Shown here piece after piece: positions 1 through 64,000 of a stretch of 64,000 nucleotides of DNA. The notes below the pieces were generated by a model that was not told the origin of the DNA, searched no databases, and saw nothing but the letters and a program-made list of their open reading frames with translations. The DNA lies in IMG/VR virus record IMGVR_UViG_3300025018_000101, positions 91,237 through 155,236 of that record. One strand, given 5' to 3'. A program made the position numbers and the translations under genes. The stretch comes from a virus. Position 1 is the first letter of the stretch; every line of letters begins with the position of its first letter.

Positions 1-1
1 T

Positions 2-808
2 ACGGGGCACTCAGACTGGGAGACGCTGGCGGAGGGCGTGGATGCCGCGCTCTGGATCGATGAGATGGTCGGCGACATCAACATCCTCTCGGCATCCAGG
101 TTCCTGGTCTACCGCGTGGGCCTTGAGGGCGCCGGGCCCGCAGCCGCGACCATCTGGAGCGCGCCCATGGACCTGACGTCGACGACACCACAGACGTGGG
201 TGTCGAGCTCGACCGACGGTATTCAGATCGATGACGACACACAGGGCGAGCCGTCGCCGGAGGGTCCCTTCTACGCGCGTCCTGCGCGTGACGCGCGCAT
301 CGAACGCATCGCGGCCATTCGTGGCCGCAGGCACGCCTTCTACCTCGACAGGTACGTCGGGGACCGCGTGGCGGTGCTCAAGCGCAAGCGCTTCGGGACG
401 CGGTGCCCGGACTGCTACTCGCCCCACGCCAGGGTCGGCGTCATTGGCAAGTGCTGGACGTGTTACGGCACGACGTGGACTGGCGGCTACCACACGCCTC
501 TGATCACCGCAGCGCGCGTCCGCGAGCAGCCGGCCCAGCAGGCGCTGCAGCAGGACGGCGCGATGAACGTCCGCCAGGCGCAAGTGTCGATGGTGGCGTT
601 CCCCTGGCTCGAGGTGGATGACGTGGTCGTGGAACTCGAGACCGACAAGCGCTGGCGCGTCCTGGCGTCGGATGAGCGCGTCCTGCACAGCAGGCGCTAC
701 AAGCAGAGCCTGACCGTGCAGGAGATCCCTCGGAGCGCGGTGGAGTACAGGGTGCGCGCCCACGGCGACGGAGCAGGCATCCTCCTGTTGGACGGGGTGC
801 TCCCATGA
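2..808 (+). CDS. Putative head-tail adaptor/neck protein with Zn-binding CxxC pairs (probably begins upstream of the window)
   Basis: Frame is open to the window edge; RCPDC...CWTCYGT motif; lies upstream of the sheath and tube genes. Confidence 0.55.
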   Translation, partial: TGHSDWETLAEGVDAALWIDEMVGDINILSASRFLVYRVGLEGAGPAAATIWSAPMDLTSTTPQTWVSSSTDGIQIDDDTQGEPSPEGPFYARPARDARIERIAAIRGRRHAFYLDRYVGDRVAVLKRKRFGTRCPDCYSPHARVGVIGKCWTCYGTTWTGGYHTPLITAARVREQPAQQALQQDGAMNVRQAQVSMVAFPWLEVDDVVVELETDKRWRVLASDERVLHSRRYKQSLTVQEIPRSAVEYRVRAHGDGAGILLLDGVLP

Positions 809-1944
809 CCGAGCCCTACATCCACAACCACAGCGCTCTCTGGCTCACCGGGGCCTTCGTGGCCTTCCTCAGGGAGCGCTTCTCGATCAAGAACGCCACG
901 CCGTGGGTGGCCTTCGACGACCTCAACAACCCCGGCCAGGTGCTCACCGGCAGAGACGGACTGCCGTACGAGGCCATCCCGCTGTACATCATCACCGAGT
1001 TCGACTCCTCGACCGAGACCGACAACCTCTACCCTCGCATCGTCGTCACTGCGGGGCAGGACATCGGAGGCCGGCACGAGGTGATCGGCGACCTGGGTGT
1101 GGCCGACTTCACGCCGTTCCGGACCGGAGAGCGGACGAAGTGGGGCACGTCGGAGCTGGACATCGAGTTCCACGTCTACGGGGAGGAGCTCGGCGAGGCC
1201 CGGTACATCTCCGAGATCGCAGGCAACGCGGTTCGGATGACGCAGCAGTCCATCACGGAGAAGTTCACGCTCCGGGACCTGACGCCCGTGGTGGTGCAGG
1301 CCCCGCGCCCGGACGCGATGGGCAAGTGGATGGGCGCGGTCAGCATGCGCCTCTTCAAGGAGGACCGCTGGTTCACCATCCCTGACGCCAGTCGGCTCCA
1401 GAGGCTGGCGACGGTCATCGACATGGACAACGTCGTCGCTCAGACCAACGCGTCGCTGCGCGAGGTCGGGCGGGTCTCGGTAGGGTTCCCACGGTCCGCA
1501 CCAGACGACCCAAGCTCCGGGGGAGGCGTCTACCCGCCGTCGTCTGCTGCGGCCGCCGCTGTCGATACCCTCGACCTCGTCGCCGCGGTCGACATTGGGG
1601 CGGGGCGCCTCGTCGCCGTCGACGTGGCGGGCAAGGCGGCCCTGGCTTCAAACCTCGACGGCGACAACCTGTGGCGTATCGTAGGGGTCGCCATCGACGC
1701 AGCCCTGCCCGGCCAGACGACGCGCGTTCACACGATGTTCTCCGCCGTACCTGTCACTTTCCAGGCCGCTCCGGCTCTCGGGACGGCCGGCAGCTACGTC
1801 TATGCGGACACGGATGGATTTGCTACATTGACCGCGCCATCCGACCCCGGGACGGTCGTCGTTCGCGTGGGTGTACTGCTCGACCCAGATGGTGCGGAGA
1901 CCTCTCCGCGCGTGTTGTTCCAGCCCCTGGTGCCGTTGACATGA
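805..1944 (+). CDS. Putative tail completion/terminator-like protein with a C-terminal cement/decoration-like domain
   Basis: ATGA overlap with the previous gene; directly before the sheath; C-terminal AGRLVAVD...IVGVAIDAA segment after a Pro/Gly/Ala linker. Confidence 0.5.
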   Translation: MTEPYIHNHSALWLTGAFVAFLRERFSIKNATPWVAFDDLNNPGQVLTGRDGLPYEAIPLYIITEFDSSTETDNLYPRIVVTAGQDIGGRHEVIGDLGVADFTPFRTGERTKWGTSELDIEFHVYGEELGEARYISEIAGNAVRMTQQSITEKFTLRDLTPVVVQAPRPDAMGKWMGAVSMRLFKEDRWFTIPDASRLQRLATVIDMDNVVAQTNASLREVGRVSVGFPRSAPDDPSSGGGVYPPSSAAAAAVDTLDLVAAVDIGAGRLVAVDVAGKAALASNLDGDNLWRIVGVAIDAALPGQTTRVHTMFSAVPVTFQAAPALGTAGSYVYADTDGFATLTAPSDPGTVVVRVGVLLDPDGAETSPRVLFQPLVPLT

Positions 1945-2000
1945 CGCGCAGGGCCTGAGTCTGAAGAAGCACCGACCTCGCGAGGGCGTCTCCTGCCTTG

Positions 2001-2029
2001 TTGCACCCGCAGCGGCTATGGCGTATCCT
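2001..2029 (+). promoter_or_regulatory. Sigma70-like promoter for the sheath operon
   Basis: TTGCAC-N17-TATCCT, 41 nt before the ATG; GAGGAG ribosome-binding site. Confidence 0.5.
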
Positions 2030-2070
2030 CCTGCGAGGAGCCGTAGACCGCCCACGAGGAGTCATTCGCC

Positions 2071-4980
2071 ATGGCCATCACACGTCCCAAGGTCCGAGTG
2101 TTCGAGGCGTTCGCCGCGACGACCCCCATCGTGGCAACGCCCACCCTGGCGGCCTTCCTGGTTGGCCCTGCCTACCACATCGCCGACTACGACAACGCCG
2201 ACCTCCAGGCGTCGTTGTTGATCGGCACGTACGGGGACGCCTCGGCGGCCAGCGACGGCGCTCAGAACGGCCGCCCCCTGCCGGCGTCCACCGCGATCAC
2301 CGTGGCCGACCCGCCCGCCAACGCCATCGGAGCGCTGCTCGACGCCGCCAGCGTGCAGATCGTCCTCGAGGACCCGATGGTCGAGCTCGACACGGGAACC
2401 GACGGTGTCCGGACGAACACGTCCCCTGACGAGGACCTCTTGACGTGCGCCTCGGCGACCTTCGTCACGACCGGCGTCCTCGCTGGCGACCGCGTCGTCC
2501 TCACCGACGACGCCGGTGACACCGTCGTGAAGTTCGTCAACACGGTCGTCTCCGAGACCTCGATTCGCCTGCGGTCGAACCTGCTCTCGTCCGAGCTCTC
2601 CGGCTCGCTGACGGGCATCTTCTGGCGCATCGAGCGCGCGGTCGCCACCGACGTGGCCCCGGACAGCTTCGTGGGCGTGTCCGGCCAGACGGTCTACCTG
2701 TACGGCGGCCTGACGCTGAGCGTGGACGTGAACGGCGACGGCGTGGACGAGACGGTGTTCGTGGCCTCGGCTTCGGCCTACGTCCAGTACCGGTCGCTGC
2801 GCCAGGACCTGGCGGATGTCAACGAGGTCTCCTCGGTGGGCGACATCCTCGCCAACGTCGGCAACATTGATGAGCGGAATCCCATGGCAGTGGCGCTGTC
2901 CATCGCGCTGGCCAACTCCGGCACGACGGTGAAGTACTACGGCAGCACGTCGGACACGGGGGTGGGCGCCGAGAGCCTCCTCACGGCGCACACGCAGGCC
3001 AAGGACGCGATCGAGAGCCGGGACGACATCTACGCCATCGTGCCACTGACGGGCGACCTGTCGGTGCTGGGTATGTGGAAGACCTCCGTACTGTCCCAGT
3101 CGGACCCTGACCAGAGCAACTTCCGCGTCCTCATCGGTTCGGCCGAGGAGCTCCCGACGGACCTTGAGGTGGCCGCGTCGTCGGCCACGGGTTTCGCCGA
3201 GGCCTACGGCGACGCGACCATCTTCGCTGCCACCGGTGCGGACTTCGAGACCTCGGGCGTGGCGGTGGGCGACGTCCTCGTGCTTCTTGAGAACCTGGCG
3301 GCCGACGTGGTCCTGGCCCCGGACGGCTACGAGCAGCACACGGTGGCCTCGGTCGTCCGCGGCACGACGCTGCGCCTGCTCGCCGACGCTGGGCACACCG
3401 ACATCCTGTCGACCCTGTACTACGTCCGCAAGCCTGCGCCTGCGACGCTGCTGAGCCTGGCTGCCTGCTACCTCGTCGAGGCGGCGGGCAACCTCGTGGT
3501 CCTCGGCATGGACAACGCCGTCTCGAGCCCCGACAGTTACGTCGGGCAGTACTTCACCTTCACGGGCGGCACGTTGGACACGTGGGACGGCGACTACCTG
3601 ATCGTCGACGTCCAGGACGAGGTCGCTGCTTCCGTGACCTTCCTCAGCGGTGGGGCTGCGGAGAATATCACGGCGACGGCCGTGACGGGTCAGGGTCTGG
3701 ACGGTCTCGGCCTGTCGCTGGTGATCGACGCCACGGACCCGGACAAGGCTGCGGCCGCGGTCTCCGTGCTCGGCGACGTCGTCACGGTGGAGTGCGAGAC
3801 CGCTGGCGGGGCTATCCTGACCACGGCGGACGAGCTCGTCACGCTGATCTCCGGCACTCCCCTGGCCGCGGCCCGCATGGTCATCACGACCGCGTCCGTG
3901 GGGACCCTCGCCGCGGGGGCCAACTCGCTCATCGGCGGCGCCAGTCCGGGCTTCACCGCGGTCGGCGTCACGGACGGACCGCTCGCCTCCGTCCCCCAGG
4001 AGGGCTCGGCGGTCATCAAGCGCACCGTGACGTCGGTCGTCGCGGACACGGTCACGGCCTTCCGGCCTCCGTATCGTCGCCTGCTCGACAACTCGGCCGC
4101 CTTCCAGTCCGGCGCCATCCCGGTCCAGGTCGGCGACCGCGTGGCGGTTCCTGCGGACGACACGTCGGACACCGTGCAGGTGGAGTCCATCATCTCGGAC
4201 AACCGCCTGCTGTTGGACGCGTCCGATGAACTGCCGGTGGCGAGCCCGATGAGCATCACGACGCCTCAGGCCCTCGCGAGCTACAACGTGCTTCGCGCGC
4301 TGAGCAAGTCGCAGCAGGTGGACGCGGTCGCCGCGATCCCGGTCGACTTCTCGAGTCACCGCGCGGTGCTGATCTGGCCCCCGCTGGTGGACCTGGACGG
4401 TGTGACGAACGCCCGCACGGCCGAGGCGACGCCTCAGCCGGCGTTCTACCTCGCGGCCGCTGTGGGTGGCCTGGTGCAGGGCTTGCCGAGCCAGAAGCCG
4501 CTCACCTCGCTGGGGGTGAGCGGCATCTCGAAGCTGTACTACAGCAACTTCTACTTCAGTCGGACGCAGATCGACACGATCCTGGCCGCGGGCTGGATGG
4601 TGTTCCAGCAGCGGACGGCGGCGGGTCAGCCGTACATCCTCCGCCAGGTCACCACCGACGTGTCCACGCTCGAGGCGGCCGAACTCTCGGTGGTCAAGAA
4701 CTACGACTTCGTCGCGCTGGCCTACAAGGAGGGGCTCGACAAGTTCAAGGGCGGCCACAACATCGTGCCGGACACGCTGTCCCAGATCCGCACGGAACTG
4801 ATCGCGATCAGCAGGGCGCTGACCCGGGCGCGGCTCCCGAAGATCGGAGCTCCTCTCCTGGATGCGTCCGACCCCGAGGTTTCGCGCACCGAGGGCGTCG
4901 GCGACCGCGTGGACGTCCGCATCCCCGTCACGCTGCCCTACCCGTTGAACCAGATCGACCTGTACCTCTCGGCGTCGTAA
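2071..4980 (+). CDS. Contractile tail sheath protein (969 aa, with inserted domains)
   Basis: N-terminal RPKVRVFE; C-terminal sheath-like features (QPAFYLAAAVGG, ILRQVTTD, ELSVVKNYDF, VTLPYPLNQIDL); followed by a tube gene. Confidence 0.85.
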   Translation: MAITRPKVRVFEAFAATTPIVATPTLAAFLVGPAYHIADYDNADLQASLLIGTYGDASAASDGAQNGRPLPASTAITVADPPANAIGALLDAASVQIVLEDPMVELDTGTDGVRTNTSPDEDLLTCASATFVTTGVLAGDRVVLTDDAGDTVVKFVNTVVSETSIRLRSNLLSSELSGSLTGIFWRIERAVATDVAPDSFVGVSGQTVYLYGGLTLSVDVNGDGVDETVFVASASAYVQYRSLRQDLADVNEVSSVGDILANVGNIDERNPMAVALSIALANSGTTVKYYGSTSDTGVGAESLLTAHTQAKDAIESRDDIYAIVPLTGDLSVLGMWKTSVLSQSDPDQSNFRVLIGSAEELPTDLEVAASSATGFAEAYGDATIFAATGADFETSGVAVGDVLVLLENLAADVVLAPDGYEQHTVASVVRGTTLRLLADAGHTDILSTLYYVRKPAPATLLSLAACYLVEAAGNLVVLGMDNAVSSPDSYVGQYFTFTGGTLDTWDGDYLIVDVQDEVAASVTFLSGGAAENITATAVTGQGLDGLGLSLVIDATDPDKAAAAVSVLGDVVTVECETAGGAILTTADELVTLISGTPLAAARMVITTASVGTLAAGANSLIGGASPGFTAVGVTDGPLASVPQEGSAVIKRTVTSVVADTVTAFRPPYRRLLDNSAAFQSGAIPVQVGDRVAVPADDTSDTVQVESIISDNRLLLDASDELPVASPMSITTPQALASYNVLRALSKSQQVDAVAAIPVDFSSHRAVLIWPPLVDLDGVTNARTAEATPQPAFYLAAAVGGLVQGLPSQKPLTSLGVSGISKLYYSNFYFSRTQIDTILAAGWMVFQQRTAAGQPYILRQVTTDVSTLEAAELSVVKNYDFVALAYKEGLDKFKGGHNIVPDTLSQIRTELIAISRALTRARLPKIGAPLLDASDPEVSRTEGVGDRVDVRIPVTLPYPLNQIDLYLSAS

Positions 4981-5031
4981 CCCCGGCCGTCACACGACGA
5001 CCCTTGAACTGGAAACCCCCAAGGAGTTCAC

Positions 5032-5706
5032 ATGAACCAGACCGACCACATTCTCAAGATCGCCTCGGGTATCGGCGTCCTCGACACCCTCGACCGCCGC
5101 GGCATCTCCGTCGCGTCGTTCGCCAAGACGGCCGCCTACCATCGCCATCCTGTGCTGACCGCCCTGGCCGACGACATGGCGTATGCCCTCGAGGCGGCCG
5201 AGCGTGACGGCGCCACCACCACCAAGGTGGCGCAGGTCATCAACTACAAGTACGCCAACGCTGCGGCCGAGGGCGCCGAGGAGGCTGCCGCGGCCGCCCC
5301 CGGGATGATCCGCCGGGGAATCAACGCGGTCAAGGGCCTGGGCTACTCCATCGCGGAGAACAATCCAGCGGCAGGTCTGGCGGCGGGGGTGGGCCGCATC
5401 CAGGGCGGCTTGAGTGGCGCCAGGGACGACCTCGCCGCGGGCATGGACATCGGCCGCTTCCGCCGGGCGGGGAACGGCATCCAGATGCCTTCCACGCCGC
5501 AGGATACGGGCCTCCTGATGGTCGGCGCCGATGGCGTGGTGCCCGCCGACCCCCTGGGCGACAACAGGGTTCGGCGTCTCGGCGCGTTCCTGGGGGCCAA
5601 CCCCCGCTCTTCGGCCGCGGCCATGATGGGCGTCCCCGCCGCGGGTCTCGCGGCCGCTGGCGGCGTCGGCTACGGCGGCTACCAGTACGCCAACCGCGAC
5701 AGGTAG
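5032..5706 (+). CDS. Ala/Gly-rich virion-associated protein with repeated K-x-A motifs and a hydrophobic C-terminus
   Basis: AAGGAG RBS; KIAS, KTAA, KVAQ, KYAN motifs; lies between sheath and tube. Confidence 0.6.
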   Translation: MNQTDHILKIASGIGVLDTLDRRGISVASFAKTAAYHRHPVLTALADDMAYALEAAERDGATTTKVAQVINYKYANAAAEGAEEAAAAAPGMIRRGINAVKGLGYSIAENNPAAGLAAGVGRIQGGLSGARDDLAAGMDIGRFRRAGNGIQMPSTPQDTGLLMVGADGVVPADPLGDNRVRRLGAFLGANPRSSAAAMMGVPAAGLAAAGGVGYGGYQYANRDR

Positions 5707-5784
5707 CCCACTCGGGCTCGGCTCCTCGGGCGTCAGCCACGTGGCTGGCGCCCCCGTCCCGCTCTGAAACTCCTGGAGGCGCAC

Positions 5785-6501
5785 ATGGCCAACTCCGTCA
5801 CACAGTCGCTGAACACCTGGAACGCCCAGGAGAACTACGTCGAGCGGATGATGGACGACGGCGCGTTCACCGCCGCCCATCCCGACGACACGCTCGTGAT
5901 GGCGGGGCCGGTCCGCTACCAGCCGCAGCTCGGCGAGGCGTTCCTCGATACGCTGTTGCCGCTGGGCATGATCATGAACTTCGGCTACCAGGCGGGGGTG
6001 CCCTCTCAGCCCATCCAGGCGCTCGGCACGGGGAGAGCGTTCGGTGTGCGCGGCAAGGCGAGCTACTCATGGTCGTGTGGTCGCCTCGTCGTGCAGGGAC
6101 GAAACTTCCTCCGCGCCATCCACACGGCGGCGGTTCGTGCCAACATCGACGTCTCCAAGTTCGAGGACCCTGCGGCCACGAATCAGACGTCGACGTTCTT
6201 CATGAACCTGGACTCGGAGCTCTTCTACATCCCCTTCGGGCTGTACGTGGTCATCTCCGACAAGAGCCGCACGGTGCAGGCCGCGATGGCGCTCGAGCAC
6301 TGCCACATCACGGGCTACTCGCTGTCGATCAGCGCGGGCCAGGCGATGATCATGGACAACGTCTCCGGGTGGTGTGACCGTGTGCTGCCCCTGCCTGTCG
6401 AGACGATCTTCCGCACTGAGGGCGCTCCCACGGTGGAGACGGTCCGTTCGGACGTGCTCGGCATGCCGGCCATCACCGCGCCGGACCTGACCACGAAGTA
6501 A
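5785..6501 (+). CDS. Putative tail tube protein
   Basis: GGAGG RBS; size and position after the sheath; LEHCHITGYSLSISAGQAMIMDNVS is typical of a tube fold. Confidence 0.7.
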   Translation: MANSVTQSLNTWNAQENYVERMMDDGAFTAAHPDDTLVMAGPVRYQPQLGEAFLDTLLPLGMIMNFGYQAGVPSQPIQALGTGRAFGVRGKASYSWSCGRLVVQGRNFLRAIHTAAVRANIDVSKFEDPAATNQTSTFFMNLDSELFYIPFGLYVVISDKSRTVQAAMALEHCHITGYSLSISAGQAMIMDNVSGWCDRVLPLPVETIFRTEGAPTVETVRSDVLGMPAITAPDLTTK

Positions 6502-6511
6502 GGAGCTCCCC

Positions 6512-7978
6512 GTGCGTCACCGAGACCGCGCCCGCCTCACGGCCCTCGGGCCCAACAACGGGGACTGGCGGCTCCGGACGCAGCTCGGGGACGCCCTCTA
6601 CCCGACGTGGGAGTCGTTCTCCCCGAACGAGGTCGGCTGGATCTTCTCCGTGTCGACCCCTCGTGGGTCGTGCGACGTCAAGACCGCCAGCGGCCGCATA
6701 CACACCGACCTGCCGTGGCCCTCGGCCGGCGGCCCCGGCGAGGTGCTCGTACCCCACACGGGGCAGCGGGTCGAGGTCCGCTATGACCTCGGCAGTCCGC
6801 CTGTACTCTCGCCTGCGCCTGGCAACCTGGCCTCGGGCCGGTCGTCGTCCCGCAACCTCGCCAACGAGCCCAACGCGCACGAGTCGGCTGCCGGCCCCAC
6901 CTTCGCCCAGCGCATCCCCTTCGGACTGTCGGAGGGGGACTGGGTGCGTGTCTCCAGCCATGGTGGCGTCCTGGCGCTGATGGACGACGGCACGGCGCTG
7001 ATGCGCGCCTCGGAGTTGGCGCAGGTCGTGGTGGTCCCTATGGCCGACCTGACGCGCATCGTAGGCCGCCAACTCCAGCTCCAGTCAGGCGCAGGTCAGG
7101 TGGAGTTTGCCACCGAGGACGGAAAGTCCAACCTCCGGATCGACCTGGGCGTGGACGAGTCGACCGAGACGCATCCGCTGAAGGAGAAGTGGAGGGTGAG
7201 GTGCCGGGTCGGCGAGGAGGGTGACATCGTGGACGTCCGCATCACGGACCCGTCGGGGGGCACGGTGTACAGGCACCACGTGGGTCCTGCGGGCGACGTG
7301 GATGTGGAGGCTGCGACGATGGCGTTCGACGTCCTCGAGTCCGTGGTCTTCAGGACGGGGGACCGCTTCGATGTGGTGGCGGGCAAGGGCATGACGCTGC
7401 AGACGGACGGCGTGATGCGCATGAGCAACGGAGGGACGCGGGTGCAGTCGAGGGGCTCGTCGTCCCTGCACGCGGTCGGCGACCTGTCGTTGCGGGCTGC
7501 TGCGGGCGCGCTGACGCTCGGAGGTACGAGCGGCCTCATCGCCCAGTTCCAGGGCCCTGGCATCCCGAACCCACTGACCGAGGCTGCGAGCTTCACGGTG
7601 GCGAACGGGAGCGTGGTGTGGGACGTGGGCTTCGCCACGGACACGGACATCCAGACGGCGCTGTCGGGGTTCCGGGTGAACGTCGGGAGCGTCGGTGGCG
7701 ACATACGCCTCGACTCCTTGTTCGGCCACGTCAGCATCAACTCCCCGTTGCCTGGGGGGATCAAGATCGGAGGTCCGGCCCTCCCACACCCCGCCCCGGG
7801 CTGGTCGCCCTCGCCGCTGTCGTCGCCACCCGTGCTCTCGGTGCCGTTCCTGGTGTGGGCGGCCGCCGTCAGCGCCATCCTGGAGACCAAGACCGGCGGC
7901 GTCCCTGGGGCCACGGTGCAGCCTCTCGCGGCGTTGATCGCGGCCGCCCCCAGCAAGTTCGTCATCCTCGGAGGGTAG
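6512..7978 (+). CDS. Putative baseplate central spike (gp5/VgrG-like)
   Basis: N-terminal OB-fold-like region (VPHTGQRVEV) followed by beta-rich repeats; AAGGAG RBS. Confidence 0.6.
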   Translation: MRHRDRARLTALGPNNGDWRLRTQLGDALYPTWESFSPNEVGWIFSVSTPRGSCDVKTASGRIHTDLPWPSAGGPGEVLVPHTGQRVEVRYDLGSPPVLSPAPGNLASGRSSSRNLANEPNAHESAAGPTFAQRIPFGLSEGDWVRVSSHGGVLALMDDGTALMRASELAQVVVVPMADLTRIVGRQLQLQSGAGQVEFATEDGKSNLRIDLGVDESTETHPLKEKWRVRCRVGEEGDIVDVRITDPSGGTVYRHHVGPAGDVDVEAATMAFDVLESVVFRTGDRFDVVAGKGMTLQTDGVMRMSNGGTRVQSRGSSSLHAVGDLSLRAAAGALTLGGTSGLIAQFQGPGIPNPLTEAASFTVANGSVVWDVGFATDTDIQTALSGFRVNVGSVGGDIRLDSLFGHVSINSPLPGGIKIGGPALPHPAPGWSPSPLSSPPVLSVPFLVWAAAVSAILETKTGGVPGATVQPLAALIAAAPSKFVILGG

Positions 7979-7982
7979 GACT

Positions 7983-8234
7983 GTGGCAAACAAGCCCGGT
8001 GGTCTGTTACAGTCGGTCCAGGGTCTCCTGAGAGCGCATGTACGCCGCAAGCTGGCGTACCTCGCCAGGGACGCGCACTTTCTGGCCAACCAGGCGGACA
8101 AGCGGAGGAGCCATGCGTCAGTGGCGGAGCCTACATCTACCGGGACTGATCCCGGACTGGCTGCCGCCGGGCGTCCGAGGGCTCAACACCTACGTCCTGG
8201 AGCCGATCGACGAGGTCCTGCATCTCCTCGGTGA
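7983..8234 (+). CDS. Small hypothetical protein
   Basis: GTG start with AGGA RBS just after the spike gene; 3' half overlaps the next gene. Confidence 0.35.
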   Translation: MANKPGGLLQSVQGLLRAHVRRKLAYLARDAHFLANQADKRRSHASVAEPTSTGTDPGLAAAGRPRAQHLRPGADRRGPASPR

Positions 8235-9804
8235 GGCGCTCCGGATCGTGTCCCTGGCGCTGGTCCTCCTCGAGGATCCTCTCGTTGCCGCCATCAACCT
8301 GGTGCTCGCCGAACTCCAGGACCTGATCGACTCCTTCGTCGCCCTGTACGGTGTCCACGTCCTCTTCATGCCCGCCATCAGCGGCACCCCCGCCACCATC
8401 CTGTCCAACATGCTCGAGCTGGCCCCCGAGGGCGGCTCCACAGGCACACGCGCATGGTACGACGCCTTCACCAGCAGCGTGTACGACGACGGCGACATCC
8501 ATCGGCCAGACTACCCCGACGACCACTACGTGGTGTCTGCCACGTTGATGTTCGGCGTCAAGGGCCTCGGCAACCTCCTGCGCCTGCTGACCCTGCTCCG
8601 CCGGCTCTTCGGCCGCCTCACCCCCTACAGCTTCGATGACGACGCGCTCCCCGTGCCCCAGAACCTGCGCCTGCGCGGACTGACCGCCAATGCTTCCAGG
8701 ACCGACGGAACGACAGCCGAGGACGTGGTGTGGATCGCTGGCCAGGACGCGGCTGGAGGACTGACCGCCTACCTCAAGTGGGACGCGCCCTCGACCATCA
8801 GTGAGGCCATCCGGCTGTTCAAGGGGGCGACGGCGCGCGTCGTCGCCACGCGCCTGTACATCCGGTCTGACCGCCCCTTCGAGGTCACCGACGCGGATGA
8901 GGAGCTCTCGGCGCACGAGGTGTGGTCGACGACCTCGCCAGCGTTCGACGACTTCAAGCTCGTACGCGTTGACCCGGAGACGGTGTACTACGCCGCGGTG
9001 GGGTTTGACGCGGAGGTTCAGGTCGAGGGGGGGACCCCAGAGGAGGTCGAGATCCTGTCGCACTACGCAGCCTCGAACAGCGTCACGCTGCGGGCGCCAG
9101 TGAAGTCCGCCAGACGCCGTACAGGCCCCACAGGCACGCCTCCGGACTGGGTGAGCCTGCAGTCATCACTCGACATCTTCCCGGGCCTCAGGGAGGCCGT
9201 CACGGCGCTCCGCGACCTCGTTGAGGACATGAAGCAGGACCTCGTCACGTCGTCGTTCGATGACCTGCAGGAGGCCATAGCGCTCATCCAGGAGTACGCG
9301 ACCTTCTACAGGAAGCGGGTGCAGGCCATTGAGGCATTCGTCGACCAGTTCTCGCGCGTCCTCGAGGCGTTGAACCACTTCGACCTGTACCTGTACCTGT
9401 TCGGAGGCGTGGGCGGGACGGAGCTGCTCGTCGGCGAGATGCAGGAGGCCCTGTTCGCACCGGACACGCAGAACAAGCCCCCGTTCGACTCTGTGGACGA
9501 CTACGTGGCGTCGGTCACGCTGGTCGCCGCGGCGCGGGAGCCCGCCCCGGTGCAGGCTACCATCAACGTCCTCCAGGCCCTGTTCGGGTACACCCCCTCG
9601 GATACCTCGCTGCTGGATCTGGCAAGGCAGGCTGCCACTTCGGTAGCGCCTAACTCTACTGCCGACGGCGAGGACCCTGCCCCTGTCGCCGGGGCGCCTA
9701 CGACGCAGGCGCTGATCGACGCTGCGGCCGCAATGATCGACGAGGAAGCCGACGCCGTCCTGCGCGAACTGTCGGAGCGACAGCTCGCGGGTACGCCGGC
9801 ATGA
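8113..9804 (+). CDS. Hypothetical virion/baseplate protein
   Basis: GGAGGAG RBS before the ATG at 8113; strong GC bias at third codon positions; within the structural module. Confidence 0.65.
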   Translation: MRQWRSLHLPGLIPDWLPPGVRGLNTYVLEPIDEVLHLLGEALRIVSLALVLLEDPLVAAINLVLAELQDLIDSFVALYGVHVLFMPAISGTPATILSNMLELAPEGGSTGTRAWYDAFTSSVYDDGDIHRPDYPDDHYVVSATLMFGVKGLGNLLRLLTLLRRLFGRLTPYSFDDDALPVPQNLRLRGLTANASRTDGTTAEDVVWIAGQDAAGGLTAYLKWDAPSTISEAIRLFKGATARVVATRLYIRSDRPFEVTDADEELSAHEVWSTTSPAFDDFKLVRVDPETVYYAAVGFDAEVQVEGGTPEEVEILSHYAASNSVTLRAPVKSARRRTGPTGTPPDWVSLQSSLDIFPGLREAVTALRDLVEDMKQDLVTSSFDDLQEAIALIQEYATFYRKRVQAIEAFVDQFSRVLEALNHFDLYLYLFGGVGGTELLVGEMQEALFAPDTQNKPPFDSVDDYVASVTLVAAAREPAPVQATINVLQALFGYTPSDTSLLDLARQAATSVAPNSTADGEDPAPVAGAPTTQALIDAAAAMIDEEADAVLRELSERQLAGTPA

Positions 9805-9829
9805 CAATTTTACAGCGAGGCTGTATCAT
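9801..9829 (+). promoter_or_regulatory. Sigma70-like promoter
   Basis: ATGACA-N17-TATCAT in an AT-rich patch. Confidence 0.4.
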
Positions 9830-10026
9830 GTCCAACAGCGGACTGTGGGGCAACGCGCACGTGGAGGTACGCGCTATGCTGGCTCATAGCAGTGACCAGC
9901 TCCAGAGGGTCAAGGCGTGCTTTGACGCAACCGCGGCGTCCGACGCGCGCATCCAGGCCCGGGCAGGTCACATTGAGGACCAGGTGGCCCTCGACAACGA
10001 GGATGACAACCCGGAGGAGTCATCAG

Positions 10027-10521
10027 ATGCCGACCGACAACACCGTCGACCCTCGGGTGGAGCTCCTCCTGGAGCGGAAGATCGCGGCGCTGCACCGCGA
10101 GCTATCCCTCGAGCTCAAGGAGGGAGTCGCCGAGCTCAAGGCCATGATCGGCCGCCAGACGGACCAGGGACACGACCTGGTCTTGTCCAGCGAAAAGGCC
10201 CTGCAGCGCCATCGGGACCTCGAGGCGACGATCCTTCGGCTCGAGTCCCTGGTGCGTGGGGGCGGAAGTGACGCTCTCACTACGCGCGTCGACGACCTGC
10301 ACGCTCGACTCCGGAAGGTCGAGACTGAGGGCGAATCCTGCCCCGTCGCGACACCTCACCGGCCCTCGGCGGCCCCTAGCCTCGCCTCGACCTCGGGGCA
10401 GGAACTGGTGCCTGTCACGCTGGCGGGCATCGACTCCAGGACGAAAGTCATCGTGGCCGCTGTGACCCTGGGGTTCCCTGTCGTGTTGGAGGTCGTCCGC
10501 TGGCTGGTCTCCCGGGCCTAA
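10027..10521 (+). CDS. Coiled-coil protein with a C-terminal transmembrane helix (possibly lysis-related)
   Basis: GGAGGAG RBS; heptad-rich N-terminus; VIVAAVTLGFPVVLEVV helix; converges on the endolysin. Confidence 0.6.
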   Translation: MPTDNTVDPRVELLLERKIAALHRELSLELKEGVAELKAMIGRQTDQGHDLVLSSEKALQRHRDLEATILRLESLVRGGGSDALTTRVDDLHARLRKVETEGESCPVATPHRPSAAPSLASTSGQELVPVTLAGIDSRTKVIVAAVTLGFPVVLEVVRWLVSRA

Positions 10522-11504
10522 GCCACCGGGTTCCCGCAGTTCGTCCCGCCGAAGATGTCCTCCCACCACAGCCCGATATCGCCCTTCTGGGCCGAAACGT
10601 GATGGTGGCCGAACACGCCTCGTCCCTTGGCGTCCCCGTCCCTGACCGCGACGCCGTACGCCGGGGCGTGATCGACCAGCCCAGACGGCTGTCGCGGTGA
10701 CTGAAACGGGATGTCGAACAGAAGGCAGAGATCCTTCACGTAGGTCCGCACCGTCCGCGCCGTCTGCGGGTCGAGCGTCAACAGTCCGAAGCTCGAGGTC
10801 AGCCTCTGCGTCGGGTCAGACTTGCGGATCGCCACGTCCAGGCCGTCCCTGCGGTACAGGTTGAGGTAGCCCTCCGGGGCCTCCCGGTGCCCCGCCACAG
10901 GCTGCTGGCAGATGTCGACGCCGATGGTCGACGCGTTCACCGCGCCCGCGTGCCAGGCGACGTGATTCAGGTCCAGCCACTGGTAGACCGACCCGCCGGA
11001 GATGCCCGCGTGGCTCGAGTGCCCGGCGTTGGCCAGGCTGTCCCGACAGTGCCGAGGCGTGATGCCACCCCAGTGCAGCAGGATGGCCGTCGGTGTGCGG
11101 TGGGTGGACCGCGCCCATCCACCTCCGCGGTGGAGGTCCAGGCCCCCCAGGTCCTCCCACGTCAAGATGTGCAGGTCGGGCGACGTCGCCCGGATGCGCC
11201 TGTTCCCCACGATGTGATAGGGCTCGTGGTCAGCGACGAAGTCGTAGGTCTTGCACATGGCCGCCCACGTCGCTCGGCCGAGCTTACCGTCCACCACGGA
11301 GAAGCCCGTGGACGCCTGGAAGGCACGAACTGCCTTGGCAAAGGCCGCCGCCTGCCCGTCCTTGACGGACCAGGGATCCCCGCCCAGTCCTGGGTACTCC
11401 TCGACGGCCTGTGGCCAGATCTTGCCAGCCCACCCCAACTCCGTCGACGCCCGCTTGTTGAAGGCGACGGCCGACGCCGACGCCAGGGATGCGGTCTCAC
11501 TCAT
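10518..11504 (-). CDS. Endolysin: peptidoglycan-binding domain plus N-acetylmuramoyl-L-alanine amidase (Amidase_2-like)
   Basis: AVRAFQ...VDGKLGRATW peptidoglycan-binding motif; ILLHW, SSH, AWHAG.VN..TIGVD, GHHHV and KGD amidase motifs. Confidence 0.85.
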   Translation of the reverse strand: MSETASLASASAVAFNKRASTELGWAGKIWPQAVEEYPGLGGDPWSVKDGQAAAFAKAVRAFQASTGFSVVDGKLGRATWAAMCKTYDFVADHEPYHIVGNRRIRATSPDLHILTWEDLGGLDLHRGGGWARSTHRTPTAILLHWGGITPRHCRDSLANAGHSSHAGISGGSVYQWLDLNHVAWHAGAVNASTIGVDICQQPVAGHREAPEGYLNLYRRDGLDVAIRKSDPTQRLTSSFGLLTLDPQTARTVRTYVKDLCLLFDIPFQSPRQPSGLVDHAPAYGVAVRDGDAKGRGVFGHHHVSAQKGDIGLWWEDIFGGTNCGNPVA

Positions 11505-11913
11505 CGTCGTCCCCCGCGGGCGCGGGGGCGCCCTCTTCGGCGACCTCGCCCCCGGCGTTGATCGGGTCGTACTGCAGGGCCCAGTCACCGCCCGCCGATG
11601 CCTCGCCGATCCTACCGTTGTCGAGGTTGTCCCTGTAGGCCGCAGCGATCTCCGACAGCGCCACCGAAGCCCCCGTGGCGGCCGAGACCCCCACCAGCTC
11701 CAGGCGCCCGGCCACCGGGTTGAACTGGATGCGGATGTCGTTCGCCTGCATCCCTGCCGTCTCGGCGCACTCCGCGAGGAACTGCTCGATCTGGGCGGAC
11801 ACGCCCAGTGGAACGTCCGCGGCCGCCATCAGGTCCTGCATCAGCCGCCGGAGGCTGGTCCGGTACACAGTCGGCCGGTCATCCAGCCGCAGACCCTTCG
11901 TCATCGTCGCCAT
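11497..11913 (-). CDS. Hypothetical protein
   Basis: ORF with genome-typical codon bias; overlaps the endolysin start. Confidence 0.6.
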   Translation of the reverse strand: MATMTKGLRLDDRPTVYRTSLRRLMQDLMAAADVPLGVSAQIEQFLAECAETAGMQANDIRIQFNPVAGRLELVGVSAATGASVALSEIAAAYRDNLDNGRIGEASAGGDWALQYDPINAGGEVAEEGAPAPAGDDDE

Positions 11914-12280
11914 GAGGCGTCCTCAGGTAGTGAGAGTTCAGGATGAGGCGGTACTTCAGATGCTGCTCCGCAGGCACCGCCTGGAAGAAGGAGGCGTTGT
12001 CACGGCGCTCCTCCGCGATGAGGCCCAGGTGCACCGATCGCGCGAGCACCACGAGGACGCGCCGCTGGTCCCAGACGGACGTCGCCCCTGTAGGGCTACG
12101 CCAGGTCGGCATGGCGCCATCGGTCTTGACGGGTTCGGACGCCAGCGCCGCCTCCAACAGTCGACCGATCGGCACCCAGCCGTCAGGATGGCCGCCCTGA
12201 GCACCCGTAAGCGCCAGGTACACACGGTCGTAGTCCGGGTTCTCTACGTAGATGCGGCAGCGTGGCTCGACCATGGTCAC
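11879..12280 (-). CDS. Hypothetical protein
   Basis: GAGGGG RBS; upstream TTGACT-N17-TAGGAG at 12306-12334. Confidence 0.55.
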   Translation of the reverse strand: MTMVEPRCRIYVENPDYDRVYLALTGAQGGHPDGWVPIGRLLEAALASEPVKTDGAMPTWRSPTGATSVWDQRRVLVVLARSVHLGLIAEERRDNASFFQAVPAEQHLKYRLILNSHYLRTPHGDDDEGSAAG

Positions 12281-12345
12281 CCCTCAAGGTAGTCGGTGCG
12301 TACACCTCCTACCACGTACCCTACGCCGAGTCAACGCTATCTAAA

Positions 12346-12378
12346 GAGAGCGCCCCGGGGTAACCCCGGGGCGCTCTC
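12346..12378 (-). terminator. Rho-independent terminator (15-bp perfect stem)
   Basis: GAGAGCGCCCCGGGG-taa-CCCCGGGGCGCTCTC, followed by TTT on the minus strand. Confidence 0.75.
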
Positions 12379-12386
12379 ACGGGAGG

Positions 12387-12440
12387 CTACCCGACGAAGA
12401 AGTCGAGCAGCCTCACGAAAACCAATCGGATGAGCTTCAT
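12387..12440 (-). CDS. 17-aa hydrophobic sORF MKLIRLVFVRLLDFFVG
   Basis: GGGGAG Shine-Dalgarno before the ATG; TAG stop; immediately followed by the terminator; too short for the ORF track. Confidence 0.55.
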   Translation of the reverse strand: MKLIRLVFVRLLDFFVG

Positions 12441-12554
12441 AGCGCTCTCCCCCTGGTTGTGCCCGGCCATGAGCCGGGCGTTGAGTATCGAGCGAGCAGT
12501 TTGCCTGCCCGCTCAATGTCTTATGCCTGCGTCGGGCTGCGAACCCAGACAGGA

Positions 12555-12749
12555 CTACAGGGTCCCGACCATGCGCTCGATATCGCGCATCGCGTCCCTG
12601 GCTGCGTCATAGCGCTTCATGGCCGCACTGTAGTCCTTGTGGGTGGAGGGGCTCGACGCGACGTCGCGGAGCTCGTCGGCCGCCTCAATGAACTCCAGCA
12701 CGACTGCGGTGGACGGGGAGACGTGCTTCAGGTCAGAGACGGAGTACAC
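12555..12749 (-). CDS. Small hypothetical protein
   Basis: GTG start with GAGGT RBS after the preceding stop; helical sequence. Confidence 0.45.
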   Translation of the reverse strand: MYSVSDLKHVSPSTAVVLEFIEAADELRDVASSPSTHKDYSAAMKRYDAARDAMRDIERMVGTL

Positions 12750-12757
12750 GGCGTACC

Positions 12758-14059
12758 TCAGCGGGCGACGAGCACGTTGCGCTGGCGGCGCAGAACGTCG
12801 CCGTCGGTGGTCAAGCCCGTGGCCGAGGTGGCCACGGGGTCGGTGCCCTGGACGATGAAGAGGTAGTCGAGCACCAGGGCGGTGCCGTCCCAGTCGGCCA
12901 GGATGGCGTCGAGGGCCTCGGCGCACTCGCGGTCGGTGGGCCGCGCCGCCAGGGTGGACACCGTGGTCTCCGGCTTGCCGAAGACGTAGAAGAGCTGCGC
13001 CACCCCGAGGACGGTCACGAGGCAGACCGCGACGTGGACCTCGTCCCCGACGACGAGGAAGGCCGTGGTGTCGTCGGACGCGACCGCGTCCGCACCGCCG
13101 GCGAGCGCCGTGGCGGCCACCGCCGTCTGCGCCGTACCGCCGGACGCCGTCGACGCGTCGATGAGCGCGAACGCGTCGATGTTGAAGGCCGGGTCGGTGT
13201 TGTCGGTCAGCGCGGCCACGATGTCCGCGGCCGTCGTGGTGATGGCCCCGGCGACCTTCTCCAGCGTGATCGTGATCTCCGGGCCCGCGACGCCCGCCAC
13301 CACCTCGATGGACAGGTCGGAGTCCACGTCGTTGGACTCGAGCTTGACGATGGCGATGTCGTCGCCGGCGACGCCATAGTCCCTGGCGGTGTAGAGCACG
13401 GCCTCGAGGGTCACGCTGGACCGTACCGCGATCACCGCGCCGTCCCCGAGCAGGATGTCCGTGTCGGCGCCGTCCAGCGCGGCCAGAGTGGTCGTCGTGA
13501 CCGAGGTGTCCCCGAGATAGGCCACGGCCGCGCTGAAGTCCAGGTTGACCCGGTACGCATCGCCGCCGGTGGCGCCGGTGAAGGTGCTGACCGTGGTGCC
13601 CGTGGTGACCCCGATGGCCCCCGCGATGGCGCCCTCGCCGAGGGTCTGCTTCCGAGCAGCCTCGCCCACTGCGCTCAGACCGAAGGCCATCACGATCAGG
13701 TACGCCGGGCCCGCATCCATCGACTGGATCGTCAGGACGTCGTAACTGATCAGCTCCCTGCCGACCGTCGAGTCCGACCAGGTGCCGATCAGGTCGGCCA
13801 GCGCGTCGTCCACGGACGTCAGGTTCGCCAGGCCCGCGAGCTTGAACAGCGGCTGGGCCGCCGTGTCCCCGTTGTAGTGGAACTGCAGCGCAAGAACGGG
13901 GTGGTAGTCACCGTTTTGCGCGACCGGGGCGTGGAGCGTGGTGCCCGACAGGCTGTAGCCCTCGGCCGCCTGGGCGTCCACGATGGCCTGAGCCGCGGCG
14001 GCCAGGTCCAGGACGTCCTTGATGCCGAGGACCTTGAGGCGGGGGTTCTGGGTGGCCAT
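12758..14059 (-). CDS. Putative virion decoration/structural protein (Ala/Thr/Val-rich)
   Basis: AAGGAGG RBS; contains an ITTTAADIVAAL...ALAGG module like one in the sheath. Confidence 0.65.
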   Translation of the reverse strand: MATQNPRLKVLGIKDVLDLAAAAQAIVDAQAAEGYSLSGTTLHAPVAQNGDYHPVLALQFHYNGDTAAQPLFKLAGLANLTSVDDALADLIGTWSDSTVGRELISYDVLTIQSMDAGPAYLIVMAFGLSAVGEAARKQTLGEGAIAGAIGVTTGTTVSTFTGATGGDAYRVNLDFSAAVAYLGDTSVTTTTLAALDGADTDILLGDGAVIAVRSSVTLEAVLYTARDYGVAGDDIAIVKLESNDVDSDLSIEVVAGVAGPEITITLEKVAGAITTTAADIVAALTDNTDPAFNIDAFALIDASTASGGTAQTAVAATALAGGADAVASDDTTAFLVVGDEVHVAVCLVTVLGVAQLFYVFGKPETTVSTLAARPTDRECAEALDAILADWDGTALVLDYLFIVQGTDPVATSATGLTTDGDVLRRQRNVLVAR

Positions 14060-14115
14060 GGGGCCCTCCTTGTGCAGATTGGATGGGACGTTGGACGCAG
14101 CACGGTCACTGCGGG

Positions 14116-14143
14116 ATTATACTTACCCCTACGCCCAGCGCAA
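14116..14143 (-). promoter_or_regulatory. Sigma70-like promoter
   Basis: TTGCGC-N16-TATAAT on the minus strand. Confidence 0.6.
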
Positions 14144-14209
14144 GTCCACCCGTGCCGTCTAAAGGAGAGGGTTGCGAGCGCCGAAGCGCCCACAACCTCC
14201 TCGCGCCCG

Positions 14210-15247
14210 TCAGGGCGTCTCGGCGTCGAAGTCGGCGTCGACGTCGAACTCCGCGACGTCGAGGCCCTCGAGGGCCTCGACGTTGCCGCGGGCGACGTCG
14301 GAGAGCTTGAAGCCCTCCCCCCCGCCGAGGCGAGGTCCGAGCTCGGCGCGGTCGCGCCGCTCCCCCCACCACCGGCCCTCGAAGTCGAGGAACCGGTCGG
14401 CGGGGGGAGGCGCCCCGGCCGCGTCAGCCAGGAGCTTGCACAGCTCCAGCGCCTCGTCCGGGAGGCCGAAGACCCCCCAGATCTGCGCCGCGACGAACGC
14501 CGGGTCGCTCCGGTCGGAGACGACCAGGCGCCGAGGCCTGCGGACGTGGCGGCCGTCCGCCGTGACCGTGTCGGTCATGTGGATGGCGAACGACGCGCCC
14601 TCCACGACCAGCGCGTCCGCCTCCTCCAGACGCGCCGACCGCGTCTTTCGGAGGTCGATGCGCGTGCTCCCGTCGTGGAGCACCCGCTCGACCTCACGGC
14701 CGATCCCGAGCCGATACCAGGACCGCACCGACCTCTTGGCCAGCACGGACACCTGGCGGTCCGAGCCGCCCGCCAGGGCCCACATCAGTCGGCCCTGCGT
14801 CAGGACCCCAGCCCTCGTGTGCAGGTAGCCGCTCTTTGCGGCCACCTCCAGGGACGTGGCGAGGTGGTAGAGGCCGTCCTCCTCGAGGACGGCCCCCTTG
14901 GCCCGGCGGAGGGCGCGGCCGTTCTTGACGAGCCAGGCCGGCGTGGCCTCGCTCAACGGCACCTCGACGACGCGGTTCGCCGTCTTCGACAGACGGACGA
15001 CCGCAATGCCCGCGTCCGTCTCCTCGTTGACCGCGAAGATCATGCCGGGGCACAGGACCCCGCCGATCTCCCGGCCGCCGAGCAGGTCGACGAGCTGGAC
15101 GCCGTCGGCCCCGGTGCGGCCGTCCCTCGTGCGGTACGCCCGCACGAGCCTGTAGTCGCGCTCGAGGCGCCAGGGCCCCAGCGCCAGGCTGGGGTCGGTG
15201 TTGTAGGTGGCCGCACTCGAAGGGGTCGGGACGGGGAGCAGTTCCAT
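14210..15247 (-). CDS. Hypothetical protein with acidic C-terminus
   Basis: AGGAGG RBS; 345 aa; typical codon bias; adjacent to TA-rich element A. Confidence 0.7.
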   Translation of the reverse strand: MELLPVPTPSSAATYNTDPSLALGPWRLERDYRLVRAYRTRDGRTGADGVQLVDLLGGREIGGVLCPGMIFAVNEETDAGIAVVRLSKTANRVVEVPLSEATPAWLVKNGRALRRAKGAVLEEDGLYHLATSLEVAAKSGYLHTRAGVLTQGRLMWALAGGSDRQVSVLAKRSVRSWYRLGIGREVERVLHDGSTRIDLRKTRSARLEEADALVVEGASFAIHMTDTVTADGRHVRRPRRLVVSDRSDPAFVAAQIWGVFGLPDEALELCKLLADAAGAPPPADRFLDFEGRWWGERRDRAELGPRLGGGEGFKLSDVARGNVEALEGLDVAEFDVDADFDAETP

Positions 15248-15500
15248 AGGTCCTCCTGCAGCCCGCGTCTTGCGGGCGCTTCAAGGGGGTTGTGGGGCGC
15301 GCGGTCGCGTTTGGCGAGGCGCACCACCTTGTACCAACACTGCGGGAGGTGGAAGACTGCACTTGCTGGCCGTGCCCGGCCGTACCCCTAACTGCGCATA
15401 TCGACTATTCAATGGCGCGTACTTTCCAGCCCGGACCACACGCGGTCGACAGACTTAGACCGACACGTGCGCCATATACTGCCGCCATGGACCGTATCGA

Positions 15501-15750
15501 GGGTCCGTCTGTAGACACCGTCGAGCACGGGACTGACAGGCTTTGGAGTTTTAAACATCTAAATATCGATACGAGGGTGCGGCTGGGAGCGCCGTGCCAC
15601 TCGGGCCCGGCGGTCTTAGACGCTCTAGAGAGGCAAAAACGGCATGTTTCGTCTCCGAAGGGCACTTGCACCGCAGCGGTCTCTCCAGCGCATCAGGGTT
15701 TGGAAATGTGGAGTGCGTACACGCCGGCCTCCGCAGGCTATAGCGTACTC
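15501..15750 (+). repeat. Diverged inverted repeat, copy A (TA-rich non-coding element)
   Basis: Nearly ungapped match to the reverse complement of 19382-19632; core 15641-15670 is 26/30 identical. Confidence 0.8.
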
Positions 15751-15870
15751 AACTGCCTTAATACGCTGGCACATTTCGCGTCTAGAGGCGCTGCGCCATT
15801 CGCCGAAGCCCAGCAGCCACGTCGTACCCGGAGTCCGTAGGCTATGAGCATCCAAATGCCCATATACGGA

Positions 15871-15913
15871 AGAGGCCGTTCTCCCTGGTATGCGCCCATG
15901 GGAGACGGCCTCT
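15871..15913. other. Stem-loop in the AT-rich intergenic region
   Basis: AGAGGCCGT(T)CTCCC ... GGGAGACGGCCTCT. Confidence 0.55.
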
Positions 15914-16031
15914 ATTATATACTCCTCTTCTTGAAACAGACTACCCCGTATCTCTCTTGTGCATGCGTGACGTAAAGGTCAAGGAGGGAGGGCGTAGAAA
16001 GTTTCTTGCGGCGCGTGAATGGAGCGCGGCG

Positions 16032-16060
16032 TCGACAGGCAGTCGTGGCTGTGGTAGTGT
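16032..16060 (+). promoter_or_regulatory. Sigma70-like promoter of the 4-gene cassette
   Basis: TCGACA-N17-TAGTGT with an extended TG. Confidence 0.45.
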
Positions 16061-16169
16061 ACCGGAGCCAGAGGAGCGCACGAAGACCGCGGTCTCCAGG
16101 CGCGCGAGGACTGTCAAGACCCAGTCGGAGACCTCGTGCTCGGCAATGATGTGGCAGGAGGGCTTGTCG

Positions 16170-16496
16170 ATGACTGTTACCCGCGGCACACTCAACCCGG
16201 TGCGTCAGACGGCGGTGGGAGGTGGAGGGGGCGGCGGAGGGCCTCCGGAGACCTTCGCCACCATCGCCGCACTGCTCGCTCAGCACGCGGCCGCGCCGAT
16301 CGCTGATGGCGCCGTCTGGGCGGTCTCCAGCGTCGACGCGGGGGACCCTGTCTACGGCACCGTGGGCGGGGGCGCGCTCGTTCCTGACCCCGTGCGCGCT
16401 TGGCTTGATCGCGGGGAGCGGTCGCTCCCCCTCGCGCGTCGCATCAGGCGACCCGTCTCTCTCGACGTCGAACCCTCCGGGGTCGACTGGCTCTGA
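16170..16496 (+). CDS. Hypothetical protein with N-terminal MTVTRGTxNPVRQTA tag and poly-Gly linker
   Basis: AGGAGG RBS before the ATG at 16170. Confidence 0.6.
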   Translation: MTVTRGTLNPVRQTAVGGGGGGGGPPETFATIAALLAQHAAAPIADGAVWAVSSVDAGDPVYGTVGGGALVPDPVRAWLDRGERSLPLARRIRRPVSLDVEPSGVDWL

Positions 16497-16504
16497 GGAT
16501 CATC

Positions 16505-17473
16505 ATGGCCCTGCCCCTCTTGACCTGGGACCAGACCGCGTGGGTCGTCGTCGGAGCGACGGACCACACGACCTACCTCGACGCCATCGCCGCTGTCTTC
16601 GCGGCGTCCTCGACGTGGGAGCTCGCCGAGACGAGCACCTACTGGAGGTCGTTCAAGCCCACTGCGGGCTCGGCGATCCCGGATGCGCGTATCCTCGTCT
16701 TCTACGGCAACGGCCTGGCGGTGCCCCACGCGACGGCCCTCGGAGCCAGGACGTCCTCGGCCTCGAACCTCATGGCGTTTGTGGGCATCTCCCCCGACGC
16801 TGGCGCCACCGCGGCCGGCGACCCGACCGTTGGCGTGCCCTACGCGGGGAGGAGGTGGATCGGCTTCCACTCGTTCGACAAGCCCGCCACACGGGTGACC
16901 AACCAGATGTACGGCGTCCTCTCGGAGGAGGCGGTTGCCCTGTTCGTCCAGAAATCCTCGGTGGACACCTCCTGGGGCAGCTTCGTCGTGGGCGCCCTGG
17001 GCGTGGCGCACGTCGACGACTCTGAGGCGGATGAGCGGCTTTGGATGGTGTACGGCTCAGGCGGGTCCGGCGGTGCGGACATTGTCACCACGTGGGCGGC
17101 ATCGTCTCCCACCGCAGCGGCCGCCTTCCTGTCGAGCTACAGCGCGCCGTCGGCGACGTACAACCAGCTTTACCTCGCAGATCCGGGTTCGCCCTCGACG
17201 GTCCGCTACTGCCACAAGCAGCAACAGCTCCCCCAGGTTGACGCGAACACCCTCGTCTCGACGAGCGGGAGGACGATCGTCCTTCCACTCAACTTCACCA
17301 TCGAGTCAACGCCGAAGCGACACGGCGGCCATCTCCGCCAGATGGGGGTGGGGCCGAGTGCGGTGTGCCGGACGATCCTCCAGGACGCCACGTTAGCCGA
17401 CAAAGGCATCGTGTTCGCCCCCTCGCTGGTCACGGCGTATCCGTGCCTGGTGTTCACCGCCGACGCCATCTGA
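16505..17473 (+). CDS. Hypothetical, probably virion-associated beta-rich protein
   Basis: GAGGA RBS; Ser/Thr/Ala/Gly-rich with aromatic residues. Confidence 0.7.
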   Translation: MALPLLTWDQTAWVVVGATDHTTYLDAIAAVFAASSTWELAETSTYWRSFKPTAGSAIPDARILVFYGNGLAVPHATALGARTSSASNLMAFVGISPDAGATAAGDPTVGVPYAGRRWIGFHSFDKPATRVTNQMYGVLSEEAVALFVQKSSVDTSWGSFVVGALGVAHVDDSEADERLWMVYGSGGSGGADIVTTWAASSPTAAAAFLSSYSAPSATYNQLYLADPGSPSTVRYCHKQQQLPQVDANTLVSTSGRTIVLPLNFTIESTPKRHGGHLRQMGVGPSAVCRTILQDATLADKGIVFAPSLVTAYPCLVFTADAI

Positions 17474-17482
17474 GACGCCCGC

Positions 17483-18256
17483 ATGACCGTGACCCGAGGC
17501 ACAGCCAACCCCGTCCGGCAAACAGCGGAGGCCAGCATGCCTACCGACGTGTTCAACCGCGAACTTCGGTTCGCGGACCTGGTCGCGAACACCGACTACA
17601 CCGTCGTGACCAACCCCGCAGGTGTGACCCGCGACGGTGAGAATCGTCTGGTGCTCACCGCCAACGACACGGTCGGCCCTACCACGGTCATCTCCCTGGC
17701 TCCGCTGCTGCGCCTGCCCTTCTTCCACATCACCGAGGTGTGGGTGGGGATGTCCCTCGCCTCGTCCGCCCAGGACTACGCAGGCGGCACGAACACGCAC
17801 CTCAACACGCGGTTTGGCATCCGGCACTACGCGAAGTTCTACACGCCCACCGACGCCTCGCCGCGCCACTGCGAGGCTCACGTCGGCAAGTCGACGGCGA
17901 CGAACTGGACGACGTCAGCCGCGCGATGGGACTCGGCGCTTTGGACGCGCGGCAACGCCGCCGGCCAGTCCAACCTGAGCCTGCTCAAGATGCTGCAGTT
18001 CGGCCTCTACCACCTCTCGACCCAGGTCTACCCATCGCAGGTCGCCCATTCCTCGGCCGGGTGGGGTGCGGGCGTCAATGGGGGGAAGGGCACCAGCATC
18101 GGCATCCCGAGCCTCGGCGTGGACTGGACCGCGGAGACGGAGAGCGGGGAGCTGGAGCTCTACGTCGACCTCGGGGTCAATCCGGCGGGCAAGGACCTCG
18201 CCGTGACGCTCGACTACCTACTGGTCCGAGACTACGTGGGCAAGCTCCACCCTTGA
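17483..18256 (+). CDS. Hypothetical protein with N-terminal MTVTRGTxNPVRQTA tag (possible receptor-binding/fibre module)
   Basis: First 15 aa are 14/15 identical to the 16170 gene. Confidence 0.7.
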   Translation: MTVTRGTANPVRQTAEASMPTDVFNRELRFADLVANTDYTVVTNPAGVTRDGENRLVLTANDTVGPTTVISLAPLLRLPFFHITEVWVGMSLASSAQDYAGGTNTHLNTRFGIRHYAKFYTPTDASPRHCEAHVGKSTATNWTTSAARWDSALWTRGNAAGQSNLSLLKMLQFGLYHLSTQVYPSQVAHSSAGWGAGVNGGKGTSIGIPSLGVDWTAETESGELELYVDLGVNPAGKDLAVTLDYLLVRDYVGKLHP

Positions 18257-18259
18257 CCA

Positions 18260-18288
18260 GTCCCCGGCCTCTCGCCACGGCCGGGGAC
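18260..18288 (+). terminator. Hairpin after the 17483-18256 gene
   Basis: GTCCCCGGCC-9nt-GGCCGGGGAC; no clear U-tract. Confidence 0.45.
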
Positions 18289-18344
18289 GATGACAGGTTT
18301 GCGGCGCTCCTCTACCAGATCGGTCCCGGCATGACGGTGCGGCT

Positions 18345-19376
18345 ATGACGGACAGGATCTACAACGGCTACACGACGCGGCGCATCCCCCGCGGGGGCAA
18401 CGTGGACTGCACGGACGGCCGCGCGGTGGTTGCCAGGCCCGACGGGGGCAGCCTCGCGGGCTACACGGCCATCCTGTACCTCGAGGCATCTGAGTACGAC
18501 ACTTCGCTGGAGGGAGTACGCGTTGACGGCCGGCGCGCGGAGAACCCGGAGTGGCCCATCTGGAACGCCGACCCGGCGACCGAGCACACGCCGAACATCG
18601 ACATCCTCACCCTGATGGACGAGACCGTACTGCCGGACGGCACGGTGTACCTGGACGGTGTCACGAGCACCAACGCGGTGTCCGACGGCCTCCATGTGTC
18701 GATGGTGTGCAGGGTGGATGTACGCCGCTGCACGTTCGAGGGCGCACGGTTCGGCATGGGCATCAGCGCGGCCGGCTGCACGGCGGTCTTCGCCGACTGC
18801 ACGACGAACAACCTCAAGTACGAGCCCAACGCGCAAGCGCTCTACCCGCTGCCCTCCCTGGTCACCATGGAGCGCATCACCCTTGACGGCGTCCGCGCCT
18901 GCAACCTCCTCATCGAAGAGCCTGCCGTGACGCTCATCGGCACGGACATCGGGGTCGCGGCCGAACTTCGCCTTGAGGACGGCGCCCCCCCGGACGCCGT
19001 GACCTCCGTCGGCGCCCGCATGACCATGACGCGCTGCCAGGGCGACACGACGGTCATCTACACGCCGAAGGCCCTCATCCTCGACGACTGCTCCACCGGT
19101 CCGGTGTTCCTGTACTGGCAGACGGCCAGCCGCCAATACGACGGCGGCCAGGTGACGGTGCGTAACTGCGCGCTCCTCGACACCTGGACGACCTACGGCT
19201 ACGGCCAGATCGACATTGAGGACTGCACGGGCAACTTCGTCATCATCGCGAACGACGCTTCAGGGCCCTTCGACCCTCGGCCGAGTACCCCCCTGGTCCT
19301 CACGCGCGCAGGCAACGTCATCAACATCGAAGCGGCAGGGACGTACACCGTCGACGAGCTCGGCGCGCTGATTTGA
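18345..19376 (+). CDS. Hypothetical protein, beta-helix/solenoid-like
   Basis: Recurrent V/I-x-x-C-T motifs (VRRCT, FADCT, LDDCS, VRNCA, IEDCT). Confidence 0.65.
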   Translation: MTDRIYNGYTTRRIPRGGNVDCTDGRAVVARPDGGSLAGYTAILYLEASEYDTSLEGVRVDGRRAENPEWPIWNADPATEHTPNIDILTLMDETVLPDGTVYLDGVTSTNAVSDGLHVSMVCRVDVRRCTFEGARFGMGISAAGCTAVFADCTTNNLKYEPNAQALYPLPSLVTMERITLDGVRACNLLIEEPAVTLIGTDIGVAAELRLEDGAPPDAVTSVGARMTMTRCQGDTTVIYTPKALILDDCSTGPVFLYWQTASRQYDGGQVTVRNCALLDTWTTYGYGQIDIEDCTGNFVIIANDASGPFDPRPSTPLVLTRAGNVINIEAAGTYTVDELGALI

Positions 19377-19381
19377 GCCCT

Positions 19382-19632
19382 GACACGGCCATAGGCTGGC
19401 GACGCCGTCGTACTGGCGTCCGGTGTTTCCGAAAGAGGCCAGCTCCGGCGGGTCCGTGCGATGTAAGTGCCCTTCCGAGTCGAAACATGCGTTATTTGGC
19501 CGCTGAGCATGCTTAACACTCTCGTCGCCGCACCCGACGGTGCTCCCACGCCGATGGTCGTACCTAAAGTATAGCGACCATGGAGGCCTAAGCCGGCCAG
19601 CACGCTATACGCCGAAGACCCCAGCTCGACCC
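19382..19632 (-). repeat. Diverged inverted repeat, copy B
   Basis: Reverse complement CGCATGTTTCGACTCGGAAGGGCACTTACA versus copy A GGCATGTTTCGTCTCCGAAGGGCACTTGCA. Confidence 0.8.
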
Positions 19633-19731
19633 TTGCGGGGTCCTACTATGGTGTCCGAGGCTGCCATAGTCCAGCGGCATCGACACCAACGGAGCCCCCG
19701 GCGCTGTGTATTGAACACGCGGAAATAGCAT

Positions 19732-20412
19732 CTAGGCGTGGGTAGTCCACCCCCGCTCGACGCAGAAGACCTCGACGATGACCTGCGCGGCCATCCTCCT
19801 GCCCGCCGCGAAGCAGTATCCGAGCGCGTGCGCAGCCAGGTCTCGGCCCGTGGGCTGACTGTACATGCCCAGGAGGCTGCGCAGGAACTCGACCTCCTGA
19901 GCGTCGGTCCAGTCGCCTGCGACGCGTGCCATCTCCACCAGCCTGTTGCCTGAGAGCTCAGGCGGGTATGCGGCGGCCTCCGAAGGCGCCCGAGGAAGCC
20001 AGGCTCCGCGCTCCTGCCTGCCCGCGACGCGCCTGTCGGCCAGGGCGTAGTTGTAACTGTTGACCGCCCCAAGGGGCCAGGACAGCGGATAGCCGTCGGG
20101 CGTCGATGGAGCAGAGTACATCTGCCCCTCGAAGCAGACGTAGACCTCCGGGCCGTAGTCCGCGCCGGTCCCGTGCCACCCCGTGAAGGTTAGCCCAGCC
20201 TCCGCCAGCGCGATCCAGTCCTGGTACGCGCCGTAGTTCACCTCGTCCATGTCGAAGGACACCCAGACGGTGCCGTCCACCGTTTCCATCGACTCGGAGT
20301 CGGTCAGGTCGACGCCCTCAGGGGGCAGGTACATGTACTCGAGATGGACACGCCTCGCGCGGTCGACCTGCTCGAGCGGCATATCCAGCCTCAAGGAGCA
20401 CCGGTCACCCAT
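19732..20412 (-). CDS. Hypothetical protein
   Basis: Start at MGDRCS; typical codon bias. Confidence 0.6.
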   Translation of the reverse strand: MGDRCSLRLDMPLEQVDRARRVHLEYMYLPPEGVDLTDSESMETVDGTVWVSFDMDEVNYGAYQDWIALAEAGLTFTGWHGTGADYGPEVYVCFEGQMYSAPSTPDGYPLSWPLGAVNSYNYALADRRVAGRQERGAWLPRAPSEAAAYPPELSGNRLVEMARVAGDWTDAQEVEFLRSLLGMYSQPTGRDLAAHALGYCFAAGRRMAAQVIVEVFCVERGWTTHA

Positions 20413-20677
20413 GGCTGTGCGTCGCCCCAAGCGGGGTAGCGCGGTACGGGACGCCGAACCAGTCCACTGCGCCGTCGCAACTGAATCGGAGGATGAAGGC
20501 GCGCTCGGGCAGCGCGACACGATCCGTCCGGGAGACCGTGTACTGCAGGACGTCGGTGGTCGTGACGCCGTCCTTGATGGTCAGGATGAGCAGGTCCCCA
20601 CGGACGTCCTCTTCGTCCAGGTGAAAGACCCGCAGTCGGCCGGAGAAGTGGGGCCAGTCGATATCGTCGATTCGCAT
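20405..20677 (-). CDS. Hypothetical protein
   Basis: Start at MRIDDIDW; overlaps the next gene. Confidence 0.5.
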   Translation of the reverse strand: MRIDDIDWPHFSGRLRVFHLDEEDVRGDLLILTIKDGVTTTDVLQYTVSRTDRVALPERAFILRFSCDGAVDWFGVPYRATPLGATHSHG

Positions 20678-20801
20678 TGGGATTGTCGTCCGTGTTGTAG
20701 GTGTAGGCGCCGAGGAGGACGTGCTCTTCCTGCCGACGCCCGACGCGGTAGGCTGGGGCCGGGGGTCGCCGATGCGGGCTGGCATGCTCAGCCCCGGGAG
20801 G

Positions 20802-21314
20802 TCACCCGCCGGACGGCTCCGGGCCGTGCTCGTCTCCAGCGGCTGCGAGGTCCTCAGCGTTGCGCTTGACCTCGAGCTTCCTCATGTAGCGCCTGAGCGC
20901 GGCCGCCATGCCCTCGGCCCACGCCACGGCCTTGGGCTTGTCGCAGGTTATGCCGCTGGCGTAGCAGTGCGCCCACCTGTCGCCCCCGAGGACCCTCCAC
21001 CGGCTCATGATGAGCAGGGCGGCCTCGACGTTCGTGTCGACCCTGTACAGGTCCACGACGTTGTAGGGCCCGTGACGGCCCGTGACGAAGTAGGGCTTGA
21101 CCTGCAGAAGGCCGATCTCCCCGCCCCCTCCGAGGGCACTGGCGTCGAACCTGGACTCGCGCCACGCCATCGCGGCGACGAACACCGGGTCGAACCCCTT
21201 CTTCGGCGCCTGGTCCTCGATGGACTCGCACGCCACTTGCGCGCGGTCGGCGGAGACGCCTTCGGTGCTGGCGAGCGCGATGCACGCGCACACCAGCAGA
21301 CTGAACTTGCACAT
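20802..21314 (-). CDS. Lytic transglycosylase (SLT domain) with N-terminal signal/anchor sequence
   Basis: AMAWRESRF (catalytic Glu), GLLQV, NVEAA and HCYASG motifs. Confidence 0.8.
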   Translation of the reverse strand: MCKFSLLVCACIALASTEGVSADRAQVACESIEDQAPKKGFDPVFVAAMAWRESRFDASALGGGGEIGLLQVKPYFVTGRHGPYNVVDLYRVDTNVEAALLIMSRWRVLGGDRWAHCYASGITCDKPKAVAWAEGMAAALRRYMRKLEVKRNAEDLAAAGDEHGPEPSGG

Positions 21315-21334
21315 GGTGATCCTGTTGCTTAGGG

Positions 21335-21793
21335 CTACGCCGGCTTGTACCGCCGGCACAGCGCATTCACGTCTTCCCAGGACAGCTCCTGGGAGTAGAG
21401 CGTCGAGGCACCCTCGGTGCGGCCGTCAAGCGCCTCGAGGTGCTCGGCCTCGAAGTGGACGCCCCGTGGCGTCGCGGCCGCGACGAGACCGGCGCAGATC
21501 TGGGCCAGGGGCTGCACGCCGTCGACGGTCATCGCCGCGCCGCCCTCCGTGGTTCGCAGGGACGCGGAGTTCTGGACGTAGCGCGTGGCCGCCATGAAGG
21601 CGGCATCGACCCTGACGAACCCAGGCGACCCCCAGACGAGCGCCAGGGAGCGAAGCCGGTCGTCGCGGACTGCGTTGAACAGCGTATGGAGGTCGCCGAG
21701 GATACTGACGAGGTCGAGGTTGACCTCGACGACCGCCAGGACTGGCTCAGGGCCCGAGGGTACGAGCTCGACAGCGGGGATGAGCAGGTGCAT
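21335..21793 (-). CDS. Hypothetical protein
   Basis: Operon-like spacing; typical codon bias. Confidence 0.55.
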   Translation of the reverse strand: MHLLIPAVELVPSGPEPVLAVVEVNLDLVSILGDLHTLFNAVRDDRLRSLALVWGSPGFVRVDAAFMAATRYVQNSASLRTTEGGAAMTVDGVQPLAQICAGLVAAATPRGVHFEAEHLEALDGRTEGASTLYSQELSWEDVNALCRRYKPA

Positions 21794-21794
21794 G

Positions 21795-22667
21795 TCACGA
21801 CTCCCGGATGAAGATGTCGACGGGGTTCACCCCCGCCGCGGTCGACATCATGGACGCGATAGCGCCGCCCTGTCCAGCGATGTGGCAGGCGGCGTCCGTG
21901 ACCAGGATGCCTCGCGAGGAGTTGGCCAGTGCGATGCTCCACCACCCGCGGAGCCCCAGCTTCCTGGACGCCCGTAGCGCAGCATCCGAGACGCGCGCCG
22001 TCAGCGGGGACACGGTCTCCATGGGCTCGAGCACCCCGCCATCGGTCTCCAGGGACCAGGGGCCGAAGAGCTCCGGGTCTGGACCGAACAAGGGGCTCGA
22101 CCATCCTGCGACGACGAACCGTCCAGGGTCGACCCTCTCGTTCCACGTGGCCTCGACCCACGTGTGCGCCATGCCCAGGAAGTCCCGGATGGGCCGTATG
22201 CCGTAGGCGAGCTCACGCCACATGCCCGCGACCCGCGCAGGGGGCAGGCGGTCGAGCGCGACCTCCTCGGTGGCGCTCACGCCGAACGGAGCGAACTGCG
22301 GCAGGACGCTGACCGTCCCGACGCCGAGTGGGATCGAGGCCGCATCCGCGGAGCTGATGCAGGCGGCGTCCCCGAGCTTGTCCGACCTCCGCAGTCGGTC
22401 CATCGCGGCGATGACGGTGTCGACCCTGCCAGCGTCCATGTCGCCCCTGTCGTTGACGAACGCGCAGGGGAGCACCCCGCCCAGGTCGAGCGGGACGAAC
22501 TCCACTTGCCTCCGCTCTCGGGCCTCTCTCGTGAGCTGATGCACGACCACAGAGGGCCCCACCGCCCGCGCGAGGTTGCCGTTGTAGGACAGTACCCGCG
22601 GGTGGTCCTCCCGGATGCGCAGGTACGCCATGAACGTGCGGTCGCACACGTAGACGAGCTCAGCCAT
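21795..22667 (-). CDS. Degenerate ATP-grasp-like protein
   Basis: C-terminus AALRASRKLGLRG...ILVTDAACHIAG...AAGVNPVD follows the ATP-grasp C-domain pattern. Confidence 0.45.
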   Translation of the reverse strand: MAELVYVCDRTFMAYLRIREDHPRVLSYNGNLARAVGPSVVVHQLTREARERRQVEFVPLDLGGVLPCAFVNDRGDMDAGRVDTVIAAMDRLRRSDKLGDAACISSADAASIPLGVGTVSVLPQFAPFGVSATEEVALDRLPPARVAGMWRELAYGIRPIRDFLGMAHTWVEATWNERVDPGRFVVAGWSSPLFGPDPELFGPWSLETDGGVLEPMETVSPLTARVSDAALRASRKLGLRGWWSIALANSSRGILVTDAACHIAGQGGAIASMMSTAAGVNPVDIFIRES

Positions 22668-22959
22668 TCGTCACCCCCGCCACCGCCGAGAAGACCGAAC
22701 ACGTAGCGAAGCGCCTCGACATCGGCACGTGGTGCTCCAGCGCCTCGACGACCCACACGGGGAGGCTGGACCGCTCGTCCGCCGTCTTGTCCTTGCGGAC
22801 GCCGTGCGTGGCCCCGCAGACGGAGCAGCGCACCATCACGGCCGCCAGCCACGACTCCGACGGCTCGTAGACCTCCTTCTCAAGGATCGCCGTCGACGTC
22901 CTCCGCTCCGCCCACACCGAGCACGTCCTCGGCGGATGCGGGCACTTGTCGGTCCCCAT
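22660..22959 (-). CDS. Small Cys/His Zn-binding protein
   Basis: CPHP and CSVC motifs; GAGGAGG RBS. Confidence 0.55.
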   Translation of the reverse strand: MGTDKCPHPPRTCSVWAERRTSTAILEKEVYEPSESWLAAVMVRCSVCGATHGVRKDKTADERSSLPVWVVEALEHHVPMSRRFATCSVFSAVAGVTNG

Positions 22960-23386
22960 CGTCCCTCCTCCTCATGTGCCTACGCCTGTTCACCGCGATG
23001 GTGAACAGGCAGTCTGTGACCAGGCGGATGGGTTCGCCGCCGGCGTTCACCATGCGGCTCGCCTCTTCGCAAGCGTCGAAGAGCGTCGTGTACGCGCCGG
23101 GTTTCGACTCCGGCCCCAGTACGCTCCTGGCGTAGGCCCAGGCGTTCATGCGCGCCGTGGGGCCCTGGTCGGCGGGCATCAACCGGATGACGGCGACGAC
23201 GCCGACGTCCGGCAAGTCGAAGCGCGCGCCCGTACTCCGGCCGAGCTTCGACTGCAGGAACGCCCCGGCACCCCCGGCCAGGACGGTCTCAGCGTCCTTC
23301 GACCCCGTGCGGAACCGAAGCACGAGGGTCTCGAACCACCCCTCGAGCAGTCGCCTCCTGCGGCCCTGTCCGCGCTTGTCCGTCAC
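22880..23386 (-). CDS. Hypothetical protein
   Basis: GTGA overlap with the upstream gene. Confidence 0.5.
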   Translation of the reverse strand: MTDKRGQGRRRRLLEGWFETLVLRFRTGSKDAETVLAGGAGAFLQSKLGRSTGARFDLPDVGVVAVIRLMPADQGPTARMNAWAYARSVLGPESKPGAYTTLFDACEEASRMVNAGGEPIRLVTDCLFTIAVNRRRHMRRRDDGDRQVPASAEDVLGVGGAEDVDGDP

Positions 23387-23787
23387 GCCAACGGCTCCTG
23401 GTCCTCCGGGTGCGAGTAGATGGCGACACCGACCTCGATCGCGAACTGGCGGATGGACGCCTCAAGGGCCGCTCGCCACAACGGCGAGGTGTCCTCCCAG
23501 TCGGCGGCGAGCTGGGCCTCGGTCAGCTTCTGCATCGAGGCCGGAAGGTTCGCACGCAGCAGGTAGTGGAACCTCTCGGCGGCGCGGGCCACGAAGAGCG
23601 CGACGTCCTCCTCGGTCGCCTGCACGACCAGACGGCGCGCGTCGGTGCCCTGCTCCTTCTCGCTCTCGCGGCGGACCGTCTCGACCCACGAACTGGGCGG
23701 GTCGGTGGCGGCGCCGTCGACCTCCGCGGTGTCCGCGGCCTGGCCCTGGAAGATGTCAGCGAACTTCCCTAACGTACGCTCTTGCAT
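23383..23787 (-). CDS. Hypothetical protein
   Basis: GAGGAG RBS; typical codon bias. Confidence 0.6.
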   Translation of the reverse strand: MQERTLGKFADIFQGQAADTAEVDGAATDPPSSWVETVRRESEKEQGTDARRLVVQATEEDVALFVARAAERFHYLLRANLPASMQKLTEAQLAADWEDTSPLWRAALEASIRQFAIEVGVAIYSHPEDQEPLA

Positions 23788-24659
23788 TTCCGCTCCTCAA
23801 TGGCGAGTTCCCGGAGTTCGACGTCGAACTCCAGTTTGGTGTAGAACGCCCGGCGCTCCTCGATGCCAGGCCGCTTCACGCGCCAGGCAGTCTCGAGGTC
23901 GTCGGGCAGTGGAACGTCGACGCGCAGTTGCGTCAGCGCCTTCCACAGGCGCAGTTCGTCGGCGGCCGCAGCGATCTTCGGGTACGGATTCTTGAGCGAT
24001 GTCGGAGCGAACGCCAGCAGGCCCTCCACCGACCCGTGCTCTGCCAGCAGTGCCTGGGCCCTCTTCGGTCCGATGCCCTTGAGGCCCGGGATGTTGTCCG
24101 AGGTATCCCCTCGGATCGCCAGGAAGTCGACGACCTTGTCTGGCGGCACTCCCAGGCGCTCCTCGACCCCCTCCCAGTCCGTCAGCCCCTTCGAGCTGTC
24201 GTACAGCAGGACCGTGCCCGCTCGGTCGACTAACTGGGCCATGTCCTTGTCGCCGGTGCACACGACGACGCGGCGCTGCCTGGCCCACTCGCACGAGGCC
24301 GCCGTGGCGATCACGTCGTCCGCCTCGAACGTGTCGGCCCGGAACGTCGGGACCCCAAGCACGGCGCACAGCTCGTCCAGCAGCTTCCACTGGCCGCCCA
24401 TGTTGGACGACTTCTGTACCCGCGTGGCCTTGTACTCCGGGTACAGCCCTCGTCGGAACGAGCTCGCCGACTTGCAGTCCCACGCGACCACCCAGTGCGA
24501 CGGCCGCAGCGTGGCGTAGATGTTGCGCAGCATGTGCACCATCCCATAGACCGCCCCGGTGTACACGCCAGTCGAGGTCTTCAGGTGCTCCATGGCGTAG
24601 AACGACCTGTAGGCCAGGTTCGACCCGTCGAGCACCGCGAGGGTCTGCTGCGCCCTCAC
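23769..24659 (-). CDS. 5'-3' exonuclease/flap endonuclease (Pol I N-terminal-like)
   Basis: LDGSNLAYR, YPEYKATR, EADDVI, TGDKD and GDTSDNIPG.KGIGPK motifs intact. Confidence 0.95.
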   Translation of the reverse strand: MRAQQTLAVLDGSNLAYRSFYAMEHLKTSTGVYTGAVYGMVHMLRNIYATLRPSHWVVAWDCKSASSFRRGLYPEYKATRVQKSSNMGGQWKLLDELCAVLGVPTFRADTFEADDVIATAASCEWARQRRVVVCTGDKDMAQLVDRAGTVLLYDSSKGLTDWEGVEERLGVPPDKVVDFLAIRGDTSDNIPGLKGIGPKRAQALLAEHGSVEGLLAFAPTSLKNPYPKIAAAADELRLWKALTQLRVDVPLPDDLETAWRVKRPGIEERRAFYTKLEFDVELRELAIEERKCKSVR

Positions 24660-25261
24660 CGGTCACTCCTCGTGCTCAGCGTGAGCTTGACGTCGCCGCG
24701 GCCCGTCCCGTCGCAGTCCGGGCACTCGGGCGTCTTGCCGTCGATACCGCCGGGGGACAGGCGGCACGTAGGGCAGACCGCGCCCGTACCCTGGCACGCC
24801 TCGCACTCACCCTGGGTGCCGCAGCCGTCACACGCCCGGCACTCGACCACGCCCTCGCCAGCGCACTCCGGGCACTCTACCTGCCCTTCGCCCCGGCAGC
24901 CGCCGCACTCAACCCGTCCCAGGCCGTTGCAACCGCCACATTTCACCCGCGTAGCGCCGCCGGCTCCGTCGACTCCGTCGACGACCCCCCTGCCGTCGCA
25001 GCGGCCGCAATCAAGTTCGCCCGTCGCATCGCAGTCGTAGCACCTCACGACGCCATCAGCGTAGCACGTCGGGCACTCGACCTCCCCCTCCCCAGCCCTG
25101 GCCGGTACGCACCCTCCGACCGGGAAAGCGTCCTCGCCCGAGCACTCCGGGCACGGGGCTTCGCCCGTGCCCCCGCACTGCGAGCAATCCACTACCGCGC
25201 CACCGGCGCACCCCGGGCAGTGCCGGCCGGAGCCTCCACAGGTCTGACAAATAACGTACAT
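24656..25261 (-). CDS. DnaJ-type CxxCxGxG zinc-finger repeat protein
   Basis: More than 10 CxxCxGxG repeats; no J-domain. Confidence 0.85.
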   Translation of the reverse strand: MYVICQTCGGSGRHCPGCAGGAVVDCSQCGGTGEAPCPECSGEDAFPVGGCVPARAGEGEVECPTCYADGVVRCYDCDATGELDCGRCDGRGVVDGVDGAGGATRVKCGGCNGLGRVECGGCRGEGQVECPECAGEGVVECRACDGCGTQGECEACQGTGAVCPTCRLSPGGIDGKTPECPDCDGTGRGDVKLTLSTRSDR

Positions 25262-25315
25262 GCTACCCTCCCTGTTGCGTTCGCGCTACGCCCTTGTAGC
25301 ACGCGCGAGGCGCGG

Positions 25316-25344
25316 AGTCTACCCCCACGCCCGGTATCTGTCAC
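25316..25344 (-). promoter_or_regulatory. Sigma70-like promoter
   Basis: GTGACA-N17-TAGACT. Confidence 0.45.
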
Positions 25345-25856
25345 GCTCCCGGAGCAGAGGGGCCGCGATTGCGCGAGCGTGCCTCAACGTCCTTGAGCCA
25401 GGCGGTCGCGCTGAGCCGAACGAACGCGTCTCGCTTCATCAGTCGGCGCCAGCCGTCGAGCTCGACGCAACCGTAGTACTCGAAGACCATGAGCGCGGTG
25501 GACGCGACGTCCAGTGGCGTGCGGTCCGGCCCCGCAGCCGGCGGCTTCCAGGCGGTTGGCAGTCCGTGGAACTCCCGGAAGCCGCCGGTGAACAGTTCGC
25601 TCCACAGTCGCCAGTCGTCAGGGACGTGGAACATGACGACGGGGAGCGTGTCCGCTTCGCCGTCGTCGAACTCGTATGCCACGGCGATGGTGCCGCCGTG
25701 GTAGAGCGCGTGCCCCTCGGGGAAGGTAAAGGTGACGATGCAGGGTCCGGCGTCCGATTCGCCGTGCCCCGAGAGGACCCAGGACTCGTCGATGACGACG
25801 AGCTCGGTCGCCGCGGGGTCGTCATCCGGAGCGGAGCTGTAGGATTCTTCGGGCAT
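25341..25856 (-). CDS. Hypothetical protein
   Basis: GGAGG RBS; acidic protein. Confidence 0.6.
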   Translation of the reverse strand: MPEESYSSAPDDDPAATELVVIDESWVLSGHGESDAGPCIVTFTFPEGHALYHGGTIAVAYEFDDGEADTLPVVMFHVPDDWRLWSELFTGGFREFHGLPTAWKPPAAGPDRTPLDVASTALMVFEYYGCVELDGWRRLMKRDAFVRLSATAWLKDVEARSRNRGPSAPGA

Positions 25857-26169
25857 GCGGCCCTCCAAAGAGGGTATCCTCGACGAAGTTGAGCTTGTCG
25901 AGGGTGTCGTGCTGCACGGGCAGGCCCCGGACAGTCACAGGGTGGCCCGCGAACACGGCCACGCTGCCGTTCAGTACGGCGCCGGCCGTGACCTGCCACA
26001 GGCGGCCGTCTCCATCGAGCGCCATCCAGCGGCCACTGGAGTACGGGTCGGGGTCTCCTGGCCGCTCGTGCCAGAACACCTCGACCTCGTAGACGTCGTT
26101 GAACACGTGGTCCGTCATCGGGCCCCAGTCCCGACCGTCGGCGCAGGGCCCCGACAGATGCTCGAGCAT
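25822..26169 (-). CDS. Hypothetical protein (start uncertain)
   Basis: Codon bias in the 3' portion of ORF 25822-26370. Confidence 0.45.
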   Translation of the reverse strand: MLEHLSGPCADGRDWGPMTDHVFNDVYEVEVFWHERPGDPDPYSSGRWMALDGDGRLWQVTAGAVLNGSVAVFAGHPVTVRGLPVQHDTLDKLNFVEDTLFGGPHARRILQLRSG

Positions 26170-26189
26170 CAGGGACCGCGCCAGGAGCT

Positions 26190-27416
26190 TCAGTCGGTGC
26201 ACGGCCGCTCCGACCACATTTGCAGGAGCTGCAGCCACGCCTCCCAGAACTGTTGCGGCACGATGCCGTTGCCGAGCGCGGTCAGTCGGGCGCGCCGAAA
26301 GCGCAGGGAGTTGGTGACGCGCGGCACCTGGGGCAATTCGATGGCCTCGCCGTTCAAGGCAGCGTGCCACTCGCCCATGACTTCGGCCAGGTCCAGCCCA
26401 GGGGCCAGCCCATCAGCCATTCCACCCAGAAGGGGTTCAAGTACCCCGCACGAGGGGTCGAATCTCCACCAGACACGACCTGCTCGCTGAGCGGCCGAGA
26501 GTTCTCCGCCATCGACGCCGGCGACGACCGGCCGCTCCGCCAGTCCCTCGCAGTCGGGGTCGCCCACACCGCCGTCGCCAGGCCCGTCCCGGAGTTCGAC
26601 CCCGGCCTCGGCCGGTTGTAGCGCCCCTTGTCCGTCGTTGGCGTAGGCCAGACCGTCGTCGGCCGGTCCCACACCGCCTCGACCAGGTTCTGGCCGCCCT
26701 GGCGCCGCCGCGTGTACGGGCTCCGGTGGCCGTCCCTGGCCAGCGGCGTCGGCCACGGCGACGGCTCCGGACCTTTGCGCTTGCCCACGGGCCACTCCCC
26801 CCGCGAGGCCCTCGCGTCCAGGCTCAGCCTCGTCCTCTGGCCCTCGCGCCCCGCCTGACCACCTCTCGAGTTCCCGTAGGAGGAGGCCGTCGGCTTCGGG
26901 AGTGAAGGCGAGGAGGAAGAGGCGGTTGCGACGGTGCGGTGCTTCGACGTGCGAAGCTCCCACAACCGTCCAGACCGCATCGTACCCCTCCCCGGCCAGC
27001 TCCCGGAGTATGACTCCGAAGTAGCCGTGCTTGGCTCCGAGGAGTCCCTGCACGTTTTCCAGCAGCACGACGGGTGGTCGAGCTTCGCGAATGACTTCCA
27101 GGAACGCCGGCCACCCATTGCGGGGGTCGTCGGCCGCGAGCTGCTTGCCAGCGACGCTGAACCCCTGGCAGGGTGGGGACCCGAAAACGACGTCAACCAC
27201 GCCCCGAAGTCGTCGGCCGAAGTCTCCGAGGTTGAAATCGTTGATGTCAGCAAAGACGGGGGCGGCCCTGAGCCAACCATCTCCGATCCGCGCACGCAGC
27301 ACCTCCTGGCAGAACTTGTCCCACTCGACGTAGCACAGGGGCTGCCAGTCGAGTACGTGCTGAAGGAAGAGGTCGCCCCCTCCAACACCCGAAAACAGCG
27401 ACGCAACCCTTACCAT
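26190..27416 (-). CDS. DNA (cytosine-5) methyltransferase, alpha-like polypeptide
   Basis: Motif I SLFSGVGG, IV GSPPCQGFS, VI ENV, VIII HRRNRLF and X ALGNGIVP; motif IX not seen in this frame. Confidence 0.9.
   Translation of the reverse strand: MVRVASLFSGVGGGDLFLQHVLDWQPLCYVEWDKFCQEVLRARIGDGWLRAAPVFADINDFNLGDFGRRLRGVVDVVFGSPPCQGFSVAGKQLAADDPRNGWPAFLEVIREARPPVVLLENVQGLLGAKHGYFGVILRELAGEGYDAVWTVVGASHVEAPHRRNRLFLLAFTPEADGLLLRELERWSGGARGPEDEAEPGREGLAGGVARGQAQRSGAVAVADAAGQGRPPEPVHAAAPGRPEPGRGGVGPADDGLAYANDGQGALQPAEAGVELRDGPGDGGVGDPDCEGLAERPVVAGVDGGELSAAQRAGRVWWRFDPSCGVLEPLLGGMADGLAPGLDLAEVMGEWHAALNGEAIELPQVPRVTNSLRFRRARLTALGNGIVPQQFWEAWLQLLQMWSERPCTD
26354..27406 (-). CDS. Overlapping alternative-frame methyltransferase partner (beta-like) with four (W/L)-P/A-T/K-P repeats; start uncertain
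   Basis: Ends in LNPFWVEWLMGWPLGWT (motif IX-like); fully nested in the methyltransferase gene. Confidence 0.7.
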   Translation of the reverse strand: MRRCFRVLEGATSSFSTYSTGSPCATSSGTSSARRCCVRGSEMVGSGPPPSLLTSTISTSETSADDFGAWLTSFSGPHPARGSASLASSSRPTTPAMGGRRSWKSFAKLDHPSCCWKTCRDSSEPSTATSESYSGSWPGRGTMRSGRLWELRTSKHRTVATASSSSPSLPKPTASSYGNSRGGQAGREGQRTRLSLDARASRGEWPVGKRKGPEPSPWPTPLARDGHRSPYTRRRQGGQNLVEAVWDRPTTVWPTPTTDKGRYNRPRPGSNSGTGLATAVWATPTARDWRSGRSSPASMAENSRPLSEQVVSGGDSTPRAGYLNPFWVEWLMGWPLGWTWPKSWASGTLP

Positions 27417-27682
27417 GTCGCAGGGTCTCCGTGCTCGTCCTGGTACTCCCGCACGAGCTTCACTGCGTCGCCGCGCGTGGGGCTGCCGTGGTACATGGCT
27501 CGGACCTGCCCGCCGGGCGCCAGGATCGTGACGCTGTACGCCAGGTACAGTCCGCGGTCCTGTCGCCGGACGACGGCGACTCGGCGGCCGGCGTCCAGGA
27601 CGTCCGTCAGCCCTGTCTTCTCGTCCCGGAGCTCCAGGCGGTAGCCCCCGTGCTCGGGTGCGTGAGGTCGATGGAAGTCCAT
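27410..27682 (-). CDS. Hypothetical protein
   Basis: Coupled stop and start codons. Confidence 0.55.
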   Translation of the reverse strand: MDFHRPHAPEHGGYRLELRDEKTGLTDVLDAGRRVAVVRRQDRGLYLAYSVTILAPGGQVRAMYHGSPTRGDAVKLVREYQDEHGDPATW

Positions 27683-27891
27683 CAGTCGCTGCAGCCCGTC
27701 GGAGTCTGGGCCGCGACGGGGAACAGGCTGTTCAGGTAGGCCCCGGCCGGGCCAGGCGTCCCGCCGTTGAGCGCGGCGACGTACGCGAGCTGTCCCGACG
27801 GGCCGGAGTTGCTGACGTCCGACGCCCCGACCACGTCGTCCAGCGTGTAGCCCCGGCCCTCCGCCGAGGCTCGGGTCTCATCGTCGGTCAT
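27682..27891 (-). CDS. Small hypothetical protein
   Basis: ATGA overlap; GAGGAGG RBS. Confidence 0.5.
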   Translation of the reverse strand: MTDDETRASAEGRGYTLDDVVGASDVSNSGPSGQLAYVAALNGGTPGPAGAYLNSLFPVAAQTPTGCSD

Positions 27892-28364
27892 GCGTCCTCC
27901 TCCTCGTGGTCGGCCGCCATGGCCGGCCGAATCCACCACCGCTCCCCCACCGCATCATGGTGCGAGCAGTTGATGTACAGGGTACGCCGGTGCGGCTTCG
28001 CCGTCACCCGCAGAATCAACTCGGTGCCCATCCGGCCGTCGCCGAGCGCCGAGTTCAGGAGCCTCCTGGCGTCCCGCTGGCGCGCGAGGAACTTCACTCC
28101 GCTGCGAGACCGCCAACCGGCTCCCTCCGCCTCGACGTGCCACTCAGGCACGTCGCCGCGCTTGTCCATCCAGGCCTGGATGGCCTCGTACAAGCACTCC
28201 CACTCGTAATTGGCGGCGTCACACACCTCGGCCTCGAGGTTCGACTCGAAGTCGGCGTCGCCCTCGACGCAGCCCGAGGCGTAGAGACCCTCAGTCGCCT
28301 GCTCGATGAGGTCGTCGACCCCCACGGTCCAGACCCAGCGGTCTGGGTGCACTTTCTTCGTCAT
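27888..28364 (-). CDS. Hypothetical protein
   Basis: Typical codon bias. Confidence 0.6.
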   Translation of the reverse strand: MTKKVHPDRWVWTVGVDDLIEQATEGLYASGCVEGDADFESNLEAEVCDAANYEWECLYEAIQAWMDKRGDVPEWHVEAEGAGWRSRSGVKFLARQRDARRLLNSALGDGRMGTELILRVTAKPHRRTLYINCSHHDAVGERWWIRPAMAADHEEEDA

Positions 28365-28367
28365 CCG

Positions 28368-29000
28368 TCACTTCCCACATGCGGGGCACGCATGGCTCTG
28401 GAAGCCGGTGCCCAGACAGACCGCGCACACTTGCGGACGCCCCCCGTCACGCTCCGGCCGGTAGACCACGCACGGCACGAGCCCCCGCGCGTGGAGGACG
28501 TCGGCCCGCTCCTGGGCCTCCGCGTACGTCCTGAGACGTTCGTACTCGACGATGTTGCCCGTCTTGTACATCACCCCGCCAGCGAGGGCGAGGTGCTCGC
28601 CGACGAGCTTCTGACGGTCGGGGTACCCGTAGGCCCAGCGGTCGGCCGCCGTGCGCAGGTCCTGAAGGGTCTCAGGGTCCGCGGGGGCCGCCTTCCACTC
28701 CGCCCGCATCTCGGCGAACTCGACGGTCGGTCGGGACTTCGCCTCCAGCCGGTACGCCCATGCGGTCGGCATCAGGCCACAGGGCAGTTCCCTCGGCGGC
28801 ACGTCCTCGGGGATTTGCGCCTCCGGGCTGCCGTAGCTCGCCACCACGACCTGCCCGACGCTACGGCTCGACATGTCGTGGTTGACGTAGACGGCCGCGC
28901 CGTCCCCTCGGGCCCACCACTTCTCGATCATGCTCCGAGACCTCGCGTCGAGGTCTCCACAGACCTCGTCGAACGGCTGGAGCTGCACGACATCAGACAT
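28368..29000 (-). CDS. Hypothetical protein with C-terminal CxxC pairs
   Basis: GGAGGT RBS; CAVC...CPAC. Confidence 0.6.
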   Translation of the reverse strand: MSDVVQLQPFDEVCGDLDARSRSMIEKWWARGDGAAVYVNHDMSSRSVGQVVVASYGSPEAQIPEDVPPRELPCGLMPTAWAYRLEAKSRPTVEFAEMRAEWKAAPADPETLQDLRTAADRWAYGYPDRQKLVGEHLALAGGVMYKTGNIVEYERLRTYAEAQERADVLHARGLVPCVVYRPERDGGRPQVCAVCLGTGFQSHACPACGK

Positions 29001-29676
29001 CAGGCACCTCCTCATGCACGCCTCGGGAAGCCGCCCTCACCCTTGCCCCGATCCCCTGGATGGCGAACGGCAGGGAGTCAGGCCATGGCCTCCCGGAGTA
29101 GCGGCAGACCTGGATAAGGCACGCCGGGTCAGGGGACCCGTCGTCGGAGTACACCCTGCGAAGCCCGGCACACGCCAGCCAGTCGAACTTGTCCTCGACA
29201 CCGCAGGAGTCGATCCCGCAGTCATCGATCAGCAGGACGTTGGACTCCGGCGCCCATGCAGGCTTGTGCTCCCCGACCGGAGTCGGTTCTTGAGTCGAAT
29301 GCACCGCCGCGAACAGCGTCGTCAGGCCGAACGCCTTGAGCGTGGCCTCGGCGTAGGGCAGGGTCGCGGAGGTCAGCAGCCTGACTTCCCCGAAGGTAGC
29401 AGCGCGCTTGAGCATGTGTCGGGCGCCGGGGCGAAGGAGGGCACAGTACTCCTGCGGGCCCACCGAGGAGGCGTGCATGATGCGCGTTGACGTCCACGCG
29501 CCATCGTTGCAGCAGACCCCCAGCATGTAGTCGACCCAGTCCTCCGGCCGCCATGACGCCCGAGGGCTCGACGGCGAGGGGCTCCTCCCGTCGACCCCGG
29601 AGGCGGGCACCTGGTAGGCCAGCGTGTGGTCCAGGTCGAAGAAGATGACCCAGGGCTCGTTTGGCGAATGTGGCAT
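28993..29676 (-). CDS. HAD-superfamily phosphatase (FCP1/NIF-like)
   Basis: FFDLDHTL, LRPG, LLTSA and LIDD motifs. Confidence 0.75.
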   Translation of the reverse strand: MPHSPNEPWVIFFDLDHTLAYQVPASGVDGRSPSPSSPRASWRPEDWVDYMLGVCCNDGAWTSTRIMHASSVGPQEYCALLRPGARHMLKRAATFGEVRLLTSATLPYAEATLKAFGLTTLFAAVHSTQEPTPVGEHKPAWAPESNVLLIDDCGIDSCGVEDKFDWLACAGLRRVYSDDGSPDPACLIQVCRYSGRPWPDSLPFAIQGIGARVRAASRGVHEEVPDV

Positions 29677-29677
29677 G

Positions 29678-30112
29678 TCAGTACTCCGCAGCGGTGACCG
29701 GCGACGTCGTCATCGCCTCGGCGATGTCGTAGATGTCCCCGAGGTTGATCCACTCGACCCGGCCATCCCACGCGATGGCCCTGGCGTGACCGCGGACGTA
29801 GCGACGGCCATCGCGGCCCGCGGCCATGCAGACCGCGACTTCACCCTCGGCCAGGTGCGCGAGGAAGAACGCGTCGATGTCGAACTCGACCTCCTCGACG
29901 CCCCCGTACGCATCAGGCTCGTCGCCGTCAGGGGCCCTGGGGACTTCGATCGAGCTCGGCCAGCCCTCGTCGGCCGAGATGGCGTAGCGCGTCTCCCCGA
30001 ACGCGTCGACGCGCTTGTGGACGTTGAACCCGGCCCTTTGGGCGCCGGAGTGGAAGTCGCTAGGGTCCTTGACCCTGACGTAGTTGGATCGCGCGAACTC
30101 CTCGTAGTTCAC
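29678..30112 (-). CDS. Phage hypothetical protein
   Basis: ARSNYVRVKD N-terminus; GTGA overlap. Confidence 0.6.
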   Translation of the reverse strand: MNYEEFARSNYVRVKDPSDFHSGAQRAGFNVHKRVDAFGETRYAISADEGWPSSIEVPRAPDGDEPDAYGGVEEVEFDIDAFFLAHLAEGEVAVCMAAGRDGRRYVRGHARAIAWDGRVEWINLGDIYDIAEAMTTSPVTAAEY

Positions 30113-30606
30113 GCGGACTCCTCCACGCGGGTCGCCCCGACGTCGTAGGTCGCGCGGGCCGCTCGCTTCATGAGCTGGTCACCGAAGACCGTCGAGTACG
30201 TCGGTGATTTGTGGACGCAGTCGAGCAGCGCCCAGTGCACCCGGACTCGTGAGAGGTCGGTGTCCCTGAGCGCCTCGGCGCTCAGGGACGCGATCACCCA
30301 GGTGGGCGTAGCGCCGTAGTAACCCACCGCCGTGACCTCCAGCACGACCGACCAGCCGTCCTCGGTGGGCATGATCGACCACTTCCACGGCCACCGAAGC
30401 GCCTGGGCGATGAGCAGCAGGCGGAGGTACCTCGGGTCGTCCGGGTCGACCAGCGGCGAAGTCGCCATCATCTCCGCCACCACGACCGCCGTCGTTCCTG
30501 GCGTCGCGACGTGTGACGCCTGCGCGATGCGCGTCCTGAACTCGCGGCGCGCCGCCACGTCGCGCGCGCTCGCCGCGCGCGACTTGTCTTTCACCGTATC
30601 GAACAT
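30109..30606 (-). CDS. Hypothetical protein
   Basis: First gene of a minus-strand operon; typical codon bias. Confidence 0.55.
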   Translation of the reverse strand: MFDTVKDKSRAASARDVAARREFRTRIAQASHVATPGTTAVVVAEMMATSPLVDPDDPRYLRLLLIAQALRWPWKWSIMPTEDGWSVVLEVTAVGYYGATPTWVIASLSAEALRDTDLSRVRVHWALLDCVHKSPTYSTVFGDQLMKRAARATYDVGATRVEESA

Positions 30607-30688
30607 CCTCCTATCCTCTCCATGTCATCGGTGTGCGTGACGTGATACCCTCGACAAGGCCATCGACCGCTCCCACAGGAGGCAAGCC

Positions 30689-31261
30689 ATGGACTTCGTG
30701 GTCGCCACGTTCTACACCTCGTTCACCTGGGCCGCCGCAGCGGTCCTGGTAGTCTCAGCGCTCATCGCTGGCACGCTCGTTCGCCTGGTGCGAGACACCG
30801 AGCGGAACGTGCGCGCATCGAAGCGGTCCCAGTCGTCGCCCTACACTCGGATCCTGCTGCGCGTGCTCGCGACGCTCCTTGGCATGATGGCGGGACCGGC
30901 CGTCAGCATGGGCTTGAGCGAGATCCCATCGGTGATGACCGACGGGATGAAGACGCCGTACGCAGGCCCAGGGCTCTACCTGTCGATGCTGCTGGGGTTC
31001 TTCGGCGGCCTGATGTTCACGATGATCATCGCGGCCGCAAAGGGACACCTCGCCAGGAACCCGTCGACGGCACCCTTTGCGGCCCTGCTGCCGACCATCG
31101 AGGACACCGACGCCCTCGACCGGGGCGAGATCAATCGCATGCTCATGGCCGACGAGGCTGGCCGGAGGGGCCTGCCGGCACCGAGCAGCGTCGAGTCAGG
31201 CGAGTCCGCCGATACGTCAGCGACCGACGGAGTGGGGCCCGACGACGGGGACGACGTCTGA
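30689..31261 (+). CDS. Membrane protein with 3 predicted TM helices (holin-like)
   Basis: AGGAGG RBS; three hydrophobic helices and a charged C-terminus; lone + strand gene. Confidence 0.6.
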   Translation: MDFVVATFYTSFTWAAAAVLVVSALIAGTLVRLVRDTERNVRASKRSQSSPYTRILLRVLATLLGMMAGPAVSMGLSEIPSVMTDGMKTPYAGPGLYLSMLLGFFGGLMFTMIIAAAKGHLARNPSTAPFAALLPTIEDTDALDRGEINRMLMADEAGRRGLPAPSSVESGESADTSATDGVGPDDGDDV

Positions 31262-32407
31262 CGGGTCGCCAAACGGGGCCTTCGGGTGCCCGCTCCTGCG
31301 CTTGCTCGTGGGGGGCGCCACTTGCGCGGGCTCGGCCGCCGTGTCCTCGGCCGGCTCCTCCGGCTCCTCCGAGCAGCTCAAGGGCAGCTCCATCGACTCG
31401 ACCTCGCCGAGGACCGGCGAGATGGACCCAGGCGCTACCAGCAGCGCGTCGAGCCTGGCGTTGAGGATGACGAAGCCCGCGGCCGTGCGGTGGCCGCCGC
31501 CGCCATGGGCCGCGGCGACCTCCGTCAGGTCGACGGTACCGTCGTCCGTACGCGCCCGGAGAGAGACCCGGGAGAGACCCGGGCCCACGCCCCGCACGAC
31601 CACGGCGACGCCCGCCTCCGGGAAGGCGTCGAGGAGCGCGGAGGCCACCTCGCTGTGCAGGTAGGACGCGCTCACCACGCGCGCAGGCAGCGTGGCGACC
31701 GTCGCACCGCCGTCGAGCGTGTACGCCAGGCCGGCCTCCCAGCTCGACTCGACGGCCGCACGGCATGCGGCCGCACGGGACATCGCCCAGGGGTCGAGCA
31801 GGCGCTCGAGTTCCGTGCGCGCCGAGATGTCCCACGTCGACGCACCGAGAATCCGGTTGAGCCGCTCCCAGGTCGTCGCCGTGATGGTCTCGGCGTAGAG
31901 CCACGCGTTGACGTCCTTCGACCGCCACAGCCTGTGCTGCCACGAGTCGTGGTCGTCGACGTAGGCCACGACCGGAGGCAAGGGCACGGTCGCGTGCGTG
32001 GCACGCCAGACGAGCAGCGCCGCCGAAGACGCCTGCTCGTTGTGGATGACCGTACACTGCGCGCCACCAGGCAGAGACCTCCGACTGACGAGCGTAGCCT
32101 CGCGGCTCGCCCATCGGTGGTGGTCGAAGATGGTCACAGGCTCTCGCAGGAGGGCCTTGTCGCCCACGAGCTCTTCGTCCGAGGGACGGCAGTCCACGAA
32201 CGCGAACTCCCGCGAGGCCGGGTCGTGCTCGAACGCCTCCACCCGGGTCAGGTAGTGGGGGGTACCGGGCTCCCGACCCCACGGGACGAGCACGCAGCGC
32301 AGTCCCACGCGGGACAGGTGCATGCTCAGCACGGTCGCGGCGCACTGGCCGTCGTTGTCGGTGTCGTGGATGATGAAGACGGCCTTCTCAGGCTTGGGGT
32401 CGGTCAT
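31217..32407 (-). CDS. DHH/DHHA1 phosphoesterase (NrnB/NrnA-like)
   Basis: HDTDNDG, FVD, FDHH, DHD and GGGGH motifs; AGGAG RBS. Confidence 0.85.
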   Translation of the reverse strand: MTDPKPEKAVFIIHDTDNDGQCAATVLSMHLSRVGLRCVLVPWGREPGTPHYLTRVEAFEHDPASREFAFVDCRPSDEELVGDKALLREPVTIFDHHRWASREATLVSRRSLPGGAQCTVIHNEQASSAALLVWRATHATVPLPPVVAYVDDHDSWQHRLWRSKDVNAWLYAETITATTWERLNRILGASTWDISARTELERLLDPWAMSRAAACRAAVESSWEAGLAYTLDGGATVATLPARVVSASYLHSEVASALLDAFPEAGVAVVVRGVGPGLSRVSLRARTDDGTVDLTEVAAAHGGGGHRTAAGFVILNARLDALLVAPGSISPVLGEVESMELPLSCSEEPEEPAEDTAAEPAQVAPPTSKRRSGHPKAPFGDPSDVVPVVGPHSVGR

Positions 32408-32658
32408 TGGATGCTCCTGTCGATCTTGATGCGCTCGAGGCTCCGCTTGAGCGTGTGGAAGCTCGCGAACGCCGTTCGCGGCAGGAGGAGCGTTGAGCTC
32501 GTGGCGGACGCAGTGCCGCTGCCAGACACCACCAGGATGAAGTGGTTCAGGAATGGCCGGACGGCACGTGCGTGCTCCCGGCTCCTGCTCGTCATCGCGG
32601 TGATCATGGCCTGTTCCCGCGTCGTGTCCGAGACGAACTCCAGGCAATATAGCGCCAT
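32404..32658 (-). CDS. Small hypothetical protein
   Basis: Coupled to neighbours on both sides. Confidence 0.45.
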   Translation of the reverse strand: MALYCLEFVSDTTREQAMITAMTSRSREHARAVRPFLNHFILVVSGSGTASATSSTLLLPRTAFASFHTLKRSLERIKIDRSIQ

Positions 32659-33191
32659 CAAGCGCCTCCACCGACGAAGAGAGGCCCAAGCGGGGTCGAG
32701 GCCACCAGCGCAGGGTGCCCCTTGAACACGTGGCGCTTGCGCCGGACGTGCGGTCCCTGAATCGTGGACACGATCCCCGGGAACAGGTCGCCTGAGGGTC
32801 CGACCCAGCGTTTGGCGACAGCGACGCGCAGGTCGGGATCGCCCTGCCATGACGGCTCGGTTGCCGTGTACAGCGACAGGGAGTACTTGCCGTCGCGGCG
32901 GAATTCGATGTCCCCCGCTCCGACCACGTAGTGCTCCGCCCCGTCCAGGGACGCCACCGCGCCCAACCACTCGATGAACTGCGCGAGCTCTGAGGGCACG
33001 TACCTCGGATGTCGGATGCGCGCCTTGAACTCGAAGACCCGAGCGGCGGCCAGGTCGACAGGCCCGAGAACGGACACGCCTCGCCCCAGCATGTAGGGCG
33101 CTGTCGGGTCCGAGTCGTCGCCGTCGTCCGGTCGCTGGTAGCGTGAGTCCTCGTCGAAGAACGACCAGGGTTTTCCGCCGGGCTCAGCCAT
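32658..33191 (-). CDS. Hypothetical protein
   Basis: GGAG RBS; typical codon bias. Confidence 0.55.
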   Translation of the reverse strand: MAEPGGKPWSFFDEDSRYQRPDDGDDSDPTAPYMLGRGVSVLGPVDLAAARVFEFKARIRHPRYVPSELAQFIEWLGAVASLDGAEHYVVGAGDIEFRRDGKYSLSLYTATEPSWQGDPDLRVAVAKRWVGPSGDLFPGIVSTIQGPHVRRKRHVFKGHPALVASTPLGPLFVGGGA

Positions 33192-33759
33192 GGAGCTCCA
33201 GCATGCAGCCCGCTCCCTGGCACTTCGAAGTGACGGCCGTGGCCGACAGAATGCGCGAGACCTCCAGCCACCCTACCTTGCCTTCGAAGATGAGCTTGAA
33301 GGCGGCGAGCGACCGGGCCGCACGGGCGTCCCGACACACGACGTTGAAGTTCTCGACGGCCGTGCCGTCCGGGAAGCGTACCTCGGCCTGCGTCAGCTCC
33401 GACACCTGCCGCGATGGCGAGTACAGCGTCCACGCGGCCACACCGAGTGCGTCCGCCAGGGCGTCGAGTTCCTTCATCGTGAGCTCTTGCCCGCGGCCGT
33501 CGAGCAGCGCCTGGACGCGCCGAGGGTCAGGCGTGACGGACAGTCCCGTGGTTGTCGACAGGCGCTCCGCCCATCGCTCGGCGACCCAGGAGGCGCTGCA
33601 CCCCTGGTCGTGCATCAGCGACCCAACTCGCTTCTGCAGCTTCTTCATGGTGACGACGGCGAGGCCGAACCGACGCAGCTTCGCGCCGGCGACCTTGACC
33701 GCGTCCGATTGAGAGAGGACGCCCCGCAACTGCGGGGCGTCCGGAACGTAGACGATCAT
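33184..33759 (-). CDS. XRE/Cro-C1-like HTH DNA-binding protein
   Basis: VQALLDGRGQELTMKELDALADALGV. Confidence 0.65.
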   Translation of the reverse strand: MIVYVPDAPQLRGVLSQSDAVKVAGAKLRRFGLAVVTMKKLQKRVGSLMHDQGCSASWVAERWAERLSTTTGLSVTPDPRRVQALLDGRGQELTMKELDALADALGVAAWTLYSPSRQVSELTQAEVRFPDGTAVENFNVVCRDARAARSLAAFKLIFEGKVGWLEVSRILSATAVTSKCQGAGCMLELHG

Positions 33760-33958
33760 CCTGATCAGCCTCCTTCCTCGAGGGTTGAAGCGGTCATCCG
33801 ACCGCAGACGGCGCAGGTGCCACACGGCAACCGAGCCGGGCGCTGGCACGAGCACGGCCGCGAGCAGCGGCGGCGCTTGACGATGACGACGACCTCCACG
33901 GGCACGTCGCCGCCCAGGGCCCCACATCGGGATTCGGGATGAAGACGGGCACGCTCTT

Positions 33959-34294
33959 TTACCAACGCGGAGCCTCCTCGGTGGAGACGGCCGCCGGAGA
34001 GAAGCCCCCGATCAACAGGGGCTGAAGCAGCTTCCACGCCTTCAGGACGCTCATCGCGCGCGGGTCGTCGCCCTGCCGGAACTCCACGGTCTGGTCCGAC
34101 TTCTTGTAGGTGATGGAGGCGTGGAAGAAGCCCGCCCCCACACCGTCGCGACCCTGGTACTCGATGCGTGACGGCGCCTCGGAGTCCTCGACGGCCAGGC
34201 ACCACGGGTGCTCGGAGGACGCCGGGTAGCGGTAGGCCTGGCGCACGATCGCTCGCCAGGCGCGGGCGTCGACCTTGCGGAGATACATGATCAT
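33959..34294 (-). CDS. Hypothetical protein
   Basis: 3' part of ORF 33959-34654 shows typical codon bias. Confidence 0.5.
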   Translation of the reverse strand: MIMYLRKVDARAWRAIVRQAYRYPASSEHPWCLAVEDSEAPSRIEYQGRDGVGAGFFHASITYKKSDQTVEFRQGDDPRAMSVLKAWKLLQPLLIGGFSPAAVSTEEAPRW

Positions 34295-34364
34295 GGGTAT
34301 GCTCCGGGGCATAGCGGGGGCGAAACACTCGACCCCGACGAACAGTCTACCCCCGGAGTCCAAC

Positions 34365-35000
34365 ATGTCGCAAGACCCGCCCGTCAGCGAGGGCCGCGCC
34401 GCCTTCACCAACTTCATGAAGGGCGGCGGACCGTTCGCCGCCCGTGACACCGTGCCCGGAGTCCCGGTCGAGACGACCGAGCCAGCGCGCACCCCCGCGC
34501 AGATGGAGGTCGACCGCCTGTCGGCCGAGATTGCCTCCCACGAGAGGGAGGCCGCGGACGTCAAGAACCGGGAGGCGGCATGGCTTGATGCGCTCAGCGC
34601 GGTGGGTCTGACGGCCTCCGAGGCCATCGCTATCCAGGACAGCGTCCTGCTCATGGGCCAGCTCTACACCCAGACGGTGCGGCTCTGGGACAAAGTGGAC
34701 GTGACGTTCACCATGCGCCGCAGCCAGAGCGGGTTCACCCTGTCGGAGCTCCTCGAGGACAAGCGCCCCTGGGCGCAGGCGTCCTTCAACTTGATGGTGG
34801 CGCAGTCGAACCTGCTCCACTCGCTCAAGGACTACGGCGGCCGCCACTTCGACCCATCTACCCCGGACGGCAGGGCGGCGACCAACGCGTTCCTGCAGAA
34901 CGTGCCTGACGTGGTGTACAACCGCCTCGTCGACGCGCTCGCGGCTTTCGACCAGCGCGTCTCGGTCATATTCGCGCCTGGGAGCGTCCGGGATTTCTGA
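34365..35000 (+). CDS. Putative tail assembly chaperone (short form)
   Basis: GGAG RBS; ends at the slippery G GAT TTC just before TGA. Confidence 0.65.
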   Translation: MSQDPPVSEGRAAFTNFMKGGGPFAARDTVPGVPVETTEPARTPAQMEVDRLSAEIASHEREAADVKNREAAWLDALSAVGLTASEAIAIQDSVLLMGQLYTQTVRLWDKVDVTFTMRRSQSGFTLSELLEDKRPWAQASFNLMVAQSNLLHSLKDYGGRHFDPSTPDGRAATNAFLQNVPDVVYNRLVDALAAFDQRVSVIFAPGSVRDF

Positions 35001-35356
35001 ATGACCCCGTCTCAAGGGCTCGGGCGCACTTCTACACCCGCGGGGTGCAGCTCGAGAGACGGGGTGGCCACCAGGACGCCCTCCTGCTGGCGGTCCGAGT
35101 CCGCGAGCTGCAGGAGATGCAGGCGAGAGAGCGTCTCGAGACCCGCCGCGCCATCCTCCTGGCGTCCGCCATGCCCGGCGGCAACCCGTCGGTCGGCATG
35201 CAGATGTCGGAGGAGTACGACCGCTACGTCTCCGCCCTGTGGGAACTGCAGTGGACGCCCGAGTACGCTCTGAAGAACCTTCAGGAGAAGATCCGGCGAG
35301 CCGAGCGCCTGCGGCGTGACGCCGCCGTCATCGCCAGGGTCGAGGCGATGGGTTGA
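34991..35356 (+). CDS. -1 frameshift extension of the tail assembly chaperone (long form)
   Basis: The -1 frame is open from GGATTTC: ...RDFLNDPVSRARAHFYTRGVQLERR... Confidence 0.65.
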   Translation, partial: GFLNDPVSRARAHFYTRGVQLERRGGHQDALLLAVRVRELQEMQARERLETRRAILLASAMPGGNPSVGMQMSEEYDRYVSALWELQWTPEYALKNLQEKIRRAERLRRDAAVIARVEAMG

Positions 35357-35954
35357 CAGGCGCCTTGTCGGTCTCCCGCCCGATGGACCGGAGCGCCTCT
35401 TCGAACAGTCGCAGGATGCTCCCCCCGACGTCGCTCACGTCGGAGGCGGGCATCGTCACGAGCTCGCTCGCCTCCCGGCCCGGGTGGTCCAGGTGCGCGA
35501 ACGACAGAAAGTTAACCACCGGGCGGCTCTCAGACTCGTCCCAGAGCAGGACTCGGCCCCAGCAAAGGTCGACGTCGACGCTCCAGTTCAGGTTGGAGAC
35601 GCTCAGATCCAGCACCAGCATCGCCGTCCGGCACGTGTCGGGCACGCCCGGCTCAGCGGGCCACACCCCGCCCACACGAGCGTAGGTCCACAACTCCGCG
35701 TCTCTCCGCCCGTGGTGGCCCGTGTATGCGTTGTACGCCCGGGACCACCCCCGCCAGGGGGTCCATGGGTGGACCGTCCCCTGTAGCGCACCGGTGACGC
35801 GGTGCACCGCAGCGCTCAGGCAGTCCGCCGAGATAGGGCTGTCCGCGCTGTCGAGTGCCGCGTTGAGCAGGCCGCATAGCCGCTCGCATTCGGAAGCGAG
35901 CAGGTAGTCGACCCTCGCGAGGTCGGCGTCCGTGTCGGCAAAGTTGTTCTCCAT
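35328..35954 (-). CDS. Hypothetical protein
   Basis: GGGGGCCGTATG start context. Confidence 0.6.
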   Translation of the reverse strand: MENNFADTDADLARVDYLLASECERLCGLLNAALDSADSPISADCLSAAVHRVTGALQGTVHPWTPWRGWSRAYNAYTGHHGRRDAELWTYARVGGVWPAEPGVPDTCRTAMLVLDLSVSNLNWSVDVDLCWGRVLLWDESESRPVVNFLSFAHLDHPGREASELVTMPASDVSDVGGSILRLFEEALRSIGRETDKAPVNPSPRPWR

Positions 35955-36003
35955 ACGGCCCCCCATTGTGTTGTGGGCCCCGAGGGGCCCGTGGTTGTTT
36001 CGA

Positions 36004-38544
36004 CTACGGCTTCAGGAAGCCGTGGTCGTACACGCCCGCCCGAAGGCGCGACGAGAGCAGCTTGTAGGCCGCCTGCAGGTCCGCCCACTCAGCGGGGAAC
36101 TGGTCGCGGAAGTAGTGTTTCAGCGCGTAAACACCGGCGTCCCACGCCCCCAGGTGCAGCTCCGGCCGCCCGGCCGCCCAGTCCTCCCGCCCGGGCACGG
36201 ACAAGTGCCACAGCGCCGTCAGGGCGTCGAGCACCGCCTGCGCGTCAGGCGACAGCTGGAGTTCCTGGAGCAGAGACGCCATGTACGGCGTCCCGGCCGC
36301 CTCCCACACCGCGACCGGCTCGGACGAGGGCTTCGGGACGAGGTACCCAGCGGGGAACTGCTTGCAGTCCCTGTAGAGGTTCTTCGTCCGCGGCGTGTCG
36401 AAGGCCGCGAGCACGTCCTGGCGAGAGAGCCAGAACATGTGGTTGCTGATGGTCCAGGCCTTGTCCTTGTACTGCACGGTGCGCATGGCCGTGCAGTTGT
36501 TGCTCGGGTGAAGCAGGGCGTAGACGTGGCAGTCGTTCACCCAGAGCTCGTAGGCGTCGGTGCCCTGACTGTGGGGCTCGAGGTACTCGTCCTTCTGGTT
36601 GAGCCAGGTCTCGGCGACGAGCTTGCGGGCGGCGAAGAGGGCGATGGCGCGGCGCCAGTTGTCGGGCGTCAGATCGAAGTGGCGGTGTCCCTTGTCCGTG
36701 GGCTTTCCGGCCAGTAGGTACACGTCCGTGCCGGAATTCATGACGTTGTTGCCCTTGTTGCACATGACGCCGAGCGCCCCTGGGCCCTGACCTGCGGTGT
36801 AGACCGACGCGAGGTCCCGCACCCGCAAGCCGCTGCTGAACTTCGGCGTGTCCGTGTCGGAGCCCCGGATCGGGGCGCTGACCCAGGAGGACGCGTCGTC
36901 CCCGTTCGGGCTGTACAGGCGCTTGTCGCCGACGTCGACGACCTCAAACGCCCGGACGTCCTTCACCTGCGCGTGGAAGGACCTCCCAGGGTCCGTGCCG
37001 GTCGAGTCCTCGTTCCAGGACCACACCGAGAACAGGACGCCCCACCTGTCGGAGACGCCCGCGAAGTGCGATGCCCGGAACAGCCAGAGCGCCTTCACGT
37101 CGTGGCACCGATACCACCACGTCCTGAAGGCGTGATAGGAGTCGGACGTCATGAAGGTCGGCGTCGAGAACTGCGCCACGACGTAGCTCTTGAACCCATA
37201 CCGCGCCGCGATCGCCACGCACTTGAACATGAACTGCGTGTAGAGCTGGCGCGAGGCCCTCCCAAACTTGAGGTCCTTGATGTCCTTCGACACCTGGCTG
37301 GACGTCGCCACGCCAGCGCGCGTGGCCCCTTTGGCGCCCGCCACCCCGTCCTCGGCGTACGGCGGGTTCATGAAGAACACCAGCTTCTTCCCCGCCGCGG
37401 CCGCAGTCTTGAGCGTCGCGTGCACCGACGCCGGCAGGCAGTTGACCATCTGCTCGTCCGCCTCGAAGAACGGCGACGGCGCGTCCTCGTTCAGGAAGTC
37501 GAACTGGAAGGTCAGGTGCCGGCTATCCTGCGTCTCCTTCAGCACCCGCACGTCCGACTTCTCGGCCGTGCTCAGGATGAGCGACGAGAACTGGCGGCCG
37601 CGCGTCAGGTTGCCCGTTCCGGCGGCCGGGTCCCACACCACGCACGTCTCCTTCCAGTCGTCCCCGAGCACGTCCTCGAGGGTCTTGTGCGCCTCGTTGA
37701 CCCACAGCTCGGGCGTGAAGAACGCCCCCTGCCGCCGACGGTGCTCGTCCTCCAGGAGCCGGTCCTTGACGGCGTAGATGGCGTCGACCTCCTCGGCGGT
37801 GTAGCCGGTGTCGAAGTGACTCATGAACCCGTCGAGCTGCTCCCGGTTGATGGGGACGCCGTTCGGGTAGTTCGGCGAGACCAGCACGCCCTTCTTCTTC
37901 GGGTGGGCGTAGACGTCGTCCGTCTTGAACAGCGCAGCCAGGAACAGGTCCGCAGCCTCCGACGAGGACAGCTCCGAGCGCGCGAAGACCCTGTCCTGCC
38001 AGTGCTGAAAGATGGCGCCGATGTTGTGCGGCGTCGCCCGGACGCGCGCGTGCTCCCCCAGGGCCAGCGCCTCGATGCGCGCCACGACCCCCGACAGGTC
38101 GGTGTCCGCGGTGACGTCGACGACCCACGGGTTGAGCGCGGCGTCATCGATGAGCGCCCGAGTGAGCGCAGGGTTCCCCTTGCTGGGCGCCCCGGCCCAG
38201 TTGATGTCGAGGTCGAGGAACTTCACGACGTCGGTGGTAGCGAGGGCGAGGCACTCGTTCTTGTCGCCGACGAGGATGACGTTCGGGAGCTCGTCGCCGG
38301 CGACGGCGAAGAGCTTCACGTACATGACGCACTGCCCGAGGACAGCGCAGAGGGCGGCCCGGGACTTGAAGTCCAGGTCGTACTTCGCCTCGAACAGGAG
38401 GCGGACGGGGCCCCAGCACAGGAGGCCGTCGGTCTTGTGCGGAGAGGAGACCTCCGCGTGAGTCATGGAGACGAGGGTCGACCGGTAGGCCGACTCGACG
38501 TCCTTCTCGGTCACCGCGGAGCGGAGACCCTTGAGCTTCGCCAT
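36004..38544 (-). CDS. Fused restriction endonuclease and amino-methyltransferase (Type IIG/IIL-like)
   Basis: N-terminal E...TDG...FEAK PD-(D/E)xK motif; GAFFTP, VWDPAAGTGNL and NPPY methyltransferase motifs; long C-terminal region (putative TRD). Confidence 0.85.
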   Translation of the reverse strand: MAKLKGLRSAVTEKDVESAYRSTLVSMTHAEVSSPHKTDGLLCWGPVRLLFEAKYDLDFKSRAALCAVLGQCVMYVKLFAVAGDELPNVILVGDKNECLALATTDVVKFLDLDINWAGAPSKGNPALTRALIDDAALNPWVVDVTADTDLSGVVARIEALALGEHARVRATPHNIGAIFQHWQDRVFARSELSSSEAADLFLAALFKTDDVYAHPKKKGVLVSPNYPNGVPINREQLDGFMSHFDTGYTAEEVDAIYAVKDRLLEDEHRRRQGAFFTPELWVNEAHKTLEDVLGDDWKETCVVWDPAAGTGNLTRGRQFSSLILSTAEKSDVRVLKETQDSRHLTFQFDFLNEDAPSPFFEADEQMVNCLPASVHATLKTAAAAGKKLVFFMNPPYAEDGVAGAKGATRAGVATSSQVSKDIKDLKFGRASRQLYTQFMFKCVAIAARYGFKSYVVAQFSTPTFMTSDSYHAFRTWWYRCHDVKALWLFRASHFAGVSDRWGVLFSVWSWNEDSTGTDPGRSFHAQVKDVRAFEVVDVGDKRLYSPNGDDASSWVSAPIRGSDTDTPKFSSGLRVRDLASVYTAGQGPGALGVMCNKGNNVMNSGTDVYLLAGKPTDKGHRHFDLTPDNWRRAIALFAARKLVAETWLNQKDEYLEPHSQGTDAYELWVNDCHVYALLHPSNNCTAMRTVQYKDKAWTISNHMFWLSRQDVLAAFDTPRTKNLYRDCKQFPAGYLVPKPSSEPVAVWEAAGTPYMASLLQELQLSPDAQAVLDALTALWHLSVPGREDWAAGRPELHLGAWDAGVYALKHYFRDQFPAEWADLQAAYKLLSSRLRAGVYDHGFLKP

Positions 38545-38620
38545 CAGTTTTCCTTGAGAGGGCGGCCGCCCTCGCGGACGGCCGGTGCTGCCCCCCCCCG
38601 GAGGGGGCAGGTCTTGGCGG

Positions 38621-39640
38621 TCAGCCCGCGAGGGGCTTCTTCGGGCGGCGAGCGGGGGCCTCCGCGACGAGGAGGGCCTCCAGCGCAGGGATCTGTCCGG
38701 CGACGTTGGCCAGGAACGGCTCGAGGACCACGCGCGTGGCCTCGGCGATGACCAGGGCGCACGCCTTGCTCACGAGGTCCTCCCGCGGGACCATCCCCGG
38801 GGCGTGCTCGATGAGGTAGAGCAGCGCGGCCGCGATGAGCGCCTGCGCGATGCGCCGGGTGTGCGGGTCCTTGAGCTGCTCGTCGGTCAGGAAGGGGAGG
38901 AACTGCTTGCCCGCCGCGAACACGACGTCCGCGACGCCGACGGCGACCGCCGTCGAAGCGCCCGTCTTGACGGAGTCGGCGATCGCCGCGGAGGCGGACT
39001 GGGGCAGGGGCTTGGTATCGGCCATGGGGGCCTCCTCATGAGATGGTGGTTGAACAGGCGTAACGGCGGGTACGGCCGTTCGCAGTGCCACGGTTGCGCG
39101 CACAGAGTCGCGCCGTTCGGGCGGCAGTTCCTGGGGTTGGACTTTGTACCCGTGGTACGCGCCCAGGAGCTCCCTGCTGGGGAGTACCGGGGCGCAGTAG
39201 TGTGCCAGTTGGTAGCTCGGCAGGAGTGCCCCCTTAGGAGGCAGGGCGCCCACCGTTTCCTCGGCGCGCATCCGCTCCCTGAGGTCCTTCCAGCCGCTGT
39301 AGTTGTCAACGACCGTGAGGAGATCCCAGTGCGTCTGACCCTCCGCCTTGACCTCGATGGCCTCTACGGCATACCGCGTCATGAACGCGTCGAGCGGGAG
39401 GTCCGTGACGATATACCCGTCACGGATGCTCAGGCCGCGGCGGGCGCCGGCAAGGCTGGGGTGTGCCCACCGTGCATTTGCGCAGAAGCTGGTCTCCCCA
39501 GACTCCCGCAGGACCTCCACCATGTACCGGTGAAGCGCCCCCGCCACTTCGTACACCCGTACGTGCCTGCCCGGGTCGTAGCGTTCGGGCGCGCCGACCG
39601 GGTGGACGCCGACTCCCGCCTTGTCGTCATCGGTGGTCAT
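38621..39640 (-). CDS. Hypothetical protein; possible internal start at 39025 (MADTKP)
   Basis: GAGGAGG RBS before the internal ATG. Confidence 0.5.
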   Translation of the reverse strand: MTTDDDKAGVGVHPVGAPERYDPGRHVRVYEVAGALHRYMVEVLRESGETSFCANARWAHPSLAGARRGLSIRDGYIVTDLPLDAFMTRYAVEAIEVKAEGQTHWDLLTVVDNYSGWKDLRERMRAEETVGALPPKGALLPSYQLAHYCAPVLPSRELLGAYHGYKVQPQELPPERRDSVRATVALRTAVPAVTPVQPPSHEEAPMADTKPLPQSASAAIADSVKTGASTAVAVGVADVVFAAGKQFLPFLTDEQLKDPHTRRIAQALIAAALLYLIEHAPGMVPREDLVSKACALVIAEATRVVLEPFLANVAGQIPALEALLVAEAPARRPKKPLAG

Positions 39641-39642
39641 AG

Positions 39643-40608
39643 TCACTCCCGGCCCTTGCCGGTGTATCGGCGCTCCAGGGGTCCGCGAAGCACCACTTCC
39701 ACGGCCGGCTTCTCCGGCTCCGAGACGTCTCCGGAGCCGCCGTCCCAGTGGTAGGTGCCGTCCGTGGCCGGTGGCGCAGCGTAGTGCCTCGTGCCGTAGC
39801 CCCGGGACATCCGGGGCAAGGGGCGCGCCTTGCCCCTCTCGGCCGCCTCCAGCCAGTGCCGCGTGAGCGACCTCACGGGGTATGGCGCCGAGAGCAACTG
39901 CTGGGCCGCCGCCGAGTTGCCCTTCCAGCTCTCGAGGTCGCGCAGTGCTCGCTGGAGGTAGGGCAGGTCGACGTCGTAGATCGTCTCCGTGACCCCCATG
40001 CGCTCGGTGGGGTCGTACGCAGGGTCCATCCAGCGCATGTGCGCGGCGGTGACGACCATGTTCAGAGCGCCGCCCTCCGGACGGGCATGCATCAGGTGCT
40101 GGAGCGATTTGGACCACTCGGTCGGGCCTGGCGCCTCGCGAGGCGCCGCCGATGCGTACTCATACAGCCACTCCGTGGCGGCTGCCGCCCACAGGTCGCC
40201 AAACCACCGAGGCACATCGTCGAGCGACATGACCCCCAGCAGCATGCCGTGGCCGACTTCGACCATTCCCGCCAAAGGTTCGGCGAGCCAGCGCGCGGCG
40301 AGTGCGCGGATGACCGGCGCGACGTCACCCGTCACGCTGATGAGCAGGTCGCCGGGCCCCATGTACAGGGGCGTCTCCTCGGGCACGAGGGTCAGGTCCT
40401 CGGCCGCCCAATAGGACGCCCGCCAGAGGCCTCCCCCCGTCAGCGGGTCCCAGTCCGAGCGTGCCACGCCCGCGATGCGCTCGTCCGCATCGGCGTCCAC
40501 GGTCGACCAGTCGAAGGCCAGGGACGCTTGAGACGACATGACACTGCGCTCCCACGCCCACGGGAGGAACCCGCGGACGCGCAGTTTCCCCCGCGGGACT
40601 TCACTCAT
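39643..40608 (-). CDS. Hypothetical protein
   Basis: ATGA overlap; typical codon bias. Confidence 0.6.
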   Translation of the reverse strand: MSEVPRGKLRVRGFLPWAWERSVMSSQASLAFDWSTVDADADERIAGVARSDWDPLTGGGLWRASYWAAEDLTLVPEETPLYMGPGDLLISVTGDVAPVIRALAARWLAEPLAGMVEVGHGMLLGVMSLDDVPRWFGDLWAAAATEWLYEYASAAPREAPGPTEWSKSLQHLMHARPEGGALNMVVTAAHMRWMDPAYDPTERMGVTETIYDVDLPYLQRALRDLESWKGNSAAAQQLLSAPYPVRSLTRHWLEAAERGKARPLPRMSRGYGTRHYAAPPATDGTYHWDGGSGDVSEPEKPAVEVVLRGPLERRYTGKGRE

Positions 40609-41123
40609 TCCTCCCCCTCCTGTCGGGGGGCCGCCGCCCAGAGCTGGCGAGGCCTTCGACTACTGGTGTCCTTCCCCGCTTTGACGACGTGGCCCTTGAT
40701 GAACAGGCCGTGCAGCCTGTCGAGGGTCGTCGAGGTGCCTCCGGCGCCCACGCCTCGGGAGGCGATGGCGTTGGCCGTCAGCGGCCCGTGCTCGAGCAGC
40801 GCGGCCATGATGGCCTGCTCTCGAGCGTTGTAGCCCCGTGGCGTCCCGTAGGACCGACCCCCCGACAGGGGGAACTCCGGCTCTGGCCAGACCCCTCGGT
40901 CAGCGACGCGGGCCCACAGGCGCGGTCTCGTCCCCTCGCAGGGAGCAAACCCCACGGCTTCGGCCATCCCCTCCCTCTTGCAGCACTCGACGGCGTACGT
41001 CGCCTCGGCCAGGCTCAGGCCCTGGGCCCGAGCGATGTCGGCGAGCGTGCTCGGCCCCGTGTCGCGCATGTGGACAAGGGCCTTGTCCATCAGAGCCAGC
41101 ACGCGGCCCGTTCTTTTAGCCAT
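40605..41123 (-). CDS. Tandem winged-HTH-like DNA-binding protein
   Basis: Two similar units, GPSTLADIA.. and GPLTANAIA.., each ending in a PRxLW-like motif. Confidence 0.6.
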   Translation of the reverse strand: MAKRTGRVLALMDKALVHMRDTGPSTLADIARAQGLSLAEATYAVECCKREGMAEAVGFAPCEGTRPRLWARVADRGVWPEPEFPLSGGRSYGTPRGYNAREQAIMAALLEHGPLTANAIASRGVGAGGTSTTLDRLHGLFIKGHVVKAGKDTSSRRPRQLWAAAPRQEGEE

Positions 41124-41578
41124 CACGACCTCCCGGTCTTGTAGCGCTCCCACCGGACGCGCTCCTGTGCATCGCCGTCGGTTCTCGGCCGCTTCGGCCG
41201 GTCCCACTGACGCTTGTCGACCCGTGCCGCCGGCACGAACCCGCTCGCCTTGAGCGAGGAGCCGGGCTCGGTGGCCAGGGTGTAGGTTACCACCCGGGTG
41301 TACCCGAGAGCGAACGCGGCACGCACGAGCGCGCCGTAGAGTTGGGAGCACCCGTTCGGCGTGTCCGGCAGGACGCACACTCGGGTGATCTCGGCTGTCG
41401 AGCCGTCCTGCAGCAAGCGAGCCACAGGGCGGCCGAGGATACCGACGCCGACCATGACGTCCGTCTCGTCGTCGTGCAGTGCCACCCCCACGATCCAGCC
41501 CTGCGGGGCCTTGCTGTGGCGGTGGTGCTCGGTGACGAAGGCCTTCGCCACGCGGTAGGTGGTGGGCTTCACGAGCAC
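41123..41578 (-). CDS. XF1762-like / Mom-like GNAT-fold protein
   Basis: AFVTEHHRH, GRPVAR, EITRVC, CSQLYGA and TYTL..EPGSSLKASG motifs. Confidence 0.75.
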   Translation of the reverse strand: MLVKPTTYRVAKAFVTEHHRHSKAPQGWIVGVALHDDETDVMVGVGILGRPVARLLQDGSTAEITRVCVLPDTPNGCSQLYGALVRAAFALGYTRVVTYTLATEPGSSLKASGFVPAARVDKRQWDRPKRPRTDGDAQERVRWERYKTGRS

Positions 41579-42342
41579 GGGTCCTCCTGTGCGGCAGCGG
41601 CCGTCGCCGCGGGGACGAAGAGAGAGAGGTCCTCCGACGGGGCCTCGACGGCGTTCGCGTACCAGTCGTGTACGAACGCGCGGTCGCCCCCGAGGGCAAC
41701 CATACCCTCCCGGAACAGCCACAGGAACTGCCCTGCCTCCGGCAGCCGAAAGCCCGCGTACATCGCAGCGCCCGGGTGCTCCGAGACGTAGTCCGACAGT
41801 CGCCTCAGCACGTACCGGAACCGGAACGCCCGGCGCCGGTGCTGCTTCTGCACGCGCCAGAACGCGTCCTGCCCTTCGATGAACAGGTTCCGCAGGTCGG
41901 GGGGGTACGGCGGGTCGCCGTAGGCGCACGACAGGTAGAGGACGTCGACCAGGAACTGGTCCTCCCTGTCCAGGCGCTGTAGGCACGGTGGCTGGGAGTC
42001 AGACGGGCCCCGGTCCAGGTAGACCGCTCGCATCGCGCTGATCGCGAAGTGCTTCATGGCGTCGGCGACGTTGCGCATGCCGTGCGCGTAGGGTACTCGC
42101 TCCCCGCGAGCCTTGTCCGTCCGCGCGCGCTCGCCGATGGCGCGTAGCGCCGCCTGTTGCTGCTGGAACGAGCGAGTCCGAATGAGCTGCGCCTCGTCCT
42201 GTGCGGCCGTCAACAGCGCCGGGTCGGCCGCCATCAGCCACGCCAGGAGCGTCGAATCCTCCGGGAGCAGAACGCGGGCGTGGTCCAGCACCATGCGCCG
42301 CATCCACACCGATTGCAGGCTCGGCGACAGTAGCGGCTGCAT
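41569..42342 (-). CDS. Hypothetical protein
   Basis: Typical codon bias; operon spacing. Confidence 0.6.
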   Translation of the reverse strand: MQPLLSPSLQSVWMRRMVLDHARVLLPEDSTLLAWLMAADPALLTAAQDEAQLIRTRSFQQQQAALRAIGERARTDKARGERVPYAHGMRNVADAMKHFAISAMRAVYLDRGPSDSQPPCLQRLDREDQFLVDVLYLSCAYGDPPYPPDLRNLFIEGQDAFWRVQKQHRRRAFRFRYVLRRLSDYVSEHPGAAMYAGFRLPEAGQFLWLFREGMVALGGDRAFVHDWYANAVEAPSEDLSLFVPAATAAAAQEDPCS

Positions 42343-42344
42343 GG

Positions 42345-42734
42345 TCAGCCACCTCCCTTCGGGGCGACGAGGAACCCTCGCACGTCAGGGCTCAGACCGA
42401 GCACCGTGTATCCGGCCGCTTCGAGCGCCTCCTGCAACGGCGCAGGCATCCCGTCGAAGATGTCCTGGCCCGCAAGCAGCGCGTCGGCCAACTCGATGTG
42501 CCGGGCGTTCCGAAGACCCCCGGCGCCGCGGTAGTTCTGGGCGTCGCACACCGCGTCCCAGGCGTCCTCGGTGCCCTCTGAGGCGTGGAAATGACGCGCG
42601 TCCTCGAGGGCTCGCAGGGTCCTGTCGACGTAGGCCAGGAGCGACAGGTAGAGGGCGTCGGTACGCAGCACCAGTCGCAGGGTCCGGCGCTGGTCTCGAG
42701 ACAGACGCCGAGTCGCGTCGTCGAGCAGTGTCAT
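42345..42734 (-). CDS. Hypothetical protein
   Basis: GAGGAGG RBS; ATGA overlap. Confidence 0.55.
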   Translation of the reverse strand: MTLLDDATRRLSRDQRRTLRLVLRTDALYLSLLAYVDRTLRALEDARHFHASEGTEDAWDAVCDAQNYRGAGGLRNARHIELADALLAGQDIFDGMPAPLQEALEAAGYTVLGLSPDVRGFLVAPKGGG

Positions 42735-43021
42735 GCCAGCCTCCTCGGCGCAGGGCCCTCGATGGAGACGGCCGAGCGTCCCCAGGGCGTGTGCGCCACC
42801 AGCGCGGTGCGTACCGACGCGAACACCTCACGGTCGGTCATGGCCGTCCGCACCGGGACTTCGCTCACGGGGTAGTGGCCGTACTCGTCCGGGTCGAGGT
42901 CGAAGTCATCGACCGTCGTAAGAGCCTCGTAGAGCGTCCTCGAGGCGTCGAGGTCATCCGGCTCGATGCCGGGCAGGGTGAACACCAGCGTGATCAGCCG
43001 GTAGGAAGAAGGCTTCTCCAT
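42731..43021 (-). CDS. Hypothetical protein
   Basis: GGAG RBS before MEKPSS. Confidence 0.5.
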   Translation of the reverse strand: MEKPSSYRLITLVFTLPGIEPDDLDASRTLYEALTTVDDFDLDPDEYGHYPVSEVPVRTAMTDREVFASVRTALVAHTPWGRSAVSIEGPAPRRLA

Positions 43022-44664
43022 GCGTACTCCATGATGTGGCGCCACGTCGAGCGAGAGACCGCCAGGGTTGAGGCCGCGCGCAAGTGGCGGAGGGCGACAC
43101 ACTTGTCACCCCGCAGGTCAGCTACCGTGCGCGCCACGCGCAGGATGCTCTCGAGGTCACTGTCGCCGAGACCGGACGTCTCGCTGAAGGTCCGCAGGAC
43201 CTTCGCGTGGCACCACTTCGCGTCTCGGAGGACCTCGATGGGGACGCGGCCGTTGGTCCTGCCGCGCCTGGCGACGGCCAGGCCTCGGAGCTTGACCACG
43301 AGCCGCTGCGCCGATGCGGTGTCGTGACCGGTAAGCCCCAGGGTCTCGAGCTCCCCGAGGAGGGGGTGCGTCGCGTCGATGCCGTCGTCCACGGCGATGA
43401 CGCCGCCTCGGGGGAAGAGTTCGTCGAGCTGCGCCCGGATGGGCGACAAGTGCGCCTCGGCCGCGGCCTGAGACAGGTCCTGCCCAGGACTGGGCCTGTA
43501 CGGCGTCGCAGTCGCGATGAGGCAGACGTCGCCAGCGGGCATATCCCTGGCGGAGGTGCCCGCGTCCAGCACCGTCCGCAGCGCACTGACAGCGGCGCGC
43601 TTGAAGAGGTGCACGTCGTCCAGGAACAGGACGCCGTGGTGGGCGAGCGTGACCTCGCCAGGCAGCACGCGCCCCCTCGAGTTCCCGGTGAGCGCGTCCA
43701 CACTGATGGTGTGGTGCGGCGCGCGGAACGGGCGACCTTGCCGGCGGGTCAGGCCTGCCACGGAGGCGACTCGTCGAATCTCCCACGTCTCGGAGTCGGT
43801 CAGCGGGGGCAGCAGCGACGGCGCCCTCCGAGCCAGCGCGACCGTGCCGTAGTCCCCGACCATCACCAGCGGGTGGTCCCCCGCCAGGGCGAGCACCATC
43901 GCGCCCTTCAGCGCGTCTCGACCCTTGACGTCGTCGAGCTCCGAGTAGACGTCCGGCTCCCGCGCCGGCGTACGTGTCCAGGGCACGGCGTCCTGGAGAC
44001 CGTGCATGGAGGCGATGAGTTCGTCCAGGTTGGACTCGGCGAACACGCGGATGCGGCCACGCGCGCCGTCGACCGCGTCCGCCGCCACGCCCGGCTCCCC
44101 GTTGTACGTCGCGGCCGCGACGACCAGCCCGGACATGTTGAAGTCGGCCACCGCCTCGGCCGCCGGGTACGCGCCCCGGACCGGCTCGAGGTAGCCCCCC
44201 AGTGACAGCCCGGCAGCGAACGCCACGTCCTTCCACGCCGGCGAGGCGGAGTCGACCTGGCCCGACGCCCGCAGCAGCGCGATGGCGAACCCCAGGTCCG
44301 ACACGTACGACGGCGTCAAGGGAGGCCCCTCGACCCCGAGCGTCACGTCCCCCTCCGGCCAGGACAGGCCCTCGGTGCTCCGGATGGCGTGCCTCAGGCG
44401 CACGGCCAGCTCCTTGGCGTCCCCGTCGCCCATACAGGGCACCGACACCGTCGGCGCCGTCGACCTGGCGATGGTGCACGTCACGCGCACCACGACGCCA
44501 CGGACGCCCTCGTGCCCGGCCACCCAGGCCGCCCCCTCCCCCGTCATCGGGTGGTTGGTCTTCGGCGTCCCCGTCAGGTAGGCGTCGAACTCCCTGGAGT
44601 CGTGCCCCAGGGTCGCCATCTCCCGCCACCGGTCCCCGATCCTGCCCTTGTCCTTTTCGGCCAT
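42994..44664 (-). CDS. ComM/YifB-like Mg-chelatase-family AAA+ protein with degenerate Walker motifs
   Basis: Lon-like N-domain (DLGFAIALL, LSLGGYLEPVRG); RPFRAPHHTIS; PGEVTLAHHGVLFLD; ILRVARTVADL. Confidence 0.85.
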   Translation of the reverse strand: MAEKDKGRIGDRWREMATLGHDSREFDAYLTGTPKTNHPMTGEGAAWVAGHEGVRGVVVRVTCTIARSTAPTVSVPCMGDGDAKELAVRLRHAIRSTEGLSWPEGDVTLGVEGPPLTPSYVSDLGFAIALLRASGQVDSASPAWKDVAFAAGLSLGGYLEPVRGAYPAAEAVADFNMSGLVVAAATYNGEPGVAADAVDGARGRIRVFAESNLDELIASMHGLQDAVPWTRTPAREPDVYSELDDVKGRDALKGAMVLALAGDHPLVMVGDYGTVALARRAPSLLPPLTDSETWEIRRVASVAGLTRRQGRPFRAPHHTISVDALTGNSRGRVLPGEVTLAHHGVLFLDDVHLFKRAAVSALRTVLDAGTSARDMPAGDVCLIATATPYRPSPGQDLSQAAAEAHLSPIRAQLDELFPRGGVIAVDDGIDATHPLLGELETLGLTGHDTASAQRLVVKLRGLAVARRGRTNGRVPIEVLRDAKWCHAKVLRTFSETSGLGDSDLESILRVARTVADLRGDKCVALRHLRAASTLAVSRSTWRHIMEYAWRSLLPTG

Positions 44665-44703
44665 ACGGCCTCCCAGTTGTTGAAGCCCTCACGAAGGCGA
44701 GGG

Positions 44704-44730
44704 CGAGGCAACTCCTTGTGCCACTGACTC
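44704..44730 (-). promoter_or_regulatory. Phage-specific upstream motif GAGTCAGTGGCACAAGGAGTTGCCTCG
   Basis: 24/27 identical to 55624-55650(+). Confidence 0.7.
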
Positions 44731-44779
44731 GTTGGGGCGCCCGGAACTAAAGAAGAGGCGCCGGAGCGCCCCCCCATCC

Positions 44780-44862
44780 GCCGCCGCCCTACTTGCCGTA
44801 GGGCGGCGACCACCCAGCCGCCGCCCTACGGCAAGTAGGGCGGCGACCACCCAGCCGCCGCC
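44780..44862. repeat. 37-bp tandem palindromic units with inverted loops, forming a 27-bp perfect inverted repeat
   Basis: CGCCGCCCTAC-TTGCC-GTAGGGCGGCG followed by CGCCGCCCTAC-GGCAA-GTAGGGCGGCG. Confidence 0.9.
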
Positions 44863-45053
44863 AGCATGGGCGGGAGCCCATGCTGGCGCGGTGGGTGGGT
44901 CACGGTCCGCAGCGCCACTCGCGCTGCGGACCGGGCGATCCGGGCGTGCTCGAGGGTTTCCCCGAGCACGCCCCGCGCCAGCAGGGACTGGAGGTCGCGC
45001 TCGGCGACCTCCAGCTCCGCCCGGAGCTGGTCGATGGTTTTCTTCTGGGCCAT
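44826..45053 (-). CDS. Small coiled-coil hypothetical protein
   Basis: AAGGAGGGCCGTATG start context. Confidence 0.55.
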   Translation of the reverse strand: MAQKKTIDQLRAELEVAERDLQSLLARGVLGETLEHARIARSAARVALRTVTHPPRQHGLPPMLAAAGWSPPYLP

Positions 45054-45144
45054 ACGGCCCTCCTTGCCCCAACGGGGCACAGTGGGAGTCCCGACATGGG
45101 ATGCCCGTTTTTACCTCATAATTACAGTATGCACTCTAATCTAA

Positions 45145-45170
45145 AGAATGCCCCCCGGGATTGGGGGGCG
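45145..45170 (-). terminator. Rho-independent terminator
   Basis: GCCCCCCAATCCCGGGGGGC followed by ATTCTTT; a similar hairpin sits at 48936-48960. Confidence 0.6.
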
Positions 45171-45175
45171 TCGGG

Positions 45176-46135
45176 CTACGGGGCCGGCCACGCCCTGGCC
45201 AGTTCGGCCATCACGGCCTCCCTGGCCCGCGCCACGCCGTCTGGCCGAACCACCCTCTCGGAGAGGGCGGCCCGGACGACGAGCATGGCCTCGGCGGACC
45301 GCCCCCGCCGTGTCGCCGGGTCCGGGCACCCGGCGACACCGATGAGCGTCGCGAGGGGCCCGGCCCCCGCCCGGGCCTGGCGGGCGACCGCGCCCAGGGC
45401 GGCCCGCCTCCCGCGGGTCCGCCACTGGTTCTCGCGGTCGGCGTCCCGCCCGCGCCCGGACGGGCCGGGGACGCCCGCCAGGCCCCGCCCGAGCGCCGCG
45501 CGTTGGTCCTCCGACCTGACGGCCTGAATGGCCGCCTCCACGAGGCGGCGGCCTCGGGAGGAGGCGGCGGCCGCCGCCAGCCACCGCGCCTCGGCGAGGC
45601 GCTCCGCCTCGCGGGCCGCCGCCGCCTCCGACCGGAGGGCGGTGACTAGCCGGATCCGCAGCCCCGACGCGCGCTTCTCCAGCGCGCGGGCGACTACCCA
45701 CGCGCTCCCCACGGACCCCGCGGCGGGGACCCAGTCGCGGATCACCCCCGAGGGCTGGAGGGCGCCCAGCTCGGCGCGGAGGACGTCCGCGGCCGATGAG
45801 CCAGCCTCCTCGGCCTCGACCCGGGCCCGCGCCGCCTGGGCCGTGGCGCGGGCCAGGACCGCGCGCGCCCGCGCGGGGTCGTGGTCGAGCGGGAGGTCCG
45901 CATCGACCAGGACCTCGGCCAGGCCGCGGTACGCGCCCTTCGACGCGCACACCAACTGCCCGAACTCCTTCGGGCTGACCTCCCCCGCGCGAACCGCGCG
46001 GAAGAGGTCCTCCGCCTCGTCGACGGTCCGACGCCGTCGACGAGGCATCCACGCCGCCAGGCGGCCCGGCCACGGCGCCACCGCCGCCGCCGACGCCACC
46101 GCGGCGTTGCCGTTGCCGTTGTTGTTGTTGGTCAT
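45176..46135 (-). CDS. Ala/Arg-rich hypothetical protein
   Basis: Start at MTNNNNGNG after a structured leader. Confidence 0.55.
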   Translation of the reverse strand: MTNNNNGNGNAAVASAAAVAPWPGRLAAWMPRRRRRTVDEAEDLFRAVRAGEVSPKEFGQLVCASKGAYRGLAEVLVDADLPLDHDPARARAVLARATAQAARARVEAEEAGSSAADVLRAELGALQPSGVIRDWVPAAGSVGSAWVVARALEKRASGLRIRLVTALRSEAAAAREAERLAEARWLAAAAASSRGRRLVEAAIQAVRSEDQRAALGRGLAGVPGPSGRGRDADRENQWRTRGRRAALGAVARQARAGAGPLATLIGVAGCPDPATRRGRSAEAMLVVRAALSERVVRPDGVARAREAVMAELARAWPAP

Positions 46136-46241
46136 GCCGTTCGCCCCCATCTCTGGGGGCCGCCATGCCCTGTTGAGCGCTGAATCCAAAGCCGGGCGAG
46201 CTTCAGGCGCGAGTGACCACACCGCGGGCGTGGTCGTGAGT

Positions 46242-46310
46242 CCCCCGTGCACGAATCGAACGTGCAGACCGGTCGGGGGCAGTGAGCAGTTTTACGCCTT
46301 GCTCAGGGCG
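46242..46310 (-). ncRNA. H-type pseudoknot followed by a T-loop minihelix
   Basis: CGCC-C-TGAGCA-A-GGCG-TAAAAC-TGCTCA, then CCCCCG..GCACG-TTCGATT-CGTGC-A-CGGGGG. Confidence 0.55.
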
Positions 46311-46315
46311 GACGG

Positions 46316-48853
46316 TCAGTTCCGGAGGAGGCGGGCGGCGGCCCGGTGCGCCGCCGCCTCCTCAGGGCGGAAGGCGCACCACAGGGGGTCGACCTCGCCG
46401 TAGCGGCCGACCCACTCCTGCGCCGCCGCCCGGCGCTCCCCGACGGGGCGGTCCCCGTCGGCGAGGAGGTCGCGCAGCTCAGCGTCGGTGACGCGCCCCA
46501 GGTCCCGCCGGGCCTGGGCGGGGGACCGGCGGTTCGCCCGCGCGGCGGCGGCGACCGCCCGCGCCAGCGGGGTCGACCGCAGCGCCCGGGCGTTGCCGCC
46601 GCCCAGGTTCACCGGGCGGCCGCGGACCGCCTCCAGGGCCCTCTCCAGGACCTGGGATGGCGCCCTGTCGTGGAACGACAGGTGCTGCCGCACCGCCCCG
46701 TCAGGGGCGAACTCGACCGTCGACCGGTCGCCCCCGACCCGGATGGCCAGGATGAACGACTGGCCCAGCTCCACCGCCGGCCCGTAGGACCCGACGCAGT
46801 GGCCAAGGTCCTCCCCCTCGGCCCGTAGGCCCTGGGCGGTCCGGACCCACCGGGCGCAGGGCCGCAGGTGGACCTGCGGCAGGGGGTATTGCGCCCCCAG
46901 GACCGCGTCGCCGCGGTCCCCTGCGTATTGGGTCAGCGCACGGTCGGAGGCCGCCTGGAAGGCAGCCTCGACGGCCGTGCGGGGCCCGTCGACGAGGTCC
47001 TCGTCCTGGACCTCGTCGACGACGGCGGCGAGGGCGTACCGCCGGACGCCCTGCCCGCCGGGCAGGTAGGCGGCCCGCTCCCGGAAGAGCTGGCCGGCCG
47101 CCCCCCGCCGGGCGACGTCGACCAGCCAGGCGGCCACGGCGGCCGACCTGACGCGGGGCGCCAGGCCCGACACGCGCGGGTCGGCCGCCGAGGCCATCCG
47201 CCGCCGGACCAGCCACACCTCCGCCGGCACGGAGGGGTCGTCCTGGGCCCAGGCGTGGGCCTCCCGCGGGGTGGGGGCCAGGTGCGGGGCCCCCTCCAGC
47301 ATCAGGTCCGTCGGCGTTGCGCCGAGGACCATGCGGGCCGCGCGGTCTGCCGACAGCCGGGGGAACCCCGGCGTCAGCCGCGCGACGACGGCCGCCGCCT
47401 CTGCGTTGTCGGCGAGCCCCAGGAGCTGGGCCCGCCGACCACCCCGGGCGAGGGCGGCGCGGACCCTCCCCGTAGGGTCCGCGGCCAGGGGGCGGGCGGC
47501 CCCCCAGGGCAGGTCGCGGACCCGGACGGGTCCGCGAGTCCGCCACCTCCAGGCCACCAGCTCCCGCAGGAGTGCCCCGCGCGACTGCGGGGCGTCGGGG
47601 TCTGGCGCCTCGGCCAGGGCGGTGAGGGCGCGCAGCTCCTCCTCCGACCTCTCCCACGCCGCCACCAGGTCCGCGGGCCAACGCCCCTCGGCGTCGGCGG
47701 CGGCGGCGGCGGCGGCGGCGGCGTGGGCGGCGACGGCCGCGGCCAGGAGCGCGGCCCTGCGCTCCTGGAGCCCCTCCCTGGAGGGGACGGACGCCTGGAT
47801 CGCCTCCAGGGCCGCCCCCAGGACGAGGGTCTGCGCCTCGGGCGAGACTCGCCCGAGGGCGCAGAGGGTCCTCCAGGGGAGGGCGCCGTCCCAGACCCGG
47901 GCGGAGCCCCGGGCGAACGCCCGGGCTCCGCGCGAGTCCCGGGCGTGGCGGTACGGGGGCACCGCCCCGGCGGTTCGGGGCCGCCACCCCGACGCCAACC
48001 GGGCCGCCGCCGCCCGGGCGGGCCATCCGCCCAGGAACATGACGAACGCCAGCTCGATGGCCGGGTTGTAGGGGGACCCGACGACGCCGGGCCGGGCGGC
48101 CATGGCCGCCCAGAAGGCCAGCCACTCGCCGAGGCGAGTGGCCATCGTCGTGGGGCACACGACGGTGTGCCCGACCACGATCAGCCGGCCGTCGACCACT
48201 CCCTCCCGGTTCCAGGCCGGGGTGTCGTAGGGGCCGGTCCCGGCCTGGTGGGCCAGGGCGGCCTCGGAGCCCCGAAGGGCCCATGCCGTCCGGGCGGGGG
48301 CGTCGTAGGCCCCCGCCCCGGCGGGGACGGGGATCGCCACCAGCACGCCCGCCCCCTGGGCGATGCTGGCGGCGACTCCGTGGTAGGCGGGAGCGGAGAG
48401 CTCCCGCCAGTCACGGACGGGGGCCGCCCGGAGGCGGGCGGCCCGAGGAAGCTCCTCGGGCCTCCCGACCCCCCAGTCGTCGAGTTCCCGGCCCAGCCGC
48501 CAGGGGGCCACCGCCCCGAGGGCGGCCGACGCGGCGGCCGCTATCGCCGCGTCCGACCAGAACCAGACGACGGCCGCCGCCGCCGCCGCCACCACCACCG
48601 CGGCCGCCACCGCCACCGCCCCCGCCACCGCCGCCGCCCGCGGCGGCGATGGCGGTTCGCCCCACACCCACGCCCAGCCGGCGCGGCGGCCGAAGCCGCC
48701 GACGCCGCCGTGGATCACGGCGGCGGTGGCCCGGCCGAAGCCGGTGGCGGGGTCGGCCGCGGCCGAAGCCGCGATCATGCCGACGCCCGCCACGCAGGCG
48801 AAGGCGGCGGCGGCGAGCACGAGCACGAACAGACACACGATCAGGATGGTCAT
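46316..48853 (-). CDS. Membrane-anchored protein with C-terminal PcfJ-like domain; contains no lysine
   Basis: LRAEGEDLGHCVGSY...RSTVEF...RQH PcfJ-like motif; N-terminal TM segments; GGAGG RBS. Confidence 0.7.
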   Translation of the reverse strand: MTILIVCLFVLVLAAAAFACVAGVGMIAASAAADPATGFGRATAAVIHGGVGGFGRRAGWAWVWGEPPSPPRAAAVAGAVAVAAAVVVAAAAAAVVWFWSDAAIAAAASAALGAVAPWRLGRELDDWGVGRPEELPRAARLRAAPVRDWRELSAPAYHGVAASIAQGAGVLVAIPVPAGAGAYDAPARTAWALRGSEAALAHQAGTGPYDTPAWNREGVVDGRLIVVGHTVVCPTTMATRLGEWLAFWAAMAARPGVVGSPYNPAIELAFVMFLGGWPARAAAARLASGWRPRTAGAVPPYRHARDSRGARAFARGSARVWDGALPWRTLCALGRVSPEAQTLVLGAALEAIQASVPSREGLQERRAALLAAAVAAHAAAAAAAAADAEGRWPADLVAAWERSEEELRALTALAEAPDPDAPQSRGALLRELVAWRWRTRGPVRVRDLPWGAARPLAADPTGRVRAALARGGRRAQLLGLADNAEAAAVVARLTPGFPRLSADRAARMVLGATPTDLMLEGAPHLAPTPREAHAWAQDDPSVPAEVWLVRRRMASAADPRVSGLAPRVRSAAVAAWLVDVARRGAAGQLFRERAAYLPGGQGVRRYALAAVVDEVQDEDLVDGPRTAVEAAFQAASDRALTQYAGDRGDAVLGAQYPLPQVHLRPCARWVRTAQGLRAEGEDLGHCVGSYGPAVELGQSFILAIRVGGDRSTVEFAPDGAVRQHLSFHDRAPSQVLERALEAVRGRPVNLGGGNARALRSTPLARAVAAAARANRRSPAQARRDLGRVTDAELRDLLADGDRPVGERRAAAQEWVGRYGEVDPLWCAFRPEEAAAHRAAARLLRN

Positions 48854-48979
48854 GACGGCCTCCGAGCTGCCGAAGTGGGACCCACGGACCCCGGCAGCAA
48901 TGGGGCGCGCAGGGACGGCGCAACATTGCGCCCTAAAGGAGCGCCCCCGGGACTGGGGGCCCGGGGCGGACACGGCGGC

Positions 48980-49426
48980 TCAGATGGCCAGCGCGTGCAC
49001 CGCCCAGAATGCCTCGCTTTCGGCGAGGCACTCCGGGGACACCCTCGCGGCGTCACCCGGCTCCCGGGGCGCCACCCCGGGCCCGCCGTACGCGGTGAGG
49101 AGGAAGACAGCGTCTTCCTCCTCCCGGCAGGCGGCGACGATGAACACCATTTCACCGCAGGTGCGTGCGGGCCGCCGGATGCAGCGGCTGGGGGCTGCCC
49201 GGTCCCCCCGGACGACGTACTCGACGTCGTCTTCGGCTACCGGCGCGTCGCCGGCCATGGGCCCGTAGAGGGCCGAGGGGAGGGGCGCTACCCCCTCCGG
49301 GAGGACGACGTGGCGGAGGATGAACCTCGCCTCGTCGCCGGCGACGGACTGACGGATGACCTCGATGTGGTCCTCCGTCAGTCCGTGGTCCAGGTGCGCC
49401 CCGGCACCTATTACGAGCTTGGCCAT
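48980..49426 (-). CDS. Phage hypothetical protein
   Basis: GGAGGG RBS; HLDHGL, LYGP and LLTAYGGP.APREPGD. Confidence 0.65.
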   Translation of the reverse strand: MAKLVIGAGAHLDHGLTEDHIEVIRQSVAGDEARFILRHVVLPEGVAPLPSALYGPMAGDAPVAEDDVEYVVRGDRAAPSRCIRRPARTCGEMVFIVAACREEEDAVFLLTAYGGPGVAPREPGDAARVSPECLAESEAFWAVHALAI

Positions 49427-49439
49427 GTGGCCCTCCGTT

Positions 49440-49680
49440 GCCCCCGAGGGGGCGGTGGGGCGGGTCACCCCGCCGTTGATGGTGCCAACGCGGCACCAGT
49501 GAGCTCCTGGGATGGACGTCGACCGAGCCATTTCAGTTGGTCGTGCCCTCCTTGCGGAGAGCTCCCAGGAGCTCGCTGCTGGCGCGTTGGCGAGTGGCGG
49601 TATTGCCACGGGGGGTTTGGGGGCGTGCACCCCGATTGTCGGCATCCGTGTTGACGGACGCCAACGCCTTGTGCCGACGA
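49440..49680 (-). ncRNA. Candidate structured RNA or long 5' leader
   Basis: A 12-bp stem (49501-49512 with 49563-49574) closes a 3-way junction with a GCAA tetraloop; further hairpins on both sides. Confidence 0.45.
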
Positions 49681-49768
49681 TTTGGGCGATTTGACAACGG
49701 TCGCCTCAGGCCGGCCGTACGTGCTAGAGTTCGACGGCAGGTGGTTACGGACCCCTCAGGAGGTGAAG

Positions 49769-52700
49769 GTGGAGCAGCGCAGCATTTCGGACATTCTGGC
49801 GTCGTCACCGACCATCCGTCAGGGCTTCGTCCAGGGCCAGCAGCAGTTCACCCAGATGGGCCAGCAGTTCCTTGGCGGACCCTCTCCGAACACCGAGCCG
49901 ACGTACTCGCCTCCGACGCCTCAGGGAGGTGGTACGCTGATGGGGCAGATGACGCTGCCGCAGGCGGCCTACATCCCGCCGCCTCCCCCGCGCCTGATCA
50001 TCCCGCCGGCGCCTCCGGTACTGCCTACGCTGGACCGCTCGAGGCTGCAGCCTATGCAGCAGCCTCCGTACTACCAGCAGCAGATGCCCAACATGATGGG
50101 GCCGATGGGGCCGATGGGCGCGGCCGCACCGCTGCCCCCCCCGTTCCCCATGGGCAGCGGCATGGCCGCTCCTGGGATCCTGCCTGTCAGCATGATCGGG
50201 TCGCCGACGATGAAGACGCCGTACGCCTCGGCGTACGAGTCGAACCTGATCTATGGCAACCAGATGGCGCAGCTCGGCATGATGGACCGGCGGGCGGCTC
50301 TGGCCGCCGGCGGGTCGCTGTTCTCTGGCATCGCCTCGACGGCGCTGGGCACGATGATCGGCGGTTACGCCGGCGCGGGGATCGGGTTCGGCGTGACGGG
50401 CGGAAGCGCGGCCGGCGCGTTGACGGGCGCGGACATCGGCGCGTCGCTGGGCGGGGCCGTGCTCAGTCCGCTGATCGCCCGCAGCCAGACGATGCAGCAG
50501 GTCATGAGCACGGCGCTCCGGCCCGCCATCGAGGGCATGATCGACACGTCCCAGATGCGCATGGGGTCGAGGTCGTACCTGACCGGCGGCCCCGACGTGG
50601 GCCTGGCGGGCCGCGGCCTGTCCCACGGCGCGTCGGCTGCCCTGGTGCGGGACCTCGGGTCGCTGGCCCAGGCGTCCCACGGTGAGTTCACGCGCCGGGA
50701 CATGATGGACATCACCTCGGCCGCCGGTGACACCGGGCTGCTCGAGATGGCGCAGAACCGCGAGCAGATCACCTCGACGGTGAAGAAGGTGGCCAACCTG
50801 CTCGGCACCATGGCGCAGATCACCGGCGACCCTGACTTCCGCAAGAACATCCAGCTCATCGCCGCCCTGAAGTCGGGCGGTGTCGAGCTCGAGCACATGA
50901 ACCGCGTCGTGCACAACCTCGGCAACTCCGCCCGAGGCGCGGGCACGACCGTTGAGCGCGTCCTCCAGGAGGGGGGCGCGTTCGGCCAGCGCGCGTATCA
51001 GGGCGCCGGCATGACGGCATCCTCTGGCATCGTCGCGGGGGCCGAGAGCCAGGCCATGGCGCGGCAGGCCGTGTCCAGCGGCGCGTTCACCGAGCACCAG
51101 CTCGCGCTCATGGGCGGCGAGGAGGGGCTCAGGGACAAGCTCTCCAGCATCACCGCCTCTGCCCTGGCCAAGAGCGAGGTCTTTCTGCCCGCCCTGCTGA
51201 CCAAGGGCGAGGACGGCAAGTGGCACATCGACAAAGAGAAGGCGGAGCGCCTGAAGAGCGGCGGCGACCCGATGCTCAAGGCGCTGCGGGAGGGGGCCGG
51301 CAAGCTGACGGTCAAGCAGATCCAGGACATCAACGCCCACAAGGGCGAATACCTGACGGAGCTGTCCGAGACCCTGGGCTCCCAGGGCGTCCTGCAGATG
51401 TCCATGGAGCACATGGACCAGCTCAAGGCTATGAACCCCGGCACGATCACCGACGAGGGTGCGGCCGCGGCGGCCTTCGGCAACGCCCCCAACGCAGCCG
51501 TCGTCATGTCCGGCCTCAAGAACTCCCAGGGCTTCTGGAAAAACATGGCGGCCGCGCACGCCAAGAGCGCTGAGATCGACCGCTTCGAGGCCGCCCAGAA
51601 GATCGCCGAGCGCCGAGAGCGTGCCAACCCGGGGCTGCTCACCCGAGGCGTCAATTGGGCCAAGAACAACAGGGCATCCGGTGTGGCCCTGCCGGGCATA
51701 GGCCTGGCGCTGACAGGCGCCCGCTACGCCTACGGGGCCGTCGAGGATACGTACGACCGGTTCCAGCTCGACGCCCAGGAGTACGCTACCAACAAGATGG
51801 CCGAGCAAGAGGCCGCGGCCGTGGGCCGGTCGTTCTACACGCAGAACCGAGGCATCCAGTCCGTCCTGTCGGCCCCCTCGGACGAGGAGCAGAAGAAGCG
51901 CTGGATGGCGCAGGTCGTCGATCAGTCCCGCGACGCCTCCTACGGCAGCCCCGACTGGAACGTGTCCGGCGTCAACCGGAGCATCATGGCGGACATGGGT
52001 CTGGGCGGGATGGGGTACGGTAACGTCGACCAGGGCGTGAACACGACCTGGTCGCTGATGCACGGACCCGTGCTGGCGGCCAAGGCTTCTTACGGGGCCT
52101 TCAAGAACCGCGGCAGGATCAGCGAGAACTACGGCCGCTGGAGGCACGGAGTGGGTAGCAAGGAGCTCGAGGCCTCCCGGGACTTCGCCCGTCTGTCCGA
52201 CGGCCGGTTCAGGGGCGCCGTCGATGCGGTGACGTTCGACGCGTTCGACGGTCGCGACTACAAGGAGCTTCGACAGCAGGCGAACGAGACCGTGTCGGCC
52301 ACAGCTACCGTGGCCCGGGGCGACTTCAAGGCCATGGCCACGGACGCCCAGGTGCTCCGCCAGACGCTCATGGAGGCCAACCTTACGCCCGAGCAGGTCG
52401 ACAGGATCCTCGAGGACGTAGGCAGTGGCGTCGCCGGGGCCGTGACGAAGGACGCCCTGGGGTTCGGCGACGCCCAGGGCATGAACACGTCGAAGGTGCT
52501 CGGCGGCATCCGGTCGACCATCGGAGGGTACGGTGTAGACACCCCCGAGTTCCTACACTACCTGACGCCCGAGCAGCAGAAGAGGGTTCAGGGCGTCCTG
52601 GCGTCCCCGGAGGGCCAGAGGGGCTCACTTGCCCTGGGTGTGCGGCAGAGCGCGGACGTCAAGGTGGCCATTGACAAGGGCAGGACCTCCGCCCAGACGG

Positions 52701-53635
52701 TGGGCTCCGCGCGCGACATGGACATCGCCACGGCCTCGGGCGAGTCCCAGGCCGTCGGCGACCTGAACGCCCTCCTGTCCGGCATGGGCCTGGCCAAGAC
52801 CGACGACATGAACACCGCCGAGATGCGGGCCATCACCTACATCCAGGGCGCGGACCCACTGGTGGTTGAGGCCATGGCGCTCGAGGCGGCGAGGCGAGAC
52901 TCCTCGATCTCGACGAACGTGGAGGCGGCCATCGACAAGTGGATGAAGATGGCCCCCCAGGGCGACTTCTCCCGGGCGAAGGCGATGCAGGAGGCCCGAG
53001 ACAACATCGGCGCCCTGAGCGAGAACCCGAAGGAGCTCGCGGTCTACACGAAGCTGCTCTTCAAGCACAAGACCAACTTGGGGTCCGTGGACCTGGAGGG
53101 CCTGCGCAGCGGCGTCAGGCAGCTCAAGGGCGCCACCGGGGGCGTGGTCGTGGCGCAGGTCAACTCCTCCATCTCGCTACTGTCCTCTGGCGTATCCGAC
53201 TTCGAGGGCGCCAAGAGCATCGGGGCGCTGGCGGCGAAGTGGAAGATGGCTTCACCCGAGGGGCGGTCGAAGCTCCTTGCGCGCGCGCGGGGCATGGGCT
53301 TCGACTCCTCCATGATCGAGACCGCCGTCGGCCAGATCAACAGCGGGGACCCCGAGAAGGACGCCAAGGGCCGAGAGGCCCTCATCGAGGGTCTGCGCAG
53401 CGGCACGGTCACTTCCGAGGTCGCCCCCATGCTCGAAGCTGAGGGCAGTGAGGTGGTGAGGGACGACCGCAAGCGCGAGGCCGCGGCCAACATCATGGCC
53501 GCAAAGGCCGTCGGCACGAGCGCTGAAAAGCTCTCCTCGGTAGCCGACCGCCTCGATGGCGCCCTCGACCGCTTCGAGAAGCTGCGGGTCACGCCAGGCC
53601 AGGTCGCAGGCAACGACGTCAAGCCAGCAGGGTAG
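49769..53635 (+). CDS. Putative tail tape measure protein
   Basis: About 1290 aa, Ala/Gly/Met-rich and helical, with glycine-zipper hydrophobic segments; AGGAGG RBS before the GTG at 49769. Confidence 0.75.
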   Translation: MEQRSISDILASSPTIRQGFVQGQQQFTQMGQQFLGGPSPNTEPTYSPPTPQGGGTLMGQMTLPQAAYIPPPPPRLIIPPAPPVLPTLDRSRLQPMQQPPYYQQQMPNMMGPMGPMGAAAPLPPPFPMGSGMAAPGILPVSMIGSPTMKTPYASAYESNLIYGNQMAQLGMMDRRAALAAGGSLFSGIASTALGTMIGGYAGAGIGFGVTGGSAAGALTGADIGASLGGAVLSPLIARSQTMQQVMSTALRPAIEGMIDTSQMRMGSRSYLTGGPDVGLAGRGLSHGASAALVRDLGSLAQASHGEFTRRDMMDITSAAGDTGLLEMAQNREQITSTVKKVANLLGTMAQITGDPDFRKNIQLIAALKSGGVELEHMNRVVHNLGNSARGAGTTVERVLQEGGAFGQRAYQGAGMTASSGIVAGAESQAMARQAVSSGAFTEHQLALMGGEEGLRDKLSSITASALAKSEVFLPALLTKGEDGKWHIDKEKAERLKSGGDPMLKALREGAGKLTVKQIQDINAHKGEYLTELSETLGSQGVLQMSMEHMDQLKAMNPGTITDEGAAAAAFGNAPNAAVVMSGLKNSQGFWKNMAAAHAKSAEIDRFEAAQKIAERRERANPGLLTRGVNWAKNNRASGVALPGIGLALTGARYAYGAVEDTYDRFQLDAQEYATNKMAEQEAAAVGRSFYTQNRGIQSVLSAPSDEEQKKRWMAQVVDQSRDASYGSPDWNVSGVNRSIMADMGLGGMGYGNVDQGVNTTWSLMHGPVLAAKASYGAFKNRGRISENYGRWRHGVGSKELEASRDFARLSDGRFRGAVDAVTFDAFDGRDYKELRQQANETVSATATVARGDFKAMATDAQVLRQTLMEANLTPEQVDRILEDVGSGVAGAVTKDALGFGDAQGMNTSKVLGGIRSTIGGYGVDTPEFLHYLTPEQQKRVQGVLASPEGQRGSLALGVRQSADVKVAIDKGRTSAQTVGSARDMDIATASGESQAVGDLNALLSGMGLAKTDDMNTAEMRAITYIQGADPLVVEAMALEAARRDSSISTNVEAAIDKWMKMAPQGDFSRAKAMQEARDNIGALSENPKELAVYTKLLFKHKTNLGSVDLEGLRSGVRQLKGATGGVVVAQVNSSISLLSSGVSDFEGAKSIGALAAKWKMASPEGRSKLLARARGMGFDSSMIETAVGQINSGDPEKDAKGREALIEGLRSGTVTSEVAPMLEAEGSEVVRDDRKREAAANIMAAKAVGTSAEKLSSVADRLDGALDRFEKLRVTPGQVAGNDVKPAG

Positions 53636-53678
53636 CTGTGACGCCCGTAGCAGTGTCACGGCGACGCGACACATTTCA

Positions 53679-53707
53679 TTGACACGGCGGCCGTCAGCCT
53701 GCATATT
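53679..53707 (+). promoter_or_regulatory. Sigma70-like promoter
   Basis: TTGACA-N17-CATATT. Confidence 0.6.
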
Positions 53708-53730
53708 GACGGCGTATCCACCGACGGGGA

Positions 53731-53970
53731 GTGCTCGTGAGTCGCTACACGCTTCGCATCCAGGACCTCTACGACGCGACGAACGCCAAGCGCCGAGCCC
53801 AGGACTTGTCCTGGCGCGCTCTCGGCCGAGAGCTCTGTGTGAGTGCTTCATCGCTCACGCAGATGAAGCACGGCCGAAAGCCTTCTGCGGACGGCCTCAC
53901 GACCCTGCTGGTGTGGCTCCAACAACCGGCGGCCTTGTACGCCGTCGACACGCAGCGAGACTGTACATGA
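53731..53970 (+). CDS. XRE-family HTH regulator
   Basis: LSWRALGRELCVSASSLTQMKHGRKPS. Confidence 0.75.
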   Translation: MLVSRYTLRIQDLYDATNAKRRAQDLSWRALGRELCVSASSLTQMKHGRKPSADGLTTLLVWLQQPAALYAVDTQRDCT

Positions 53971-54860
53971 ACCCCTCCTTCCCCCTCGGCGTCGGCGCAG
54001 GCATTGGCCTGGCCGGCGCCAGCATGCACCAGGGTGCATTCCGAAGCCACCAGGCGCCCCCGGGCCAGGTCGCGTCGCTCACCGACGCTGACGGCGTCGT
54101 CGACCCGCTGTTCCTGGGGGTCCTGGCCTCCATGCCCCTGGAGGCCCGGACGTACGCGGTCATGGTGCACGAAGGGGTCCTGTCGCGCATCTTCGAGGCC
54201 GCTCGCCAGGTGGGCGAGAAGAGTCGGGTGGCCGTGGCAGCCCGTCTCATGGCCGTGCGCGAGGGCTACCTGACCAAGACCGGCGTGGGTTTCCTCGTTC
54301 GCCTGGAAGAACTGCAGGAGGCGATCGAGTCACGTCAGGCGATGCGCGTCCCCGGGCGGCCTGGTCGCGACCAGGGGTCGCGTGCCAGCGGCGCGCTTGA
54401 AGGCGCTGGCCGTGCTCTTGCCGCCATCTGCGCCAATCAGGGCGTGGCGTCGGCGGCCGAGCTCGACCCGACGCTGACGTGCAACGACCTGCTGCAGGGG
54501 GCGGTCAAGCACATGGAGCGCGACGAGGGCGTCGAGCCGTCCGAGGCGGACGTGGACGCCATCGTCTTCCTCCTCCGGGAGTGCACCGCGGCCTCCATTG
54601 AGGCGCTGACCTCGGAGCTGGGCGGCCACCACATGGCGCTGGCGCAGTTGCTGGGCGTCTCTCGGAGCGTCGTCGAGCCGGTGACCTCGGTGCTCGGACT
54701 CTCCGAGGTCAACACGGGCAGGCCTCCCGTGAAGGACGCCGTTGTCGTCCCGGACAACACCTACCGCTACGCCGCGGCCCTGTCCTGGCTGCTCGGCAAG
54801 GACGGTAGGGGCTTCGTCGAGGACTTGAACGACCTCGTCGTGACCCCCATCCCCGACTGA
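53967..54860 (+). CDS. Hypothetical protein with a possible C-terminal HTH
   Basis: ATGA overlap; LAQLLGVSRSVV. Confidence 0.6.
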   Translation: MNPSFPLGVGAGIGLAGASMHQGAFRSHQAPPGQVASLTDADGVVDPLFLGVLASMPLEARTYAVMVHEGVLSRIFEAARQVGEKSRVAVAARLMAVREGYLTKTGVGFLVRLEELQEAIESRQAMRVPGRPGRDQGSRASGALEGAGRALAAICANQGVASAAELDPTLTCNDLLQGAVKHMERDEGVEPSEADVDAIVFLLRECTAASIEALTSELGGHHMALAQLLGVSRSVVEPVTSVLGLSEVNTGRPPVKDAVVVPDNTYRYAAALSWLLGKDGRGFVEDLNDLVVTPIPD

Positions 54861-54870
54861 GAGGTGACCC

Positions 54871-55089
54871 GTGACCGCGACGACCATGACCCGCACGGAG
54901 CTTCTGACGCCGACGGCCCAGAACCTGCTTCAGGTCGCCCACCACCAACTGGTGGAGGCCGCCAGAGAGCGCAGGGAGATGACCGCGGAGCTGCCAGCCC
55001 TGCTGAGCCGTGCGGACCTCGTGGTCAACCGTGCGCGCTTGCTCCTGGTTGAGACGACCGCGACAGCCGCCTCCGAGAGGCGACTGTGA
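54871..55089 (+). CDS. Small hypothetical protein
   Basis: Coupled to the downstream exonuclease. Confidence 0.5.
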   Translation: MTATTMTRTELLTPTAQNLLQVAHHQLVEAARERREMTAELPALLSRADLVVNRARLLLVETTATAASERRL

Positions 55090-55619
55090 AGGCGCATCCG
55101 TGGTCCGCGCTGCCGTCTCGCTTCGTGGCGGTGGACGTAGAGACGACGGGGTTCAAGAACAGCGACCGCGTCATCGCCTTCGCCGCCATCTTCTTCGAGG
55201 CAGGGCAGGAGGTGAAGGCGTTGACGACGCTCATCAACCCCGAGTGCCGCATCCCGGCCGCGGTGACGAAGCTGACGGGTATACACCCAGAGGACGTCCG
55301 CGACGCGCCCCTGTTCAGGGACGTCGCCTCGACCGTCCTGAAGTGCCTCAAGGGCAAGCTGCTCGTGGGGCACAGCCTGGCGTTCGACGTCCGGATGCTC
55401 CGAGGCGAGTTCGCGCGCCTGGGCAGGGAAGCCGACCTTGAGTACCTCGAGACGCGAGACACCCTGCCCTGGGCCCGGGACCTGCTGGAGGAGCTCCCGA
55501 GCAAGAAGCTCGCGTCCGTAGCGGACGCTCTCGGTGTCCCGCTCGTTAACGCGCACTCTGCCGACGGCGACGCGCGAGCGACGGGACTGGTGGCCCTGGC
55601 CCTGGACGGCAGGAGGTAG
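55086..55619 (+). CDS. DEDDh 3'-5' exonuclease (DnaQ/epsilon-like)
   Basis: VDVETTG, GHSLAFD and HSADGD motifs. Confidence 0.9.
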   Translation: MKAHPWSALPSRFVAVDVETTGFKNSDRVIAFAAIFFEAGQEVKALTTLINPECRIPAAVTKLTGIHPEDVRDAPLFRDVASTVLKCLKGKLLVGHSLAFDVRMLRGEFARLGREADLEYLETRDTLPWARDLLEELPSKKLASVADALGVPLVNAHSADGDARATGLVALALDGRR

Positions 55620-55623
55620 CGCC

Positions 55624-55650
55624 GACTCAGTGGCACAAGGATGTGCCTCG
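55624..55650 (+). promoter_or_regulatory. Phage-specific upstream motif GACTCAGTGGCACAAGGATGTGCCTCG
   Basis: 24/27 identical to 44704-44730(-). Confidence 0.7.
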
Positions 55651-55687
55651 AATCCTCCGGGGTTGACCACGCCACCCTCACTCGGGA

Positions 55688-55918
55688 GTGCCTATGCTCA
55701 TCTACGACGCGAAGGTCCTCAACTGCCACTCGCAGCGCGGCCGCCACTACGCGGTGCTGCCCGACGGCCGCGTGGCGGCCGTGAATTTTTACCCGCCAGG
55801 CCGGGACGACCCTCGCCGCGCCGTCGAGGTCCGGTGGGTCGTCACGCCGGAGTCGGCCGAGTCCGACCCTGACGACGCCGTGGCGCTACTGGCTACGGGC
55901 CGCCTGGGGCTCTCGTGA
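55688..55918 (+). CDS. Small hypothetical protein
   Basis: First gene after the motif; GGGAG RBS. Confidence 0.5.
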   Translation: MPMLIYDAKVLNCHSQRGRHYAVLPDGRVAAVNFYPPGRDDPRRAVEVRWVVTPESAESDPDDAVALLATGRLGLS

Positions 55919-56169
55919 CCGTCCTGGCCGTTTCCGGGACGCGCGGGGGCGTCTCGCCTCTGCACTTCGGCAAGGCCATGGCGTACGCCCTGGATGCCGC
56001 CGATGCCTCGGGGTCGCCCATCTCCGTCCTCCGCGTGGGAGACGCCACGTGCGTGGACCAACAGGCGGCGGAGTGGGCTCGCGCTCTCGGCATCCCCGTC
56101 CACCGCCACCGGGCGCACTGGTCGAAGTACGGCAGGGCTGCCGGGTCCCTCCGCCTGGGAGTGCACTAG
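55915..56169 (+). pseudogene. Truncated SLOG-family (YspA/DUF2493-like) protein
   Basis: VSGTR, GDATCVDQQAAEWA, AHWSKYGRAAG; stops where the family normally continues. Confidence 0.55.
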
Positions 56170-56172
56170 CCC

Positions 56173-56880
56173 ATGACCCACGACCCGCAGTCTCCCGAAG
56201 AGACGCTCGGCCGCATCCTGGGCGGCACCTGGACCCGGGACGGCTTCAAGTACGTCGCCGACCTGGGCTACGGCCTGACCGGTGAGGCCTACAATGTGGG
56301 CCGGCACTCCACGATCGACCTCACGCTGGACCGCGGGACTGAGCTGGTGGTGGCGGCCTACGCCATCCGCGACTCCTTTGAGGAAGCCGCTCGGCTCATC
56401 GCCGACGTCCGCCGCGCCAGGGCCGCCGTGATGGATGACCGCGACGCAAGGGAGGAAGGGAGCGCGCTGAGCGCTGGAGACGACTTTCTGCACAGGATGG
56501 CGGCCGAGCTCGACCGCCTGGCGACTGCGTCCGACGAGGTAGCGCCCTTGCTGCCCAAAGAGGGCCGGGTGCCCGCCTCGGCGCTGGCCGAGGCGTTCAG
56601 GTTCGCGGCCAGGACGGCGCTCGGTCTCATCGGCCGGCCGGCCCCCATCCAGGTCGAGTGCCCTCCTGGGAGCGCCCTGAGGGGTAGCACGGACCTTCTG
56701 ACGGACGACAGCCCTGCGGGGCTCAAGAGGAGCGTCTGCGCCGAGCTCGGCGCGCACGCAGACCACCTGCGCCTGGAGGGCCTGCGTCTGAGCCGAGACG
56801 CCGACCCCAAGGCGCACAGCGTACGCAGCCGGGTCGATGCGGCCAGGCGCGTCCGGACCTTCGTGGAGGAGTTCCCGTGA
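56173..56880 (+). CDS. Hypothetical protein
   Basis: Typical codon bias. Confidence 0.6.
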   Translation: MTHDPQSPEETLGRILGGTWTRDGFKYVADLGYGLTGEAYNVGRHSTIDLTLDRGTELVVAAYAIRDSFEEAARLIADVRRARAAVMDDRDAREEGSALSAGDDFLHRMAAELDRLATASDEVAPLLPKEGRVPASALAEAFRFAARTALGLIGRPAPIQVECPPGSALRGSTDLLTDDSPAGLKRSVCAELGAHADHLRLEGLRLSRDADPKAHSVRSRVDAARRVRTFVEEFP

Positions 56881-57662
56881 CAGGAGACGATGAGAGTGCG
56901 CCGCGCTGCTGCACGTGCAGCGGCCACGGGGACGCACCGTTCGTGATCGACGGCAGGGAGTACTGCCCGCAGTGCGCTGCCGAGACGCTCAGCGACGCCT
57001 ACGACGACGCCCGGGTCACCATCGACCGGCAGGTGAAGGCGATGGCGGACTACGACAAGACCATCTCGGAGCTGTCGACCGAGATCACCCGCCTGCGCGT
57101 CGGGCGCGACCTGGCGCTGGGTAGTGGCGCGTCCGCGCTGCTGGCCTATTCTCGCAAGCGGGTCTACAAGCTCGAGGCCCTGCTTGAGGAGCGCGAAGCC
57201 TCGCTGGCGCGCGCGAAGACCGACGTGGCGAAGGCAAACCGCTTCGCCGAGGTCGAAGGCACGCACGCGGCTTCCCAGCGGAGGGCCCGGGAGGCCATGG
57301 AGATCCAGCTCTGCTCGGCGCAGGCATCCGAGGCCGAGACGAGGAAGTGGTACCTCGACGCGCGCGACGAGCGCGATGTGCTCCTGCGTCGGGTCAAGGC
57401 GCTGGAGGCGGAGGTCGAGGGGGCGGCAGCCCCCAACGAGTCCAACGCTCCAGACCGCGACGACGACGACTACCTGCCTCCCGAGGTGCGCGCGCGATTG
57501 TGCGACGCGCTCGGTGCCCCCGGGGGGTGCTCACTGTCGGGCATCGCTACACACGCCGAGCTCGTACGACGGGAGGTCGAGCACCTGTCTCGCAAGCTCA
57601 AGGCCTTCAAGAAGCTCCGCAAGGCCGAGAAGAAGGCCTGCCGGCCTGGCGCGAGGGCCTGA
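56877..57662 (+). CDS. Zn-ribbon plus coiled-coil protein
   Basis: CCTC...CPQC followed by a long heptad region. Confidence 0.6.
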   Translation: MTGDDESAPRCCTCSGHGDAPFVIDGREYCPQCAAETLSDAYDDARVTIDRQVKAMADYDKTISELSTEITRLRVGRDLALGSGASALLAYSRKRVYKLEALLEEREASLARAKTDVAKANRFAEVEGTHAASQRRAREAMEIQLCSAQASEAETRKWYLDARDERDVLLRRVKALEAEVEGAAAPNESNAPDRDDDDYLPPEVRARLCDALGAPGGCSLSGIATHAELVRREVEHLSRKLKAFKKLRKAEKKACRPGARA

Positions 57663-57666
57663 CACC

Positions 57667-58113
57667 ATGCGCGCGGACGAGACCGAAGCCCTCGACAGCC
57701 TCGAGGCCTGGGTGGTGCGCTTGCAGGAGACGGCCGAGTTCCTGGCGGCCATCTACGCGTCGGGGTCGTCCCGCAAGCGCGCGGACGTTCACCACCTGAC
57801 CGAGTTCGCCAGGGGCGCCGGCGTGGCCATGTCGGCGATGGCCTACGTCCGTGCGCGCCCCGACACGCTGCAGGTCAGCACGCCCGGCAATCCGAAGGAG
57901 CTACAGGACGTCAAGCGCGCCATGGGCCCTGCGGCGGTGCTTCGGGACGTGCTCGGCCGCATCGAGGTCGCGCAGCACATGCTCGTCAAGCAGGACGACG
58001 CCGGCCCCGCGCTGCTTGAGGGACTGGCGCACTTGCGGGCCGAGATTCAACGACGGGCCCGAGAGGCAGACAGGGGCGGCATTGAGGCCCACAACGACAA
58101 GGACAAGCCATGA
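57667..58113 (+). CDS. Hypothetical protein
   Basis: Start at MRADETE; ATGA overlap downstream. Confidence 0.55.
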   Translation: MRADETEALDSLEAWVVRLQETAEFLAAIYASGSSRKRADVHHLTEFARGAGVAMSAMAYVRARPDTLQVSTPGNPKELQDVKRAMGPAAVLRDVLGRIEVAQHMLVKQDDAGPALLEGLAHLRAEIQRRAREADRGGIEAHNDKDKP

Positions 58114-58955
58114 AGCGGGTAGCCGTCGCGTCCCCTCACGTAGGAGACATCGACAGGAACGTCAAGCCCAACCTGCCCCTGCTGGGCGTCCAGGAGGACG
58201 CCAACCACGAGGTCATCCTGCCGTTGCTGGGCGTCGTCAGCGCGCAGTACCGGTCGGCCCTGCGCTACCGGAGTCAGCCTTACGTCCCCCTGAACTGGAC
58301 GTCGACGCGGGCACCGTATCTGGAGCACCCCTTCGCGGCTCGGGCATCCCAGGCGCTCCGGGAGAGCTATGGCGGCCACTGGCCGATACGGGTGGTGGTC
58401 CTGAGCGGCTCCGCGCCGTCCTGGGACGTCCGCCTGATCCGTGTGCGCGTCACCCAGACCCTGGAGGTCGCCGAGGGCCCGATGGCCCGCGACGTGGTCC
58501 GAACTGTCAGGGACGTGTACACGCTCGTGGACGAGGAGCTGCCGCTGCCGGCGCACATCGACCTCGTCGCGGGCATGTTCCGCGCCTTCGAGGCCGTGGG
58601 CACTGTGCCCCCCTCCGACCGGGGCGCGCCACGGGGCGCCCTCGACGTCGTCGCGGAGGGAATGGACCTGCGCAACCGGGACTTGCGTGACCTCGACCTG
58701 GAGGGCGAGGACCGCCGGGGCGCGTTGATGGGGTTGTCGGACCTCTCCCACAAGGACCTGCGGGGCCTGGACCTGCGCGGCGCCGACCTCGAGCTGAGCA
58801 AGCTGGAGGGCGCTGACCTGCGTGGCGCCCTCCTCACCGGGGCGCGCGTCTATGGCGCCCTCGTTGAAGGCGTCGAGGTCGACGCCGGACGCGTATACAC
58901 GGTGGAGGGCCTGTGCGAAGCGACTGGGGCCCTGCCTGCGAGGAGCTGGTGGTGA
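58110..58955 (+). CDS. Pentapeptide-repeat protein
   Basis: DLRGL/DLRGA/KLEGA/DLRGA/LLTGA repeats. Confidence 0.8.
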   Translation: MKRVAVASPHVGDIDRNVKPNLPLLGVQEDANHEVILPLLGVVSAQYRSALRYRSQPYVPLNWTSTRAPYLEHPFAARASQALRESYGGHWPIRVVVLSGSAPSWDVRLIRVRVTQTLEVAEGPMARDVVRTVRDVYTLVDEELPLPAHIDLVAGMFRAFEAVGTVPPSDRGAPRGALDVVAEGMDLRNRDLRDLDLEGEDRRGALMGLSDLSHKDLRGLDLRGADLELSKLEGADLRGALLTGARVYGALVEGVEVDAGRVYTVEGLCEATGALPARSWW

Positions 58956-59338
58956 CTGGCGACAAGGCGAAAGTGGGCGTCGCGCTGAGCGGCGGCGACC
59001 TCGACGGGCTCAGTATCGACGAGCTCGAGGATCTGACGGGCAACAGGACCGACGCGGTCCTGCTGGCGTTCGTGAGCAGGAGCGCCGCGGCTGTCCGGGG
59101 CGACGGGCCGCAGGCGGGTGTGACGCTCGAACTGCCGGGCCGCCTCGCTCGCGGGAGCTTCAGGACGCGCATCGCTGGGCCGGGCTCGCCGCTCGGCGAG
59201 GTTTTGTGCCAGACGGGCAGGGGACTGGCCGTGAGGGTTCCTGCCGACAAGCTCCTGGGCTGGTCGGTGAAGATGCTCGCTGCGCGGGGCGTGAGGGTCA
59301 CGCTATCCGGCGGCGCAGCGACCTCCAGTGAGGAGTGA
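58952..59338 (+). CDS. Hypothetical protein
   Basis: GTGA overlap; AGGAG RBS. Confidence 0.5.
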   Translation: MTGDKAKVGVALSGGDLDGLSIDELEDLTGNRTDAVLLAFVSRSAAAVRGDGPQAGVTLELPGRLARGSFRTRIAGPGSPLGEVLCQTGRGLAVRVPADKLLGWSVKMLAARGVRVTLSGGAATSSEE

Positions 59339-59341
59339 TAC

Positions 59342-59692
59342 ATGGTCGGGATCAAGCGACCGAGGGACCGCGAGCGGTTCCGCAAGCTCGTCATCGCGAC
59401 GCTCCGCGCCATGGCGGACAAGCTCGAGGCGAAGGGGGCGTTGGAGGACGTGACGTACCTCTTCGACGACGGCAACGAGTTCACGGCATATGGCACAGCC
59501 GAGGACTGCGAGGACGCGCTCCAGGAGCTCCTCGACTACGCCCGGGACCGGGGCGGCATGAGCCCGGACAACAACGACATGAGCTGGGGCGTCTACGTCC
59601 CCGTCCGCGTCGCCGAGGCCTTCAACATCCGGGAGGACCCCGAAGCCATTGAGGACCCGGTCTGCGACTGGGTCGTAAGGGACGCCCGATGA
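59342..59692 (+). CDS. Hypothetical protein
   Basis: GAGGAG RBS. Confidence 0.6.
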   Translation: MVGIKRPRDRERFRKLVIATLRAMADKLEAKGALEDVTYLFDDGNEFTAYGTAEDCEDALQELLDYARDRGGMSPDNNDMSWGVYVPVRVAEAFNIREDPEAIEDPVCDWVVRDAR

Positions 59693-59964
59693 ACCTCTAC
59701 GAGGTCACGGACACCGATGGCGACTACTACCTCGTCGGTGCACGGTCCGCGCACGAGGCGCGCGGCCTCGTGATCGACTACCTGGCGTCGGTCGAACTCC
59801 TGCCGGGGGTGACCGTGGGGTACGAAGGAGCCGAGCACCTTCGGGAGGGCCTCCACCGTCGGCTCGGCGACCGCTACACGTACGTCGCCAGCAAGACGGG
59901 GCAGGACCTGCTCGGGGGGTGCGACCCCGCAGGCGAGGTCCTCTACCGCTCACGCTGGTTCTGA
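59689..59964 (+). CDS. Hypothetical protein
   Basis: ATGA overlap. Confidence 0.55.
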   Translation: MNLYEVTDTDGDYYLVGARSAHEARGLVIDYLASVELLPGVTVGYEGAEHLREGLHRRLGDRYTYVASKTGQDLLGGCDPAGEVLYRSRWF

Positions 59965-60022
59965 GCCTGCGCGCACCGAAGGCGCGGCCGCGACGCCGCG
60001 CCCAAAGTTGCAAGGACATGGC

Positions 60023-60229
60023 ATGACAGACAGGACCCATCTCCCCCTCCCCGCGAACGTGACCCTGGAGGACTTCGACGCGCACCTCCTGGCCCGCCCC
60101 CGGGGGGTCGCGCCAGAGGATATGCTCTTCCGGAGCGAAGACCTCTTGTACGCGTTGCGCGTGGCGTACTCCGAGGAGGTGCGCGGCCGGGCGGCGGTAG
60201 ACTGGAAGAAACACAAGGAGGAGCCATGA
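60023..60229 (+). CDS. Small hypothetical protein
   Basis: AAGGA RBS; ATGA overlap downstream. Confidence 0.5.
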   Translation: MTDRTHLPLPANVTLEDFDAHLLARPRGVAPEDMLFRSEDLLYALRVAYSEEVRGRAAVDWKKHKEEP

Positions 60230-60525
60230 GCGACCCGTACGGCCGCGTGAGCGGTCTCGACAAGCGCCGCCTGTTCAAGGTGGTGGCCACGACGGTGTCC
60301 TACGTCGTGGCCGAGGACGCGGGCGACGTCAAGGAGATCTTCGACGGGGAGCCCCACATCTTCAAGGAAGACCGCCGGTCCTTGTTCGTGGCCGAGGTGG
60401 GCCCGAGCTCGGAGGTGGTCGTCTCCTGGCTGGACTGCGCCCCCTACGGCCACGGGCCGGAACACACGGTCGCGGCCTGGCTCAGGCACATCAAGGCCCT
60501 GGATGCGTCCGGGGGAGGGGCGTGA
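60226..60525 (+). CDS. Hypothetical protein
   Basis: AGGAGGAG RBS. Confidence 0.55.
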   Translation: MSDPYGRVSGLDKRRLFKVVATTVSYVVAEDAGDVKEIFDGEPHIFKEDRRSLFVAEVGPSSEVVVSWLDCAPYGHGPEHTVAAWLRHIKALDASGGGA

Positions 60526-60815
60526 TGACCGACTTCGAACGCGAGCTCAACGTAATCCGACGCAGGAAAACCCACTCCACCGAGGGTGCCCAGCGCGTCC
60601 TCGACATTCTGTTCACCGTGGAGCGACGGGACGGCGTGGCCTTCTGGGCGCCACGAGCGCAGGCGACCGAGGAGGTCCTCCTGGAGATGCTGTGGCGGCA
60701 CGGCGTGTGCTTGAGGTGCCACCGGCGGGGGATGGCGCTCCTCACGTGCCGGGACTGCGGGTGGACACCTGCGGGTCCTTCGTCACGAGACCGGCCTGGC
60801 GCCGACAGGCGGTGA
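60522..60815 (+). CDS. Small Zn-finger protein
   Basis: CLRC...CRDC. Confidence 0.5.
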   Translation: MMTDFERELNVIRRRKTHSTEGAQRVLDILFTVERRDGVAFWAPRAQATEEVLLEMLWRHGVCLRCHRRGMALLTCRDCGWTPAGPSSRDRPGADRR

Positions 60816-60890
60816 GCGCCTGTCGGCGTGTCAATTTCGGATGCGAACGTTGCGCTCCCCCGAGGGGGGAGTGCGTGACAGGAGGAGGAC

Positions 60891-61886
60891 GTGATGACTA
60901 CCCGGGGAGCGCTTCGGATGGCGCGAGAGCGCATCAAGGAACTCGAGGGAGAACTCGAGCACGAGCGTCTGCTCAACAGCGACCTGGAGGTGAGATGGGA
61001 CACGCGGGGCATCCACGACGCGCTCGAGCAGCGCATGGACGCCGTGTTGAAGTTGGGTCCGGTGGACCCGGCGACGGGTGCGCCGACGGCGTCCTACAAG
61101 CTCAGCATCCTGGTCGGGCGCATCGAGCGCGTGCTGACCTACATTGAGGGCCCCCCGAGTACGCCGGGTCGCGTGGGCTTCGAGGCCTACAATGCCTCGA
61201 CCGGCGGCAAGACGTGGGACGGCAAGCCGGTGCCCACGTGGGATGCCATCCGTCAGGTGACTCCCCACGTCGTCAAGGCGTGGGAAGCGGCCGGCCAGGC
61301 CGTGGTGCTGGCAACGGCCGTAGGGATGGACCTCCTGCGTTGGGACCTCGAGGACCAGACGAGGGACCAGGTCAGGGTCAAGGATCTGGAAGCGGCGCTG
61401 GAGAAGAGCGAGGGCGTCGTCGCCGAACGGCGCGCGCAGGTCAAACGCCTCCGGCGGCGCAATACGGAGTGGTCCGCCGCGATGAGGTCGATGGCCCCTG
61501 ATGAGGACGCGTGGGGAGCGGGCGCCAACGGCGACCGACTGTGCCGGTGCTGCTACCGGCCTCCGGGGGTGCATTCGATATTGTGCCCCTGGCACTACAG
61601 GCAGGTGCTCGACATCCGCCACGCCGACGAGGTGCGGCGTGTGCATCAGGAGCACCTGGACAAGGACGGGCCGCACCCGTACCTGCAGGGGCTGTACGAC
61701 GCGCACGCTGCGCGACACGACGCGCAGACCCGGGACCTGCGCGCCAACCTGGCGGACAGGATTCACGAGGTGGTCCAGCTCGGCCAGCAGGTCGGACTGC
61801 TCCGTACTTCCCTCGCCGCGGTCACCGCCGAACTCGAGGCGGTGCGCGAGCGATGGGCGAAGGGAGGAGATAAAGACCCCGGGTAG
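60891..61886 (+). CDS. Mosaic coiled-coil hypothetical protein
   Basis: GGAGGAGG RBS; AYNASTGGKTWDGKPVPTW module between coiled coils. Confidence 0.6.
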   Translation: MMTTRGALRMARERIKELEGELEHERLLNSDLEVRWDTRGIHDALEQRMDAVLKLGPVDPATGAPTASYKLSILVGRIERVLTYIEGPPSTPGRVGFEAYNASTGGKTWDGKPVPTWDAIRQVTPHVVKAWEAAGQAVVLATAVGMDLLRWDLEDQTRDQVRVKDLEAALEKSEGVVAERRAQVKRLRRRNTEWSAAMRSMAPDEDAWGAGANGDRLCRCCYRPPGVHSILCPWHYRQVLDIRHADEVRRVHQEHLDKDGPHPYLQGLYDAHAARHDAQTRDLRANLADRIHEVVQLGQQVGLLRTSLAAVTAELEAVRERWAKGGDKDPG

Positions 61887-61932
61887 CGGTGCTCCGCCCG
61901 TGCGCAACGCCACCCCGACGACAGGAGAACGT

Positions 61933-62229
61933 ATGAGTACATTGAGCTTGTTTCTGTTGGGGCTCGCCGCGGGCCAGAGCATCTCGTCCGTGGCGTGGAT
62001 GGTGGCATATCTCCGCATGAAGCGGCAGCGTGACGCGTACCAGAAGCGCTACGAGTCTGCGTTGGACAGGTACCACGCCGTCCTGCTGCGCGACACGTTC
62101 GTCCAGGCGGCCGTGGTACTGGCGAGGGACGGTGTTCAGGAGAACGTGCGCCGGACGACCCTGGAGGGTGCGGACCGCCAGCTCCACGAGGAACTGAGCA
62201 AGGCGAGCGGCGAGGATCCGACGCGATGA
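61933..62229 (+). CDS. Single-TM membrane protein
   Basis: AGGAG RBS; N-terminal hydrophobic helix. Confidence 0.55.
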   Translation: MSTLSLFLLGLAAGQSISSVAWMVAYLRMKRQRDAYQKRYESALDRYHAVLLRDTFVQAAVVLARDGVQENVRRTTLEGADRQLHEELSKASGEDPTR

Positions 62230-62867
62230 CTGTGAGAGTCCCGAACCCCCACTGGCCCTCGGCACTCCACGTCTTTCGGGCGCGTGTCGCTGCGCGGGCT
62301 GTCTCCGGCCTGATCCGAGACGGCGTCCCTGCCTCCCTCCACGAGCTTATCGACCGGGAGGGGATGACGCGTGTCACCGCCGAGGACATCGAGGCCGTGG
62401 GGCGGATGATAAGCGACAGTCGCATCGGCGACGCTTGGAACTCCGCCTTCGGCTCCCCCATGCGCGAGCCGCAACTGGCTCTCAAGACGTGGAGGGATGC
62501 TGCGGACGCCTCCCGGGGCGACGCCCGTCGACTGGCCGAACGCGCGATACTTACCGCCCTCCTGGCCCTGGAGCGCCGGATGTACGGCTACGGCGTCGGC
62601 GAACACACGCAGGCGAGGCTGCGAGAGACCCTGGACTTCATCGACGAGGTGGCGGGGGTGGCGCTGGATGGCAAGGGGGGCGGGGCGTGGCTGGGGGAGC
62701 TGCGCCACGAGGAGTGGCGCCGCCGAGCAGGGCTGGTGAGCAAGGTGTGGCGCTTGACCGAGGCTCCGGACCTGGAGACGGTCGAGGCGTGGGCCCTGTA
62801 CTACCTGGAGGAGATGGGGGTCAACGAGGACTGGACGCCGCTGCTGCTGCACGACAGGCGCGGCTGA
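62226..62867 (+). CDS. Hypothetical protein
   Basis: ATGA overlap. Confidence 0.55.
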   Translation: MTVRVPNPHWPSALHVFRARVAARAVSGLIRDGVPASLHELIDREGMTRVTAEDIEAVGRMISDSRIGDAWNSAFGSPMREPQLALKTWRDAADASRGDARRLAERAILTALLALERRMYGYGVGEHTQARLRETLDFIDEVAGVALDGKGGGAWLGELRHEEWRRRAGLVSKVWRLTEAPDLETVEAWALYYLEEMGVNEDWTPLLLHDRRG

Positions 62868-63000
62868 CCGCGCCACGACGACAGGAGGAGTTCTCCGCGC
62901 TGAATGGCGGGGAGCTACCGTTTCGAGGCGCCTGGGCGGCACTGGTTCGCCCGCGGCGCAGACCAATAACTGAGTCAGGAAGAAGAAGGAGGGCGCCAGT

Positions 63001-63267
63001 ATGGACGTTCGGATCGTGGTGATCGACAAGGGCTTCATCGTCGTCGGGGTTTTCTCCCACGCCGCGGACACGGTGATCGTGGAGCGTGCGGTGTTCGTGC
63101 GCCGCTGGGGTACGCGTCGAGGGCTCGGCGAGCTCGCGGCGGCTCCTGCGCTCGGGATTCTCGACCCGGGCGGGGACCTGCACGTTCCGCTGCACGCGTA
63201 CGTCTTCTCGATCCCGGTCGACGCGCAGCTCTGGCTGCCGTACCTCATGGCGCCGATGGCGTCATGA
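63001..63267 (+). CDS. Small beta-rich phage protein
   Basis: IVVIDKGFIVVG...VRRWGTRRGLGEL; AAGGAGG RBS. Confidence 0.65.
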   Translation: MDVRIVVIDKGFIVVGVFSHAADTVIVERAVFVRRWGTRRGLGELAAAPALGILDPGGDLHVPLHAYVFSIPVDAQLWLPYLMAPMAS

Positions 63268-63689
63268 CCCCCCTGGAACAGCTCCGCGACCTCGTCGCTG
63301 AAGGTCGCTGGAGCGAGGCCCATCGCCGTGCCGGGTCGGACCCCGTGGGCCGTTCGTACGTGTTGGGCCACGCGCGTTGCGCTGAACGGACGCACGTCAG
63401 GAAGCCCGCGGTCTACGGCTACGGCGACGGCGGCGGCAACGGCTACGGCTACGGCTACGGCGACGGCAACGGCAACAGCGACGGCGACGGCTACGGCAAC
63501 GGCGACGGTGGCGGTGGCGGCGACGGTTACGGCTTCGGCAACGGCGACGGCAACGGCTACGGCGACGGTTACGGCTACGGCAACGGCAACGGCGACGGCA
63601 ACGGCTACGGCAACGGCGGCGGCAACGGCTACGGCTATGGCGGCGACCCGACCCACTGCCCCTGGCTCATCGACCCGAAGGCGCCATGA
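63264..63689 (+). CDS. Gly-rich (G-Y/D/N) repeat protein, copy 1
   Basis: MTPLEQLRDLVAEGRW head followed by GGC-NNC repeats. Confidence 0.7.
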   Translation: MTPLEQLRDLVAEGRWSEAHRRAGSDPVGRSYVLGHARCAERTHVRKPAVYGYGDGGGNGYGYGYGDGNGNSDGDGYGNGDGGGGGDGYGFGNGDGNGYGDGYGYGNGNGDGNGYGNGGGNGYGYGGDPTHCPWLIDPKAP

Positions 63690-64000
63690 CGCCTCTGGAA
63701 CAGCTCCGCGACCTCGTCGCTGAAGGTCGCTGGAGCGAGGCCCATCGCCTTGCCGGGTCTGGCACGGTGGGGCGTTCGTACGTGCTGTACCACGCGCACC
63801 GCACTGAGCGGGCGCACGTCAGGAAGCCCGCGATCTACGGCGACGGCAACAGCACCGGCAACAGCGACGGCAACGGCAACGGCTACGGCGACGGCAACGG
63901 CAACGGCAACGGCAACGGCTACGGCTACGGCGACGGCAACGGCAACGGCAACGGCCACGGCTACGGCTACGGCGACGGCAACGGCAACGGCTCCGGCGAC
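63686..64000 (+). CDS. Gly-rich repeat protein, tandem copy 2 (runs off the window)
   Basis: First 21 aa identical to copy 1; ATGA overlap. Confidence 0.7.
   Translation, partial: MTPLEQLRDLVAEGRWSEAHRLAGSGTVGRSYVLYHAHRTERAHVRKPAIYGDGNSTGNSDGNGNGYGDGNGNGNGNGYGYGDGNGNGNGHGYGYGDGNGNGSGD

Follow-up and report, generated by a model that had tools for sequence, protein, structure and literature searches.

Box copies in the window and the units they head

The window analysed here is a stretch of 64,000 nucleotides (positions 91,237 to 155,236 of a 155,236-bp virus record, IMGVR_UViG_3300025018_000101), and coordinates are those of the window unless the genome is named. Six exact matches to GGYAHAAG-N3-KTG were found in it, at 12514-12527, 15322-15335, 33950-33963, 44709-44722 and 49662-49675 on the minus strand and at 55632-55645 on the plus strand, and these are the six copies that the first-pass annotation had placed. 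The copy at 12514..12527 (GGCATAAGACATTG, matrix score 23.7) is intergenic and heads a short unit, which closes at a terminator consisting of a hairpin and then CTTTAG (12341..12385, minus strand, fold energy -35.3 kcal/mol). In this unit, a 17-codon micro-ORF (MKLIRLVFVRLLDFFVG, 12387..12440, minus strand) follows the box by 87 nt; similar hydrophobic ORFs of 12-20 codons follow the box copy near the RNA polymerase (RNAP) gene in about 17 relatives. The copy at 15322..15335 (GGTACAAGGTGGTG, score 21.1) lies 88 nt before a minus-strand gene for a 345-aa protein (14210-15247) that ends at a hairpin-TTTAG near 14164, and that at 33950..33963 (GGTAAAAGAGCGTG, score 19.6) lies 204 nt before a 191-aa gene (33184-33759, minus strand). 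The copy at 44709..44722 (GGCACAAGGAGTTG, score 21.8) begins about 25 nt past a hairpin-TTTAG tail at 44752, and is followed after 58 nt by a ComM/Mg-chelatase-like ATPase gene (42994-44664, minus strand). The copy at 49662..49675 (GGCACAAGGCGTTG, score 18.4) has an upstream CAAAT block at about -17 and precedes by 249 nt a 148-aa gene (48980-49426, minus strand), whose unit ends at a hairpin-TTTAG near 48938. The sole plus-strand copy, at 55632..55645 (GGCACAAGGATGTG, score 21.2), is found 62 nt before a 74-aa gene (55694-55918).

Two weaker copies had also been suggested. The one near 21340 was recovered as a weak candidate at 21338..21351 on the minus strand (GGTACAAGccggCG), with an exact core and the pyrimidine-purine pair kept and with a score of 13.2, below the 11 strong copies of the record; it lies within the last codons of the upstream gene, 37 nt before an SLT-transglycosylase gene (20802-21314, minus strand). 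The one near 25295 is without the GG and was not recovered. A possible degenerate copy that has lost the AAG (GGCATCCCATGTCG, 45092..45105, minus strand), read by eye and of low confidence, comes after a terminator at 45146 and ahead of a 75-aa gene; upstream of it stands ATGAGGTAwAAA..GGCAT, resembling the box copy at genome position 61303.

Downstream of each strong copy lies a gene or small unit on the same strand, in agreement with the sense orientation described earlier. The units headed by the box are short, terminator-bounded and mostly non-structural. Searches of the window and of the 60-80 kb region gave no tRNA genes and no Rfam families, and the small units are thus not known RNAs.

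Genome-wide placement and conservation

Dinucleotide shuffles of the window predicted 0.06 matches to GGYAHAAG-N3-KTG, compared with the six observed. Since this pattern was drawn up from those same six copies, broader tests were run. Over the whole record the pattern gave nine exact matches and its backwards control one. The 8-base core GG[CT]A.AAG matched 24 times, and 14 of the matches were intergenic (binomial p = 8e-11, with 7.1% of the record intergenic by codon-usage gene calls), while composition-matched control words had a mean of 2.0 intergenic matches and a maximum of 9. A weight-matrix scan split cleanly into 11 copies scoring at least 18.4, all intergenic and 10 of them on the minus strand, and a next best site at 15.1. 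When all gapped 8-mers were ranked without prior knowledge of the box, GGCA.AAG was among the most intergenic-enriched words (9/11 matches intergenic). The most intergenic-enriched word of the genome was T.CTTTAG, with all nine matches intergenic, and five consecutive promoter-to-terminator units were found at genome 60.3-62.4 kb.

Sigma-70-like boxes had been proposed for the structural genes, and TTGnnn-N17-YAnnnT was indeed found to precede plus-strand and structural genes. In 11 of its 40 matches the -10 element was intergenic, and most of these were followed by a start codon after 58-84 nt. Ordinary TTGnnn-N17-TAnnnT boxes are found on the structural, replication and RNAP genes.

Single-protein searches of IMG/VR returned no close relatives, and relatives were gathered by an alignment-based IMG/VR search, which gave 240 confirmed RNAP relatives. 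The nearest relatives are at 55% identity. Among 73 distinct IMG/VR relatives, with RNAPs only 41-49% identical and GC contents of 38-69%, 59 have a copy of GGTAnAAG on the strand opposite to the RNAP gene and no more than about 130 nt away from it, and position 3 is T in all 59 of these copies. At the RNAP loci GGTA.AAG....TG was found 2 times forward and 50 times reverse (backwards control 10 and 12). Two complete relatives had 0 forward and 9 reverse copies (G001; control 0 and 1) and 6 forward and 0 reverse copies (G002; control 1 and 3), and in the 20-kb stretch of G001 examined all seven copies lie just 5' of a same-strand ORF. In two further relatives, G003 and G004, genome-wide counts of the strict word were not above the control, and raw word counts over whole loci of relatives showed no excess over controls. 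Word usage in coding sequence dominates the counts over whole loci, so that tests of position, strand and intergenic location were needed. Several of the 59 relatives (those with L016-like and L090/L091-like loci) do not follow simple promoter logic: their RNAP-proximal copy has no ORF of its own and points, in antisense, into a gene that runs the same way as the RNAP gene.

The box was also found in two cultured relatives. In the no-prior word search, GGTATAAG was the top intergenic word of Salmonella phage Arash, and the top intergenic words of Vibrio phage D69 gave GTTATAAG (4 forward, 24 reverse). In Arash, 38 of 40 GGTA.AAG matches are on one strand (control 17 and 14), and all 13 copies between 20 and 70 kb are at GenBank gene or tRNA boundaries, 20-155 nt 5' of the next same-strand feature; the feature 20 nt after one copy is a tRNA gene. 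The strict pattern, with TG after N4, missed Arash, where TG comes after N5, and it was the no-prior search that recovered the box there. The box is real and is conserved across the phage family despite deep divergence. A full-text literature search for its words did not find it, and the Arash paper is without the word 'promoter'.

Probable promoter layout and the candidate reader

The family consensus opens with a -35-like block rich in A, (t/g)CnAAAa; about 15 nt further on come GG and a -10-like hexamer TAnAAG, and after another 4 nt (5 in Arash and D69) a pyrimidine-purine pair. Judged from the sequence, this layout matches a promoter of the sigma-70-family type, an extended -10 element that most resembles the sites of sigma-28 (group 3). 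The A-block is strongest at -19 to -15 (A in 50-75%), about 16-17 nt before TAnAAG; it is present in the relatives, Arash and D69 and is weak in the phage under study, where about 4 of 11 copies have it. In the hexamer, the A at the second position is invariant, and so in all copies collected is the G at -7, where sigma-70 strongly favours T. We therefore describe the box as a new specificity within sigma-70-family architecture and not as a housekeeping promoter; the invariant G at -7 together with GG at -14/-13 is not the choice of a host sigma-70. When positions 13 and 14 were left free in Arash, T was found in 87% and G in 74%, and in other relatives, whose copies were chosen for a pyrimidine-purine at positions 12-13, the pair is TG in about three quarters. 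The RNA most likely starts at this pair, 4-5 nt past the hexamer; in sigma-70-family promoters the start comes 5-8 nt past it, with a pyrimidine at -1 and a purine at +1. A Shine-Dalgarno sequence often begins right at the G of the pair, so the RNA must start there or before.

Two other layouts were considered and rejected. An N4-style hairpin promoter would use the pairing of GGCAC with GTGCC, which occurs in two local copies and not in the others or in relatives. The hairpin tail TCTTTAG, if taken as a -35 element, would stand at too great and too variable a distance from the GG, which follows it by 23-37 nt.

The check for RpoN, sigma and RNAP genes gave no RpoN domain in the six-frame search; a sigma-70-family protein and beta/beta' are present. 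The phage RNAP is of bacterial type, with a beta-beta'N fusion at genome 62438-68149 and a beta'C chain at 69040-70863. An 834-aa NUDIX fusion is encoded at genome 20045-22549, outside the window; its C-terminal part, about 230 aa long, is the sigma-like protein, which is homologous to Arash gp10 (E 4e-31). Its family profile matches SigA, RpoD, RpoS and FliA across regions 2-4, with SigA, RpoD and RpoS matched over regions 2.3 to 4.2 at 2e-10 (the best E) to 4e-7. A Pfam Sigma70_r3 match at 2.3e-5 was just under the cut-off, and the NCBIfam matches (RpoD_Cterm 1e-5, SigBFG 8e-5, FliA 0.012) are not specifically FliA-like. In Foldseek, the best-ranked matches listed for the AF2 model (pLDDT 72) were sigma factors, aligned over nearly the full length. 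Domains 2, 3 and 4 of the sigma-70 family are thus recognisable in the sequence and in the predicted fold. The alignment is without the W433/W434-type aromatic residues of sigma-70 region 2.3, so the phage sigma may melt DNA differently. A K-to-R change was considered as the residue behind the local tolerance of C for T at position 3 and was rejected, as the alignment has it also in the relative G005. The gene is present in one copy in each of seven relatives tested and co-occurs in all of them with the beta/beta' genes. In Arash, the virion proteome holds beta, beta' and the sigma gp10, with RNAP and sigma abundant (PMC10585845); packaging is reported for Arash only.

Among known systems, the sigma-28 (FliA/WhiG, group 3) promoters, (-36)TCTAAAG(-30) ... 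(-15)GCCGATAA(-8) (PMC12784957), have the same two blocks as the box, an A-rich -35 (here TCnAAA) and, after some 15 nt, a -10 element of 8 bases with a G/C-rich 5' half and a 3' half that keeps A-11, A-9 and A-8; a compact sigma of domains 2-3-4 is the reader there and the candidate reader here. They differ in that the 8-mer here is GGTAnAAG and not GCCGATAA, with an invariant G at -7, and in that the proposed core is phage-encoded. Early promoters of virion RNAPs of the phiKZ/AR9 type, whose mark is early, rifampicin-resistant transcription by a packaged RNAP, are likewise short, conserved and relatively AT-rich motifs centred near -10; computational searches can pick them out ahead of small non-structural operons in phages that package their own multisubunit RNAP. 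However, those RNAPs are split, highly diverged beta/beta' sets without a sigma-70-family subunit, whereas the RNAP here is of bacterial type and is accompanied by a two-block promoter and a protein of the sigma-70 family. In a 2021 survey, no sigma factor turned up among the group-1 jumbo phages, the survey's main group with an RNAP of its own (PMC7824862).

Rival readers and meaning for the phage family

Sigma-54 promoters read TGGCAC-N5-TTGCW, with GG at -24, GC at -12 and 11 nt from the second G to the G of GC. The first-pass annotation had called the box sigma-54-like with one extra base, and the extra base was confirmed, the G-to-G distance being 12 instead of 11 in every copy. It is nevertheless extremely improbable that host RpoN, with an activator, reads the box as a sigma-54-type promoter of relaxed spacing. 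TGGCAC or CGGCAC is present in four local copies, and in five of the strong copies the T is followed by GC, but the likeness is a superficial letter match in those four: T stands at position 3 in 4/11 local copies, position 5 is free, and across relatives only T and G (pyrimidine-purine) are kept downstream, not C or TTGC, so that the family consensus departs from sigma-54 sites at the very bases, C and GC, that define them. Where this phage frequently has C, the relatives have T (GGTAnAAG), so 'TGGCAC' is an accident of the local sequence. The phage record (about 88% complete), searched in six frames, gave no match to the Sigma54 DNA-binding domain (Sigma54_DBD), and phages of very different hosts use the same box. 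We also consider it improbable that a host sigma-70 holoenzyme, unmodified or modified by the phage, reads the box as an extended -10 promoter of unusual form. TGGTAnAAG does equal TGnTATAAT at all specified positions except -7, in the register T-15 G-14 n T-12 A-11 n A-9 A-8, a T precedes the GG in 7/13 local and 71% of RNAP-proximal copies, and extended -10 promoters may likewise have a weak or absent -35, as most copies of this phage do. Against this stand the G always present at -13 and, across the family, at -7, where sigma-70 strongly prefers T; the ordinary boxes on other genes, which show that two distinct classes coexist; and the retention of the box across very different hosts.

The same promoter could instead be served by a phage sigma that redirects the host core, with the phage beta/beta' serving other promoters. 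Phage sigmas on host core are a known precedent: T4 late promoters, with TATAAATA at -10, are read by gp55, and SPO1 promoters by gp28/gp34. These systems resemble ours in having a phage-encoded sigma-family protein and a private consensus that separates gene classes, and differ in using the host core, with the T4 gp55 minimal and without a -35-reading domain. The sigma-like protein here has a regular sigma-70-family fold, and no sequence feature ties it to the phage core. We regard this arrangement as unlikely, given that the sigma and beta/beta' genes co-occur in every relative tested, that both products are abundant virion proteins in Arash (PMC10585845), and that the hosts range from Vibrio and Salmonella to 69%-GC bacteria, so that a single sigma would need to match the cores of many hosts. 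It is quite improbable that the box is no promoter at all and acts instead at the RNA level, for example as a processing site or 5' leader, or as an operator to which a phage regulator binds. Such a regulatory site would suit the RNAP-proximal copy, which keeps its place by the start of the RNAP gene even with nothing downstream; however, the motif lacks symmetry and keeps strictly to the direction of the gene that follows, comes after terminators, has a spaced upstream block and a pyrimidine-purine pair immediately followed by a Shine-Dalgarno sequence, and stands 20 nt ahead of a tRNA gene in Arash.

From the sequence and by analogy, GGYAHAAG-N4-TG is probably at the core of promoters that are private to the phage family and are read by its own sigma-70-family protein with its own polymerase. 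A phage-specific class read by a phage sigma or RNAP had been proposed earlier; as far as sequence goes this part stands, since the genes are present and the box is kept in relatives that share them, while the sigma-54 framing does not. We infer who binds the box, where RNA starts and when, the reader and the timing from co-occurrence and analogy. The three-domain sigma would work with the phage's own bacterial-type polymerase; by analogy, its domain 2 would bind the non-template strand at TAnAAG, flipping A-11 and taking G, in place of T, into a pocket at -7, region 3.0 would read the GG and domain 4 the A-block. As Arash virions carry polymerase and sigma, the box class is probably used at the start of infection.

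A more complete picture, which we put forward tentatively as somewhat less than an even chance, is a private transcription system of bacterial design, with beta/beta', a sigma whose -7 pocket is switched from T to G, a cognate promoter (A-block, N15, GGTAnAAG) and a cognate terminator (hairpin then TTTAG). Enzyme and sigma would arrive in the virion and start infection independently of the host, and at the near-universal box back-to-back with the sigma-70-like promoter of the RNAP gene the holoenzyme would shut off or time RNAP synthesis.

Phage-private promoters are already known. Among the RNAP-encoding phages in the literature consulted, however, the best-known enzymes (those of phiKZ and AR9) lack a sigma-70-family subunit, and the phage sigmas studied in detail (T4, SPO1) work on host core; this large, mostly uncultured family has both a sigma and an RNAP. 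The proposed reading predicts a specific sigma variant, one taking G rather than T at -7, and Arash and D69, being cultured, offer a direct experimental route. Kept in genomes from 38% to 69% GC, the promoter word may serve as an annotation key for the transcription units of these phages.

Distribution of the box in the phage and its relatives

The phage record, from a groundwater sample (155,236 bp, of which the window covers bases 91237-155236; 69% GC, scored as about 88% complete), had no close cultured relative, and gene calling from codon usage and GC3 yielded 171 genes with 7.1% of the sequence intergenic. The six copies of the box GGYAHAAG-N3-KTG listed by the first-pass annotation were placed exactly, with 0.06 matches expected from dinucleotide shuffles. 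As the pattern had been derived after its copies were seen, testing was broadened beyond these six. Scanning the whole record, whose numbering is given here as genome positions, revealed three additional minus-strand copies matching exactly (genome 60681, 61303, and 62370) and one-mismatch copies at 62034 and 61669. The core GG[CT]A.AAG was intergenic in 14 of 24 matches (p = 8e-11), while control words of matched composition averaged 2.0 intergenic matches. A weight matrix set 11 strong copies, all intergenic, apart from all other matches. In a word search without prior assumptions, GGCA.AAG (9/11 intergenic) came near the top of 86,450 gapped words, T.CTTTAG being the only one ranked above it. 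A same-strand gene or short unit follows each copy, and at genome 60.3-62.4 kb five consecutive units each carry a box at the start and a hairpin at the end. The occurrence of the box in this phage is confirmed.

The phage RNA polymerase (RNAP) comprises a 1903-aa protein in which beta is fused with the N-terminal half of beta' (genome 62438-68149, plus strand), followed by a 607-aa protein representing the second half of beta'. The fusion carries an intein-like insert at residues ~400-750, with matches to LAGLIDADG and to intein-bearing phage proteins; most relatives lack it, their proteins being ~1450-1500 aa. With an alignment of homologues of the 1903-aa protein, 240 confirmed relatives were retrieved from IMG/VR and the best 80 were kept (41-49% identical, 38% to 69% GC). 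Of the 80 loci, 67 (59 of the 73 distinct ones) carry GGTAnAAG, with T always at position 3, on the strand opposite to the RNAP gene match and within ~130 nt upstream of it. Across the loci with this RNAP-proximal box, GGTA.AAG....TG occurred twice on the RNAP strand versus 50 times on the other, the reversed word used as a control giving 10 and 12. In the whole genomes of two complete relatives, the counts by strand were 0/9 for G001 (control 0/1) and 6/0 for G002 (control 1/3), and all seven copies in a 20-kb stretch of G001 had an open reading frame directly downstream on the same strand. In several relatives, the RNAP-proximal copy runs antisense into a neighbouring gene, which hints at a regulatory role for that particular copy.

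The nearest cultured phages, Salmonella phage Arash and Vibrio phage D69, have an RNAP 34% identical to that of this phage. When the word search was repeated on their genomes, the top words of Arash all spelled GGTATAAG and those of D69 spelled GTTATAAG (4 forward, 24 reverse). In Arash, 38 of 40 GGTA.AAG matches were on one strand (control 17 and 14), and each of the 13 copies in the 20-70 kb region fell at a GenBank gene or tRNA boundary with the next same-strand feature 20-155 nt downstream, including a copy 20 nt upstream of a tRNA-Asn gene. These searches therefore show that TAnAAG, including its final G, is constant across the whole family, with slight variation in the two preceding bases (GG, GT, and CCTATCAG-type variants).

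Promoter anatomy and the sigma-54 label

When copies from the relatives, Arash, and D69 were pooled, an A-rich block, (t/g)CnAAAa, peaked 19-15 nt before the GG, that is, 16-17 nt before the hexamer, and was followed by GG, TAnAAG, and bases that are usually A-rich. The hexamer is followed by a pyrimidine-purine pair, in most cases TG, after 4 nt in this phage and most relatives and after 5 nt in Arash and D69. Many copies have a Shine-Dalgarno sequence whose first base is the G of this pair, which requires the RNA to start no later than that G. Numbered as for sigma-70, the box is T-15 G-14 G-13 T-12 A-11 n A-9 A-8 G-7. This geometry is that of a sigma-70-family promoter, closest to group-3 sites such as that of sigma-28 (TCTAAAG ... 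GCCGATAA, PMC12784957). In this phage the upstream A-block accompanies only about 4 of 11 copies, and the class therefore behaves here like an extended -10 promoter.

The initial description of the motif as a sigma54-like box with one extra base was rejected. A sigma-54 site requires a distance of 11, and every box copy has 12 between the GG and the G of TG; a six-frame search found no Sigma54 DNA-binding domain. Most telling against sigma-54, comparison with the relatives showed that the C of TGGCAC is peculiar to this phage. The KTG that had been read as part of the sigma54-like element is most simply the start dinucleotide.

A sigma-like protein as the likely reader

Virions of Arash were found to contain gp10, a protein annotated as a sigma factor, alongside beta and beta' (PMC10585845). 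By homology, the counterpart of gp10 in this phage is formed by the C-terminal ~230 residues of an 834-aa protein with a NUDIX domain, encoded outside the window at genome 20045-22549 on the plus strand. The sigma-like domain sits behind ~560 residues that include the NUDIX hydrolase domain, with Lys-Glu-Ala just before it. In seven relatives the protein stands alone (235-250 aa), and a single copy occurs in each of the seven relatives tested. The domain can be aligned with SigA regions 2.3-3.1, a profile built from it and five relatives matches SigA, RpoD, RpoS, and FliA through region 4.2, and all listed top matches to its predicted structure are sigma factors. The Pfam region 2 and region 4 models alone gave no match, indicating a diverged protein, and the tryptophan pair of sigma-70 region 2.3 is missing from the alignment. 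In a 2021 survey, the group-1 jumbo phages, the main RNAP-encoding set, yielded no sigma factor, and sigma factors were found in group-2 phages without RNAP (PMC7824862); the pairing seen here thus falls outside the picture given by that survey.

The first-pass annotation had proposed a phage-specific promoter class read by a phage sigma/RNAP or a modified host holoenzyme. The promoter reading is strongly supported, and both sigma-like and beta/beta' genes were found; the box is likely read by the phage's own sigma and polymerase. The same phage sigma could instead direct the host core polymerase, which we consider improbable. Host sigma-70 reading the box as an extended -10 promoter is less probable still, even with -7 as the only departure from that consensus.

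Terminators, a micro-ORF, and a second promoter class

A terminator class with a specific sequence, in which a strong G+C hairpin precedes (T/C)CTTTAG, was found at window 12341-12385, 14159-14205, 19564-19610, 44747-44790, 45141-45185, and 48933-48975 (these six on the minus strand), and at genome 60263, 60723, 61333, 61733, 62069, 42858, 42923(+), and 36150. [CT]TTTA[GC] occurs just 30 times in 155 kb, with 22 occurrences intergenic and ~17 after a hairpin, and T.CTTTAG is the most intergenic-enriched word in the genome. In G001, G002, Arash, and D69, similar tails (TCTTTAC/G, TTTTAG) lie ahead of the box, and the hairpin-TTTAG class may therefore serve as the stop signal that belongs to the phage polymerase. 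Several words in the intergenic enrichment table were inflated by genome 1-265, outside the window, where the record opens within a coding repeat of GGCAACGGC type (Gly-Asn-Gly-Tyr-like) that runs off the contig end.

In eight relatives' loci (L018, L025, L062, L068, L076, L077, L084, and L089; ~4.1-5.2 kb in locus coordinates), a conserved box unit with a clear ACAAA -35-like block is located ~5 kb upstream of the RNAP gene. A CTTTAC terminator-type tail follows the box by ~10-45 nt, in some after a short hairpin, and is itself followed by the start of a gene (ATG/GTG-GCA in several loci). This unit could be an attenuator or reflect a second role of the CTTTA(C/G) word.

A 17-codon hydrophobic micro-ORF, MKLIRLVFVRLLDFFVG (window 12387-12440, minus strand), has its own box and its own terminator. 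In ~17 relatives, the RNAP-proximal box is likewise followed by a similar ORF of 12-20 codons (MLIRSVFRFVIFVVGRR, MVITFIEILLWTL, and others), and the product looks like a conserved tiny membrane-type peptide.

The earlier suggestion that structural genes have sigma70-like boxes was supported: TTGnnn-N17-(T/C)AnnnT elements were found ahead of structural genes, of the replication operon, and of the RNAP gene, and the distance to the start codon is strikingly regular, 58-84 nt for most of them. At genome 62357-62401, outside the window, the two classes stand back to back: 3 nt separate the box at 62370(-) from the -35 of the sigma-70-like promoter that serves the RNAP gene itself (TCGACT-N17-TACAGT), and the two may therefore compete. 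The RNAP gene starts ~9 nt after a TAnAnT -10 box in several relatives, which points to a leaderless RNAP mRNA there and to possible competition between the promoters. Together, the two promoter classes support a two-tier scheme of transcription.

Follow-up and report, generated by a model that had tools for sequence, protein, structure and literature searches.

In the P1 C segment, the inverted repeats are about 0.6 kb long and the crossover sites lie at their outer edge. Paired inverted regions also occur as regulatory DNA, with OL/PL-nutL and OR/PR-nutR of lambda and putL/putR of HK022 heading divergent operons. Inverted repeats around invertible phage segments have been described in cyanophages, at 400-700 nt, and around the G segment of Mu (10.64898/2026.02.14.705889). 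In the Anabaena cyanophages A-1(L), N-1 and the Elbi group, a recombinase-independent 'genomic isomerism' involves a segment of about 30 kb and inverted repeats of 400-700 nt, which are poorly conserved between phages, and both orientations coexist in populations (10.64898/2026.02.14.705889). The locus described here belongs to an uncultured phage with a genome of 155 kb (88% complete), and coordinates refer to the window, which is the whole stretch of 64,000 nucleotides that was analyzed. It holds a four-gene cassette bordered by two non-coding elements, L and R, which are inverted homologs of each other and share a conserved core:

15378..15745, + strand: element L, about 365 bp, non-coding, 59% GC, the inverted homolog of R as defined by alignment, shuffles and nhmmer
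19382..19743, - strand: element R, the inverted copy of L, with its outer limit at the stop codon of the 19732..20520 gene
15641..15670, + strand: L core, 26/30 identical to the R core, or 36/45 including flanks
19462..19491, - strand: R core, 26/30 identical to the L core

A sequence-only reading had described an inverted pair of about 250 bp at roughly 55% identity. The alignment agrees with this, at 54% identity over 248 columns (15497-15745), and extends the pair to about 365 bp, with L 15378-15745 (+) matching R 19743-19382 (-) at 52% identity over 356 columns; no identical run is longer than 11 nt. The pair scores 35 in local alignment, compared with 10.9 +/- 1.3 in 300 dinucleotide shuffles (z = 18), so that the shuffled control leaves the homology standing, and reciprocal nhmmer searches across the genome recover each element with the other at E values of 1.7e-7 and 5.1e-9. 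No homology was found past either end. The suggested self-search for more copies returned only L and R in the 155-kb genome (nhmmer), and no related elements were found in other genomes. The alignment was said to be nearly gapless, and few gaps are indeed present, but alignments this diverged under-call indels. The mismatches fall into all classes (CG 34, AG 31, CT 18, AT 11, GT 10, AC 9). The reported excess of G<->C and A<->T swaps holds insofar as C<->G is the largest class (34/113), but this is only slightly above the saturation expectation, which was obtained by arithmetic from base composition. A diversity-generating retroelement (TR/VR) was also considered and rejected, since the mismatches are not adenine-specific and the genome (88% complete) has no match to the reverse transcriptase family (RVT_1).

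Within this alignment, the core is a conservation outlier by permutation (p 0.003 for 26/30 and p 0.002 for 36/45), and the 26/30 match noted in that earlier reading, L 15641-15670 with R 19491-19462, is thereby upheld. We infer that the core is a sequence-specific DNA site, protein-binding or transcription-related, present once at each cassette border. Alternatively, the core could owe its similarity to recent gene conversion over this patch rather than to selection.

The genes of the cassette, its neighbors and the DNA between L and the first cassette gene are arranged as follows:

14210..15247, - strand: left-flank gene, 345 aa, an orphan that forms a unit by itself and ends at a terminator of its own, 14197-14170
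15746..16169, no strand: spacer of 424 bp, unique and non-coding, between L and the first cassette gene
16170..16496, + strand: cassette gene 1, 108 aa, chimeric (15-aa tag, Gly8, C-terminal 80 aa)
16505..17473, + strand: cassette gene 2, 322 aa, with a fold of baseplate or tail-fibre-forming type and 37 homologs
17483..18256, + strand: cassette gene 3, 257 aa, with the same N-terminal tag as gene 1
18345..19376, + strand: cassette gene 4, 343 aa, a right-handed parallel beta-helix of tailspike/depolymerase type
19732..20520, - strand: right-flank gene, an ORF of 262 aa whose true start is probably later, orphan

Two of the four cassette genes could be assigned a nature. The AF2 model of the gene 2 product (pLDDT 76, pTM 0.82) matches chains G and K of the JBD30 baseplate (8rk3) in Foldseek with E values of 3e-5 and 1e-4, as well as BFVD 'virion structural proteins' from siphophages; the architecture of JBD30 has been described (PMC11445458). 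The gene 4 product has no sequence homologs besides itself, and the ESM Atlas structure search places it near Beta_helix/NosD clusters with TM scores of 0.64-0.71. On the strength of these models, the cassette is predicted to be an accessory host-recognition module made up of a JBD30-baseplate-like protein, a beta-helix protein and two small partners. For the 345-aa protein on the left, no homolog, Pfam or PHROG family or confident fold was found, and the right-flank gene likewise falls into no Pfam or PHROG family.

The gene map bears out the earlier observation that the pair encloses a + strand island amid - strand genes. All four cassette genes lie on the + strand (4/4) with none crossing L or R, and the block is oriented opposite to both neighboring transcription units. 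L sits in a divergent gap, whose 920 bp of non-coding DNA is unusually long for a phage, and R sits in a convergent gap, where it occupies exactly the space between the stop codons at 19376 and 19732. The 424-bp spacer has no counterpart beside R, where no homology extends beyond the element, and contains no internal repeat of L.

Only one close relative, L001, was recovered. Its 322-aa gene is 94% identical in protein to cassette gene 2, and its contig ends inside the cassette. L is absent upstream of that gene in L001, where same-strand genes of 398 aa and 189 aa are found instead, and the C-terminal 80 aa of cassette gene 1 is 65% identical to the end of the 189-aa protein. Cassette gene 1 is this 189-aa gene cut short and given a new head, and by comparison with this relative the left cassette junction is mosaic. 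In three distant relatives, no inverted non-coding pair was found around the 322-aa gene. The Jukes-Cantor distance between L and R is 0.70-0.78. This value is comparable to the synonymous distance for the tag that is duplicated within the cassette (0.93, n = 15) and roughly threefold the distance at third positions between the phage and L001 (0.22), indicating that the L/R duplication is old.

We tentatively favor the explanation that L and R arose long ago by inverted duplication and record an earlier inversion, or insertion, of the cassette, with the core kept as a DNA site. About 365 bp of intergenic DNA would have been duplicated in inverted orientation, giving L and R at the cassette borders, where the arms are now exactly located. 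The cassette would once have been flipped, or inserted, between these inverted repeats, in the manner of the invertible tail-fibre segments known from other phages. The arms would then have drifted to about 52% identity, at which they can no longer support homologous recombination, while a core of 30-45 bp may still be under selection, perhaps together with the distances between some shorter blocks. Indels are nearly absent and conservation is patchy, which points to stronger constraint than a pure relic would show. The inversion history is a reconstruction, since no relative has the cassette the other way round or the element in one ancestral copy. Not everything is accounted for by repeats that already existed and a plain flip between them: the gap that holds L is divergent and that of R convergent, and the 424-bp spacer is found only beside L.

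Several transcription-related signals lie near L:

15871..15913, no strand: hairpin, very stable (dG -31 to -35 kcal/mol, z ~ -4.4 on both strands)
15914..15919, - strand: TATAAT, a candidate host-type promoter directed toward L(-) and the 14210-15247 gene
15328..15335, - strand: promoter-like motif GGTACAAG, of the phage's recurrent form GGYAYAAG-N4-TG

These signals raise the possibility, which we regard as unlikely, that L and R act at the RNA level through their primary sequence rather than a fold, with both RNAs carrying the core in the same sense. L(-) would be part of a leader of about 660 nt that runs from TATAAT (15919-15914) and the 5' hairpin as far as the 14210-15247 gene; the cassette transcript would have R(+) as its 3' UTR, and the core would be a processing, termination or protein-binding signal for the phage transcription machinery. 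TATAAT hexamers occur only twice in the 155-kb genome, both intergenic and both on the - strand, and one of them points straight into L(-), with the strong hairpin directly after it at the predicted 5' end of the leader; the other (14116-14121) precedes the 12758-14059 gene. No intrinsic terminator was found between this TATAAT and the 345-aa gene or between the cassette stop codon and R, and the phage has private signals; a copy of its recurrent motif, GGTACAAG, falls immediately beyond the left end of L and precedes the 14210-15247 gene by 80 nt. On the + strand, the same hairpin is followed by CCTCTATTA, which resembles another terminator of the phage. Weighing on the other side, R lies between convergent genes, so its other strand is equally transcribable. 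Nor do the elements look like structured non-coding RNA, a candidate that was set aside: neither has an Rfam match, their folding energies are unremarkable (MFE z -0.5 to -1.1), and, in comparisons of two sequences with correspondingly limited power, RNAalifold of the alignment gave z values of -1.3 and +0.1 against column shuffles, and the helices conserved in position, covering 90 pairs against 95 +/- 36 in shuffled alignments, did not exceed the null.

A recombination system that is still active, with the cores as crossover sites, is distinctly unlikely. In its favor, the 26/30 core has about the length of a serine-invertase crossover site, the tail-fibre/tailspike cassette lies between inverted sites, and its left junction bears traces of mosaic exchange with relatives. 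However, the genome (88% complete) encodes no recognizable invertase, integrase, transposase or reverse transcriptase: searched as a whole, it gave no match to Resolvase (PF00239) at E <= 1, nor to the Phage_integrase, rve or TnpB-type families. The recombinase would have to be host-encoded, lie in the missing 12% of the genome, or be an unrecognizable orphan such as the 345-aa neighbor, for which no fold or family is detectable. Moreover, the cores differ at 4/30 positions, a comparison made with no recombinase as reference, and with four co-oriented genes, none of which crosses a border, inversion would switch nothing obvious. Still less likely is a new kind of host-range switch, in which an unrecognized recombinase (the 345-aa orphan or a host enzyme) would invert or swap the cassette at the cores, with the rest of the arms serving as an accessory nucleoprotein scaffold, which would explain their preserved spacing.

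We consider it similarly remote that L and R go back to separate insertions of a small non-autonomous mobile element (MITE-like or an IS end), or are what is left of one, their inverted orientation being accidental or produced by intramolecular replicative transposition, which leaves inverted copies around an inverted segment. Both copies do lie in AT-richer intergenic DNA, and one L(-) ORF weakly matches DUF772, the N-terminus of IS5-type transposases (E 0.017). This match scores 15.6 bits against a Pfam cut-off of 23.1, part of it falls beyond the region of L/R homology, and neither R nor the homologous part of L reproduces it. A transposon or MITE is further disfavored by the two-copy limit, the lack of terminal inverted repeats in L or R (p 0.44 and 0.74) and the lack of any encoded rve or TnpB; the core sequence is in addition absent from IMG/VR and the GTDB genomes (185,579 prokaryote genomes).

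It is highly improbable that L and R are decayed paralogous genes, as had been proposed from similar-looking peptides; a 182-codon ORF across L and the small number of indels also fit that idea. L and R are non-coding. Their mismatches are even across codon phases in every frame (33/38/42 and 54/57/61) with no third-position excess, the period-3 power of the alignment is 0.0, and GC is flat across codon positions, with no GC3 signature in any frame (0.57-0.64 vs 0.85-0.95 in neighboring genes). In contrast, the cassette genes that share the tag, which are truly coding, have 8/10 of their differences at codon position 3. The peptide look-alikes (ACF.SEGHLHR, MFRL.RAL) occur in all three frames, as DNA identity alone predicts. 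No Pfam match on the L/R ORFs stands up, and the 182-aa ORF, the longest and the only L/R ORF searched, matches only itself among 5.8 billion proteins. The paralogous-gene explanation is not supported.

The GC content of the elements is 59-62% compared with 69% for the genome, in agreement with the claim that both are unusually AT-rich. A/T patches had been listed about every 10 bp, and a WW periodicity of about 9.5 bp is present in L (power 11 vs a null 95th percentile of about 6), but it is absent from R, where the patches had been listed. Although these features and the 920-bp non-coding gap would suit a replication origin or DNA-wrapping sites, we find this barely credible, as R is aperiodic, L/R conservation shows no helical phasing, neither element has iterons or significant internal repeats, and the proposed GC-skew switch is not at L or R, the cumulative extreme lying about 30 kb away. 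What survives of the initial idea of paired DNA-level sites is a conserved core at each border; the GC-skew switch, a helical periodicity in both elements and an invertase, integrase or transposase do not.

No part of a phage genome changes faster than its host-recognition modules, and beyond a few model phages little is known about the DNA signals that border them. If the cores are functional, the pair would act as border elements of a receptor-binding cassette in a lineage of large phages that has received little study; if it is only a relic, the locus would record a cassette that was turned around and re-headed, as seen in the chimeric make-up of its first gene and the two copies of the N-terminal tag. 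The weight of the finding is modest, as the pair is an orphan from a single uncultured genome.

Like the invertible tail-fibre segments of Mu (G), P1/P7 (C) and the related Min/Pin systems, with their serine invertases Gin, Cin and Pin, the locus has a host-recognition block of 3-4 kb between inverted repeats (10.64898/2026.02.14.705889). Unlike Mu G and P1 C, it has no invertase gene, its arms are non-coding and 52-54% identical, and its genes run one way with no constant gene part outside the border, so that no alternative gene set would be switched. With the lambda and HK022 pairs, it shares homologous cis-acting regions that face opposite ways a few kb apart, with short conserved sites at fixed spacing, whereas here L is in a divergent and R in a convergent gap and the two have no operator repeats, promoters or RNA stem-loops in common. 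Compared with the Anabaena phages, the segment is ten times smaller and arms of 52-54% identity make homologous recombination implausible, but the locus resembles their isomerism in having no dedicated recombinase evident and in its repeats of several hundred bases that border a gene block and are poorly conserved from phage to phage.

The window is the final 64 kb of a single contig (155,236 bp) from an uncultured phage with a genome GC content of 69%. Local alignment of element L (+ strand) with its inverted copy R (- strand), which enclose a cassette of four plus-strand genes, scored 35. In 300 shuffles that preserve dinucleotides, a control that the sequence-only reading had asked for, the score was 10.9 ± 1.3 (z = 18), confirming that the inverted non-coding pair it described is real. 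The homology extends further than that reading had reported: in the wider alignment, L 15378-15745 with R 19743-19382, 52% of the 356 aligned columns are identical and four short gaps occur, and the similarity ends at both sides, with no further extension. Within this alignment, the core that had been singled out by eye (L 15641-15670, R 19491-19462; 26/30 identical) is a conservation outlier with p 0.003, or p 0.002 in a 36/45 version. As had been noticed, L and R have a higher AT content than the genome, but the A/T periodicity of about 10 bp ascribed to them is significant, as WW periodicity, in L and not in R, and the excess of C<->G mismatches, although present in the counts, is small after composition and saturation are considered, the expectation being our own arithmetic. 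In the whole-genome search for further copies that had been proposed, nhmmer retrieved each element with its partner, at E 1.7e-7 and 5.1e-9, and no third copy; run as tblastx queries against the genome and a related metagenome contig, L001, L and R likewise returned the pair only. R exactly fills the gap between two stop codons, that of the last cassette gene (19376) and that of the convergent gene 19732-20520, and L is part of a 920-bp gap in which 424 bp without a counterpart beside R then follow.

We tentatively explain L and R as an old inverted intergenic duplication, left from an earlier event in which a tail-fibre/tailspike cassette was inverted or inserted. Intergenic DNA would have been duplicated in inverted orientation long ago, and an accessory tail-fibre/tailspike cassette would have been flipped or inserted between the two copies. 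The arms would since have diverged beyond recombination, while one short core remains under constraint, probably as a site of protein binding or one related to transcription.

The history of the locus was traced through the cassette genes. Protein-alignment scans of IMG/VR and GTDB found no close relative; what the scans yielded was the metagenome contig L001 and three distant IMG/VR loci. L001, 2.5 kb long, is the only close relative recovered, with a 322-aa gene 94% identical in protein to that of the cassette (16505-17473), upstream of which it has no L element but two genes on the same strand (398 and 189 aa). Cassette gene 1 (16170-16496) is chimeric: over its final 80 residues it matches the end of the 189-aa protein (L001:1275-1844) at 65% identity, and its head is a copy of the gene 3 tag plus eight glycines. 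Because gene 1 keeps the end of the 189-aa protein under a replaced head, the cassette has a recombination junction at its left border. The Jukes-Cantor distance between L and R is 0.70-0.78 and that at third positions of the duplicated tag is 0.93 (15 codons), whereas the 322-aa gene of this phage and that of L001 are separated by a third-position distance of 0.22; by these distances the L/R duplication is old, roughly the same age as that of the tag. Just upstream of the 189-aa gene start, L001 also carries a perfect 16-bp palindrome, TTGCACACGTGTGCAA (L001:1246-1261), a possible operator or terminator.

None of the three distant IMG/VR relatives of the 322-aa gene has an inverted non-coding pair under the same sensitive self-search that recovers L and R in the window. 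In one of them, a 332-kb contig (L013), the homolog of the 322-aa gene lies between two genes (8050-9294 and 12035-12676) that are alike in their first ~65 residues and form a direct DNA repeat (E 1e-12), so that L013 and the cassette both have a shared N-terminal head on separate genes. No relative was found when three neighbouring proteins were each scanned against IMG/VR, or in a phage collection (blastn, tblastn) and a plasmid collection (blastn); core-pattern scans gave only chance matches in IMG/VR and zero in GTDB genomes, and a relative traced via an RNA polymerase subunit (41% identity) is without the cassette gene. L and R are an orphan pair in one uncultured genome.

In the cassette, the 343-aa protein (18345-19376) has the fold of a right-handed beta-helix (TM 0.64-0.71), as tailspikes usually do. 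For the 322-aa protein, 37 homologs were recovered, the closest being P0002 (61% identical) and P0003, P0039 and P0040 (51%, on contigs of at most 16 kb). Its structure model (pLDDT 76, pTM 0.82) resembles two chains, G and K, from the JBD30 baseplate (8rk3) as well as 'virion structural proteins' of several siphophages. Judged by chain length and pairing only, these chains are probably gp47 and gp48, the tail-fibre-forming proteins of JBD30 (PMC11445458). Given the baseplate matches and the beta-helix, the cassette is an accessory host-recognition module; it lies amid lysis and methylase genes, a long way from the main baseplate operon. A 15-residue N-terminal peptide, MTVTRGT.NPVRQTA, is common to two cassette genes (16170-16214 and 17483-17527) and occurs nowhere else in the genome. 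As 8/10 nucleotide differences between the copies fall at third codon positions, the peptide itself is under selection, possibly as a tag that virion proteins share for docking or targeting. The flanking 345-aa (14210-15247), 433-aa and 262-aa (19732-20520) proteins are orphans on homology search. Further out, a diverged direct repeat, 11143-11267/20983-21118 (nhmmer E ~1e-4), links an endolysin-like gene (10518-11588, -) with a 185-aa gene (20802-21359, -) and is probably a protein domain common to both.

The surroundings of the elements contain several signals related to transcription:

15335-15322, minus strand: promoter-like motif GGYAYAAG-N4-TG, recurrent in the phage, just outside L and ahead of the 345-aa gene
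14197-14170, minus strand: canonical intrinsic terminator 3' of the 345-aa gene
14116-14121, minus strand: TATAAT preceding the 433-aa gene (12758-14059), with TTGCGC 16-17 nt upstream
15919-15914, minus strand: TATAAT abutting the hairpin 15913-15871 and pointing into L(-)
15871-15913, either strand: hairpin of exceptional stability (dG -31 to -35 kcal/mol, z ~-4.4), AT-rich on its flanks and located in the unique spacer that separates L from the cassette

The terminator at 14170-14197 and the GGTACAAG motif at 15328-15335 make the 345-aa gene a self-contained one-gene unit. TATAAT has two copies in the 155-kb genome with both strands counted, both intergenic, on the minus strand and 1.8 kb apart, and may be the only strong host-type promoters that the phage has. 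On the plus strand, the hairpin is followed by CCTCTATTA, similar to the terminator at genome position 61337(-). A sigma-70 scan found no promoter in L or R, GGYAYAAG is absent from L itself with relaxed motif searches giving background numbers, and k-mers of upstream regions recovered the ribosome-binding site only.

Because the TATAAT at 15919-15914 and the adjoining hairpin point into L(-), it is plausible that L(-) is transcribed within a long leader, and the cassette would have R(+), which is of the same sense, as its 3' UTR. A role of L and R as RNA at the sequence level is nevertheless unlikely in our estimate, and structured RNA has no support: Rfam gave no match at gathering or E-value thresholds, single-sequence folding energies are ordinary on both strands, and, in tests whose power is limited by the use of two sequences, the RNAalifold consensus is no better than that of column-shuffled alignments (z -1.3 and +0.1) and positionally conserved helices number 90 pairs against 95 ± 36 in shuffles (our own count).

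An active recombination system using an unrecognised enzyme is more doubtful still, as the genome, estimated to be 88% complete, has no Resolvase, Phage_integrase, rve or TnpB-type domain. It also has no RT domain, and a DGR or retron was rejected on the lack of a reverse transcriptase and of adenine bias in the mismatches. A MITE or IS end was rejected as well, given the lack of terminal inverted repeats, the two copies only, the absence of transposase families and the failure to reproduce a weak DUF772 match. The suggested replication origin is not supported, nor is DNA curvature, by GC skew, WW periodicity and iterons: the cumulative skew extreme lies ~30 kb from the elements, and neither iterons, significant internal repeats nor k-mer enrichment above composition was found in L or R. 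The alternative that the elements are decayed paralogous genes fell on six-frame translation, codon phase, period-3, codon-position GC, Pfam and protein search: every one of the three frames shows peptide similarity, which DNA identity would suffice to produce, mismatches are even over codon phases in every frame, period-3 power is 0.0, GC is flat over codon positions (0.57-0.64, against a GC3 of 0.85-0.95 in neighbouring genes), Pfam gave one sub-threshold DUF772 match that was not reproduced, and the longest ORF, 182 codons spanning L, matched only itself among 5.8 billion proteins, whereas the 15-residue tag served as a positive control for coding.

Among the closest known systems to this locus are the invertible tail-fibre segments Mu G and P1 C, which are flanked by inverted repeats, and, in cyanophages, the isomer segments that need no recombinase (10.64898/2026.02.14.705889). 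Unlike the former, the locus has neither an invertase nor alternative gene sets, and compared with the latter its arms are too diverged; it lacks defining features of both types.
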